Assembly: GCF_006345805.1 (NCBI RefSeq)
Contig: NC_043014.1
Coordinates: forward strand, 50,034,001-50,098,000
Length of the DNA: 64,000 bases
Direction: 5' to 3'
Source: Octopus sinensis
Lineage: Eukaryota
A program made the position numbers and the translations under genes. The notes below the pieces were generated by a model. That model searched no databases, was not told the origin of the DNA, and worked only from the letters and a program-made list of their open reading frames with translations. This document shows positions 1-64,000 of the stretch, in pieces (positions within the stretch are counted from its first letter, which is position 1; each line of letters starts with the position of its first letter).

Positions 1-706
1 AATGTAATCGACTTAATCCCTTTGTCTGTCCTTATTTGTCCCTTCTATGTTTAGCCCCTTGTGGGCAATAAAGAAATAAGATAAGATGTGGAGGAATGCT
101 CAACATGGGCAGATAGTGTGCACACACACACCTCCCCCATACTCACAGGATACAGAATCAAGCCATATATATATGAGTATGATCATAACTTGTAAATGAG
201 TTGCAGAGCAGAGATGACATTTTTTTTACATGTCTCCTCTCTGTTAAATGCAATGCAGAATCATGACAATTACAACTGAAGATAGACATGTATCTCTTTT
301 TGCAACATCACTGACTGCTTAGTCAGTGTTAAACTACACCGGTTTGACAAGATTTCAGTCTAGCATTCCTTGTTTTAGGTATCTGCTGCTGAAGATGAAA
401 AAAATATGCTGAAATCACAAGATAAAACAGTTCTAATACCAGTAGTGACAAATTCATCAGTCAGTATATAATCTGTGCTTTTTAGCATTTGTCATAGTCA
501 TGAAATGATTTTACAGGAAAATTATAGCAGTTTATGGCGTCCAAGTTAAAGTTAACATGGATATACAAATTAATATATATGTATAACAGTTGGTTAGGAT
601 CACATCAATTATGGTTATTAATTAGTTCAGTAGCTTCTAGCACATGATTAGCAAGCAGAATATTCTGAGAGAACATTAGTAGATTAATTAGTTAATTAAT
701 CAATAA

Positions 707-960
707 ATTCTGTTGTGTCTGGGGAGAGTCATTTTCTTTTTGTGCCTTATGATTTAACACACTCACCGGTAAAATTTCCACTTACTTCTTATTTTTATTT
801 TCCTAAAATTTTCATTGCGTCTTGCAACCTTTTCAATTTTACCAGTGAGTGTATTAGATTATAAGGCAGAAAAAGAGAATGACTCTCCCCAGACACAACA
901 GAATATGCTTCAACACACGAAATCATATAAAGAATCTTGCAAACCAAATCCCAAAACGAA
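707..960. mobile_element. Repeat family with internal inversion (second copy ~49290-49510)
   Basis: 707-776 is the reverse complement of 835-904; 707-836 recurs near-identically at ~49350-49480. Confidence 0.65.
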
Positions 961-971
961 ATAATTATCAT

Positions 972-1425
972 CATCATTTAGCATCCGCTTTCCATGCTAG
1001 CATGGGTTTGACGGTTCAACTGGGGTCTGGGAAGCCGGAAGGCTGCATCAGGCCCAGTCTGATCTGGCAATGTTTCTACAGCTGGATGCCCTTCCTAACG
1101 CCAACCACTCCATGAGTGTAGTGAGTGCTTTTTACGAGCCACCGGCACAGGTGCCAGACGGGGCTGGCAAACGGCCACGGTCGGATGGTGCTTTTTACGT
1201 GCCACTTGCACGGGGGTCAGGCGAGGCTGGCAACGGCCACGATCAGATGGTGCTTTTTACATGCCACCGGCATGGAGGCCAGTCGGGGCGGTGCTGGCAA
1301 CGGCCATGATCGGATGGTTCGCTTACGTGCCACCGGCACTGGTATCACAACTGCAATTTCCATTGATGTTGATCAACTTCAATTTTGGTTCTGATTTCCA
1401 CTTGCCTCAACAGGTCTTCACAGGT
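972..1425 (-). mobile_element. SINE family C (V-domain-like) with internal ~60-66-bp tandem units
   Basis: Minus strand GGTTGGCGTTAGGAAGGGCATCCAGCTGTAGAAAC, tail GCATGGAAAGCGGATGCTAAATGATGATG. Other copies: ~13985-14480, 14745-14885, 27480-28320, 32750-33275, 34180-34470, 36910-37320, 37430-38050, 38090-38250, 38580-38925, 49870-50138, 51820-52530, 62130-62270. V-domain assignment is from memory. Confidence 0.8.
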
Positions 1426-1689
1426 GGAGTTTTGTGTCCTAATTGGACACAATTAATAATAATCAATTAATAATATTCCATTATTCTGTCACAAAATCTG
1501 GAACAGTTTTGTAAAGACAACAGGTACTTCACAACTCAAATCCAAGAACAAGCATGTTACCCATAGCATGCTGCAAGTCTACACAGGAATCAAGAGAAAG
1601 GACAATGACCTTACTACTGAAACATGTGGCAGTTGAGCTACCATTGTCCATTCTTTTAACTTTGAATACATACATACATACATACATAC

Positions 1690-1913
1690 ATACATACACA
1701 AGAGGGACTGGTGAAAAGTTCCTGGCTTTGGGTAAAAGAAAATAGGGGAGGATCAGTTAGTTATGATTTTATTCAACATATTCCCCTCTCAAACTGACAC
1801 ACTTATTGTAGCAGCCTTTCAATTTCTTAAGCCCTGTAAAAGAACTTGGAAGGTTGGAACTCCAGCCAGGCCTTTCACAATACCCTTAAAGCCAGGAATT
1901 TTCAGCCCCTCAC
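1690..1913. mobile_element. Tc1/mariner-derived MITE
   Basis: TIRs TGAAAAGTTCCTGGCTTT / AAAGCCAGGAATTTTCA. Confidence 0.7.
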
Positions 1914-3443
1914 CTTGGATATGTGTGTGTGTGTATATATATATAAACACACACACACACACATATATATAAACATATATATATATATATATATATATAT
2001 AAACATATATATATATAAACATGTATATATATATATATATATAAAATCATATATATATATATATTCCTATGTAGTGAGGCCAGAAATCTTAGTGCACAAA
2101 ATAACAAAGAAACAGTGTTTGGCAGTTGTAATGGAAGCATTGTTGTTGTTGTTAGTAGTATTAGTAACAGTAGTAGTAGTAGCAGCAGTAGCAGACAATG
2201 CCAAAGTCCGTTTATCAAACATCTAAAATAGGAAAATCTGTAGTGAGAATGAGTGTAAAAATATAAGGGGGAGTGTGTGTATATATTCGTGTGTGTGTGT
2301 GTGTGTGTGTAACAAGTTCAGAGGGTGGGAGGTGGGAGAGTCGGTAGATATTATAGTGCTTATTTGTGCGTGTATGTATATGTGTTTGTGTGTGCACATA
2401 TAGGAAGTGAGAACAGGAAGTCGTTGTTCAGGCCTGAGGTAGAGGCATAGAATCCAGCTATGACCATCCCATCTGTTTCCACTGTGCAAGGATCATACTT
2501 GTCTTTTCTCTATGGTGGTGGGGACGGAATGAGGTCTGATGAAATTATAGCTGCTATTTCTAGGAGGTTAAGCAACCGTGTACAGATTCCATCAGAGGTT
2601 CAACAGAATGGGACATCGGAAGAGTAGACTTTAACCATTGCAGGACTTGTTTATATGTGGGTGTTTATGCATGCGGCTATATATATATATATGTATATAT
2701 ACTTTTGTTGTTTTATTCTTTTATTCGTTTCAGTCATTTGACTGTGGCCATGCTGGAGCACTGCCTTTAGTTGAACAAACGACCCCAGGAATTGTTCTTT
2801 GTAAGCCTAGTACTTATTCTATTGGCCTCATTTGCCAAACCGCTAAGTTATGGGGACACAAACACACCAGCATAGTTTGTCAACTGATGTTGGGGGGACA
2901 AACACAGACAAACAAATGCATATATATATATATGTATGTATGTATATATGATGGGCTTCTTACAGTTTCCATCTACCAAATCCACTCACAAGGCTTTGAT
3001 CGGCCCAAGGCTATAGTAGAAGACACTTGCCAAAGGTACCACACACTCAAACTGAACTCAGAACTGAGTGGTTGGTAAGCAAGCTACTTACCACACAGTC
3101 ACTCCTGTGCCTTACATATACACATGCACATACATACATGTATGTGTGTGTACATATATATATGCGTATAGTGACAGAACCGGAAGTTGGAGTAGACAGT
3201 TAAATAAAACAGGTTTTGCGTGCATGTGTGTGTGTGTTGTATGTTTATGTGATGAATGTATTTATGTAAGTACACATATGGATGTCTGCATGTGAATATG
3301 TATGTATATATGTTTGTATGTCTGTACGTATGTGTCTGTGCATATGTATATATGTTTGTGTGTGTTAATGTGAGAGAGATAAGAAATGTAAAGTTTAAGG
3401 GAATATAAACTGAGACCAAGATAACAATAACAACAACAGCAGC

Positions 3444-3478
<35 letters not shown>

Positions 3479-3799
3479 CAGCAGCAGCAGCAACAATGAC
3501 CGAATTGTTCCTAATACTGGAACAAGATTTGAAATTTTAGGGGAGAAGCTTAGGTAACAGAATACATGACTGGTATTTTATTTTATTGACCCCGTAGGGT
3601 AAAAGGCAAAATTGGCCACGGCAGGATTTGAACTCAGGATGTAAAGTGCCACACCACGCACTGCAGTGCTCTAACCATGCTTCCAATCCCTGACCCTCAC
3701 AATGCATCTGTGTATCTGTATCTGCAAATTGTGTACGTGTGAAATAGTCAAGCAATTTATGCAAGCATGTATGTATATGCATGTACATACATAAATACA

Positions 3800-3851
<52 letters not shown>

Positions 3852-4044
3852 TTGTCTACTCCTTATGTAGAGTCTGACCACCTCTTCTACTTACACATTA
3901 GAATCATCATGGCACCTGATGTGGCTTTTTAAACCAGACCAATGTATTGAAAAGATAGCCACATAGATTGCATATTTGATTTGGACCACCAAGAGCTGTA
4001 GTTAAATTCTGATCTTTGTGTATTTTAAAATGTCTCTTGAGGCC

Positions 4045-4452
4045 ACAGGAGTGGCTGTGTGGTAAGTAGCTTGCTTAACAACCACATGGTTCCGGGTTCA
4101 GTCCCACTGCGTGGCATCTTGGGCAAGTATCTTCTGCTATAGCCCCGGGCCGACCAATGCCTTGTGAGTGGATTTGGTAGACGGAAACTGAAAGAAGCCT
4201 GTCGTATATATGTGTTTATATATATATGTGTGTGTATATATATATATGTGTGTGTGTGTTTGTGTTTGTCCCCCTAGCATTGCTTGACAACCGATGCTGG
4301 TGTGTTTACGTCCCCGTCACTTAGCGGTTCGGCAAAAGAGACCGATAGAATAAGTACTGGGCTTACAAAGAATAAGTCCCGGGGTCGATTTGCTCGACTA
4401 AAGGCGGTGCTCCAGCATGGCCGCAGTCAAATGACTGAAACAAGTAAAAGAG
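4045..4452 (+). mobile_element. tRNA-derived CORE-type SINE, family B (representative copy)
   Basis: A box TGGCTGTGTGG, B box GGTTCAGTCCC, CORE-like CTTGGGCAAGT, internal microsatellite, common 3' half. Other copies: ~2715-3110(-), 7768-8178(+), 9143-9550(+), 21028-21407(-), 22030-22190(-), 25879-26420(+), 33582-33740(+), 41752-42080, 42590-43075, 45445-45848(-), 47665-48012(-), 50565-51036(-), 60165-60440(-). Confidence 0.85.
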
Positions 4453-4629
4453 TGTATTTGCAGACCTTATGGCATACACAGCGTTGAAAGCTGTTCACAT
4501 ATATATAAAGAAAATAGATGGTGGAGGTTCGTTTTTCATGGGTCTACAAATGAGATTTGAGTCCAGCAAAAGAAAATCATGTTCTGTCACAAACTGTGAA
4601 CACAAAACGCTCACTGAGATTCACCTTCT

Positions 4630-5280
4630 GTCTCCTGAGTCTTGCATGTGTCTCTTCAAAAGCTTTCACTCCACTCCACACTTTTGTTTGCTATCCAACT
4701 CAATCCGAAGCAAGGGTTTCTATGCCCTTTGGATCCATTCCAAGTGACTTTATGGTAGTCCTTATGGCATCCTTAAACCTCTTTTTAGGTTTACACCAAT
4801 TGCATTTCCATTCTACAAGCTCACCATAAAACAGCTGTTTGGGTGTGCGTTCATCCACCATTCGAACAATATGACCAGACCATCTCATTCGATTTTTCAA
4901 AGTCATTGATTTAATTGAAGTGATGCCTGCAGATGCAAAGACGTCTGTGACTGGAGTAAAAAAGCCCCATTTAATATGGCAAAAGCCTCCTTGGTGGTAT
5001 GGTTCTAATAGTTTGAAATGGTTTTCATAACACGTCCATGTTTCAGAAGAATACAACAGGAATGGTAAGACAGACGATTTGTAAAGATCCAATTCTGTGT
5101 TGTTATTCATATGTCGTTGGCGCCAAACGCTTCACTCCAAACCACCAAATGCTTCTGCAGCCCTTTGAATTCGCAGGTGTATTTCTGTGTCCAGATTTCC
5201 ATCATTTTGTACAGAGCTTCCGAGGTAGATGAAAGAGTCAACAACCTCAAGTAACTTACCCTTGATGAAAATTTGCATAT
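4630..5280 (-). mobile_element. RTE-clade LINE, degenerate RT C-terminal fragment
   Basis: LEVVDSFIYLGS, LLYSSETWT, RMRWSGHIVRM, PKQLFYGEL, PKKRFKD motifs with frameshifts. Confidence 0.88.
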
Positions 5281-5323
5281 GCATGTATATACATACATAC
5301 ATATATATATATATACATATACA

Positions 5324-5480
5324 CATAGTTAATCCAAACATGAAAACACAAAGAGAAAACACAACAACGCGAGGACGTGGAACAAGTATAGTGTTATTGG
5401 ACACTCAGGAAAGGAAAGAAAGAAGGAGGATTTAATGTTTCAAGCGGAGCTCTTTGTCAGAAACATAGGAAAAAAAAATC
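5324..5480 (-). mobile_element. PLE-like repeat with decayed hammerhead (second copy 16905-17085, +)
   Basis: Two copies share the sequence. Minus strand UGUUU-CUGACAA-A-GAGC(UCC)GCUU-GAAACAUU-AAAU; core G8 is A. Confidence 0.55.
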
Positions 5481-5894
5481 GCCAACGATACACACGTGGT
5501 CACATATCAAAATAAGCAACAAGGATATCCAGAGGTAATGCGGTACGATCGTGTCATGCAACTCCATTTAATTGAACAATGCAAACATTTCCTTTATATC
5601 AGTTCAAAATGTAGAGCAATCTTCAGCTGCACAAAGACATAGAATTTAATTAAATTAGAACAGATGGACACATTAGTATAATTTTACCCAAAATCTCCAA
5701 GAGGATAACAAGATAGACAAAGAACATGTTTTACCAACAACATCATAGGTTGTAACTGAAATTTTTTTCAAGAAGACACTGCTTTTCATTGCTTTTTCTG
5801 TGATTTAGTTTTAATTATGGGTGGGGGGTCAGTTTTTATTTTATCAAAGTTTTTTATTTTTAGTTTATCAAAGGCTGAGAGAAGACAGAGGATA

Positions 5895-5928
<34 letters not shown>

Positions 5929-6271
5929 TCACACATACATACATATGTTTGTATGTATATGTATGTATATACATACATACGCATGCACACACACATATAT
6001 GACGGTTTAAGAGTGTGTACTTTAATAGTTGGGCATAGTGTGTGTGTGTGTGTGTATATGTATTAGATTTGAGTATGTGTATGTAACAGTTGTACTTACT
6101 GTGTGTAGAGAGTTCCTGTGTGTAATAACTGGGTCTTATTGTATTGCGTGTTTACGAGTGTACAGGAATAGTTGGGTATTGTGTTGTGTGTATGTATATG
6201 TATGACAGGTTGTATGTATGCACCCCATTGTTTGGCATTCTATATATGTATGTGTGAGTTTATGTGTGTGC

Positions 6272-6311
<40 letters not shown>

Positions 6312-6721
6312 ATGTGCATGTGTGTCTGTGTGTGTGTTTGTGTCTACATATATATATCTCTATGTGTTTGTGTGTATGCATAGGTATCTCTGTGTCATAT
6401 AACCATATACTGACATGTGTGTGCTTATGTGTTTGTGTCTATGTATGTATTTGTTGTGTGTGTGTGTGTTTTCATATATGTCGATCACCCCCATCTCTCA
6501 CCCTGTACTGTGAATTGATAAGGAGAGTTACCCGACTTCCCTGACTCACTTCACACATACACTACTCACACACACACACAGACGTACGCATATATAAACA
6601 CACATACAGAAACACATAATTAGACATAGTCACATACAAATCTAAGTGCATATACACTTATACACACTCATACATACATGTGTGGTCACAATTGCTCAAA
6701 GCACCCACATGCATATACACA

Positions 6722-6756
<35 letters not shown>

Positions 6757-6991
6757 TCACACAGATTGCTATTGAGATAGGTGTACATTATTCCACACAA
6801 GCAAAAACGAATGTGTAGACAAACTCACATAAAGATGGAGTTTCTACAATACATACACACACATATGTAAATATACACACACATACATACACACACACAT
6901 CCACAAGCTCACATATATATACACATCCATACATACTTATACACATACACACGCATGCACACATACATACACACACACATATATCCACAAG

Positions 6992-7027
<36 letters not shown>

Positions 7028-7200
7028 CATACATACTTATACACATACACACATATATCCACAAGCTCACATATATATTTATCCATACATATACACACAT
7101 ATAGCCACAAGTATACATTTATACACATCCATACATACTTATACACATACACATAAACACACATACCCATACATACGAGGAACACACACACACACACATC

Positions 7201-7300
7201 CGGCACAAACAGACAGCATCAAAGTGACGATGCAGACAAAGAAGGCTTTGGAAACTGAAGAATTGGTAAACGGGAACCTCTAAGAACATCGTGGCTGGAG
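7201..7300 (+). other. Candidate non-coding (5' UTR) exon; left boundary uncertain
   Basis: About 100 bp of unique sequence inside microsatellite, ending in a consensus donor GAG|GTAAGT; contains a short ATG..TAA uORF (7230-7283). Confidence 0.3.
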
Positions 7301-7645
7301 GTAAGTGTGTCTTTTATTCTAACACCTACATATTGATTGAAGGGTGGGGAGTGGGGGTGGAGGAGAGATCAATACAGTGAATGTGTTGATTGATAGACAG
7401 AGACATAGACAGGTAGATGGATATTAATACAGACATAGATATATATATATGTATGTATAAATATATATATATGTATGTGTATATATATATATATATAATA
7501 TTTATGTATGTATATGTGTGTGTATATATATGTATATATGTGTGTATAAATATGTATATTTCATAAGGAGGGTATATATATATATATATAGGTATATATG
7601 ATATTTATGTATGCATGTATGTATATATGTGTATGTATATATATA

Positions 7646-7681
<36 letters not shown>

Positions 7682-7730
7682 ATATATATATGTATATATA
7701 TTTATGTATGTATGTATATATATATATATG

Positions 7731-7767
<37 letters not shown>

Positions 7768-8202
7768 GGTGCAGGAGTGGTAAGAAGCTTGCTTTCCAAC
7801 CACTTGTTTCTAGGTTCAGTCCCACTACATGGCACCTTGGAGAACTGCCTTCTTCTACAGCCTTGGCTGACCAAAAACTTGTGAGTGGTTTTGGTAAATG
7901 GAAACTGAAAGAAGCCCATTGTATATATATATATATACTTAAATATATATATATATATAATATATATATATTTGTATATCTGCCTTTGTTTCCCCAACAT
8001 CGCTTGACAACTGATGCTGGTGTCTATATGTCCCTGTAACTTAGTGGTTCGGCAAAAGAGACCGATAGAAAAAGTACTAGTCTTATGAGGAATAAGTCCT
8101 GCAGTCGATTTGTTCAACTAAAGGCAGTGCTCCAGCATGGCTGCAGTCAAATGACTGAAACAAGCAAAACAATAAAAGAATATATATATATGTGTGTGTG
8201 TA

Positions 8203-8241
<39 letters not shown>

Positions 8242-8246
<5 letters not shown>

Positions 8247-8529
8247 TGCAGCGTGGAAGGTGTTTATAAGCCATTTAAGAAACACACAAAAGCCGTTCGA
8301 TTCACTCCAACATTTAAGTTTAATTTGTCAAAATATATTTTCGTCGCTAAAATCCGCGACCTGTTCACTGACAAAGTCCGTGCTGCATCTCGGATTTTTG
8401 TCAGTGAACAGGTCGTGGATTTTAGCGACAAAAATATATTTTGACAATTAAACTTAAATGTTGGAGTGAATCGAACGGCTTTTGTGTGTTTCTTAAATGG
8501 CTTATAAACACCTTCCACGCTGCAATTGT
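8242..8529. repeat. Near-perfect 288-bp palindrome (foldback)
   Basis: ACAATTGCAGCGTGG...CCACGCTGCAATTGT; arms ~135 bp; mirror-image ORFs on both strands. Confidence 0.92.
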
Positions 8530-8587
8530 TTTCGTTTCAGCACACGATCTCAGATCAAATTACTTGCTATGCGAGTACATCTCCGTA

Positions 8588-8622
<35 letters not shown>

Positions 8623-9142
8623 TATATATGTATTTGTATATATATCTTATATGTGTGTGTATATGCATATGTATATATATATATATACACATTTATTTAT
8701 ATACATATATATGTGTATATATATGCATGCATGTATGCATATATTAGATATGTATCCATTCTTGTATATAGACTTGTATATATATATATATACATACATA
8801 TATTCTGACATACACACACACATATTCATTGATGCATGACTTTGGCGGGTAACTTGAATGAATAGAAACTCCATTGACTTTAACACATATACAAAATACA
8901 TACATACATACGCAGATCCATACATAGTACATATGTGTATATATAAATATATTGATATAGATATACACATACAGTACTGTTTACAATGTTCATCTGTGGT
9001 GGAGGCCCAGCACCATTGAAAAATTACCAAATCCCATCAACCATAATTCTATAGGTGTGATTGTGTCTGTACATGTGTGTGTGTGTGTGTGGAGAGAGAG
9101 AGACAGACAGACAGAGATGTGTGTTTATTTATAAATATGTGC

Positions 9143-9309
9143 GCAGGAGTGGCTGTGTGGTAAGTAGCTTGTTTACCAACCACATGGTTCCGGGTTCAGT
9201 CCCATTGCGTGGCACCTTGGGCAAGTGTCTTCTACTATAGCCTCGGGCTGACCAAAGCCTTGTGAGTGGATTTGGTAGACGGAAACTGAAAGAAGCCCGT
9301 CGTATATAA

Positions 9310-9346
<37 letters not shown>

Positions 9347-9550
9347 TGTGTGTGTCTGTGTTTGTCCCCCTAGCATTGCTTGACAACTGATGCTGGTGTG
9401 TTTATGTCCCTGTTACTTAGCGGTTCGGTAAAAGAGACCGATAGAATAAGTACTGGGCTTACAAAAGAATAAGTCCCAGGGTCGAGTTGCTTGATTAAAG
9501 GCGATGCTCCAGCATGGCCACGGTCAGCTGACTGAAACAAGTAAAAGAGT
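9143..9550 (+). mobile_element. Family B SINE, near full-length
   Basis: High identity to 4045-4452 over head, CORE-like region and tail. Confidence 0.85.
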
Positions 9551-9917
9551 ACATTGCCATGAGTTATCCAACACTGTATATCAATGAAAACAGTCTGATT
9601 CCATATTTTGTGAGTTTTTGTGGTGATAACATAATACTATTGTGTAGATGATGATGATGATTATTATTATTATTGTTGTTGTTGTTGTTGTTGTTAAGAC
9701 AGTGAGCTGGCAGAACTGTTAGCATGCAGGACGAAATGCTTGGCAGTATTTCATCTGTCATTATGTTCTGAGATCAAATTCCACCAAAGTCGACTTTACC
9801 TTTCATCCTTTAGGGGTCGATAAATTAAGTACCAGTTGTGTACTAGGGTTGATGTAATTGAGTATCACCCTCCCCCAATTTCAGGCCTTGTGCCTATAGT
9901 AGAAAGGATTATTATTA

Positions 9918-10320
9918 TTGCCTATGCAAAACTTCTAACGTTGGAGATGTACTATGGTGTCAGCTGTTCACTACCAGTGAACTAAAGTAACACCTCTTAT
10001 TTTTCGAGCACCTTCCAGAGTATTCGAGAGGTTCCAAGCAGTGCTGTTTTCTGCAAGTGCTCCACCCTTATTGCAGCTCCTATTTGTTCCACGTATTTCT
10101 CTAGATTTTTGCTGAACGTTCCCAGGGCTCCGTCATTTATTAATATTACTGCTACCTGTTTCATCGACCACAACTGCTTAACTTCCCAAGCTAACCTGTC
10201 AAATCTCTCGTCTTTTCTTTCTTCCTTATCGCATACCTTGTTGCCAGCTGGGCATGCTATGTCTATGATCCAGCATAGTTCGTTTTCTTTCTCAATTAAG
10301 ACTATGTTTGGCTTTGTTTG
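9918..10320 (-). mobile_element. R4/Dong-like LINE 3' end (restriction-like endonuclease region)
   Basis: WIIDIACP, GALGTFSKNLEKY, EHLQKTALLGTSRILWKVLE, (AAT)n tail. Confidence 0.8.
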
Positions 10321-10374
10321 TTGTTGTTGTTGTTATGCTGGACCATGCTAATTTAATTAGTATTTTATCATGAG

Positions 10375-10915
10375 GTTTGGTGACAACAAGTCTACTCAAA
10401 TCACAAGAATCTTTCTTAGGACTCTTGGAGAAGATAGGTTGGAACTTTTCTGTAGGTCAACAATGTGAGTTTCAATTCCAATTTCTTTCAGTTTTTTTTA
10501 GTAGAATTTTGGGTGTTGTACCTAGTGCACCTATAACTACAGGTAATATAATTGTTGTCCAGGTGTTCTGCAGTCTCCTCAGCTCTCTGGCTGGATCCTG
10601 ATACATCTCAATTTTTCTTTCATTTCAATAGTATTGACTCTGCTACTATAGGGAACTGCAAAATCTATGATCTTATTCAGTTCATTTATTTTGTTGTCCT
10701 CTATGATCATATCCAGTCTCCTGGCTTCAATAGTATGGTCAGTCTTTATGGGGAAATCCCACAAGAACTTGTAATTCTCATTTTCTATCACAGCTTCTGG
10801 TTCATGTTCATACCACTTTTTTTCTGTTGTCTTGAAGCTACATGCTTGGCTAACATCCCAATGCACTCTTTTGCCTACACACACAAACACACATCTGTGT
10901 TTATACTCCTTTTGT
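10375..10915 (-). mobile_element. Second R4/Dong-like LINE 3' fragment
   Basis: WYEHEPEAVIENENYKFLWDFPIKTDHTIEARRLDMII...IIDFAVP, YQDPARELRRL, PVVIGALG. Confidence 0.85.
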
Positions 10916-11856
10916 GCTAGTATACTGCACTCATTCGAAAGGTTCTACATTTGCTGTCTGATTGGGTTTTGTTGAACTTTGCCTTTATCAAATTTGTTGT
11001 AAGGGTCTGTTCCTTAGTGACCATAATTATATACATATATATGCATATATGGGTACAGGACGTCACAAACTGTAAACAACATGAAATACGAAAACAAACA
11101 AGTTGAATATGCAAACAACAAGAGAAACAATGGAAAACAGGACAAGTAACATAAAGAACGACCCTTCATTTGTTGTTGGCTGTCCCTATACTCCTCATTT
11201 CGAGCATTGAACATATATATATATATATATACTTTATCATTATAAAAGCTGCAAAAACATCACAAAAATATTACAAAAAACTCAGTTTCACATTCCCATT
11301 TGTTGGACAGTTTAGATTGAGAATCATTATCAACCTAAATTATCTGATGATGAACAAGAACGTGAAACTTTGGGTATCAGTTTCATGTAGTATTTTTGCA
11401 GCTTTAATAATAATGAAGCATATTACTCTACCTCTGGTATTCGAGTACTATTTTCCCCACCTTGTTTCACATTTATGTGCTTACTTTTGTCTGTGACGTC
11501 CTGTTCTTGTTATTATTATTATTATCATTATTGTTTTTACGTATTTTTGCATTCTTATTCGTGTTATCATTATTGTTTTTACGTATTTTTGTATTCTTAT
11601 TCGTGTAACATCGTCCGGTTTTCTGTCCTTGTTTTGTATACATTCGAGGCCTTCTTCCAAGGAATCTAATGCGCTTGGCTTAGATTTTCCTTTGGGGCTG
11701 GCCAGGTCGGAGCAATCTCGAGATTAATCAGCTGAAATTGCGAGGATGATCTGGTTCTTGACTGAAGATTGAAGTCTTCGAATGTCCCGTCCGTGTTTTT
11801 TGTATCGTCTCCTAAATGTTTTACGTTCTTGTCCCAGTTTGTATTTTTTTACATTT

Positions 11857-11889
<33 letters not shown>

Positions 11890-11895
<6 letters not shown>

Positions 11896-12454
11896 AAAGG
11901 CAGTTTGTCTGTCTGTGTGTCTGTCAGGTTGTACCCTCACCCTGACCACGGCTTTCAACTGATTCTGATGAAACTTGACACACACATAGCCCAATGTCAT
12001 AATTCAAAACTAACGCAGTGAAAATTTTGAAAAGTTCCCCCAGTTCTGAAAAAAATCGATAAATTCGACATGGGGTCAAGAATCTAAGCTTATCATATGC
12101 AACACATTTTCCGTTGTAGTTTTCACAACTTGCAATCGATTTTCACTAAACTCATGGTGAAGCTTAATGTTACCCTAAGGAACTTAATTCTGACGTTAGT
12201 TTTCCATGCAATACCTTACCATCAGAAAAAATCGATAAAATCATGCCATTTGGGAAATTGCGTTCAAATTCAAGATGACATATTTTCGACAATATCTTTA
12301 ACAAATTGGCAGGAATTTTCTTTGAACTTCTCAGCGAGCATCATGTCTGCTCCAAGGAGCTATATGGCCCTTTTGATTCCAATAGGATACGTCATTACTG
12401 GAAAAAATCGGTTTTATCGACAAAGTTTCTTACATACCCGGGCCATGCTGCTAG
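11890..12454 (+). mobile_element. Helitron-like non-autonomous element
   Basis: Starts in (TA)n with GGCAGTTTGTCTGTCTGTGTGTC, contains GATTCTGATGAAACTTG, ends CCCGGGCCATGCTGCTAG|T (partial hairpin, CTAG terminus). Confidence 0.55.
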
Positions 12455-12849
12455 TATACACATAATGCATATATATATGCACATACACACACAACATACA
12501 TACATTCATACATAAAAAAAGTGGAAACAAAAATATTGTACAGCTACACACACACATATATTGGTACACGTGTACGCACACACACACACATGCATGCACG
12601 CACGCACACACAAAGCATACAGACATTCCTTCTTTGTCTTCGAGCGTTGGGTAAAGGAAACTTCCAGCCATGTTCTGAAAAATTCTTCCATCTTCCATAA
12701 AAGAAGGAAAGAAAGCAGAAAGGAGGGAAGAAGAAAGGAAGGAAGGAAGGTTGAGAGGAAAGAAGGAAGGAAGTAAGGAAGGAAGAGATATCAGGCAGCT
12801 ATTTTTAATGTTGTATCAAGTAATTGTTTTGCGTTACTCATTAATAAAG

Positions 12850-13525
12850 GAGTGATAATGTGTGTGTGTGTGAGAGAGTGGGGGGGGGCATATGTGGCTG
12901 TAGGGGTGGATGTATGTGTGAATGTGGGTGTCGATGTGTGTATGTATGGTGCATGTGGTTGTAGGTGTGGATGTATGTGCGTGTGTATATACGTGTGTGT
13001 GTGTGTATGTATATGCATGTGTGTCTATATATGTGAATATGTGTGTATGGTAATATCTGAGGGTGTAGGTGTGTGTGTATGTCTGTGTGTGTGAGTGGGC
13101 ATATGTGGATGTAGGTGTGGATGTATGTGTGAATGTGAGTGTGGATGTGTGTGTAAGTATGGTGCATGTGGCTGTAGGTGTGGATGTATGTGCGTGTTTA
13201 TATACGTGTGTGTGTGTGTATGTATATGCATGTGTGTCTATATATGTGAATATGTGTGTATGGTAATATCTGAGGGTGTAGGTGTGTGTGTATGTCTGTG
13301 TGTGTGTGTGTCTGGGCATATGTGGCTGTAGGTGTGAATGTATGTGTGAATGTGAGTGTGGATGTGGGTGTGGATGTGTGTGTAAGTATGGTGCATGTGG
13401 TTGTAGATGTGTATGTATATGTGTATATATATATATATATATGCGTATGTATATGCATGTGTGTCTATATATATATATATGAATATGTGTGTATGGTAAT
13501 ATCTGTGTGGGTGTAGGTGTGTGTG
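12850..13525. repeat. Higher-order repeat (~3 units of 210-235 bp) built from TG microsatellite
   Basis: GGTAATATCTG recurs at ~13049, 13262, 13496. Confidence 0.8.
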
Positions 13526-15248
13526 ACAAAGTAAATGAGCTATTTCCAAAGTTGGCGCTAACATGACATAATAACCGATTTTTTTCCACCTGTCTCCTGT
13601 TACCATGTTACTCTTTAGAACCCATCCCATGGTCAGGTGCTTGGGTAGATGACCACTAAACTATTCTGGCACCGTTTCGCTGGGTGAGGAACACATGTGA
13701 ACACCCAGCAGGACTAAAAATGAAATCTGTCAAAGAACAGAAGAACTTGTTAGAGAAACCAAAATTTAACCATAAAAAGGCAAAAGACGGCACCAAGTCT
13801 TCCATTGTCTGTTGATTAAAACACCGTATGATGGCGCAGTCAGACCAGACTGAATCGGTTGGAACCCAGCATAAAAGTGATTACATTCTCTGGTGTTATT
13901 TTTTGTTTCTTTTTTTCTCAGGAAGAAATCTATAAATTTACTAAAAGCACCAAACTGAAAATTAAAGCTGCGTCCAAATTCTTCAGTGGCCGATACCAGT
14001 GCTGCCTGACTGGCTCCTGTGCTGGTGGCATGCAATAAGCACTGTTCATGTGTGGGTCGTTGCCAGTGTCACTTGACTGGTTCCCTGTGCTGGTGGCACA
14101 TAAAATGCACCATCCGAACGTAGTCGATGCCAGCTCTCTCCCTGCCCCCACTGGTTCCTGTGCCAGTGGCACGTAAAAAGCACCATCTGGATGTGGTCGA
14201 TGCCAGATTTCCCTTCTCCAACTGGCTGCAGTGCCGGTGGAATGTAAAAAGCGCCATCCAAATGTGGTCGATGCCAGTGCTGCCTGACTGGCTCCCATGC
14301 TGGTGGCACATAAAAAGCACCCACTACAATCTTGGAGTGGTTGGCATTAGGAAGGGCATCCAGCTGTAGAAACATCGCCAAATCAGATTGGAACCTGGTG
14401 TGGCCTCCTGACTTGCCAGTCTCCAGTCAAACTGTCCAATCCATGTCAACATGGAAAACGGACATTAAACAATGATGATGAAGAATTCGGAATGTAGGAA
14501 TGTTTTCTTCAAAATTGTACTCTTTCAGACATTATCCAACATTCATGGTTGTAGGTGAGGCAGCGAGCTGGCAGAATCGTTAGCACGCCGGGTGAAATGC
14601 GTAGCCGTATTTCGTTTGCTGTTGCGATCTTAGTTCAAATTCCGCTGTGGTCAACTTTGCCTTTCTTCCTTTCAGGGTCGAAAAATTAAGTACCAGTTTC
14701 GCACTGGGGTCGATATTATCGACTTAATACGTCTTTACTACACTCTCAGAGTGGTTGGCATTAGGAAGGGCTTCCAGCTGTAGAAACTCTGCCAAATCAA
14801 GATTGGAGACTGGTGCAACCATCTGGTTCGCCAGACCTCAGTCAAAATCGTCCAACCCATGCTAGCATGGAAAGCGGACGTTAAATGAAATGAATGACGT
14901 CTGTCTGTCCTTGTATGTCTCCTCTGTGTTTAGCCCCTTGTGGGTAGTAAAGAAATAGGTTGTAGGTGAGGTTAGGCATGAAAACCAAATTGAAGTTCGT
15001 GTGTTTTTATTTTTTCCCCTCTGTTTTTTTTTTCCACCAATCTTTTCTCTAAAGATTGATGACTGGAGCTGGCATTTTACTGCATCAGCACCTTCAATTC
15101 TAACATCCAGTTCAGCCTCCTACGTCCCATCAACCCTGCCTACCTCGGTTGCTATGGCATTCATGTAGATCTGGCCACACCTGTTAATGGGCTCAAAACC
15201 CAGATTTTAAACATTGGCTGAAAATTAATAATAATAATAATAATAATG

Positions 15249-15807
15249 ATTGCCCTAATGTAGTACCAGACAGTGGCTCTCATGGTTTCTGGTCTTAACT
15301 GATTGGAAGCGTTATCATGTACATTGTTTTGTCTTTGTATAAAAGATGGGCTACAGCAAATATTCTGCTCAATACCACAGATTTGCTTGTCAGTTGTTTG
15401 CCCTTAACCAGTGGATCATGTCCCTTAGTGGCTGACGATATGTGCATCTCTGATCATGAGCAGAAGTAGTGGGGGAGCATCATAGCCATGTGTTGAGAGG
15501 GATTCTTTGGGGTTTGGATAATTCGCCTTTGGAAACATGGGTGTTTTGTTCAACATCCTTAAACAAACCTTATTCAAGGTCCATTTGATTAGGCTAGGTT
15601 ACTCGACCTGAAGAAAATTCTTACTGGGTCCCACCTGCAAGGTCATGTGCTGTCTATCTTGATATGAGATCACCATGTCGCGCACATATGGTTGTGATGC
15701 AGGTGCCTAGTGTACCCTTATCAGACGGGTAGTCATGATGGGTATACTGGGCTTCGTATATTTTACCCCAGTGTCACAATGATGGCATGCACTACTCTCT
15801 CACTCAA
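15249..15807 (+). mobile_element. ~560-bp unclassified non-autonomous element, family E (second copy ~34934-35476, -); strand is relative only
   Basis: Two highly similar copies with the same ends, both embedded in (AAT)n-type tracts; no ORF or TIR. Confidence 0.75.
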
Positions 15808-16849
15808 TAATAATAATGATAATATAATAATAATAATAATAATAACGATTTCAAATTTGGGCGCCGGGTCAGCAATTTTTAAAGGAAGGGATTTAGATGA
15901 AAACGCCAAATCCAGCATTTAAATGATTTCGAAAAAATGGAAGCCAAATCTGACCACGGTAGGATTTCAACTCAGAGCGTAGTGAACCGGAAGAAATACC
16001 ATAAGATATTTTCTTCCGAGGGTCAAGCGATTCTGCTAATCCACGACTCTGCAAATGTACAAGAATATGACTGGCTGGAGTTTTAGAAATAAAAAGAAGA
16101 CAAATTCTATGAAATCGCAAATAAATCATAGTGTAAGGGAGGTAAATCTGTAAATTGTTTTTCAAGCAGCGACGAACAATAAACAAATTTATGTGTTAAA
16201 GGGAGACAACTTGTTGAAGCGCCGGACGATTTTATCGCTTTCATTTGAGCTGAGATCAAAGGCGTTCCAATCATACCAACCACGTCTTTTTCTCAGTATT
16301 TATGGCAACTGTATCCAATGCATTCTGATGTTACACTCAGATGCTCCTTTCTAATGGAGTAATAGTAGTAGAAGTAGTAGTGGTACTGGTGGTGTAGCTT
16401 AGCCTCAGGCCAACTTGATCCACTGCAACCTCTGTCGAAGACGTTCCAGCCGTGACCATCTTGGTGATTCAGACAGAGTGTATCTAGGTCTAGCCAGGAC
16501 CATGTGTCCAGGAAGCAAGCTTCTTACCACACAGCCACAACTGCAGACAAAATAATAAGAAAGTAAAATATTTTAAAGCAGAAAAAAAAAGGGGGGGGAG
16601 ATCCTTGCCTTGATTTAACCCTCAAAGGACAAAACTGAAAATGTTCCCAGATTATTCTTTTATATTTTTTGTTGAACCCTAATTATAATTATAGTCATAA
16701 TTATAAAAATTTTTGTTCTATATATATATATATTGGCCTGCTCGCTTAGCCAGCGGGGTGGCATCATTTGAAGGCTAAAACAATGCAAAGCGCATTGTGA
16801 CCAGCGATGAGTAGCAACATCTGATAGCCTGGTCGGTCACGGTGATATA

Positions 16850-16899
<50 letters not shown>

Positions 16900-17154
16900 C
16901 TGTTGGCGAATTTTTTTCCTCCGTCTTCTCTTCCTTGGATCTTTCCTTTTCCTATGTTTCTGACAAAGAGCTCCGCTCGTAACATTGAATCCTCCTTCTT
17001 TTTTCCTTCCTGAGTGTCCAATAACACTATACTTGTTCCACGTCCTCGTGTTGTTATGTTTTCATGTTTGGATTAACTTTACATATATATATATATATTA
17101 TATATATATATATATTATATATACGCGAGAAAGAAGCAACAAGAATGGATAGGT

Positions 17155-17246
17155 TTTTAGTACGATCGGTTTCATACAAGGACAGGTTTTATTAAAAGTT
17201 GCAAAGATTACAGCATCTAAACGAGTCCCGTACTCATCAGCTAAAA
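17155..17246 (-). ncRNA. Type I hammerhead ribozyme, PLE-like (left arm of inverted repeat)
   Basis: Minus strand UUUUAG-CUGAUGA-GUACGGGAC...GUCCUUGUAU-GAAAC-CGAUC-GUA-CUAAAA: 6-bp stem I, intact core, GUA cleavage triplet. Confidence 0.8.
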
Positions 17247-18069
17247 TACATGTAAGTTCTCTAGACATCCTAGTGTTTGAGGCTATACTCATAAGTAATG
17301 TAGATAATTAAACAGATTTCTAAAGTTCATTAAAGATGATTACAGTCTTATCACAGAATTTTAAAAAACCAGACTTACAGTCTACTAGCTCTTCTGTATA
17401 ACTAGAACCCTCTTTTTTTCTTTTTCTTTTTTCCCTTCTTTCCCTATTTCTTTCTCTTTTCTCTCTTCTTTTTCTTCTTCTTATTCTCTGTTTCCTTTTC
17501 TCTTCTCTTTTAGTCCCCCTTTCCCCCCCCTTTTTGCTCCCTCCCCATTATTTTCTCTCTTTTCTTCTATTCCCTTCTCTATTCTTGGCCGATCTAGTAA
17601 GCCCTTCAGCCTTTAAGAGTTAAATAGCTACAGCGCTTGTGAATAGCGTAATGTGATTAATATGGCAAACACCTAATCATATAACAAGGATTGGTACCTA
17701 CCTCATTGTGTTCACCATTGTAAAATTTATCGCCTGTGAATATGAATTCATCTCCATTTCTCTGGAAATTTCCATCTACACACCATTGGAATCTTGCATA
17801 TATACAAAGGATTAATTCACCCTCTCTGTAATGCTAATAACAATGGATAATTTGTCTTCTGTGAGTATATAATCCCTCATCATATCTATGGAAATTCATA
17901 TGGATTAGGTCACCTTCTCTGTTATGCTATCAAAAACTTTTTTAAATTCTGTGATAAGACTGTACATCATCTTTAATGAACTTTAATGAACTTTAGAAAT
18001 CTGTTTAATTATCTACATTACTTCATGAGTATAGCCTCAACACTAGGATGTCTAGAGAACTTACATGTA

Positions 18070-18159
18070 TTTTAGCTGATGAGTACGGGACTCGTTTATA
18101 TGCTGTAATCTTTGCAACTTTTAATAAACCTGTCCTTGTATGAAACGATCGTACTAAAA
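18070..18159 (+). ncRNA. Type I hammerhead ribozyme, PLE-like (right arm of inverted repeat)
   Basis: UUUUAG-CUGAUGA-GUACGGGAC...GUCCUUGUAU-GAAAC-GAUC-GUA-CUAAAA. Palindromic stem III ACGAUCGU; predicted cleavage after 18153. Confidence 0.85.
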
Positions 18160-18302
18160 ACCTATCCATTCTTGTTGCTTCTTTCTCGCTTATAATCACC
18201 CCACATTACTGTATTGTTAAATCAGTATAGTTTTTTTGGGGCATCTAAGTTAGGTACCATATTCAAGTAAATTTTTTTAAAATTAACTTGAATCTTTATT
18301 GC

Positions 18303-18340
<38 letters not shown>

Positions 18341-19109
18341 TACAATATATGGTCTTGTTTCCTCTTGAACAGGTGTATGTGCGTGTGAGGTGAACAAAAT
18401 AACCAAAGAAGAGGGGATGAGGACAAAACTATGTTCCCACACTGGTTTCTCCCCTTCCTTTTTCTCTTTTCACCTTTAACAGCAAACAGTAAGTAAACCC
18501 ACATTTATACTCCTTTCTCTCTTTCATTTTTGTTCTCATTTCATTGCTTCCTTCCCTACTTCCCCCTCTCTCTCTGCCTCCCTCTTATTATCTACAGACT
18601 CCTTCCTATGTCTTTCCTGCTTTTCTTTCTCTTTATTCTCTGTCTCTATCATACACATGTAAGCACATACAGACATGTGACAGTACTTAAATAAATCGTT
18701 TACCTAGTTACAGTTACACGGTGGCTGCCCCCTCGTTATCAAGTATGGCCATTGCACGAAGCTTAATCAATGTTGTTATCGTGCAATGCCTGTGCAAGAA
18801 GATTTGTTTTTAAAGTGAGGAAAGGCTGTGCACTGAGTCAATCCCACTCACTAAACAACAGCAGCCATAATCCGAAAAGAAGAACAAGTCAACATCATCG
18901 GTAACCACTGAGCCGCAGGTTTTATGTCGGAGTCATCCCAGTTACCTGAGCTACCTTCTTCTAGAAGGATGCCCTAACAAAGGCTAGGAGTCCTTCACTC
19001 CCAATGGTTTAACTGCGCGATCGGGTATTCAGTCCGATTATTTCTATGTCCCAGCGCATGATACAGCCTTAAGCCCTAAGAAGAAAAAAAAAAATTACAC
19101 ATTTATTGG

Positions 19110-19305
19110 ATGGCCGTTGACTCTCAAGAGTTCCTCCGCCCTTTGACGGGTTTGTTTTTCATTCCACAGGGTGTCCAATAAACACTCTCCTCACCAAGCA
19201 AGCTTGGTGGGGTTACCGGTTTAGTCGCTGATAACCCAACCATGCAACAGGTTGTACTGGGTTACATGTTACCAGTAGCACTCGAAAGTGACCTGACATA
19301 ACACA
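19110..19305 (-). mobile_element. Probable RTE 5' leader fragment
   Basis: Contains GCGACTAAACCGGTAACC and CCCGTCAAAGGGCGGAGG, which I recall from RTE 5' UTRs; unverified. Confidence 0.4.
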
Positions 19306-19710
19306 CTTACATACATACATTCTTCTTGACCTTCTCAAGCCATGCCTGGCTCATGAGGGCCGGTTTCCCGGTTTCCTTGGCATATAGGTTTCCCACCTGG
19401 ATGGGACGCCGGTCCATCACAGGTGAGCTGCTAGATGTAGGAGGAAAGAGTGAGAGAAAGTTGTGGCGAAAGAGTCAGCAGAAGTTTGCCATTACCTTCT
19501 GCCAGAGCCACGTGGAGCTTAGGTGTTACCTTTTCTGGCATGTGCCTATACCATCTTTTTTCTGTTGTTATTCCATAGTGTTGGCATAGCTTCCAGTGTA
19601 TGTAGGTCCCAACTCTGTCATGTCTGTGAATATATTCCTTCTTAGCCAGGACTGGGCAGCCAGAGATAATATGATTTATTGTTTCCTGTCCATCTCCACA
19701 TATTCTGCAG

Positions 19711-19805
19711 TTACTTGTTATGTTTCTTTATTATTATTATTATTATTAATGTTGTTGTTCCTTTGTTTTATACGAGCAGCTACCTGTCTCACTTAGAGCC
19801 CTCAG
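19711..19805 (+). CDS. Possible upstream hydrophobic (signal-like) exon
   Basis: tattctgcAG ... TCAG|GTAAGA, phase 2-1, would join exon A in frame (YLLCFFIIIIIINVVVPLFYTSSYLSHLEPSG). The hydrophobicity comes from an (ATT)n tract and no start exon was found. Confidence 0.25.
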
Positions 19806-19991
19806 GTAAGAGCAAGTTGGATGTTTTGCTATGTATGTCATTTATGATTAGCAATATGTTCTAGGGAAACAAGACCAGAACCTGAGATTGTTAAATTCTT
19901 CTTATTATTATTATTATTACTATTACTATAATTATTATTATGTTTTTTCATTCTTTCTTCAAATTTTCTTCCGTTTCTCGCCGAGTATTAC

Positions 19992-20025
<34 letters not shown>

Positions 20026-20254
20026 AAGGCAATGAGCTGGCAGAATCATTAACATGTTAGGTAAAATGTTTAGCAGAATTCATCTGTCCTTATGTTCTGA
20101 GTTCAAATACCGCTGAGGTTGACTTTACCTTTCGTCCTTTCAGGGTCAATAAATTAAGTACCAGTGAAACATTGGGGTCAATGTAATCAGCTAGTCCCCA
20201 CCCCCAAAATTTCAGGCCTTGTGTCTTTAGTAGAAAGGATTATTATTATTATTG

Positions 20255-20500
20255 GTTCGGATCAGGTTTGGTCTTATTCCTGGTAGGAATTACGTGGATA
20301 GCAGGTCACTACCTCTAATCATAGGTATCCACAAGTTTTCAGCAGTCTTTCAAGTGCTTAGAACTTTCCTGATAATCCTTGCAGTCCTTAAGAGACAAAC
20401 TTTCTCTAGGAGCTCTACTGGGCATTCTATTTCAATCTCCTCCAGTCATTTGTCTAGATGTGTAGCCTTTCATGTGCGATATCTGCAAGATAAATTGGCA
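20255..20500 (-). mobile_element. R4/Dong-like LINE 3' fragment
   Basis: ELLEKVCLLRTARIIRKVLS-stop. Confidence 0.65.
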
Positions 20501-20559
20501 AGATAAAGATATCAAATGTCAAAATCTTAGCAAAATGTGATATCTCCAATATCAAAAGC

Positions 20560-20810
20560 CTGCCACTGAGAAGTCAGTGCAGGTGGGTCTGAGATAGAAT
20601 GAAAGATGACCGCATTCCTAAAATTCTTTTGCAGGTCAACATGTGGAGGGACAACCGCAGTAAGGGAAGACCAAGCTTTAGATAGAAAGATACGTTGAAG
20701 CAATCACTAAGGTTTCTACAGCTTAGCTTGACATCATGGGAAAGTCATTACCGAGACTGAGCTGAGTGGAGTAAAATGTGTCATGATGCACCTCAACAAT
20801 TTCAGTTGAA
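20560..20810 (+). mobile_element. RTE-clade LINE, highly degenerate 3' ORF fragment
   Basis: RMKDDRIPKILF followed, after a frameshift, by RSKGRP and KDTLKQSL. Confidence 0.6.
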
Positions 20811-21589
20811 GTAACAGAACAATAAAAGAATTATATTCAGCAATTAACAGACACATATATCCAAACCCAGGCAAAATCAAAATCATCATCATCCCCAATG
20901 TCCCTCATAGCAAAGGCCATACCTGAACTCAAATTATAGTCACGCATCCATCACAAATAGATGTGATTTCTTTTATTCATTCATTTTCCAAGCTGTTTTT
21001 TTCTTTGTCTCATACTCTCTTCTGACTCTTTTACTTGTTTCGGTCATTTGACTGTGGCCACGCTGGAGCACCGCCTTTAGTCGAGCAAAACAACCTCAGG
21101 ACTTATTCTTTGCAAGCCTAGTACTTATTCTATCGGTCTCTTTTGCCGAACCGCTAAATTACGGGGACGTAAACACACCAGCACCGGTTGTCAAGCGATG
21201 TTGGAGGGGACAAACACAGACGCACAAACATATACACACACACATACATACACACACACACATATACAACAGGCTTCTTTCAGTTTCCGTCTACCAAATC
21301 CACTCACAAGGCTTTGGTCGGCCCGAGGTTATAGTAGAAGACACTTGGCCAAGGTGCCACGTAGTGGGACTGAACCTGGAACCATGTGGTTCATAAGCAA
21401 GCCACTTCATTTTTCTTTTCTTTCACTTAACTTTTTCTTTTAAATCCTTTCCTTCAAACACTTATACGTCGAAATCGATAGGAGTGACCCTCATCATCAT
21501 CACCATCATCATCATAATCATCATCGTCTTTATCATCATTATCATTATTAATATTGTTATTATCAATGTTATTAATTCTGTTTGAATAG

Positions 21590-21907
21590 GTTTTCCATCG
21601 AAACCCGTGTTTGAATCTTCAGCAAAAATCTCAGGAAACGATCTGATCGTGCACGAAGGTGAAGAAGTGTCCGTGTCATGTAAGCTGACGGGAAACCCAC
21701 CTCCAACGGTTACTTTACGGTGGATGAATACCACAGACATGAATTATCACAAGAACACATCAGTGAACAGAATAGATGACTATATCATAACTAACCTGTA
21801 CTTCACTGCATCTCGGAGACATCACAACCAGGAGATACGTTGTAAGGTCACTGATGACGGGCAGGACCCATGGGCAGAAGAGTCTTTTTTACTATTACAT
21901 GTTAACT
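21590..21907 (+). CDS. IgSF receptor exon A: Ig C2-set-like domain (first recognisable exon; gene is 5'-partial)
   Basis: Acceptor ttctgtttgaatAG, donor T|GTAAGT, 318 nt, phase 1-1. Peptide FPSKPVF...VSVSCKLTGNPPPTVTLRW...FTASRRHHNQEIRCKV...LLLHVN has the Ig Cys-Trp-Cys pattern and N-glycosylation sequons NTT and NTS. Confidence 0.92.
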
Positions 21908-22226
21908 GTAAGTGAACATTTTCGTGTCTGTTTGTCTTGGATTCTTCAGGGTTTCTCTCTGGCAAAAAGGGAAGGGGCTTCCATAGTGCCATGCTATATA
22001 AGAAGGGGCAACGGTTTTACTCTTTTGCTTGTTTTAGTCATTTGACTGTGGCCACGCTGGAGCACCACCTTTAGTCGAACAAATCGACCCCAGGACTTAT
22101 TCTTTGTAAGCCTAGTACTTACTCTATCGGTCTCTTTTGCCGAACTACTAACTTATCAAGACGGTTGTCAAGCAATGGTGGCAGGGAAAAATGCAGGCAT
22201 ACTAACACGCACTATTATTATTATTG

Positions 22227-22366
22227 TTATTCAGGTCACTGCCTGGAATCGAACTCAGAATATTGGGGTTAGTAGCCCATGCTCTTAACCAATACGAGCA
22301 TATGGCTTAGTAGTTAATAACACAGGTTACTAACCCCAAGATTGTGAGTTTGATTCCAGGCAGTGA

Positions 22367-22414
<48 letters not shown>

Positions 22415-22569
22415 CAACAACATCGAAAAAATACCTTAGGAATGAGAACCCAGGTTTGAAATTTCCCCAAGACACCTGATGAAGGCTGGAGGGTATATCA
22501 GCAACAAACAAGATGAGGGTATATCAACAACAAACAAGATGAGGACAAATATCCGTCAACTGTAAATAA

Positions 22570-22570
<1 letters not shown>
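22227..22570. mobile_element. Back-to-back tRNA-like heads followed by (AAT)n and a hammerhead-derived tail
   Basis: 22227-22375 is a palindrome of two divergent A/B-box heads (TGGCTTAGTAGTT; GAGTTTGATTCC). CUGAUGA-A-GGCUG...CAGC at 22476-22502 lacks the GAAA half. Confidence 0.55.
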
Positions 22571-22607
<37 letters not shown>

Positions 22608-22665
22608 TTATTTACATTACTGATCAATCATGGTGAATTACTACAGGACGATGAACAATACAAAT

Positions 22666-22760
<95 letters not shown>

Positions 22761-22849
22761 CCCAAAGCATAATTCTATACACATACTCTGCAATACCACC
22801 AAAACTACATACAAACATATATCTTCCTATACACATATCATGTATATAC

Positions 22850-24023
22850 TATACACATATGCTATGCACATATTACGCATACATACATTCTACACACACA
22901 CACACATATGCATACGTTACACAGTTGCTACATGCAATATATACATATACACACACACATCACGCTACGTTCATCCAACACACATTACACACATGGGCAC
23001 ACACACACACACAAACATTGTACATATGTACACACATACATGCACACTGTACATACATACACACGCACCTGTTTTTTGATTTCCTTCCCAGTTCATATTA
23101 ACACAACCCACGTACATGTTCTAATGTGTTATGTTACGTGCATGCATGCATGTGTGTGTGTGCGTGTGTGTGTAGTGTATGTGTATGTATGTATGTATGT
23201 GCGTGAATGGTATGCGTGTGTTTTGTGTCTGGATGTGTGTGTGTGTGTGTGTGAGTAGTATGTACATGTACTGTGAATATAGTATGTGTATGTATATGTA
23301 CTGCATATGCAGAGAGCATGTGTATGGATGTGTGTGTGTGTGTGTATATGTGTGTGTGGACATGTACTGTGTATGTGTGTCAGTATGTGTATGTAATATG
23401 TGTGTATAAATATTGTGCATGTGTATGTGTGCATAGCATGCATATGTAGTGTGCATGTGTATAGATGTGAGTGTGTGTGTGTGTCCGTGTGTGTAGTATG
23501 TACATATGCTATGCAAACAGTATGTATGTATCTATAGTGTGTGTGTGTGTGTGTATGTGTGCGTGTGTGTGTGTAGTATGTACATATGCTATGCAAACAG
23601 TATGTATGTATCTATTGTGTGTGTGTGTGTGTATGTGTGCGTGTGTGTGTGTAGTATGTACATATGCTATGCAAACAGTATGTATGTATCTATTGTGTGT
23701 GTGTGTGTGTGTATGTGTGTGTAGTATGTATGTATCTATTGTGTGTGTGTATGTGTGTATGTGTGTGTGTATGTGTGTGTCTGTGTGTGTAGTATGTACA
23801 TATACTATGCAAACAGTATGTATGTATCTATTGTGTGTGTGTGTGTGTGTATGTGTGTGTAGTATGTATGTATCTATTGTGTGTGTGTATGTGTGTATGT
23901 GTGTGTGTATGTGTATGTCCGTGTGTGTAGTATGTACATATACTATGCAAACAGTATGTATGTATCTATTGTGTGTGTGTGTATGTGTGTGTGTATGTGT
24001 GTGTATGTGTGTGTGTGTGTGTA

Positions 24024-24060
<37 letters not shown>

Positions 24061-24399
24061 TGTTCCAAGCAACCATACAGCAACATTCTGATCTATGAAA
24101 GCTAACGATCTATTAAGACATAATGATAAAATGAAGCTATAAACTCCCCCCCCGTGCTCGTTAACCCTCATCTCCCCCCTCCACGCCTCCTCCCCTCCCA
24201 CCACGACCCGCAGTCCCTCCTCCTCGTTAACAAATGAGCTAAACATGATATCATTGATATCCAAGAATCTGTTTTATGCTGAGTCTGAAAGCTTCGTTTG
24301 TATATTGTCAGACGAATAAAACCCGAATGCAATACTGCTGATACGACATGCACATGAAGAATATCATGCCAGATGTGTGTGTGTGTGTGTATATATCTT

Positions 24400-24441
<42 letters not shown>

Positions 24442-24565
24442 TTGTGTCTGTGTGTGCATATATGTATATGTGCATATGTGTATCCACACACACATATACA
24501 TATATATATATATACATATGTGTATACATCTACATATGTGTGTGCATCTATATCGATAGATATAC

Positions 24566-24596
<31 letters not shown>

Positions 24597-24617
24597 ATAT
24601 ATACACACACATGTATA

Positions 24618-24660
<43 letters not shown>

Positions 24661-24909
24661 GTACATTTATATATATATTTGTATACATATATATATTATA
24701 TATAAATGTAAATGTGTAAATATATATATACATATATATAAACGTATGTATGTGTATATATACACACACACACACACATGTATGTATGTTCAAACATATG
24801 TATACATAAACATATAGTCACACATACATCTCTCAATATACCTACTCTCTCTCTCTCTCTTTATATGCATGTGTATATACAGGTGTATACATTTGTGTAT
24901 GTGTATACT

Positions 24910-24952
<43 letters not shown>

Positions 24953-27230
24953 TTATATGCATACATATACATGTACATGCATATATATACACACATGCAT
25001 GCACATATTTTGTAGATAGACATTACCTGTGAGTGTGTATATGCATACCCAAATGCCTTTGCACTTGCACTCGCGATTGCACACACACACACACACACAT
25101 TCATGCAGTGTGATATCGCATTCACCGTTGCTAAAGTGCCGACGACGAAATGTTGGCATTTAAGTAAACAGTTGGTTTGTCATGTTGGAAATGTCAGTGA
25201 GTGCAACAACAGGTTATTGGGGGGGTGGGGGTGGGGGTGGGTGGGATAATTGTTAAGTGGATGAACAGATAGGTAGTTGGGTGGATTGGTGGGTAGGTAA
25301 GTAGGTAGGTAGGCAGGTAGGTAGATAGGTAGGTAGGCAGGTATTAAGATGTATAGAAATGTCCAACCCATGTAAGCATGCAGTATGGGTATTAAATGGT
25401 GATGATAATACATACATACAGGCATACATACATGCATACACACGTACATACATACATAGACACACACATACATATATACATACATACATTCAGACATACA
25501 TACATACATGCATACATATATACATACATTCATACATACATACATTCATACATGCATGCATACATACATGCATACATACATACACACACACACATACATA
25601 CATACAAACATACATACATGCATAGAAACATACATACATGCATGCATACACATGTATATACATGCATACAAACATACATACATGCATACAAACATACATA
25701 CATATATAATACATACATATATACATACATACATATATACATACATACACACACACACATACATACATACAAACATGCATAGAAACATACATACATGCAT
25801 GCACACACATGTATATACATGCATACATACATACATACATACGTACTTACATGCATACATACATATATATATACGCACAGGCATGGCTGTGTGGTAAGTA
25901 GCTTGCTTACGAACCACATGGTTCCAGGTTCAGTCTCACTGCATGGCACCTTGAGCAAGTGTCTTCTACTACAACCTCAGGCCGACCAAAGCCTTGTGAG
26001 TGGATCTGGAAGAAGGAAACTGAAAGAAGCCTGTCATGTACATGAGTGTGTGTGTGCCTGTGTGTGTGTGTGTAAGTGTGCATGTGTGTGCTTGCATGCA
26101 TGTGTGTGTGTACATGTGTTTGCCTGTGTGCATGCGTATATGTGTGTCCATGTGTGTGTATGTATGTGTTCATGTGTGTGTGTGTGCATGTGTTCGTGTG
26201 TGTGTGTGTATCCATGTGTGTGTATGTGTTCATGTGTGTGTGTGTATGTGTGTGCATGTGTTCATGTGTGTGTGTATCCATGTGTGTGTGTGTTATAGTA
26301 CATGTCCACCACCACTGTGTGTGTGTGTGTGTGTGTTATAGTACATGTCCACCACTACTACTTGACAAATGATGTTAGTGCACTGTTTACATCTCAATTA
26401 CTTGGCAATTCGGCAAAAGAGAGCAACAAAATAAATACCAGCTAGGTAGGTAGGTGGGTAAGTAGGTAATAACCCTCTCTTTCTTTGTGTGTTTGAGTGT
26501 GTATAATAGAGAGAAATCGATAGACAGAGAGAAAGATGTAAATAAACAGTTAGGTATATATTATAATATATATATATATCCCAATTGGATTATTGGTTTA
26601 GTGGTTGGTAGGTATAGGTGGTAGATAGCTAAATACGTAGGAAAATAGGTGGGTAGACAGTTAAATTCATAGGTAAATTGGTGTATATATATTACATTCA
26701 ACTGAAATGAGATGCCTTCAGTTTTTTTGCCAGGAATTCATTAACATTACGTGACTATACAATCCCAGCCCACATTCATTGTATATACACACACAAATAT
26801 ATATATACACACACATATATATATATATATACATATATACACATATACATATATATACACATGTACATATATATATACATACATATATATATATACACAT
26901 ATATATATATTACACATATACATATACACATATATACATACATATATATATATACACATATATACATATATATACACATATATATACATATATATATACA
27001 CATATATATATACATATATATAAACACATATATACACACACACACATATATATATATATACACATATACATACACACACACACACATATATATATATACA
27101 CATATACATACATATATATATATATACACACATATACATACATATATATATATACACATATACATATATATGTATACACACACACACACACATATATATA
27201 TATATGTGTGTGTGTGTGTATGTGTGTGTA
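22850..27230. repeat. Extended compound microsatellite field: (TG)n, (TA)n, (CATA)n, with 60-70-bp higher-order units at 23490-23990
   Basis: Direct inspection; similar fields at 5890-7200, 46390-46900, 55060-55560, 61055-61505. Confidence 0.9.
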
Positions 27231-27649
27231 GACATCATCTCATCTGACATTTCTATTGAATAAAGAGTGCTTCAATGGTAGGTGGCGCTAGTCATGCAGG
27301 TGGTTTTGTTGGTGGTTCTCCAGATTAATTCAGAGAACTGCATTTGCAGCAGTGGTGTGCAAATAACATCATTCTAAACCTGAACGTTGCTTAAATTATA
27401 TACCCGTCTGTCTGCATCTATTTGTGTGTATGCTTGCATGAGTGTGTTTGAGTATACATATCATATCATTATCATCATCATCATCGTTTAACGTCCGTTT
27501 TCCATGCTAGCATGGGTTGGACGGTTCGACCAGGGATCTGGGAAGCCAGGAGGCTGCGCCAGGCTCCAGTCTGATCTGGCAGTGTTTCTACAGCTGGATG
27601 CCCTTCCTAACGCCAACCACTCCGTGTCACTGGCACAGGGGCCAGAGGA

Positions 27650-28292
27650 GACTGGCAAACGGCCACGATCGGTTGGTGCTCTTTACGTGTCACCGACACA
27701 GATGCCAGTCAGGCGGCGCTGGCATCAGCCACGTTCGGATGGTGCTTTTTATGTGGCACCAACACAGACGCCAGTCAGGCGGCACTGGCATAAGCCACGT
27801 TCGGATGATGCTTTTTATGTGGCACCAACACAGACGCCAGTCAGGCGGCACTGGCATAAGCCACGTTTGGATGGTGCTTTTTACGTGCCACCGACACAGA
27901 CGCCAGTCAGGCGGCACTGGCATAAGCCACGTTCGGATGATGCTTTTTATGTGGCACCAACACAGACGCCAGTCAGGCGGCACTGGCATAAGCCACGTTC
28001 GGATGATGCTTTTTATGTGGCACCAACACAGACGCCAGTCAGGCGGCACTGGCATAAGCCACGTTCGGATGATGCTTTTTATGTGCCACCGACACAGACG
28101 CCAGTCAGGCAGCACTGGCATAAGCCACGTTCGGATGATGCTTTTTATGTGGCACCAACACAGACGCCAGTCAGGCGGCACTGGCATAAGCCACGTTTGG
28201 ATGGTGCTTTTTACGTGCCACCGACACAGACGCCAGTCAGGCGGCACTGGCATCAGCCACGTTCGGATGATGCTTTTTATGTGGCACCGGCA
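27650..28292. repeat. 66-bp minisatellite (~10 units) inside a family C SINE
   Basis: GGCACTGGCATAAGCC recurs at 27781, 27847, 27913 and onward. The 22-codon period explains the 291/278/187-aa ORFs. Confidence 0.92.
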
Positions 28293-28639
28293 CAGGTATC
28301 ACAACAATTTCCATTTGATATTTATTTTGATGTTGACGTACTTGACTCAATAGTTAATATATATATGTATGCAGTCTAATAATGGTTTCAAATTTTGGCA
28401 CAAGGCCAGCAATTCCGGGGGAGGGGTCAAGGCGAGTGCATTGAGCCTAGTATTCAACTGGTACTTGTTTTATCAACCCCGAAAGGATGAAAAGCAAAGT
28501 CAACCTCAGCAGAATTTGAACTCAGAACATGGAGACGGATGAAATGCTGCTAAGCATTAAAATATACCATTAGCTTAATGATAACTAAGTTATTTTACTA
28601 AATTCTTTGTTATATTTAAAATATAACTCCACCTGTCTA

Positions 28640-28978
28640 ACACCCGTGGACATGTTTACAAAGTCAGAAAGCAGCACAGCTCCCATGACTTTAGAAAACA
28701 TTTTTTCACGCTAAGAGTTGCTGAAGCATGGAACAAACTGCCGGCATCAGTTGTTAGTTGTCGGAGCACTGCATCCTTCAAAACTTCCATGCTTTCTGAG
28801 ATTCGCCAACATGACACCTGATTTTCTCCCCTCCATACACACACAAGCATGTATCTGACTCATACATTGTTCGCTTCCCAGACATTTGTACATTACTGCA
28901 TACACTTTATACGCACTTTCTGACAAGTTGTGGTGCACCTGAGCACTCTATACAATAATTTCATTATTATTATTATTA
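28640..28978 (+). mobile_element. CR1-clade LINE 3' end
   Basis: TRGHVYKVRKQHSSHDFRKHFFTLRVAEAWNKLPASVV...FKTSM, 3' UTR and (ATT)n tail. Confidence 0.88.
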
Positions 28979-29404
28979 TAATTGAAAGAAACACAGAGCA
29001 TCTCAAAATAAATACAGTAACGAAAGGGTTAAGCTAATGAGATAGAAGTGGTAGAAAGAAAAGACAGCACTTCTGTGAATCAGGGTCTGAAGTGTGAGTG
29101 AATTCATACCTATCATTTGAGTGACACTTTTCTAGATGTAGTCTTGGTAACAAACCTGAAATAAATAATTCCTTGTTGTATTTAGGTGATTCCATTTCTA
29201 CTGTATTTTTCTGGCATACAAGTTCATGTGATATATTGTGTGAATATTCAAACATTGTCACTGTTTTTTCAAATCCTGTTGAATTTCACGCAGAATTTTT
29301 CAGTCTGCCAAAGCTGTCTTGATGAAGAAGTCAAGCTACCATTTTGGTCGTAAATTTTGGTGATCACCACCTATCACCAGTATTTATATTATCTCTCATC
29401 TAAG

Positions 29405-29745
29405 GTGTGAAGGCGGATGGCTCAATGGTTAGATTATTGGGCATACAATCATGAGGTAGTGAGTTTGATTCCTGGACCGGGCTGTGTGTTGTGTTCTTGA
29501 GCAAGACACTTTATTTCACAATGCTCCAGTTCTGTAGAAATGAGTTGTGGCATCATTGGTGCCCAGCTGTATCGGCCCCTTTGCCTCTCCTTTGGATAAC
29601 ATTGATGGCATGGAGAGGAGAGATTGGTATGCGTGGGCGACTTCTGGTCTTCTATAAACAACCTTGCCCAGACTTGTACCTTGGAGGAGAACTTTCTCAG
29701 TGCAATCCCATGGTCATTCATGTCCGAAGAAGGTCTTTACCCTTT
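29405..29745 (+). mobile_element. tRNA-derived CORE-like SINE, family F (5' part duplicated at ~31890-32030)
   Basis: TGGCTCAATGG, GAGTTTGATTCC, TTGAGCAAGACACTTTATTTCAC. Confidence 0.7.
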
Positions 29746-29924
29746 TACTTATCTAAAGTCCATAAAATAGACACCAGTCTTGCAATGTGTGTGTGGTAAC
29801 AATGAGCTACCTGTTACCAAATTTTAATATTCAAGAAATATTTAGGCAGGTGGCTAGTAGAATAAGTAGAGCATCAGACAGTACCCTGTTGTGCTTAATT
29901 TTGAATTATAAACCTGCAATATTA

Positions 29925-30545
29925 CATATGGCAGAATCATTAACATGCCAGACAAAATGCTTAAAGGTGGTGATCTGGCAGAAACGTTAGCACGCTGGGT
30001 GAAATGCTTAGTGGTATTTCGTCTGTCTTTACGTTCTGAGTTCAAATTCTGCCAAGGTCGACTTTGCCTTTCATCCTTTTGGGGTCAATAAATTAAGTAC
30101 CAGTTATGCACTGGGGTCGATATAATCGACTTAATCCGTTTGTCTGTCCTTGTTTGTCCTCTCTGTGTTTAGCCCCTTGTGGGTAGTAAAGAAATAGGTA
30201 TTTCGCCTATTTCACTGCGTTCTGAGTTCAAATTCTGCCAAGGTCAACTTTGCCTTTCATCCTTTCGGGGTCGATAAATTAAGTACCAGCTATGCACTGG
30301 GGTCGATATAATCGACTTAATCTGTTTGTCTGTCCTTGTTTGTCCTATTTGTGTTTAGCCCCTTGTGGGTAGTAAAGAAATAGGTATTTCGTCTGCCTTT
30401 ATATTCTGAGTTCAAATTCTGCTGAGGTCAACTTTGCCTTTCATTTTTTTGGGACTGATAAAACAGGTACCAGTTGAACACTGGGGTCAATGTGATTGAC
30501 TTACTCCTTCCCTAAAATTGCTGGCCTTGAGCCAAAATTTGAAAC
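29925..30545 (+). mobile_element. Tandem array of family A SINEs (3-4 partial units)
   Basis: Repeated GAGTTCAAATTCTGCCAAGGTC...AAAGAAATAGGTATTTCG units. Confidence 0.85.
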
Positions 30546-30669
30546 TAATATTAAAAATGTGTAACTTTATGTCAAACTTAGGAACAGGTATTAAGGTGAT
30601 GCGAAGATAAAATTTTTAAATACCTGATTTATTGATTGATTAATTTATTAATTATTCCTTCTTCTGCAG

Positions 30670-30936
30670 ATTTAGATAATCTGATTGCTTATGCAGTTCC
30701 ATCCAGTGTTGTTGCTGGTGGCAGAGTGGCTCTTGTCTGTAAAGGGAACGGTCGACCAGCTGTGAATAAAACGTGGACGAAAAGTGGAAGTTCTTGGGAG
30801 AAAGATGCAAAGGAATTGTTCATTCTCAACAACGTTTCTTTAAAAGGGACTGGAATTTATATTTGCACCATGTGGAATGCAATTGGTAGAACATCTGCTG
30901 CTGTTGGTCTTCATGTAAAAGAAGAGGAGAGAAAAG
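30670..30936 (+). CDS. IgSF receptor exon B: Ig I/C2-set domain
   Basis: Acceptor ttattccttcttctgcAG, donor AAG|GTGAAA, 267 nt, phase 1-1; T|AT gives Tyr in frame with exon A. Peptide VALVCKGNGRPAVNKTW...LNNVSLKGTGIYICTMWNAIG...VGLHV carries the GxYxC motif. Confidence 0.92.
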
Positions 30937-31052
30937 GTGAAATATTTGGATATTTTGACCAGTGGGGCCTAAAAACACAATGGGCCCTCTTGCATTGTTT
31001 TAAAACTCTAAAAGCTGTATGTGGGTCCCATAAGAAGAATCTCAGTCTTGAT

Positions 31053-31858
31053 CAGTGATTTTCAACCAGGGTCCATATAAGATTTTGTTGTTAAAATTTA
31101 TGTGCAATAAATCTATTATATTGGGTTGTCCGGAAAGTTCATGCCGATTTATAGTAGCTTACCTTTCGACTTATTTTAGAACATGGTTGAGTCCATAAAA
31201 TAGGATTTGACTACACCTCCATTTAGAGCACAGTTTAAGCTATCTTTCCGTGGAAGAAGGTTTTAAGTTCCTATAACCTTTGTTAATTCTGTAACCCTTT
31301 AAAATGGAAGATAAGAAAGTTCATTTTCGGCACTTAATGCTTTGGGAACCAGACAAAAATTGCTGCAGCTCGGCTGGGATGTGTTACCCCACCCTCCATA
31401 TTCACCAGATATTGCTCCTTCAGATTTCCACTTATTCAGGTCTCTGCAGAATAGTCTTAATGGTAAAAATTTTAATTCCTTGGATGACGTAAAAAAGATA
31501 CCTTGATGAATTCTTTGCCATGAAACCACCTCAATTCTGAGAAGAGGGTATTTTCAAGTTAAAGGAAAGATGGAGACGCATTGTGCAACAAAATGGTTCA
31601 TATTTGGTTGATTAAAAATGTAATGGCAAGTATTTATTGACCTTTTTCTTTCCTTTAAAAATCGGCACGAACTTTCCGGACAACCCAATACTTCTGCAAT
31701 ACTCAAAATATTTAAAAGATTTGTTTATATAGTTCCTGATAATATTTAATTATGAAAATGTAATATGATTTTTTTAATCATTTGATGGCCAGGAGGGTCC
31801 ATTTCAGTAGAATAAGAATCAAAAGGGTCCATAGGTGAAAAATGGTTGAGCAGCACTG
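31053..31858. mobile_element. hAT-like MITE interrupted by the mariner
   Basis: CAGTGATTTTCAACCA / TGGTTGAGCAGCACTG (13/16 match); no clear 8-bp TSD. Confidence 0.55.
31121..31688 (+). mobile_element. Internally deleted mariner transposon
   Basis: 30-bp TIRs TTGGGTTGTCCGGAAAGTTCATGCCGATTT with TA on both sides; N-terminal MEDKKVHFRHLMLW and C-terminal HPPYSPDIAPSDFHLFRSLQN. Confidence 0.92.
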
Positions 31859-32362
31859 CTTGGTGTCTTTATATTATCTCTCATCTAAGGTGTGAAGGCA
31901 GATGGCTCAATGGTTAGGTTATTGGGCTTACAATCACGAGGTAGTGAGTTTGATTCCTGGACCGAGCTGTGTGTTGTGTTCTTGAGCAAGGCACTTTATT
32001 TCACGTTGCTCCAGTTCTGTAGAAATGAGTTGACTTTTCTGAGACTAAATAACATCAACAACATGGACGGACTAGGGACCCGAATTAACAACAGGCTGGA
32101 GGTTGGCAATCAGTGTATTATTTTGCAACATCTGGATGCGTGTAGGTTCATTTTTGATAACTGCACGTATAATATACAACTTAAAAGCAGCGCTGTCGAT
32201 GTCCCAACACACACGGGCTTGAGACATGGCCGCCCTTATGCACTTCTCATGTGGAATTCTGGAAGGAGCTTCGTGAGGCCATTGCAGAGATGCTTCCGGA
32301 AAAAAAAAATTTCAGTAACCATTGGAAAACCGATTATAGCAGTGACTCGATCAACTCCTAGC

Positions 32363-32410
32363 GATATCTGAAGAAGGAATTTTTGTATTCCGAAATATTG
32401 TTATTATATC
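32363..32410 (+). ncRNA. Type I hammerhead ribozyme in the intron between exons B and C
   Basis: GAUAU-CUGAAGA-A-GGAAU(UUUUGU)AUUCC-GAAA-UA(UUGU)UAU-U-AUAUC: 5-bp stem I, 5-bp stem II, 3-bp stem III, AUU triplet, one extra A after A9. Confidence 0.75.
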
Positions 32411-33371
32411 AGATTATGGATAATTAAATTATAACGAGTTATTATAGTCCACCCTGCATTGTTGTGCCATTCAAGACACGTTATATTTTACAAACAACAT
32501 GGAGATTTTAGAAAGGAGGGCAGTGGTTTGAAGCTGGTCAGATTCCATGTGATTAAAACCACACGTATGCTCTCTCCCTCTGACTGTTCAGCTATCGGTC
32601 AAAATCCTCCATATATATACTTTGGTTGTGGAAATAAGACAATTCATGCATGAAGAAAATTACATAAGACAAGATACAGCCTATGAATACCCCACCCCAC
32701 CACCACCATATACACCCACTTAGTTATGGGGGTCTTTTTACAACATCATCATTGTTCAACGTCCGCTTTACATGCTAGCATGGTTTGACCGGGGTCTGGG
32801 AAACCAGAAGGCTGCACCAGGCTCCAGTCTGATCTAGCAGTGTTTCTACAGCTGGATGCCCTTCCTAATGCCAACCACTCCGTGAGTGTAGTGGGTGCTT
32901 TTTACATGTTAACGGCACAGGTGCCAGGCGAGACTGGCAACGGCCACGATCGGTTGGTGCTTTTTACATGCCACCGGCACAGAAGCCAGTCAAGGCGGCG
33001 CTGGCATCGGCCACGATCGGTTGGTGCTTTTTACATGCCACCAGCATGGGTGCCAGGTGAGGCTGGCAACAGCCACGATTGGTTGGTGCATGCTTTTTAC
33101 ATGCCACCAGCACAGAAGCCAGTCAAGGCGAGGCTGGCATCGGCCACGATCGGTTGGTGCTTTTTACATGCCACCGGCACGAAGGCCAGTCGAGGCGGCG
33201 CTGGCAACGGCCACATTCGGACGGTTCTTTTACGTGCCACCGGCACTGGTATCACAACTACAATTTCCATTGATTTTTTATCGATTTTGATTTTTTTTTA
33301 CCTGGTATTGAAACCCAAAACGTTTTATTTACTGAACTCCAAATGCTTTCTTTCAATTTCCTTCCACACAG

Positions 33372-33524
33372 TTCTACCTGCCCCGGCTGAAGTTCACGAA
33401 GATGTCACTGCTGCTCCAATACTAAATGCTTTGCTCATCTTCTGCATTCTGATATTCTTGCTTCTCTTCGTTCTGCTGGTACTAGTTCTACATTACATTT
33501 ACCGCACCATTCCCTTGAAGTCTC
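33372..33524 (+). CDS. IgSF receptor exon C: stalk plus transmembrane helix
   Basis: Acceptor tttcaatttccttccacacAG, donor C|GTAAGT, 153 nt, phase 1-1. VLPAPAEVHEDVTAAP-ILNALLIFCILIFLLLFVLLVLVLHYIY-RTIPLKS is a hydrophobic helix followed by basic residues. Confidence 0.9.
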
Positions 33525-34883
33525 GTAAGTACAACAGATTGAGAGATCTATTTCTTTTTTTTTCCAAACGTATTATGCAATAGTGGCTGTGTGGTTAAGA
33601 AGTTTGCTTCCCAAACACATGGTTCTGGGTTCAGTCCCACTGCATGGCACCTTAGGCAAGTATCTTCTACTATAGCTTCATGCCAACCAAAGCCTTGGGA
33701 GTGGATTTGGTATTTGATAGACAGACACTGAAAGAAACCTGGCGGTGTGAGGTTCTTGAGAAGACCTGCCCACGTCAACAAAACTGAGTTCTAGAAGCGC
33801 TGTGTGTTCACCTACACGTAGCAAGAAAACATTTCACACACCCTACCCCCAAAAAAACCAAACTACATCTCTTCTTTTCCTCTGGCATTTGCCACCATCT
33901 CTCACTCTCCTCTTTTACTTGACCATCCTATTTATATTCTGATCCCAGTCCCTTGTGAGCATGCCCAGAACTTTGCCACCATCTCTCTCCTGCTCTTCCC
34001 TTGGGTTGGGTACCCATCTCCTTTACTGCAGCACACTTGCTTCTATCCTCATTCCTGACCTCTCTCTCTCTCTGTCCCTCTCCGGCTGAATAACGTTGTG
34101 CCTTCTCTACAGCAAGACACAGGTTTCTTTCTCACTATAACCTTTCATCATCTGATGCCCTCTCCCCTCACAAAGGATCATTGTCTTGCAAGTTACTTGG
34201 TGACCTTGCCAGTGCTGATGCTACACAAAACGCATCCAGTCCACACTGTAAACTGGTTGGCATTTGGAAGGGCATCCAGCTGTAAAAAAACCATGCCAAA
34301 ACTGACCTTACCTGTGCTGGTGCCATGTAAAAAGTACTCTGTACACCCTGCTGGGTGGTTGGTGTCAGGAAAGGCATGCAGCTTTAAAAACCAGACCAAA
34401 ACAAACACAGAAGTCTGGTAAGGCTCCTGTCAAACTGTCCAACCCATAGCAGCATGGAAGGCAGATCTTAAACAATGATTATTATTATTATTATTATTTT
34501 CATCATCATTATTATTATTATTATTATTATTATAATTAAGGTGGCAAGCTGGCAGTGTCATTAGCACACTGGGTGAAATGCTTAGCAGTATTTCGTCTGT
34601 CGCTTACATTCTGAGTTCAAATTCCGCCGTGGTCAACTTTGCCTTTCATCCTTTCAGGGTCAATAAAATAAGTACCAGTTACGCACTGGGGTCGATATAA
34701 TCGACTGTCCCCCTCCCCACAAAAATCCAATAGTTGAAAGGATTATTATTATTGTTCTGAATTTAAACTCCACCAAGGTCGACTTTGTCTCTCGTCCTTT
34801 TGGGGTCGATAAATCAAGAAACTAGTCCAGGATTGGAGCTGATGTAACTGACTTACTCCTCCCCCAAATTTCAGGCCTTCAGG

Positions 34884-34927
<44 letters not shown>

Positions 34928-35651
34928 CATTATTGAGTGAGAGAGCAGTGCCTGCCATCAAAGTGACACTGGGGTAAAATATACGAAGCCCAGTATACCC
35001 ATCATGACTACTCGTCTGATAAGGGTACACCAGGCACATGCATCACAGCCATGTGTGTGACATGGTGATAAACAGCACATGACCTTGCAGGTGGGGCCCA
35101 GTTAGAATTTTCTTCTGGTCGAGTAACCCATCCTGCTCAAAAGGTCCCTGAATAAGGTTTGTTTAAGGATGTTGAAGAAACACCCATGTTTCCAGAGGTG
35201 AATTATCCAAACCCCCAAACAGACTCCTCTCAACACATGGCTATGATGCTCCCCCACTACTTCTGCTCGTGATCAGAGATGCACATATCGTCAGCCACTA
35301 AGGGACATGCTCAACTGGTTAAGGTCAAACAATTGACAAGCAAATCTGTGGTATTGAGCAGAATATTTGCTGTAGCCCATCTTTTATACAAAGACAAAAC
35401 AATGTACATGTTAACACTGCCAATCAGTTAAGATCAGAAGCCATGAGAGCCATTGCCTGGTACTGCATCAGGGCATTTTATTATTATTATTATTATTTTC
35501 CTTCTTTCTTCAAATTTTCTTTGTTTCTCGCAATTGTATGCATTCCCAATTATTATTATTATTATTATTATTATCATCATTATCATTGTTGTTATTGCAA
35601 ACTTCAGTTATTCAAAATAATTTCACCTTGACATTTTTTTCTATTTCATAG

Positions 35652-35667
35652 GAAGCTGCAAAAGACG
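35652..35667 (+). CDS. IgSF receptor exon D: 16-nt juxtamembrane microexon (RSCKR)
   Basis: cttgacattttttctatttcatAG|GAAGCTGCAAAAGACG|GTAAGT. Converts phase 1 to phase 2, exactly what is needed to join exon C to exon E. Confidence 0.8.
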
Positions 35668-36150
35668 GTAAGTAAAAATGTTTTTAATTAACGAACAATG
35701 ATAAACAACACAAAATAGAAGACTCAACTGTCAAATTCCCACCCACACACAAATCATGGAGTTTAGATGCCTAAACATAATGCTCTCTCCCTCCCTCCCT
35801 CTCTCTCTCTCTATGTATGTGCATGCTTCTGCTGCTTACTCTCTCTGTCTCTGTTTTATTCTTTTCTACCACACTCTCTCTCTCTCTCTCTCTCTCTCCA
35901 GCTTTGTTTTACTTCACTGTATCTCAGTAATTGATGAAATGGCTGTTCTACTTAAGAATATAAATGGTCAAGTTTACCGTTTGAAAAGATTTTGTTTTAC
36001 TGAAATATCTTCTGTGCCTGTACATCTATGTGTAACCATATAGGTGGTGTGTATATATGTATATATGTGTGCGTATATATATATATATATATATAGGTAT
36101 ATGTGTGCCTGTGTATGTATACATATGTGTGTGTGTATATATATATTTAT

Positions 36151-36192
<42 letters not shown>

Positions 36193-36319
36193 GCATGTAT
36201 ACATACATGTGTATATATATGTATTTATACATACCTGTGTGATATATATATATATATACACACACGTAAGTATAAATACATATATATATGTACAAACACA
36301 CACACATATATAATATACG

Positions 36320-36355
<36 letters not shown>

Positions 36356-38579
36356 TACACAGAGAGAGGGGGGTATTAGCCTCACAATACCTACGTGAAA
36401 TATTAAAACACTATGTGTGTGTGTGTATATATGTATATATATATATATTAGCGATCTGTATATCAAACTAAAAGCTTTCTAAACAGCAGTATTCATCTCA
36501 AGAAAGTATCTCTTACGGATGTATAGTGTTAAAATTAGACAGAAATAGATCAGCAGCAAGCAAAAATCACCCAGCTCTGTATGTCTAGGAGTTTTCCTGA
36601 GATGAATACCACAGTTCAGAAGGCTTTCAACAGTATATATATGCTTTAAGTATGATATACACAGGTTGCTAATTTGAACTAACACTGTTTCTGTAGCTAG
36701 TAACAAAACTTTATACATACATATATATATCTCACCACCCAAATAAATTAAAAAATCTCCCCACCCAAGTTAATAAGGAACTTACTAGATCTAAGAACTA
36801 AAGTGTAAAATTTATATTATTAAAAAATGAAAAAATAATAAATTAAACTGATTAGAACTACCAGTGAAGTAATTAATTTTCTTTTTTCATATATATATAT
36901 ATCATCATCATCATCATCATTTAGCGTCCGTTTTCCATGGGGTCTGTGAAGCCGGAAGGCTTCATCAGGCCCAGTCAGATTTGGCAGTGTTTCTACGGCT
37001 GGATGCCCTTCCTAACGCCAACCACTCCGTGAGTGTAGTGGGTGCTTTTTACGTGCCACCTGCACAGGTGCCAGACAGAGCTGGCAAATGGCCATGAACG
37101 GATGGTGTTTTTACGTGCCACCGGCACGGGGGCCAGGCGAGGCTGGCAACGGACACGAACGGATGGTGCTTTTACGTGCTACCGGCACGGGGGCCAGGCG
37201 AGGCTGGCAACGGACACGAGCGGATGGTGCTTTTACATGCCAATGGCACGGGGGCCAGGCGAGGCTTGCAACGGCCATGAATGGATGGTGATTTTTTCGT
37301 GCCAACGGCACGGGGGCCAGGCACAGTACATATATGTATGTATATATCTACATATATACACGCACACACACATATATACATACATACATATATATATGAT
37401 AAAAGAAGTATGTATATGTATATCATCATCGTTGTTTAACATCCGCTTTCCATGCTCGCATGGGTTGGACGGTTTGACATTGGGCTGGCAAGCCAGAAGG
37501 CTGTACCAGGCTCCAATCCACAGATGGATGCCCTTCCTAATGCCAACCACTCCAAGAGTGTAGTGGGTGCTTTTTACATGCCACCGGCATGGGGGCCAGT
37601 CAGGCGGTACTGGTATCAACCACAATCAAATTATGCTTTTTATGTGCCACTGGCACAGGACCAGTTAGCCGGCACTGGCATCAATCATGCTCGAATGGTT
37701 TTTTTTTACATGTCACCGGCACGGAAGCCATCAGGCAACACTGGCATCGGCCACACTCGAATGGTGCTTTTAACATACCACCGACACAGGACCAGTCAGG
37801 AGGCACTGGCATTGACCACACTTGAACGGTGCTTTTTAGGTATCACCAGCACAGGACCAATCAGGCAGTACTGTCATTGGCCACGACAACAATTTCACTT
37901 GCCTCAACAAGTCTTCGCAAGCGCAGTTTATTGCCCAATGATTAAAGGGTACTCTTAAATGGACTGGTTATGCTGCACTGGCATAGGCCACGGTTATGGT
38001 CTCACTTGGCTTGCCAAGTCTTCTCAAGTATAGCATGTCTCCAAAGGTCTCAGAGGCCCAAGTTTGAAGGTCATGCACCAGGAAAGCACTCAGTACACGA
38101 TGTAAAGTAAAGCAGCTGGCATCAGGAAGGGCATCCAGCTATAACAACAATGCCAAAACAGATACTGTAGTCCAATGCAGGCCTGCAGCTTGCAGGATCC
38201 TGTCAAAATGTCCCATGCACACCAGCATGGAGAACAAACAGTAAGTGTTCATGATGATGATGATGATGATGATGTGGTGTATGTATGTATGCATGTCTGT
38301 GTGAGTGTGAGTAAATAAGTGTTATTTTCAGTATCCTAAGATGTTGTCAATCTCTCAAGCACCTGGAAGTGGTGTCAGTGAAAACCAGGAACACTAGCAG
38401 ACATGTATTTCTTCAATGTACATATCGATATATTATATACGTATACTTACAAATATACACATACATACATACATATATACATATATTCACAAATGTATTC
38501 ATACACACACATATATTATTATCTGTCTACCTCTCTCTCACTCTATGTATATATATATGTATATATTATAATATTATAC

Positions 38580-38925
38580 GTTAGGCGTTAGGATGGCGTT
38601 AGGAAGGGCATCCAGCTGTAGAAACACTGCCAGATCAGACTGGAGCCTGGTGCAGCCTCCTGCCTTCCCAGACCCCGGTCAAACCGTCCAACCCATGCTA
38701 GCACGGAAAACGGACGTTAAACGATGATGATGATTATATATATATATATGTATATATTATAATATTATACGTTAGGCGTTAGGATGGCGTTAGGAAGGGC
38801 ATCCAGCTGTAGAAACACTGCCAGATCAGACTGGAGCCTGGTGCAGCCTCCTGCCTTCCCAGACCCCGGTCAAACCGTCCAACCCATGCTAGCACGGAAA
38901 ACGGACGTTAAACGATGATGATGAT
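38580..38925. repeat. Perfect 191-bp direct tandem duplication of a family C SINE 3' part plus flank
   Basis: GTTAGGCGTTAGGATGGC starts at 38580 and 38771; the copies appear identical. Confidence 0.9.
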
Positions 38926-38956
<31 letters not shown>

Positions 38957-39505
38957 TAATATATTATTATTAAAATTAGGAAATCAATATCAAAACTCCT
39001 CAGAAAGATATACACGTGTAAAAAATAATTGTATTAAAAATATATAAATAAATCAATATAAATATGTATAAAAATATATGTAAATATGTATAAGCATAAA
39101 TATATATATATAATATATATATATATATGTTCGAAGGTTATAATGGACACAGTTTGTGTGTCAAATAGCTAGCTTAAGGCGATGGCCTCATGGAGCTAAT
39201 CAGCGACAGCTTTAGTCTTATATCTATAAGACTGCCATATTAATATGGCGATAACAATTAATTTCCAGTAACGCTGCTGTAATCTCTTTTAGAGAGACTT
39301 AGTAATTTTAATATTTCTATTATATATATATATATGTATATATGACAGTTTAAAAGTTTTGAATTACGATCGTTTATAGACAATATATATTATATATGTA
39401 TGTATATATTATAGACAATATAATATATATGTATGTATATATATACAGAATAACAGGCATATATACACACATTCACATTTGCCAATATTTCTTCTGTGTT
39501 TTAAG

Positions 39506-39720
39506 ACTGCCAAACCTGCCACTATCTGCATTGTCACGTTCTGAAGACAGAGTCCACCCTCAAGTAACAGTAAAAGTCACCCAATCTTCCATAAGGACAG
39601 CTAACCCAGCTGCCGCTCAGGGGGAAGGCCCCTTACCAACTCGAGCAAAGAACAGTAGATTACCAAACATCCCAGGAAAATCTGAACACCCCTATGTTAA
39701 TACTTCTACAACACATGCCG
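39506..39720 (+). CDS. IgSF receptor exon E: cytoplasmic, contains HPYVNT
   Basis: Acceptor tttcttctgtgttttaAG, donor G|GTATGT, 215 nt, phase 2-1. Open frame RLPNLPLSALSRSED...PGKSEHPYVNTSTTHA in non-repetitive sequence. Confidence 0.82.
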
Positions 39721-39872
39721 GTATGTACTGCCTTGTCTTTTTCAATTTATCAACCCCGAAAGGATGAAAGGTAAAGTCGACCTTAGCGGAATTTGAACTC
39801 AGAATGTAGCGATGGGTGAAATACTGCTGAGCATTTCGTCCGGTGTGCTAATATATGATAATAATAATAATA

Positions 39873-40420
39873 ATGAAAGTATTGTATACAGTGCTCAGGT
39901 GCACCACAACTTGTCAAAAGTGCGTATAAAGCACATGCAGTAATGTAAAAAAGTCTGGGAAGTGAACAATGTATGAGTCAGATACATGCTTGTGTGTGTA
40001 TGGAGGGGAGAAAATCAGGTGTAGTGTTGGCGAATCTCAGGAAGCATGGAAGTTTTGAAGGATGCAGTGCTCCGACAACTAACAACTGATGCCGGCAGTT
40101 TGTTCCATGCTTCAGCAACTCTCAGCGTGAAAAAATGCTTACATTTGTCCACAGCCAGCTTGAATTGCCAGTCCATGATCCACTGCTGCATTGCGTCCAG
40201 GTCTGCTTGCAATAGAGATCTATAGTGTACAGGATTTGACCTCTTTATTTTGAGGTACAGCTTGATGTCATCTGCATATTTCAGCACTGTGGCATTCTTT
40301 AAGTTGGCATCTATGTCATTAACATATGCAACAAATAAAAGGGCCAAGAACAGATCCCTGTGGTACACCAGATGTCATCTAATAGGGCAAAGAGTGCTGT
40401 CCTAGAACTGTGATGATAAG
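39873..40420 (-). mobile_element. CR1-clade LINE with RT fragment and internal deletion
   Basis: SGVPQGSVLG, LKYADDIKLY, then a jump to KHFFTLRVAEAWNKLP; 3' UTR matches 28640-28978. Confidence 0.9.
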
Positions 40421-40633
40421 TACAAGACTTTAGATCTGAGTGAGAATAGAATTGATTCAAAAGACTCTATATTTGACTGGTACTTCCTTTAGTTCACTTT
40501 GGCTGATTTTGCTGTGATTTGAACTCAGAACATTAAGTATCATAACTAAATACTGCAAAATATTTTATCTGTCCCTCAAAGGATTATGACAACCCACTTT
40601 ATACTTAAATGGATATTACTACCAAACTTTGTT

Positions 40634-40985
40634 CCAGGCCATTAGAGGAACCAAAGAGAACCACAAGTGTTCCAGGCTGTAAGAGAACCTACAGAGAATC
40701 ACAAGTATCCCTGGCTGTACGAGGAACCATAGAGAGCCTCAGGTAACCTAAGCTATAAGAGGAACCACAGAGAGCCACAAGTGACCCAGACCATAAGAGG
40801 AGCTACAGAAATCCACAAATGACTCAGGCCATAAGAGGATCCACAGAAATCCAAAAGAGTTCCAGGCCATAAAAGAATTCACAGAACCACAAGTGACCCA
40901 GGTCACAAGAACACCAACAAGTGCTCTGGGCCATAATAGGAACCACAGAGAGTCACAGGTGTTCCACGCCATAAGGGTCCTCAAG
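40634..40985. repeat. Diverged 38-bp minisatellite (~9 units)
   Basis: Consensus CCAGGCCATAAGAGGAACCACAGAGAGCCACAAGTGTT; units start at 40634, 40672, 40710 and onward. Confidence 0.88.
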
Positions 40986-41109
40986 GGTAACACAATTCAT
41001 GCATGATAAGTCCCATTTAGAAATCACTCTCAGACATGATACAAATCTACACAACTGGATCTGAAGGTAAGGCAATCAAGGAGAGGGCCATTGTTTATAT
41101 CTGTCCATA

Positions 41110-41528
41110 TTAACCCTTTCGTTACTGTATTTATTTTGAGATGATAACTTAGTTATCATTCAGCTAATGTTAGGAACATAAATTGTGACTAAGGTTTGGT
41201 GGAAGATTTTAATTCAAAACTTATGAAAACAAGACATTTGTACAACAGAGCCAGAGCCAGTTTTTCAGCCAGGGTGGTATCAAAAGGGTTAAGAATTGTT
41301 TCTCTATTATATATTTTAACCCTTTTGTTACAGTATTTATTTTGAGATGTTCTGTGCTTCTTTCAATTACTTTGATTATAACAAAGAATTTAGTAAAATA
41401 AGCTAGTGTTAGTAACATAAATTGTGACTAAGGTTTGGTGGAAGATTTTAATTCAAAACTTAGGAAAACAAGACATTTGTACTCAGAGCCAGAGCTGGTT
41501 TCAGCCAGGTTGGTAATGAAAGGGGTAA
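41110..41528. mobile_element. Two tandem piggyBac-like MITEs (41114-41288, 41320-41524)
   Basis: TTAA|CCCTTT...AAAGGG|TTAA termini; an isolated end also at ~28985-29033. Confidence 0.7.
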
Positions 41529-41645
41529 TCCTAACTCATTAATCCTGTCCTTTTTAGGTGAAGTGGACAAAGCACAACCTCAGTGACTGCCATCAATACA
41601 TTTCTCTATCTCCGTTTAATTGTTTTCTATTTTCTTCTTTTGTAG

Positions 41646-41693
41646 ATTATTTAGAATTGGTGGATGAAAATTGCAGTGACGACAAGTCAGAAG
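41646..41693 (+). CDS. IgSF receptor exon F: cytoplasmic, DYLELVDENCSDDKSE
   Basis: Long polypyrimidine acceptor ttgttttctattttcttcttttgtAG, donor AAG|GTTGGT, 48 nt, phase 1-1. Confidence 0.75.
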
Positions 41694-42835
41694 GTTGGTA
41701 CATTCCTTATCAACAATTTCATTTGGGAGATTTCTCTTTTATACTCTTTCACTTGTTTCAGTCATTTATTTGACTGTGGCCATACTGGAGCACCGCCTTT
41801 CGTCAAGCAAATCGACCCCAGGACTTATTCTTTTGAAGCCTAGTACTTATTCTATCAGTGTCTTGTGCCAAACCACTAAGTTACGGGGACATAAACACAC
41901 CACCATCAGTTGTCAAGCGATGTTGGGGGGAACAAACACAGACTCACAAACATATACACACACGACGAGCTTCTTTCAGTTTCCGTCTACTAAATAAGTC
42001 CTGGGGTCGATTTGTTCTACTAAAAAGCAGTGCTTCAGTATGGCAGCAGTCAAATGACTGAAAGAAATGAAAGAATAAAAGAATAGTCATGAGTTTAATG
42101 AAACACATACACACTCACACACACACATATATATATACGCATATACCTACGTATATACATATGTACTCACTCACATGTTTGTACACACACCCACACACAT
42201 GTAGAGCTAGGTGTAATCCTCTGGCTTGCCAGCTCCTGTCCAGCAGTCCAACGAAAAGCCAGTGAGGAAAACAGATGATGATGATGATGATGATGTGTGT
42301 ATTAATTAGTCATTTAGTGAAATACATTAACACCAGCATCAAACCTGAAAAGGGTTTTTCCAATATAAAAATTTCCCTGTGTGTGTGTGAATTATGGAAA
42401 CCAATCCTTGACTCTTTAACTGTTTAAAATTTCAGAGAAATAATGACATGCCTATTAAAACCAGAACGAAAAAGGCCGGAAATAATTTGTTTATAATGGT
42501 GGGGATTTTTGTTATGTAAGTTATAAATAATTGTGTGTAAATATTTGCTAGAAAAAATAGAAACAGCTTTCAACTGCTTTTTTACTCAATAGTTCCTGGT
42601 TTAGCTCCAGTGCATGGCACCTTGGGCAAGTGTCTTCTACTATAGCCTTGGCCCAAGCAAAGCCTTGTGAGTGAATTTGGTAGATGGAAACTGAAAGAAG
42701 CCTGTTATGTGTGTATGTGTGTGTGTGTATATGTGTCCATGTGTGTGTATACATATATATGTGTGTGTGTGTATATATATATATATGTGTGTATATATAT
42801 ATATGTATATATACATGTGTCCATGTGTGTGTGTG

Positions 42836-42866
<31 letters not shown>

Positions 42867-43120
42867 ATATATATATATGTGTGTGTCCATGTGTATGTGT
42901 GTGTGTCTTTGTCCCCCACCACTGCTTAACAACTGGTGTTGGTGTTTACGTCCCCGTTACTTAGCAGTTCGGCAAAAGAGACCAATAGACACTTGCCCAA
43001 GATGCCATGCAGTGGGACTGAACCAGGAACCATGTGGTTCGTAAGCAAGCCACTTACCACACAGCCACTCCTATGCCTATATATATATATATGTTTTTTT
43101 TTTTTTTACCCTACTTGTAG

Positions 43121-43206
43121 ATTTACTATACGAAGAACCAGGAGAGAGCTGTTTCCGACTGACAGAACCAGCACGAAAGTCATCCAGCAGCACACTTCTG
43201 CCGTAA
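43121..43206 (+). CDS. IgSF receptor terminal coding exon G: DLLYEEPGESCFRLTEPARKSSSSTLLP-stop
   Basis: Acceptor tttttttaccctacttgtAG, phase 1, TAA at 43204-43206. Exons A-G total 1103 nt (2 nt plus 367 codons). Confidence 0.75.
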
Positions 43207-43417
43207 CCTGATGTTTAACGGTGATAGCCATGTTCTTGGCAAGCACATGACGCCTGCAATTATCATACGGACAAAAGAGATGTGTGACAGCTATATGGTT
43301 TTGTATTATAGTTATTTGTGATGTGTGTCATGGAAAGAACGGAGAAGTCAGAGATGACAGAAGGAAATAACTCTTCTCATATATGTGTGCATGTTTATAT
43401 ATACTTATAGTGTGTAT

Positions 43418-43450
<33 letters not shown>

Positions 43451-43492
43451 CAGATACATATATATCTATATAGATACATATATATATATATA

Positions 43493-43529
<37 letters not shown>

Positions 43530-43764
43530 GTATGATATGTCACCAGGCAATGAGGTGACAGGTTGGCAGTTCGTTTCCTAGCACCGACACTAACCCCCTT
43601 GAAGCAAAGTTGAAAATCTTCAATGAGAACAATTGATGTTTCTGTGTGTGTGTGTGTGTGTGGTGTGTGTGTGCTGTGTGTGTGTGTGTGTGAGAGAGTA
43701 TTTATATATAGAAATATAAACGAATCTACACATTCATGTATATTATATTATATTTGTTCACAGA

Positions 43765-43770
43765 AATAAA
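43765..43770 (+). terminator. Candidate polyadenylation signal for the IgSF gene
   Basis: First AATAAA I found after the stop codon; position only, and the motif is common in AT-rich DNA. Confidence 0.2.
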
Positions 43771-44067
43771 AGAACATATACATACATATATATAATATAT
43801 ATATATATATATAACTTATTTGTTAATACAAATTTGGTATGTGTGTGTTGCATGCCATAACTTCATAAATGAAAAAGTGCATGATAAATAAACAAACAAA
43901 TACTGAGTGTACAACCAGACGGGAGACAAACACAAAAGGTCATTAAAGGTGTGAAACTGAGTGTTAACAATTGGTTGATAACCGATGAAGAATTAGGAAC
44001 CTTTTGAGTTTGACTCCCGTCCAGTTGTACACTCGGTATGTTTACCATACATTTTCTCATTTATTAC

Positions 44068-44108
<41 letters not shown>

Positions 44109-44161
44109 TGTATATATATAGGTGAGAAAGTTGGTGTGTGAAAGCACGTGGTTGGATATAT

Positions 44162-44483
44162 AGAAAATAGAAAAGAGTGAAAAAACTACAGAAGGCTTGT
44201 TTTATAAGGTTAAAGAATATATTTAAGTCGTTATGTTAGAAAAATGTTATAAAATTTTGTATATAGTAACATAGTTTTTGGAGAAATTACCGGTTTCATG
44301 TCATGACACGATGTAGGTAAAGACATTTGAGAAATTTGAAAAGTTTACACGAAACCGGTAATTTCTCCAAAAACTATATTACTATATGCAAAATTTTATA
44401 ACATTTTTCTAACATAACGACTTAAATATATTCTTTAACCTTATAAAACAAGCCTTCTGTAGTTTTTTTCACTTTTTTTCTAT

Positions 44484-44488
<5 letters not shown>
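44162..44488. mobile_element. PLE-like inverted repeat (~140-bp arms) containing the U3-A8 hammerhead
   Basis: 44162-44301 is the reverse complement of 44347-44488 with few mismatches. Confidence 0.65.
44329..44367 (+). ncRNA. Minimal type I hammerhead with U3-A8 core variant
   Basis: GAGAAAU-UUGAAAA-GU(UUAC)AC-GAAACCGGUA-AUUUCUC: perfect 7-bp stem I, palindromic ACCGGU stem III, GUA triplet. Confidence 0.7.
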
Positions 44489-44519
<31 letters not shown>

Positions 44520-44533
44520 AATGTATATACATA

Positions 44534-45410
44534 CGAGGTCTCATCAATAAGCATCTGAACTGTTGCCATAGTAACAAAGCTGAAGTATGCAGAGTGAAGC
44601 CATTTAGCAAAGATTAGCCTTCATCTCTGCTGTGCATGTGCACTAAGTTTTAATGTTTTAACTCTCTTCTGCTGTTTACAGCAGTGCTTAGAAAGAACTT
44701 GTGTGGTGTGTGATCGTTGTATTGGCCTTGACAGAGAAAGTTGTCATGGCAATACCGGCTCAGAGGCCCATGCAAAGTTGTAGAAGGTGCATGGAGAAGG
44801 GTGTATGATCCGCACACAAGTGTACGAGTGGTTCAGACGTTTCCAAGAGGGCCCAAAAATTTCAATATTGATGTATGTTCTGGGAGATCCATAAGCAGCT
44901 GAATTGAGAAAGACATTGCAAATGTGCAGGCGGCTATGAGGGGAAATCATTGGATCACCATCCGTGAGTTACCAGAGGATGTGCAGATTAGTTACGGTTC
45001 AGTTCAGTTCATTATCAGGGAAGATTTGGGGATGAGACAAGTGTCTGCCAAATTTGTGCAAAAACTGCTTTCAGCCGACCAAAAAGACACTCAGATTTCA
45101 GTTGCACAAGATCTCCTTAGTTGTGTTGAGAACAATAAAAAATTTTTGAAAAGCTTGTGTAGGCCTTTGAGCAGGTATCGCTAAACTTTTGGTAAGATTT
45201 GATGCAGATTCTCTGCTCAACTTTCTCTGTTATGCTCAATGCAACAATCACATGCTACACACCTTCCTTTCAAGCACTGCCGTAAACAGCAGAAGTGAGC
45301 TAGAACGTTAAAACTTAGTTCAAGGTCAACCTGTGCCAAGTGGCTTTACTCTACCGGCTTTTATTTTTGTTACTGTGGCAATAGTCCGGATACTTCTTGA
45401 TCAGACAACA
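44534..45410 (+). mobile_element. Truncated mariner transposon (N-terminal HTH region)
   Basis: TIRs CGAGGTCTCATCAATAAGCATCTGAACTGTTGCC / GGCAATAGTCCGGATACTTCTTGATCAGAC; peptides VYEWFRRFQEG, ITIREL, LGMRQVSAKFVQKLL. Confidence 0.88.
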
Positions 45411-45444
45411 TATATATACACACACACACACACAAATATTCATG

Positions 45445-45848
45445 TTACTCTTTTACTTGTTTCAGTGATTTGACTGCGGCCATGCTGGAGCACCACCTTT
45501 AATCAAGCAACTTGACCCCAGTACTTATTCTTTGTAAGCCCAGTACTTATTCTATCGGTCTCTTTTGCCGAACCGCTAAGTGACGGGGACATAAACACAC
45601 CAGCATCGGTTGTCAAGCAATGCTAGGGGGACAAACACAGAATCACAAACATACACACACACACACATATATATATATACATATATACGACAGGCTTCTT
45701 TCAGTTTCCGTCTACCAAATCCACTCACAAAGCTTTGGTCAGCCCGAGGCTATAGTAGAAGACACTTGCACAAGATGCCACACAGTGGGACTGAACCCGG
45801 AACCATGTGGTTGGTAAGCAAGCTACTTACCACACAGCCACTCCTGCG
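45445..45848 (-). mobile_element. Family B SINE, near full-length
   Basis: Reverse complement of the family B consensus. Confidence 0.85.
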
Positions 45849-46791
45849 CTCTGCAAAGAGAATGGCCTACAAAACCCCAAAATCCCACCTCAATAGAATC
45901 ACTTTGCTACAATGAATAATATCAAGAAATATGGCATCCATATAATAAAAAAAGCACTATAATGATTAGCAATAATATATATATATATATACACACGTTT
46001 TATTTATATATACATTTGTGTGTGTTGGAGAGTGAGGTTAAAACAGTTGTCATTTTTCACTTGCAATCTCGGAGTTTGTGTGTGTGTGTGTGCGCGTATG
46101 TTCCTTATGGATTTGAAAACTGAATTGCCGATTTTGACGCATGAGGTATCAAAAGATTCGGTAATCTTTCGGCTACCAAATAAAGTATGTTTTTTGCACA
46201 ACATCTCTTTTTTACTACAAATATGACCTGGAAAACAACCTCAGCTCACACAATTTTGAGGTCTTTCGCTAAGGGAGGCAACTCTGCCAGACACACTATT
46301 TGATTTATCAACAAATGTAAACACACACAGATTAAGTGCAACAATGAGTGTGTGGTTGAGAAGTTTTTTTTGGGGGGGGGGGACCACACACACACAGACA
46401 TATATATATATATTATATATATTATATATATATATACACATACATATATATATATATACATATGATATATATATATACACATGCATACACATATATACAT
46501 ATGCATACACATATATATACATATGCATACACATATATATATACACATACATATATATATACACATATATATATACATATACATACATATATACACATAC
46601 ATATATATATATATACATATACATACATATATACACATACATAAATACATATATACATACGTATATATATTTATATATACATACACACACACATATACAT
46701 GCATACATACATATATACACATATATATATATACACATACATACATCTATACATATATATATGTATATATATATATATATATCTACATACG

Positions 46792-46829
<38 letters not shown>

Positions 46830-46987
46830 TACATATGCACACATATACATACATATACACACACACACACACACGCACATACAAATGCTCACATGTACAT
46901 ACATACATAATAATAGCAGATATTATAAATGTTGCTTGACTGATTTCTCAAGTCTTGCTTTACATTGTACAAAGAAGGAATGAAAAC

Positions 46988-47018
<31 letters not shown>

Positions 47019-48193
47019 AAGAGAGACAGATCGAGTTTTAACATAAGATGTTCCGGATGACTGCACATACTTAAGACACTGAGACAGGTAATGAGTAAAG
47101 GAATGTTACACATAAACACAGAGTAAGGAAGAATCATGGAAACAAAGGATGGGGGTGCGGCGGGGGGGGGGGGAGGAAATGATAGAGTAGTTGGCTAGAG
47201 CTGTAGAACATTTCTGGTATGGTTAATATTTACTGTAATGAATATTTCCCTTTGATGCCTTTCAAGTAAGCTGTTCGTTAGCAGAGTAAGTTTTTTTTTT
47301 TGCATTAATCATTAAGGTACTTGTTAGGTTAGGAATTTCTCAGCTAATTCATTTGAAACGAATACATCATCGCAATTACTCCGATTCATTTCGTCTTTCC
47401 AGACATCATCCGATGATGTACCTGGACACACCATCGGTGAGGTTTCCTGGGGTCATAAGGTTTCCTGGGGGTCCTTCAATATCAGATGCCCTTCACCAGG
47501 TGACTCTGAATAGATTAAGCCCTAGCTGGTGTCTCCCTAGTTACACTGCACCTTCTGATCCACAGGGGTAACCTCTACTGCCTCCACAGCCAACCAGAGG
47601 GCCATCTGCCTACTGACCCCAGCAATGCTAAGCAGTGCAAGCTCTCTTTTTTTCTTTTATTTTTTTTAGTCATTTGACTGCGGCCATACTGGAGCACTGC
47701 TTCAGTCGAGCAAATCGACCCCAGGACTTATTCTTTGTAAGCCTAGTACTTATTCTATCGGTCTCTTTTGCCGAACCGCTAGATTATGGGGACGTAAACA
47801 CAGACAAATGATGTTGGGTGGGGGGGACAAACACAGACACACATACATATATATGACAGGCTTCTTTCAATTTCCGTCTACCAAATCCACTCACAAGGCA
47901 TTGGTCGGCCCGGGCTATAGCAGAAGACACTTGCCCAAGGTGCCACACAGTCGGACTGAACCCGGAATCATGTGGTTGGTTAGCAAGCTACTTACCACAC
48001 AGCCACTCCTGTACCTTTGTACATATATACACAAAGGCACCACATGAGCACCTACATCGCTAAAATAGAAGTCAAAAATACTTCTGTACCACCAAATAGT
48101 CACAAATCCATTAGAGACGTGATAGGAAAAAATATCAGTGAACAATAATAACGTCTTACCTCTACTGGGTCAGAACAAGTAAATGCTGGTCAA

Positions 48194-48251
48194 TCCAGTA
48201 CCAGTTTCGAAATTTAGCGCCAAATAGGTGCCTGATTTCTCATCAGCCAAA
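48194..48251 (-). ncRNA. Type I hammerhead ribozyme candidate
   Basis: Minus strand UUUGG-CUGAUGA-GAAAU...AUUUC-GAAAC-UG-GUA-CUGGA. Core and 5-bp stem II are perfect; stem I has 5 pairs, 3 of them G-U. Confidence 0.65.
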
Positions 48252-48360
48252 GTCTGCCAGCTAATTACTACTAAAAGTCTCCCCCTTGCCTGTACGGCTG
48301 ATAATTCATTTGCCACTCATGATGGTATTTTAATAATACCATCCCTATATAAATATATGT

Positions 48361-48668
48361 GGAGGCGCAATGGCCCAGTGGTTAGGGCAGCGGACTCGCG
48401 GTTGTAGGATCGTGATTTCGATTCCCATACCGGGCGTTGTAAGTGTTTATTGAGCGTAAACACCTAAAGCTCCACGAGGCTCCGGCAGGGGGTCGTGGCA
48501 ATCTCTGCTGTACTCTTTCGCCACAGCTTTCTCTCACTCTTTCTTCTGTTGGCCTGCTCACTTAGCCAGCGAGGTGGCATCATTTGAAGGCTGAAGCAAT
48601 GCAAAGCGCATTGTGACCAGCAATGTGTAGCAACATCTGATAGTCTGGTCGGTTACAGCGACGGTGAT
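48361..48668 (+). mobile_element. tRNA-derived SINE, family D (3' part also at 16733-16845; variant at 19330-19530, -)
   Basis: A box TGGCCCAGTGG, B-box-like GATTTCGATTCCC, shared tail GCGCATTGTGACCAGC...CTGGTCGGT. Confidence 0.75.
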
Positions 48669-48694
48669 ATATATATATATATATATACACACAC

Positions 48695-48897
48695 AGAGAG
48701 CACAGCTGTGGTTGGACAGGCGGGACAGGAGGAGGACAACTGCAGCAACACCCCACAAGTACCCATCGATGTTCGTGTGCAGCAACTGTACCAAGGACTG
48801 CTACTCTAGAATTGGACTGTGCAGTCACAGCAGACGCTGCACATCATCAAAGTAGGCCCCACCCTTGGCGCATCCCATTGTCTATCAAGACAGACGG
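48695..48897 (+). mobile_element. RTE LINE 3' end
   Basis: FVCSNCTKDCYSRIGLCSHSRRC Cys/His motif, stop, then CCATTGTCTATCAAGACAGACGG; similar terminus at ~60955-60990 (-). Confidence 0.8.
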
Positions 48898-48915
48898 GGA
48901 ATAAGAAGAAGATAT

Positions 48916-48948
<33 letters not shown>

Positions 48949-49648
48949 CGGTAATACCTTGGTATATAATTTGTTCCCAGATACAACTTGTAAAACAAAA
49001 ATTTGCAAAGCAGACCAATAATTACCTCTAGTAGCAATGTTATAAAATCATAATTCATTCCCAGAGAAATAGTTTACCTATAAAATTTATAATACTAGTA
49101 AATAAAATAGCAATAAACAAAAGTAGAACATAAAGACCATTTATAATAAAAAATACTATTATAATTGTTTTCTGAATCACTTTCACTCACACTAAACTTG
49201 TGCACACTATCACTTGTAGACGCAATTGCCGATTCACAAGCACTTGTAGACAGACTTGTAGGTTTCTTTTTAAAAAAACAAGTCTAGAGTTATTTCGTTT
49301 TGGGATTTGATTTGCAAGATTCGTTATGTGAGTTCGTGTGTTGAAGCATATTCTGTTGTGTCTGGGGAGAGTCATTTTCTTTTTGTGCCTTATGATTTAA
49401 CACACTCACCGGTAAAATTTCCACTTACTTCTTATTTTTATTTCCCTAAAATTTTCATTGCATCTTGCAACCTTTTCAATAGTCTTAAAATGACTCTCCC
49501 CAGACACAGCAGAAGTCTAGAGTTGTTTGTTTAGAAGAAGTTTTTTTTTTCGCTCTCAATAAATTTCTCAGTAACATGTAGAAGCATTTGTTATGGTAAT
49601 AGACATTTTTGCACTTTGAAGAAGATAACGTGTAAAGTGATGTATTAC

Positions 49649-49690
<42 letters not shown>

Positions 49691-50138
49691 ATTGATACTA
49701 AAACTTCGTAAAATGCAACACCAGGTTTCATATAAATGATCACCAGACAGAACTGAAATTTTAGAACACTACTGTGGTTTTAAAAGGGAGTATTAGTTTA
49801 AAAGGGAATATTAGTTGGTAAATAAACAAATAAACACTGAAAGCTGATTAGACAGGTTAGTTATCATCATCATCATCGTTTAACATCTGCTTTCCATTCT
49901 GGCATGGGTTGGATGGTTTGACTGAAGGCTAGCAAGCCAGAAGGCTGCACCAGGCTACAGTCTAATCTGTCAGTCTTTCTACAGCTGATGCCCTTCCTAA
50001 TGCCAACCACTCCAAGAGCGTGGTGGGTGCTTTTTATGTTCTACCGGCACAAAGGCCAGTCAGGCAGTACTGGTATCGACCACACTCGAATGGTGCTTTT
50101 TACATGCCACCGGCACAGGAGCCAGCGAGGTGGCACTG

Positions 50139-50352
50139 GGGTTGGTTGAAAAGTTCATAGGCTGACCAAGATACTTTCACAGAATGTGACCAAATGAGGT
50201 TTATTTTTAAACATAGTTCTCCTTGCGATTCACACACGTCTACCATTGGCGTTGCACTACTTGGGTCCCATTTGGTGAAGATGCTTTCACCCTGTTAGCC
50301 AAAAAAGTGCTCTTGCATCAGTCGGCCTATGAACTTTTCAACCCAACTCGTA
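50139..50352. mobile_element. Tc1/mariner-derived MITE truncating a family C SINE
   Basis: GGTTGAAAAGTTCATAGGCTGAC / GTCGGCCTATGAACTTTTCAACC. Confidence 0.8.
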
Positions 50353-51150
50353 AAGGAGTTGGTTGGAAAACAAGATTGGTTAGTAATGGAAAACAATATT
50401 AACGTTAATAATGAACAAAATACAATCGAAATAAAGCAAAGAGTTAAGCAGTGGTGTCAGTAAATGGTTATATCTGCAGCTGAGGGGTTCCAGGCAAGAA
50501 ACATCTAATAGAATTTAAGAAGCATGGATGGAGCAAGCTGAAAGGTGAGAGACCATGACAACATATTCTTTTACTCTTTTACTTCTTTCAGTCATGTGAC
50601 TGTGGCCATGCTGGAGGTCCACCTTTAGTCGAGCAAATTGACCCCAGGACTTATTATTTGTAAGCCTAGTACTTATTCTATCGGTGTCTTTTGCTGAACC
50701 GCTAAGTTACGGGGATATAAACACACCAGCATCGGTTGTCAAGCGATGTTGGGGGGAGAAAAACAGACACACAAACACATATATATATATATATAATAAC
50801 AATTTAATAATTAAACATATGCATACATACATACATATATGTACATACCTACATCTATATATATACATATACACGACGGGCTTCTTTCAGCTTCTGTCTA
50901 CCAAATCCACTCACAAGGCTTTGGTCGGCCCGAGGCTATAATGGAAGATACTTGCCCTAGGTGCCACACAGTGGGACTGAACCCGGAACCATGCAGTTTG
51001 TAAGCAAGCTACTTACGAAACAGCCACTCCTACGCCTATATATATATATATACATATACACACGCACACATATATACATTCATATATATTTACATACATA
51101 CACACACACACACACACACTATATATATGTATATATATACACACATATAT

Positions 51151-51398
51151 AGTAGAATAAGAAATAAAAAGCCCATGGGTACAATATCATATATCTTAAA
51201 AAAATGAATAAGAATGGTTTTTCTGATAATTTTTCCGCTTTAGTAATTAGATCCTTTACAAATCATTAGCTGCTTAACACCTAATGATTTATAAATATCT
51301 GATTATTAAAGTGGAAAAATTATCAGAAAAACCATTCCTATTCATGTTTTCACAATATATAATATTGTACACAGGGGCTTTTTATTTCTTATTCTACT
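51151..51398. repeat. Imperfect ~250-bp palindrome
   Basis: AGTAGAATAAGAAATAAAAAGCCC / GGGCTTTTTATTTCTTATTCTACT, with inner GAATGGTTTTTCTGATAATTTTTCC / GGAAAAATTATCAGAAAAACCATTC. Confidence 0.85.
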
Positions 51399-51424
51399 AC
51401 ATATACATATTTACATACACACAC

Positions 51425-51460
<36 letters not shown>

Positions 51461-52560
51461 GCATGTGTGTATACAAATGTTCATTCACACATATATATAA
51501 GAAACAAGTTACATATACAAAAACAAAATCTCTCTATTGTTCTCTTGTCGACAAAATCATTTTTGGCTTTCCACAAGAGAACCACTTCACATAAGGACAG
51601 AAACGAAATTTGCTTAAGGGGGTGCAAAACTGGTTTTTCAGGAATATGTTCAAAGTATTTTCATTGCCCTAGCCACAAAGAAAATAATTTTAGAGGGTAC
51701 GTTTGAACCCCCTGTTCCTGAGCCTATGTCAGTAAAATCATCAAAGCAACCACCGACATGACCACCAATAACAAGGTAACAGATTGGTACACCTCAGATT
51801 CGGAAATCACCATTATCATCATTGTTTAATGTCCATTTTCCATGCTGGCATGGGTTGGACAGTTTGACTGGGGACTGGCAAGCCAGGAGGCGGCACCTGG
51901 CTCCAATCTTGATCTGGCAATGTTTCTACAGTTGGATGCCTTTCCTAACTAACGCCAACCACTCCGAGAGTGTAGTGGATGCTTTTTATGTGCCACCAGC
52001 ACGGGAGCCAGTCAGACAGCACTGGCCACGTCCAGATAGTGCTTTTTACGTGCCACTGGCACAGGAGACATTTGGAGCGGGGTGTTGGCATTGGCCACAT
52101 TCAGATGGTGCTTTTTACATTCTACTGGCACAGGGAACCAGTCAGGTGGCACTGGCAACAACCCATGCATGAATGGTGCTTATTGTGTGCGATCAGCACG
52201 GGAGCCAGTCAGGCAGCACTGGCCACATTCAGATGGTGCATTTTATGTGCCACTAGCACAGGAGACATTTGGGGTGGGGGGTGGGGGGCTGGCATTGGCC
52301 ACATTCAAACAGTGCTTTTTACATGCCACTGCCAGAGGGAACCAGTGAGGTGGCACTGGCAAGAACCCATGCATGAATGGTGCTCATGATGTGCCATCAG
52401 CACGGGAGCCAGTCAGACGGAACTGGTATCAGCCACAACTACAATTTCCATTTTTGATTTTGATTTTGATTTTGGTTTTGATTTTTGATTTTACTTGACT
52501 CAATAGGTCTCCTCAAGCATGGCGTGTCACCCAACAATTCAAAAGCTACTTTTAAATGAG

Positions 52561-52908
52561 TTCTGAGTTCAAATTCCGCCGAGGTCGACTTTGCCTTTCA
52601 TCCTTTCAGGGTCGATAAATTAAGTACCAGTTACGAACTGGGGTCAATGTAATCGACTTAATACCTTTGTCTGTCCTTGTTTGTCCCCTCTATGTTTAGC
52701 TCCTTGTGGGTAATAAAGAAATAGGTATTTGGTCAGTCGCTACGTTCTGAGTTCAAATTCCGCCGAGGTCGACTTTGCCTTTCGTCCTTTCGGGGTCGAT
52801 AAATTAAATACCAGTTATGCACTGAGGTCGATGTAATCGACTTAATACCTTTGTCTGTCCTTGTTTGTCCCCCTCTATGTTTAGCCCCTTGAGGGTAATA
52901 AAGAAATA
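52561..52908 (+). mobile_element. Two tandem family A SINE units
   Basis: Same unit junction (AAAGAAATAGGTA) as 29925-30545. Confidence 0.85.
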
Positions 52909-53573
52909 GGTACTTTTTAAATGAATACACAAACGATAACACAAGTTAGTATTGAACTTAGAAACTAAAATACAAATATAAACAGTTTTACTTACCAACT
53001 GCCTTTAAGACTAAACGTGCATACATACTCACATATACACATAACAAAAGAAAACAAAAACAATAAATGTATAAATAAAACCAACTATTACATATATATA
53101 TCAGTTAAGTTCTTTATTATTATGATTGTTTGTTTTTTTATTTTTTTTAAGAATATTCTTGAGAGATGTACATTGGCAAAAAAAAAGTGTTAAGACAAAA
53201 AAACCTAGATTTACAAAGTGAAAAGTGAAAATATATTAGCAGAGGACTAACGGTTTCCAAACTTGTTAATCAAATGATCTTTGCTTTTTTTTTTTATTAT
53301 TTATTTATATATATATATATATATTTATTAAATTTATTAAATTTCCTCATTAGACAAACAAACATTTGTTAAGACAAGAAATTAACAGACAAAATTTATA
53401 CCAATTAGATATTTATCTATATTTTTTTTTGAAAATTTTTCTTTTTTTCGTTTTTTTTTTGTGTGTTTTTTGTGTCCTTTTTTAAATTTTTTATTGAGAA
53501 CTAGGCAAATAATGGTTTATTTTTTAAATTTTTTTAGTTGAGGCATTGCAGACTGAAATTTTCTGGACAAGCT

Positions 53574-53614
<41 letters not shown>

Positions 53615-54451
53615 TCAGACAGACAGATAGATAGATAGATAGATAGAAAAAGAAATATTCTTAGTCACTCAACACATACATAAACACATGCATACCGACA
53701 TATATACACAAGTTATGAGTTGAATATTTTCTCTCAGGCGTATATAAACATTCAGAAATTATCCAAGTTTCTCAAAGAGATTTTTCTTCTTTTTTTTCTC
53801 CACAAAGATAAACATACATTAAGAGTTTATATCTGCCTATAATTAAAAACTTGCAGAAGAAGAAGATGAAGTAAAGGAAGTTGAGGGGCAGAGGGGGGTC
53901 ACTTTGAAGCCATATTTCTTTTTTGTTTTTTTTTTAATAGTCTTTTCTTACAATATTTTTTTTCCCAATTTACAAACAAAACAATAAAAAAATAAATTAA
54001 AAAGAAGTGAAAAGTTTGAACAATTATATTTTTTATTATGTATATATATATATAATTATAATTAATGATACAGAGAGGAAAACAAAAACAAAAAAAAAAA
54101 ATAATAAAATACCATAGAAGTGACAGCAGAAACAAATTGTGCCAACTTAATGTATTCAATCAGCAAAATTCAGGACATTTATTCAAAAGAATTTATATCA
54201 GGACCACCTTGGAAAGCAATGGCTTACATTAATACACACAGGTTTGTGTACGCATATATACATACATATACACACACACACACAATGAATATTAATATTA
54301 TATAATGTATAAACAAACACAAAATATATATATATACATACATACACAGTAGATACTAAATTCATATCTGTGTGAGAGTGTGAATATGTGTGTATATGTG
54401 TATATATATATATGTATGTATACAAAGAAACATGTATATGATGTACACACA

Positions 54452-54686
54452 CTTATTTCTTTTACTGCCCACAAGGGGCTAAACACAGAGGGGACAAACA
54501 AGGACAGACAAATGGATTAAGTCGATTATATCAACCCCAGTGTGTAACTGGTACTTATTTAATCGACCCCGAAAGGATGAAAGGCAAAGTCGACCTCGGC
54601 GGAATTTGAACTCAGAACGTAAGCGGCAGACGAAATACTGCCAAGCATTTTGCCCGGCGTTCTAACGATTCTGCCAGCCCACCGCC
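54452..54686 (-). mobile_element. tRNA-derived SINE, family A (representative copy)
   Basis: Head TGGCAGAATCGTTAG...GAGTTCAAATTCC, central GCCTTTCATCCTTTCGGGGTCGATTAAATAAGTACCAG (resembles the Meta/MESC domain, from memory), tail ending AAAGAAATAAG. Other copies: 1-80, ~3530-3680, 9700-9905, 14560-14960, 20030-20240, 28390-28560, 34535-34880, 39730-39850, 58672-58885, 59530-59660. Confidence 0.85.
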
Positions 54687-54990
54687 ATATGATGCACACA
54701 CACTTCACACAGAGGCAGACACACATATATATATATATATATAGAGACATGCACATACATGCATGTATGTACATAAAATAGAAAACTCTGTCAGAGAGAG
54801 AGAGAGAGAGAGAGAGCTGCTGAGAATGTTGCCCGCCATGCGTATGGAATAGAAGAGAGAAGACGGATGAAAGAGAGGAAAGAAAGACGCATACACACGC
54901 ACACATATAAAAGTCAACCCGCAACTAGTAGAAAACTAAGTACTAGTTTCTCTTTCTCAACATCTGCAAAGGAATCCATCCGCTGCAGAC

Positions 54991-55004
54991 GTAACTATGG
55001 CAAC
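54991..55004. promoter_or_regulatory. RFX X-box-like motif
   Basis: GTAACTATGGCAAC in unique sequence; close to the consensus GTNRCC-N0-3-RGYAAC. Confidence 0.35.
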
Positions 55005-55142
55005 CCAGTTCTTTATATGTGCTCTATGTCAGTCAGTAAAACAAATAAGATAGGTAGGTAGCTATATGGATATATATACACACGCACACACACACATATA
55101 TATATATACATTAGTACACATACATGTGTGTGTGTGTATGTA

Positions 55143-55180
<38 letters not shown>

Positions 55181-55738
55181 TATGAATGTATATATATGCA
55201 TGTATATATATGCATATATAAATATGTATATGCATAAGTATATGCATATATATATATATGCATATATGTATATGCATATATTGATATATATATGCATATG
55301 CAGATATATATTTATGCATATGTATATATGCATATATATATATGCATATATTGATATATACATATGCATATGTATATATGAATATATGTATATGCATATA
55401 TATGTATATATGCATATACATAGATATATGCATATATATATATGTTATGTATATATGCATATATATATGTATGTATATATATATATATATGTATGTATAT
55501 ATACACACACACATATATATATATACACATACATATACAGATAGATAGATAGACAGCTATAAAAGCAGTTTGGTATAAATATGTATTTAGTATTGAAAGT
55601 ATCCAAAATAACAGAGTTTAGCTGTTAGCTTGAAAATGTTCTTTGCAATTGGGGGGGGGGGAGAAGGAAAAAAACACAAAACAAAGACTGGATCGTCTTG
55701 TGAAATTGTAGCAACAACAGCTCTGAGATGATCCACGT

Positions 55739-55748
55739 TTGACGTCAA
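55739..55748. promoter_or_regulatory. Full palindromic CRE (TTGACGTCAA)
   Basis: TGACGTCA at 55740-55747 in a relatively CpG-rich unique patch. Confidence 0.3.
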
Positions 55749-56372
55749 TCCTATTTGAAACCTTATCTTTTAAGTTCATTGATGGGGGAAAGGGGGAGCG
55801 TCAAGAAACAAGGCGGGAGGAGAGCGCTAAGCAAGAAGCCACAATCTCGTTTATTTAGGCATTGTTGTTAATGAAAGGAGAGTTTTTCCTGCGAGAAGAA
55901 GCTCAGCAAAAATTTTTAAATACTGTTTCATTCGATTGTAGAAATGAAAATTTTAAAACGAGTCACGCAAAAAACACATTATTTATTTAATCATAGATTT
56001 ATTTATTCATGTTCATAGATGAAGCGTTAAAAGACACAAACAAATAATAAAAAAAAATGAAAATAAAAACACAAAAAAAAAAAATCAATGACATGTAGAC
56101 AAACATTTGTGTGAAAAAAAAAAAAAACACAATTCAAATGAAATATAAACGACAACAAAAAAAAAAAAACGAAAAAGATACTAAAATTAAGAAAACAAAC
56201 TTACGTTTTACAAAGATGAGAAATGCTAAAAAGAAAATCTATCAAAGGATGAAAAATGTAAGAAAAAGGAAAAAAAAAAAAATGTTATAAAAATGAATGA
56301 AATGAAAATGCATTAGCCCCACTACCATGTATTAAGATAAAAAGAAAACAACTTGTATATATATGTGAGTGT

Positions 56373-56419
<47 letters not shown>

Positions 56420-56461
56420 ATTGAAAGAAAAATAGATGAGAAAGGAATAAACGATTATCTT

Positions 56462-56525
56462 ATAGGCTCTGATGAAGCAATAAGGTGTTCCCTGCATGAT
56501 GTAGCAGAAACAGCTGTAAGCTTAT
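56462..56525 (+). ncRNA. Type I hammerhead ribozyme candidate
   Basis: AUAGGCU-CUGAUGA-A-GC...GC-A-GAAAC-AGCU-GUA-AGCUUAU: 7-bp stem I, palindromic ACAGCUGU stem III, weak stem II; flanked by a 26-bp inverted repeat (56425-56450 / 56541-56566). Confidence 0.65.
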
Positions 56526-56937
56526 GAATATCATAATTCCTTATTCCTTCGTCATCTATTTTTCTTATTTACTGCTCTGTACTCAACTAATGCTTCGCTC
56601 AGAAGCACACACATCCTGAGTTCTAACGCCAGGTTATTTGTATCACAATGCCTAAGCAGTATATATATATATCTATATATATATATCCTTTAAGTTCATG
56701 TACGGGAAGCGTTTTTGCGTACACACATAAAAGTTCCCATGTTATTATTTTAGCTACAGCCCGATGATTCCAACTTCCAATAGCGGCTTTTGGATATCGA
56801 ACCAAGCTGTGCTGATATAACATATGATAAATATAGTAGTAGTAATAATAATAATAATGAAAATAACCCATGGATGCAATTTATAAATATTTTAATTAAA
56901 ATATTTATCAATTCCATCCATGAATTATTATTATCAT

Positions 56938-56980
<43 letters not shown>

Positions 56981-57299
56981 TGATTCTAGTTTCAGCTCAT
57001 GAGCTGTGGCCATGCTGGGGCACCGCCATATATATACATGCAAGTGCATGTATATAAATGTATGTATATATGTAATTGGTACAGAGCTAGAAATTTCAGA
57101 GAGACGATGGGGAAGAGAAGGAAAAAATTCAATTTTACAGACACCCCCCCCACCCGCTCCTCAACTGGTATTTTTCTTTTATCGCATTCCTTGAGGGACA
57201 AAATGCAAAGTCGACTAACCTTGGCGAAATCTGAACAAACACCATAATAGAGGTGTTTTGTCCTACGCCCCAATCACACTTGCTGGTTCACCGATCCTG

Positions 57300-58140
57300 A
57301 TAGTAATAATAGTGGTTTTAAATTTTGGGGGAGGGGTCATGTTGATCACATTGACAACCCCTCTTCCCCTAGCGCTCAAAGTGTACCTATTTTTATTGAC
57401 CCCCCACCCCTAAAAGAATGGAAGGTAAAGTTGGCCCTAATGGAATTTGAACTCAGAATGTAAAGATTTTGCCTGGTGTGCTAACAATTCCGCCAACTTG
57501 CTGCCTATAATAATAACAATAATAATAACCCTTTCTACTATAGGCACAAGGCCTGGAATTTTAGGGAGGGGTATAGTTGATAACATCGATTCTTATACTC
57601 AACTGGTTCTTATTTTATCAACCCTGAAAGGAAAAAAACAAAGCTGACCCTGGTAGTATTTGAACTCAGAACACGAAGACAGATGAAATACCGCTAAGCA
57701 TTCCACCCAATCTGCTAATGGTTCTGCCATCTTGCTGCCTTTATAATTACGATAATAATAATACTTTCTACGGGAAGCACAAGGCTTCAAATTTGGGGGA
57801 AGGGATTAAGTTGATTACATCGACCCCAGTGCATAACTGGTACTTATTTAATCGACTCTGAAAGGATGAAAGGCAAAGTCAACCTCAGCAGAATTTGAAC
57901 TCAGAATGCTAAGCATTCTGCCTGGCGTGCTAATGATTCTGCCATCTTGCTGCATAATTCTTTATAATTTTCGGGCACAAGGTCAGCAGCTTTAGTAAAG
58001 AGGGGCTAAGTCAATTATACTGATCCCAATATTTGACTGGTATTTATTTTATCGACCCTGAAAGGTTGATAAGCTAAGTTGACCACGGCAGAATTTGAAC
58101 TCAGAACTACTGTTTTAGAAGAAATACCAAGCACTTTGAC
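57300..58140 (-). mobile_element. Cluster of ~4 co-oriented family A short variants separated by (AAT)n
   Basis: Repeated GGCACAAGGC...ATCGACCC...GAAAGGATGAAAGGCAAAGTC...TTTGAACTCAGAA blocks. Confidence 0.75.
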
Positions 58141-58199
58141 GGATGCACTAAAGCTTCTGTCAGTTTACTTCCTGAATACTAATAATAATAATAATGATG

Positions 58200-58476
58200 A
58201 TACGAAGGTTGTGGTCAATGAAGAGAGATGTGATACCAATAGTAATTGGTGCACTTGGAAGTATCAGCACTCAATTATCAACATGGCCGCAGAAGATCCG
58301 GTGCAAGTGTGAAGGTAGAACACCTACAAAAATCAAGCATTGCTTGGAACTGCAAGAATTCTTCGCAGGGTTCTTGAAGCATGACCAGTAAACAAGTGTC
58401 ACCTTAGTCTGCTGGCCGTGGACAGCTGACACTTTCCATCATACCCAGCAATATAAGGTATGAGTTTTAAAACAAT
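58200..58476 (+). mobile_element. R4/Dong-like LINE 3' end inserted after (AAT)n
   Basis: RRLWSMKRDVIPIVIGALGS...LLGTARILRRVLEA-stop. Confidence 0.8.
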
Positions 58477-59092
58477 AATGCTTGAAAAAAAAAGAGTGTT
58501 TCAAATAAGGAAGAGCGGGGGGTGGGGTAGATACAAAAGAGGAAAAAATGTAATTTCCAGAGAACATCCAAAGAATTAAAATGAAAGAATACAATAAAAT
58601 TTAGAATCTGTAACTGGTACAGCTGTACAACAAACTATTCTTAGAACTGAAAGGGATTGTAATAAAACGAATGGTTTCAAATTTTGGCACAAGGCCAGCA
58701 AGTCTGAGGGAGGGGGGGTCAAGTTGATAACATTGACCCCCAGTGCTGAACTGGTCCTTGTTTTATCGACCCCCAAAAGGATGAAGAACAAAGTCAATCT
58801 TGGCAAAATTTGAACCCAGAACATAAAAGAGAGATGAAATACTGCTAAGCATCTTGCCCGGTTTGCTAACAGTTCTGCTTGCAGGCTTGATGAGGAGGAT
58901 GATGATGATGAGGAGGATGATAACAATGATGGATTTCTTTGTTTTTAACCCTCTTCTAACTTTCCAGAGTAGAAGTATGAGTATAACCAATCACATAAGG
59001 CTCCATTATGCTGTCTGGCCTAAAACAAAAAAAAAACAACCTTAATTTGACCAAGGCAGTACTTTTAACCCAAAACAGCAGGATTTGAGCCA

Positions 59093-59209
59093 ATGGACAG
59101 TAAATTTCAGATCTTCTAAAGGGGATGGACAGTGAATTTCAGATCTTCTAACAGGGACAAACAGTAAATTTCAGATCTTCTAACGGGGATGGACAGTAAA
59201 TTTCAGATC
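59093..59209. repeat. 32-bp minisatellite (3.7 units)
   Basis: GGACAGTAAATTTCAGATCTTCTAA at 59095, 59127, 59159, 59191. Confidence 0.88.
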
Positions 59210-62200
59210 CATTAAGGTAAATCAATCTGTCACAGCACTAGGTTTGGCAAGGCATCCATTCTAATAGGGATTTTTTACCATTCTAATTATTATTATGATG
59301 ATGATGATGATGATGATGATGATATTAATGCTGATTCTGTTTGACGCGGCACAAAGCCAAACTTTTAAAAAGGAAAGAAATGTAGTGATGCTTATGGCAT
59401 ATTTGAAGTGGAATAGTTTCAAGATAGAACCGAAACTTTACAAGTTCTCTTTTCGAGAGAGTTTTTCTCTGTACCACCTGCCTTAAAATGATAATAATAA
59501 TAACAACAACAACGATAATAATAATAATGATTTCTAACAGAGGCACAAGGCCACGCACTTTGGGAGACGGGCAGTAGGTTGAGCGAGTCATCCCCAATAC
59601 CTGACAGGTACTTTTATCTTATAGGTATGAAAACCCAAATTAACTATGGCAGAATTTAAATTCAATAACACACCTGATGAATGTGGAGTTGCATGGTGCT
59701 TGATAACATGAGGATGATGATGATGATCATAATAATAATAATAATAATAATCATGACGGGATAAAACTAATTCTATGAATTTAGGATCTAATGTGTTTGT
59801 GTTAAGCCTGTCAAATGACCGACAGTTGTCAGAATGACATATCTAAATGGGATGTTGATACAGTTTGTTGTAAAATACAAAAATGTGAATGAAAACAGAT
59901 GAAAGAAAAAAGAAAACCCAACAAAAGCAGATACACTAACTCCTTTCTCCTGCTTGTGAAAACAACAGCAGCAGCAACAACATCAACAACAACGTTTCTA
60001 TCATATGAAGTCGAAGAAGAACAGGAAAAACCATGTACAAAAAAAGGCAAAACAAAAACAAGTCTTTTGAGGAATGTCAGTTTGTCCTCATAGGATGCTG
60101 AGATGGAGAAAAGAATATTAATTCTCTTAGCAGTGGTGGTGGTTGAGGGACGGGGTCAGTCACTAGGCTATGGCCATGCTGGGACACCTCTTCGAGGATC
60201 AGTTGTTCAAACTGGTCCCAGCAATTATTTCCATCTTGTAGTTACACACACACACACACACAACAGAATTCTGTATGATTTCTACCTACCAAATTCCAGT
60301 GCCAAAGGCACTGTCTTACATGGTACCACAGTTAAAGAAAAAAGCAAAAAAAAAAAAAACCCCATGGTACTGTGCAGTGGTACAGAAACCAGAACCACAT
60401 GTGTCATAAAGTGAAGTGCCTAACCACTGGGCTGTGCCTGTATTGAAAACATTGAAGACATCATGGTGAAACCTCGGCTGACAACTGAGAAAATGTGGCA
60501 AGGAACTCCACAGGATAAGTATTTCAATGTTTATTATTATTATTATTATTATCATTAATCATTATTCATTGTATACTTGGCATTGTTCAACACCCCACTT
60601 TCCCCTTGTATTGTACTGTCCCTATCTGTTTTGTGTTCGGCCCCTGTGGCCAATAAAGAAATCATCATTATTATTATTATTATTATTATATTTCTCTTCT
60701 GTTACTCATATTCTTCCAATCATACTCAGTGTAGATTCCTATCATCTCCGCAACCAGGATGTAAAATAGAGCTAAGGTCACTGCACTTGTTTCGTTAAGC
60801 CTTCGAAATAATTAATAATTATTATCATTATCGTTATTATCATCATTATTAGTTGTATTTAATAATGCGATACTTTTCACATATGAAATTAATAAACTTT
60901 AATCTAAAAAAAAATAATTCAACTGTACAACAAGTGTCGTCGTCGGCGGCAGCGGTATCCGTCTGTCTCGAGAGACGATGGTGTAGCTCGGAAACTGTTG
61001 AGCTACAAGGCCTGGGCAGGTTTGTATGAGGGATCAACTGTTGCCCATCCAGTTATGTTTGTGTATATATGTTTGTATATATGTTTGTATATATATATGT
61101 TTGTATATATGTGTATATATATTTGTTTGTGTATATATGTTATTATATATATATGTGTATATATATATATTTGTTTGTGTATATATGTTATTATATATAT
61201 GTGTATATATATATATATATATATGTTTGTATATATATGTGTATATATATATGTTTGTATATATGTGTATATATGTTATTATATATATATATGTGTATAT
61301 ATGTTGTTATATATATGTGTATATATATATGTTTGTGTATATATGTTATTATAATGTTTGTATATATGTGTTTGTGTATATATATTTGTTTGTGTATATA
61401 TGTTGTTATATATATATATGTGTATATATATATATATTTGTTTGTGTATATATGTTGTTATATATATGTGTATATATATATATATATATATGTTTGTATA
61501 TATATATCTGTTTCAAAGGCTGTCATAGCCAGGAGGAGTGGTAGCAGGGATAAGCTTCCACTGCCTACAAGGTGTACAACAAGCAAGCAAATGAAAACTA
61601 TATACATAAACCAGCTCACTTGTTAGCCGCTTTTCATCCATAAATATTTTTCTCCAAATACATTACAGGGGCCATCCACCCTACCTTCTGCCTGGACCGC
61701 CACATTATCACCCCCCGTGCAATTACACTTGTTTCATCTCCACCCCCTACTACTATGCTCCTGCAGGCTACCCAAACACATCATCTCCATTCTCCCCTCT
61801 GTCAAGGGTATCGCTGCTACCCTACAACTAGTATCCTTGTAGCCCCCCCCCCTCACACTACTACCTGGCCACCTCATCACTACTGTCCATCTTCTGGGAG
61901 ATATCTCTTAATTCATTCTCACTCTCTCTCTCCCCTAAATACGAGTAGCCATTGTCGCTCCTCTACAACAAGAACCTGCTGTACTTTAACCTCTTCCCTT
62001 AACCCATTCCCAACCTCCAACATACGGGTGCAAAATACCCTTTCCTTGTGTTTGTTGACTTGCAAGCTACATGGCTGGTGACCCCCCCAAAAAAATAAAA
62101 TTAAAAAAAAAAAAACGGGGCACCCAGTTCACACTATAAAGTGGTTTGGCATCAGGAAGGGCACCTAGTCAGAGAAACCATACCAAAGCACAGACACTGG

Positions 62201-62270
62201 AGCATGAGACAGTCCTTGGACCCTTTACATCCAGTCAAACCATCCAACACATGCAAGCATGGAACATGGA

Positions 62271-62316
<46 letters not shown>

Positions 62317-62447
62317 TATTTTTATATAAGCTTAAAGCTTATGGCAATCACCATGCAATGACTAAGGAAATAGCCTAATAAAAGGGCATATAAGCCCTCG
62401 ACAGAAAAAAGGCTTTCCTATCCATACTGAAAGCATATGCGTGTGTG

Positions 62448-62581
<134 letters not shown>

Positions 62582-63009
62582 CTGAGATTCATTTCCAAGT
62601 TGTTGAGTTGTTCTGTTGATACACCTGTTCAGTGAGATTATGCACCTGAGAAATTTGGAGAAGCTATCTCCAATAAATATTCAAACAGCTTTTCTACATG
62701 TACTGGGCACGTTTCCTTGCATTTGTACACCCCCAAAACATATATCTACCTATCAACCATGTGATGCTTACATCATATACGTACGATACATATATGTATT
62801 TATGAAGACAAGTCTAATGTTACATTTCAACTAATTAAAGATAATGAGGTTTATTAGCAAATGTAATTTACACATATTGTTAATATTCAGCATAATTTAT
62901 TGTCTACACTTGGTAAACACTCAAAGTAAATGGGCTGGAATATGAAAGGGGTGAGGTGAGGGAAGATCATGGGCTTTTTTCCAATATGAGCATTAATAAT
63001 AATAATAAT

Positions 63010-63570
63010 AATGGTCTCAAATTTTGCCACAAGGGTAGCCATTTGGGGGTGGGGGGAGAAGATAAGTTGATTACATCGACCCAAGTGGTCAACTGGTACT
63101 TAATTCATCAACTCCAAAAGGATGAAAGCAAAGTTGACCATGGTAGAATCTGAACTCACAATGTAGCAGCAGATGAAATGCCGCTAAGCATTTCGCCCAG
63201 TGTAATAATCCTTTCTACCATAGGCACAAGGCTGGAAATTTGGGGGATGGGGGACAATCAATTACATTGACCCACTACTTAAGTTATCGACCCAGAAAGG
63301 ATGAAAAGCAAAGTCAACTCCTGCAGAATTTGAACTCAGAACGTAGCAGCAGACAAAATACCGCTAAGCATTTCGCCCAGCGTTCTAATGATTCCGCCAG
63401 CTCACCGAGTTGTCAGAATCGTTGGCATGCTTAGTGGTATTTCTTCTGTCTTGACATTTCGAGTTCAAATTCTGCTGAGGCCAACTTTGCCCTTCATCCT
63501 TTCGGGGTCGATAAAATAAAGTACCAGTTGTGTACAGGGGTCGATGGTAATTGATTTATTACCCCTTCCC
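63010..63570. mobile_element. Family A SINE cluster, two minus copies then one plus copy
   Basis: Same diagnostic blocks as above. Confidence 0.75.
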
Positions 63571-64000
63571 TCAACTTATTGACCCTGTGTCATTACAAAA
63601 CTTTTAGGAACAGCAAACATTCTGCAGAAAGCACCGTCTATCTGAGGTTATATAACTTGATAAGAGAAGGGAATCAATTATACAATCCAGTGTTAACAAG
63701 ACTGTTACTGTGCAAATGAAAGAACAACAACAACAATAATAATAATAATAATGATGATGATGGTGGTTTCTGATTTAGCAATTTTGATGGGAAGGGTTCA
63801 GTTAATACCATTCACTCCAGGATTAGACTGGTACTTTGACCATATCAGTCTAGGAAGGACAAACAGCAGAGCTCACCTTGGCAGGAATGTGAAAAGCCCT
63901 AACTAAGCATCATAAAACACTTCAAATGATTCTCTCCGTCCTTTGCCCTAGGGATTTCAAACAAAAGGAGCGTGTATGTGTATGTGTGTGTGTGTGTGTG

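What the first reader, a model, noticed from the sequence alone, without database searches (positions are those of the whole stretch)
21590..43206. Hidden Ig-superfamily receptor with a tyrosine-motif tail
Seven exons over 21.6 kb assemble without a frame break into Ig-Ig-TM-cytoplasmic tail (~120 aa). I do not recognise an orthologue. The architecture resembles nephrin/KIRREL/Siglec/SIRP-type adhesion or immune receptors. It is a candidate lineage-specific recognition receptor; invertebrate allorecognition proteins such as Hydractinia Alr have comparable layouts.
Basis: partly seen in the sequence, partly recalled or inferred. Interest (0 to 1): 0.75.

Follow-up and report, generated by a model that had tools for sequence, protein, structure and literature searches.

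The report
Misnamed octopus two-Ig receptor gene
This is a real, correctly spliced octopus gene for a small cell-surface receptor with two immunoglobulin domains and a tail of conserved tyrosine docking sites. It is already in RefSeq under a misleading 'FGFR2' name, and it is an uncharacterised, conserved cephalopod receptor rather than a hidden or self/non-self recognition gene.

Summary
Seven GT-AG exons between 21590 and 43206 splice in frame into Ig-Ig-TM-tail. The full 8-exon, 386-aa product is 100% identical to RefSeq XP_029647839.1, "fibroblast growth factor receptor 2 isoform X1" of Octopus sinensis. The gene is therefore annotated, not hidden, but the name is wrong: there is no kinase domain, there are two Ig domains, and FGFR ranks only 60th among solved structures.

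Collinear orthologues exist in O. vulgaris, O. bimaculoides, Argonauta hians and cuttlefish. The cuttlefish form has an extra N-terminal Ig-like domain. A scan of 1.84 billion representative proteins found no other protein sharing the tail.

The tail is predicted disordered. It keeps an RxLPxLP motif, a second +LPxΦP motif, and three invariant tyrosines: Y[V/M]N (Grb2-type), DYLE[L/V], and LLYE[E/D]P (pYxxP-type). There is no canonical ITIM or ITAM.

dN/dS is about 0.2 and no paralogue lies in the 64 kb window, which argues against an allorecognition role.

Most likely it is a coleoid-restricted adhesion/signalling receptor that docks SH3 and SH2 adaptors. Interest is modest.

The parts
18431..18488 (+).
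   Evidence: tblastn of the O. vulgaris protein, 20/20 identical. Sequence and splice site.
21590..21907 (+). Exon 2: Ig domain 1 (C2-set/CD80-like; Cys50-Cys104; N-glycosylation sites N66 and N75); phase 1-1.
   Evidence: Pfam Ig_3 and C2-set_2. AF2 beta-sandwich, pLDDT mostly 62-85 by 10-residue block, 50 around the 69-72 loop.
30670..30936 (+). Exon 3: Ig domain 2 (I-set; Cys149-Cys191; N158 and N180); phase 1-1. An internal GT just after codon I197 (about 30886) is the donor implied by the 369-aa O. vulgaris model.
   Evidence: Pfam Ig_2 and I-set.
33372..33524 (+). Exon 4: short stalk, transmembrane helix (PILNALLIFCILIFLLLFVLLVLVLHYIY, 33416-33502) and start of the basic juxtamembrane segment; phase 1-1.
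   Evidence: AF2 helix 228-260. TM core A/LIF/LIFL/L invariant in five cephalopod sequences.
35652..35667 (+). Exon 5: 16-nt microexon GAAGCTGCAAAAGACG encoding (R)SCKR(R); perfect tttcatag|...|gtaagt signals.
   Evidence: Pattern search. Present with the same length and signals in O. bimaculoides and identical in O. vulgaris.
39506..39720 (+). Exon 6: tail. Completes RRLPNLP (class I SH3-type), then the second motif RLPNIP (39657-39674) and HPYVNT (39687-39704, Y334, YxN).
   Evidence: Motif residues invariant.
41646..41693 (+). Exon 7: tail, (D)YLELVDENCSDDKSE, containing Y344 (YxxL).
   Evidence: D343-Y-L-E, V348-D-E invariant.
43121..43206 (+). Exon 8: tail end, (D)LLYEEPGESCF...SSSSTLLP plus TAA; contains Y362 (YxxP type) and the invariant C369.

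Best explanation
Shown: the locus is a real, single-copy gene of Octopus sinensis with 8 coding exons spanning 24.8 kb. It is already in RefSeq as XP_029647839.1. It encodes a 386-aa type I membrane glycoprotein: signal peptide, a C2-set Ig domain, an I-set Ig domain, a short stalk, one strongly conserved transmembrane helix, and a ~128-aa cytoplasmic tail predicted to be disordered. It belongs to a small family found here only in coleoid cephalopods (Octopus, Argonauta, cuttlefish) and evolves under purifying selection.

Inferred mechanism: the ectodomain acts as a cell-surface binding module of the nectin/Necl or Siglec membrane-proximal type. Its ligand is unknown. The tail acts as a docking scaffold. 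The juxtamembrane R-x-L-P-x-L-P motif fits the class I (+xΦPxΦP) SH3 ligand pattern, typical of Src-family SH3 domains, and a second +LPxΦP copy follows. These would hold an SH3 protein, most plausibly a Src-family kinase. That kinase would phosphorylate the three invariant tyrosines. H[P/S]-Y-[V/M]-N-T would then recruit Grb2/Drk (pYxN). D-Y-L-E-[L/V] would recruit a pYxxL/V-reading SH2 protein. L-L-Y-E-[E/D]-P would recruit a pYxxP-reading SH2 protein (Crk, Nck or Vav class). In short, it is an activating or adhesion-coupled signalling receptor, not an ITIM-type inhibitory one.
For: - Gene model: GT-AG and phase structure; 386/386 identity to the RefSeq protein.
- Orthologues share the exon structure: shown exon by exon, with splice dinucleotides, for O. 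bimaculoides, and as collinear exon hits for O. vulgaris and A. hians. Cuttlefish transcripts carry an uninterrupted ORF.
- Domains: Pfam Ig only. The AF2 model shows two beta-sandwiches, a TM helix at 228-260, and a tail with pLDDT 30-40.
- Ig1-Ig2 aligns as one stretch to domains 2-3 of MAG, CD22, nectin-1/3, CADM4 and SYG-2. The Foldseek top hits are the same families.
- Purifying selection: dN/dS 0.19 against O. vulgaris and 0.21 against O. bimaculoides, with Ig2 0.07, Ig1 0.19 and tail 0.28.
- Motif conservation: all three distal tyrosines and their specificity residues (N at +2, L/V at +3, P at +3), and both LPxΦP motifs, are invariant in five sequences spanning octopods and decapods. 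The block 329-369 is 54% identical between octopus and cuttlefish, against 30-40% for the Ig domains.
- Literature: pYxNx is the Grb2 SH2 consensus, and DNAM-1 signals through a conserved D/E-I-Y-V/M-N motif that binds Grb2 (PMC4647266). The Crk SH2 consensus is pYxx(P/L) (PMC10279719).
- The class I SH3 consensus (+xΦPxΦP) is from my own knowledge.
Against: - No experiment or expression data were available. No paper mentions the gene.
- Short linear motifs are easily matched and partner assignment from consensus alone is weak. Y344 has no canonical class. The second LPxΦP motif has its basic residue at -2, not -3.
- The ligand is unknown, and the octopod protein lacks the N-terminal domain that mediates binding in nectins and Siglecs.
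- RNA-seq support for the octopus junctions was not inspected directly; it is only implied by the RefSeq model and by cuttlefish cDNA contigs.
- 'Coleoid-restricted' rests on one profile search built from two near-identical sequences. Fast-evolving IgSF orthologues in Nautilus or other molluscs could be missed.
Confidence: 0.6

Rival explanations
1. It is a nectin/Necl (CADM)-family adhesion molecule: a diverged orthologue that in octopods has lost the distal V domain. It would act mainly by cell-cell adhesion, with the tail motifs secondary.
For: The cuttlefish orthologue has an extra N-terminal Ig-like domain, and its three-domain ectodomain aligns end to end with nectin-1 (query 23-298 against 25-300, E 1e-7) and with CADM4. 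Octopus Ig1-Ig2 aligns to nectin-1/3 and CADM4 domains 2-3. Necl-4 is among the top Foldseek hits.
Against: The tail lacks the family-defining C-terminal PDZ ligands. Nectin has (E/A)xYV for afadin and CADM has EYFI, but here the C-termini are ...STLLP...KSCY and ...LL(S/C)WD, which are not conserved. E-values against nectin are no better than against contactin, MAG, CD22 or Robo. The octopod forms have no V domain. The tail HMM matches no other protein among the 150 best Ig hits.
Confidence: 0.15
2. It is an immune receptor of the ITIM/ITAM kind (Siglec, SIRP, LILR or KIR-like) expressed on haemocytes, delivering inhibitory or activating signals through SHP or Syk-type enzymes.
For: The top structural and sequence neighbours include MAG, CD22, LILRB, KIR and Fc receptors. 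The tail has three conserved tyrosines. YVNT-x6-YLEL has ITAM-like spacing.
Against: No tyrosine fits the ITIM consensus (I/V/L/S)xYxx(I/V/L). Y334 has H at -2 and T at +3. Y344 has A or P at -2. Y362 has P at +3. There is no ITSM (TxYxxV/I). The first half of the would-be ITAM is YxNT, not YxxL/I. The TM helix has no charged residue for DAP12/FcRγ-type partners. The cuttlefish N-terminal domain has the ordinary B-F cysteine pair, not the Siglec arrangement (read directly).
Confidence: 0.1
3. It is a polymorphic allorecognition or self-recognition determinant, comparable to Hydractinia Alr.
For: It is a lineage-restricted IgSF type I protein with a tyrosine-bearing tail. Ig1 is the fastest-changing domain in amino-acid terms: 84% identity against 98% for Ig2 between two Octopus species.
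Against: No paralogous exons lie anywhere in the 64 kb window, and the exhaustive search listed no second full-length relative. dN/dS for Ig1 is 0.19; its faster change goes with a high dS of 0.46. There are only 7 amino-acid differences from O. vulgaris. Orthology is one-to-one and collinear across octopods.
Confidence: 0.03
4. It is an FGF-receptor relative, as the RefSeq and GenBank names say: for example a kinase-less decoy like FGFRL1.
For: The automated names are 'fibroblast growth factor receptor 2 (isoform X1/-like)' in O. sinensis, O. vulgaris and A. hians. FGFR4 and FGFR1 appear far down the structure lists, at Foldseek rank 36 and PDB profile rank 60.
Against: There is no kinase domain. 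There are two Ig domains rather than three, and no acid box (read directly). About 59 other IgSF entries outrank FGFR in the PDB profile search. The tail is unrelated.
Confidence: 0.02

Closest known systems
Nectin / nectin-like (CADM, Necl) adhesion receptors
   Same: Both are type I IgSF proteins. The cuttlefish orthologue's three-domain ectodomain aligns end to end with nectin-1 and with CADM4. Octopus Ig1-Ig2 corresponds to their domains 2-3. The C2-set_2 (CD80-like) Pfam signature is present on Ig1.
   Different: Octopod proteins lack the distal V domain that mediates nectin trans-binding. There is no afadin- or PDZ-binding C-terminus. The tail is unrelated and carries SH3/SH2-type motifs instead.
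DNAM-1 (CD226) and other receptors with an ITT-like Y-x-N motif (also CD28 YMNM)
   Same: Both are small IgSF receptors whose tail signals through a conserved tyrosine-asparagine motif. DNAM-1 has D/E-I-Y-V/M-N, and this family has H-[P/S]-Y-[V/M]-N-T. pYxNx is the Grb2 SH2 consensus (PMC4647266). CD28 combines YxN with PxxP motifs (my own knowledge).
   Different: This is a resemblance of a 3-5-residue motif only. There is no detectable homology of tail or ectodomain, the Ig domain types differ, and the immune function of those receptors is not implied.
Siglec family membrane-proximal domains (MAG, CD22)
   Same: They are the best Foldseek matches (E about 1e-9) and give single-stretch profile alignments of Ig1-Ig2 to MAG 132-309 and CD22 134-311. 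Fish CD22-like, MAG-like and Siglec-10 proteins are the best non-cephalopod sequence hits.
   Different: There is no sialic-acid-binding V domain and no ITIM or ITIM-like motif. The high scores of the fish proteins come from many repeated C2 domains.
Nephrin / KIRREL (SYG-2 / SYG-1) adhesion-signalling receptors
   Same: Both have C2-set Ig domains (SYG-2 is among the PDB matches) and a disordered tail whose phosphotyrosines recruit SH2 adaptors. Nck and Grb2 recruitment in nephrin/Neph1 is from my own knowledge.
   Different: Those proteins have 5-9 extracellular domains against 2 (or 3) here. There are no YDxV sites, no PDZ ligand and no sequence similarity in the tail.
FGFR (the database name)
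   Same: Both have Ig-like domains and a single TM helix.
   Different: There is no kinase, no acid box, and two Ig domains instead of three. FGFR ranks only 36th to 60th among structural and sequence neighbours. The name is an annotation artefact.

Membership tests
Immunoglobulin superfamily, type I membrane receptor | Ig-fold domains with the B-F cysteine pair and C-strand Trp, a signal peptide, and a single TM helix with a basic cytoplasmic flank. | tested here: met
   Pfam Ig_2, Ig_3, I-set and C2-set_2 above cut-off. C50/W64/C104 and C149/W161/C191 are invariant. AF2 shows two sandwiches plus a helix at 228-260. Signal-peptide exon found.
FGFR | Cytoplasmic tyrosine kinase domain. | tested here: not met
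   No kinase family among the Pfam hits for the octopus, Argonauta or cuttlefish proteins. The tail is 128 aa and disordered.
FGFR | Three Ig domains (D1-D3) with an acid box between D1 and D2, and closest similarity to FGFR ectodomains. | tested here: not met
   Two Ig domains joined directly (HVN-YLDN). FGFR1 ranks 60th in the PDB profile search and FGFR4 36th in Foldseek.
Nectin / CADM (Necl) | V-C2-C2 ectodomain. | tested here: inconclusive
   Octopus, O. bimaculoides and Argonauta have no V domain and no V exon is detectable. The cuttlefish P0155 has an extra N-terminal Ig-like domain that aligns with nectin-1 V, but it scores only Ig_2 E 0.018 in Pfam.
Nectin / CADM (Necl) | C-terminal PDZ-binding motif: nectin (E/A)xYV, CADM EYFI. 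| tested here: not met
   The C-termini are STLLP, KSCY and LL(S/C)WD and are not conserved.
Siglec (CD22 / MAG) | N-terminal sialic-acid-binding V-set domain with the atypical cysteine pattern. | tested here: not met
   Absent in octopods. The cuttlefish N-terminal domain has the ordinary LVC...YIC pair (read directly).
ITIM / ITSM / ITAM-bearing immune receptors | (I/V/L/S)xYxx(I/V/L), or TxYxx(V/I), or YxxL/I-x6-12-YxxL/I in the tail. | tested here: not met
   The tail tyrosines sit in EHPYVNT, HADYLEL (QPDYLEV in decapods) and DLLYEEP. None fits. YVNT-x6-YLEL fails at the first +3 position.
Receptors with a Grb2-type pYxN (ITT-like) docking site | A conserved tyrosine with Asn at +2 in the cytoplasmic tail, and binding of Grb2 when phosphorylated. 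| tested here: inconclusive
   The sequence feature is met and invariant (Y334, N336). The consensus is from PMC4647266. Phosphorylation and binding are not testable here.
Nephrin / KIRREL | 5 Ig (KIRREL) or 8 Ig + FN3 (nephrin), with a PDZ ligand or YDxV Nck sites. | tested here: not met
   Two Ig domains, no FN3, and no such tail motifs.
Allorecognition receptors (Hydractinia Alr type) | Clustered paralogues and a hypervariable distal domain under diversifying selection. | tested here: not met
   No paralogous exons in the 64 kb window. The exhaustive search listed no second full-length relative. Ig1 dN/dS is 0.19.
Allorecognition receptors (Hydractinia Alr type) | High allelic polymorphism within a population. 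| not testable with these tools

The most novel reading that the evidence does not exclude
The family is a coleoid-cephalopod invention derived from a nectin-like V-C2-C2 ancestor. It acquired a new signalling tail: an SH3 dock plus YxN, YxxL and YxxP sites. In octopods it then shed the ligand-binding V domain. That would make it a convergent, invertebrate counterpart of vertebrate co-stimulatory or co-receptor scaffolds (DNAM-1, CD28, CD19-like), used in cephalopod-specific neural wiring or haemocyte activation. The strongly conserved TM helix would mediate pairing with a separate ligand-binding partner.
Probability: 0.12. Interest if true: 0.6.

Novelty: new member of a known kind. Interest (0 to 1): 0.3.

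Why it matters
The practical value is a correction and a lead. Three cephalopod annotations call this gene an FGF receptor, which it is not. Anyone counting FGFRs or receptor tyrosine kinases in cephalopods would be misled.

Biologically it defines a small, apparently coleoid-restricted IgSF receptor family. Its best-conserved part is a disordered tail carrying a specific set of SH3 and SH2 docking motifs. That gives concrete, cheap hypotheses about tyrosine-kinase signalling in cephalopod cell-cell recognition.

It does not open a long-standing question, and it is not evidence for invertebrate allorecognition.

Tried and rejected
- A tail-only profile search in the 5.8-billion-protein index returned nothing at all, not even the query proteins. 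I treat it as uninformative, not as evidence of absence.
An alignment of the two database octopus proteins was used instead.
- I looked for a V-domain exon in the window and in the O. vulgaris, O. bimaculoides and Argonauta loci, using tblastn with the cuttlefish domain and an Ig-motif regex. All were negative. Sensitivity is limited for a fast-evolving domain.
- Apparent 'second copies' of Ig exons in the Argonauta locus were an artefact: two loci (L007 and L008) are stored in one file. The loci were separated, and no paralogue exists there.
- The AF2 model of the cuttlefish three-domain form was too poor (mean pLDDT 44, N-terminal domain below 35), so no fold search was run on it.
- Literature searches for the LOC and XP accessions, the sequencing runs, and for octopus or cephalopod IgSF with ITIM or nectin found nothing relevant.
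- Rfam found no RNA family in the window.
- I considered and rejected the ITIM, ITAM and FGFR readings (see the membership tests).

Full report
**1. The observation**

The window is AT-rich, repeat-laden animal DNA.
- 21590-21907
- 30670-30936
- 33372-33524
- 35652-35667 (a 16-nt microexon)
- 39506-39720
- 41646-41693
- 43121-43206, ending in TAA

Every intron is GT-AG with a pyrimidine tract. The Ig and TM exons are phase 1-1, as is usual for Ig-domain exons, and the frame is unbroken. Pfam scores both Ig domains far above threshold: Ig_2 3.7e-16, Ig_3 9.9e-16, I-set 1.8e-11, and C2-set_2 on the first domain.

It lies upstream, at 18431-18488, and carries the ATG and signal peptide. The complete product is 386 aa.

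**2. What the locus is**

The spliced product is identical at 386 of 386 residues to RefSeq XP_029647839.1 / XP_036366942.1, [quoted passage not shown]. The window is therefore O. sinensis, and the gene is annotated rather than hidden.

The O. vulgaris chromosome (OX597833.1) is collinear with the window at about 87-97% identity in the introns. The coding exons differ at only 18 of 1161 positions plus one indel.

Orthologues found:
- O. vulgaris CAI9737962.1
- O. bimaculoides LOC106881087 (XP_014786795.1, 91% identical)
- Argonauta hians GAB1601969.1 (about 50% identical)
- transcript contigs from sequencing runs (P0007, 409 aa; P0155, 517 aa). The 90% cluster of P0155 includes a Sepia (Acanthosepion) pharaonis protein, so P0155 is from a cuttlefish.

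The cuttlefish contigs are 1.8-2.3 kb with an uninterrupted ORF, so they are spliced mRNA. They align across every octopus exon junction without disruption. O. bimaculoides shows the same eight exons, including the microexon, with identical splice dinucleotides. O. vulgaris and A. hians show collinear exon hits. The gene spans 24.8 kb here, 24.5 kb in O. vulgaris, 10.0 kb in O. bimaculoides and 6.8 kb in Argonauta.

**3. Distribution**

I searched 1.84 billion representative proteins with a profile of the two database octopus proteins. It gave 716 hits. Only the Argonauta protein and P0007 matched along the whole length, including the tail. All the others matched Ig domains only, and they were mainly many-domain hemicentin-like and fish CD22-, MAG- or Siglec-like proteins. 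A tail HMM built from five family members found no other protein among the 150 best hits.

Within the reach of these searches, the family is restricted to coleoid cephalopods. The exhaustive search listed no second full-length relative, so it appears to be single-copy in Octopus. No second copy or related exon lies anywhere in the 64 kb window.

**4. Anatomy**

- Signal peptide: residues 1-20.
- Ig1: residues 21-126, C2-set/CD80-like, with C50, W64 and C104.
- Ig2: residues 127-215, I-set, with C149, W161 and C191.
- Four N-glycosylation sequons in the ectodomain. N158-x-T160 is invariant across the family.
- A 14-residue stalk.
- TM helix: about residues 230-258.
- Basic juxtamembrane stretch.
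- Cytoplasmic tail: 128 aa.

AlphaFold2 gives two beta-sandwiches (pLDDT mostly 62-85 by 10-residue block), a helix at 228-260 and a tail at pLDDT 30-40, which indicates disorder.

Against solved structures, Ig1-Ig2 aligns as one stretch onto domains 2-3 of MAG, CD22, nectin-1, nectin-3 and CADM4, and onto SYG-2. Foldseek ranks MAG, CD22, IgLONs and Necl-4 first. The octopus ectodomain therefore looks like the membrane-proximal pair of a V-C2-C2 receptor.

In line with that, cuttlefish P0155 has an extra ~115-residue N-terminal domain with Ig hallmarks (LVC...YRW...DAGIYIC). With it, the ectodomain aligns end to end with nectin-1 at E 1e-7. The domain itself scores only weakly in Pfam (Ig_2, E 0.018). 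P0007, whose source organism was not identified, lacks it exactly at exon-like boundaries. No such exon is detectable in any octopod locus; in Argonauta the signal-peptide and Ig1 exon hits lie only about 0.5 kb apart. Loss in octopods, with cassette use or loss in some decapods, is my inference.

**5. Tail and likely mechanism**

Conservation is concentrated in short blocks that are invariant in all five sequences:
- K-R-x-L-P-x-L-P next to the membrane
- E-x-R
- L-P-x-x-P, always preceded by K or R
- H-x-Y-x-N-T
- D-Y-L-E-x-V-D-E
- D-L-L-Y-E-x-P-x-x-x-C

Residues 329-369 are 54% identical between octopus and cuttlefish, against 30-40% for the Ig domains and 35% for the tail overall. The TM core (A-x-LIF-x-x-LIFL-x-L) is also invariant.

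RRLPNLP fits the class I SH3 ligand pattern +xΦPxΦP, typical of Src-family SH3 domains (my own knowledge). Y-[V/M]-N fits the Grb2 SH2 consensus pYxNx. It has the same core as the D/E-I-Y-V/M-N motif through which DNAM-1 binds Grb2 after Src phosphorylation (PMC4647266). Y-E-[E/D]-P fits the pYxxP class read by Crk-type SH2 domains (PMC10279719). Nck and Vav preferences for this class are from my own knowledge.

None of the tyrosines fits the ITIM, ITSM or ITAM definitions.

My best reading is a surface binding receptor whose disordered tail pre-docks an SH3 protein, probably a Src-family kinase. Once phosphorylated, the tail would assemble Grb2/Drk and Crk/Nck-type adaptors. The motifs and their conservation are shown. 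Every binding partner is inferred.

**6. Selection**

- Against O. vulgaris: 11 synonymous and 7 non-synonymous differences, dN/dS 0.19.
- Against O. bimaculoides: dN/dS 0.21 overall, with Ig1 0.19, Ig2 0.07, stalk+TM 0.19 and tail 0.28.

Ig1 changes fastest in amino-acid terms, but its dS is also high. There is no sign of diversifying selection at this resolution. Together with the absence of paralogues, this argues against the allorecognition analogy. Within-species polymorphism remains untested.

**7. Comparison with known families**

The protein is an IgSF type I receptor; that membership is met. It is not an FGFR. It has no kinase, two Ig domains rather than three, and no acid box, and FGFR ranks only 36th to 60th among neighbours. 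The database name is an automatic-annotation artefact.

It resembles nectin/Necl and Siglec ectodomains but fails their defining tail features and, in octopods, their V-domain feature. It works most like small IgSF receptors that signal through YxN and PxxP motifs (DNAM-1, CD28), or like adhesion-signalling scaffolds (nephrin/Neph). Those are resemblances of motif logic, not homology.

**8. Surroundings**

No other cellular gene is visible in the window. The long ORFs elsewhere are low-complexity or repeat-derived:
- LINE reverse-transcriptase fragments at 40015-40368(-) and 19434-19727(-) (Pfam RVT_1 and zf-RVT)
- a 61-67-bp minisatellite family in several introns
- (TA)n and (ATAC)n arrays

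Rfam finds nothing.

**9. Verdict**

It is partly wrong on three points: the gene is not hidden, orthologues exist, and the allorecognition and ITIM-type readings are unsupported.

This is a new, uncharacterised member of a well-known kind of protein. Interest is modest. Its main value is correcting the FGFR name and giving a testable motif-based signalling hypothesis.

Noticed in passing
L001 about 22925 (O. vulgaris OX597833.1), homologous to window 30921-30936: The O. vulgaris assembly has a 1-nt deletion (GAAGAGGAGAG to GAAGA-GAGAG) in the last 16 nt of the Ig2 exon. The deposited 369-aa O. vulgaris model avoids the frameshift by using an upstream GT just after codon I197. That removes the last beta-strand of Ig2 (GRTSAAVGLHVKEEERK). 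It could be an assembly error or a real variant; this is undecided.
   Followed up: partly
P0155 (L003-L006) and P0007 (L002): The cuttlefish orthologue carries an extra ~115-aa N-terminal Ig-like domain that all octopod genes lack. A 66%-identical relative from another sequencing run, whose organism was not identified, lacks it at exon-like boundaries. This suggests a cassette exon or repeated loss.
   Followed up: partly
window 33416-33502 (TM helix): The transmembrane core A-x-LIF-x-x-LIFL-x-L is invariant from octopus to cuttlefish. At 48% identity it is better conserved than either Ig domain. That is unusual for a single-pass receptor and hints at a specific helix-helix partner or dimerisation.
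   Followed up: no
window 18489-43120 (introns) compared with L008 and L007: The same 8-exon gene spans 24.8 kb in O. sinensis, 24.5 kb in O. vulgaris, 10.0 kb in O. bimaculoides and 6.8 kb in Argonauta. The Ig1-Ig2 intron is 8.8 kb here, 3.9 kb in O. bimaculoides and about 1.1 kb in Argonauta. The extra length is repeats.
   Followed up: partly
window 27662-28295; also 32894-33246, 37041-37322, 37566-37877, and similar sequence near 1000-1470, 13930-14430 and 51780-52390: A 61-67-bp minisatellite family (core GGTGCTTTTTACATGCCACC(G/A)GCAC...) recurs in several introns and flanks. The largest array has 9.6 copies at 93% identity and gives long spurious ORFs on both strands.
   Followed up: no
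window 40015-40368 (-), 19434-19727 (-), 4703-5131 (-): There are LINE-type retrotransposon fragments (Pfam RVT_1 1.3e-08; zf-RVT 4e-04; the third judged by eye) inside and upstream of the gene. Many copies of a roughly 400-bp SINE-like repeat are also scattered through the window.
   Followed up: partly
P0152 (XP_036366943.1, O. sinensis isoform X2) and P0002 (O. bimaculoides X2): The annotated 'X2' isoforms start at Met65 inside Ig1 and have no signal peptide. They probably reflect an alternative non-coding first exon and are unlikely to make a functional receptor.
   Followed up: no
(tool behaviour): The word-indexed protein search with a four-sequence tail alignment returned no hit at E<=10, not even the proteins the alignment was built from. 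A local hmmsearch with a comparable five-sequence tail profile scored them at 1e-51 to 1e-63.
   Followed up: partly
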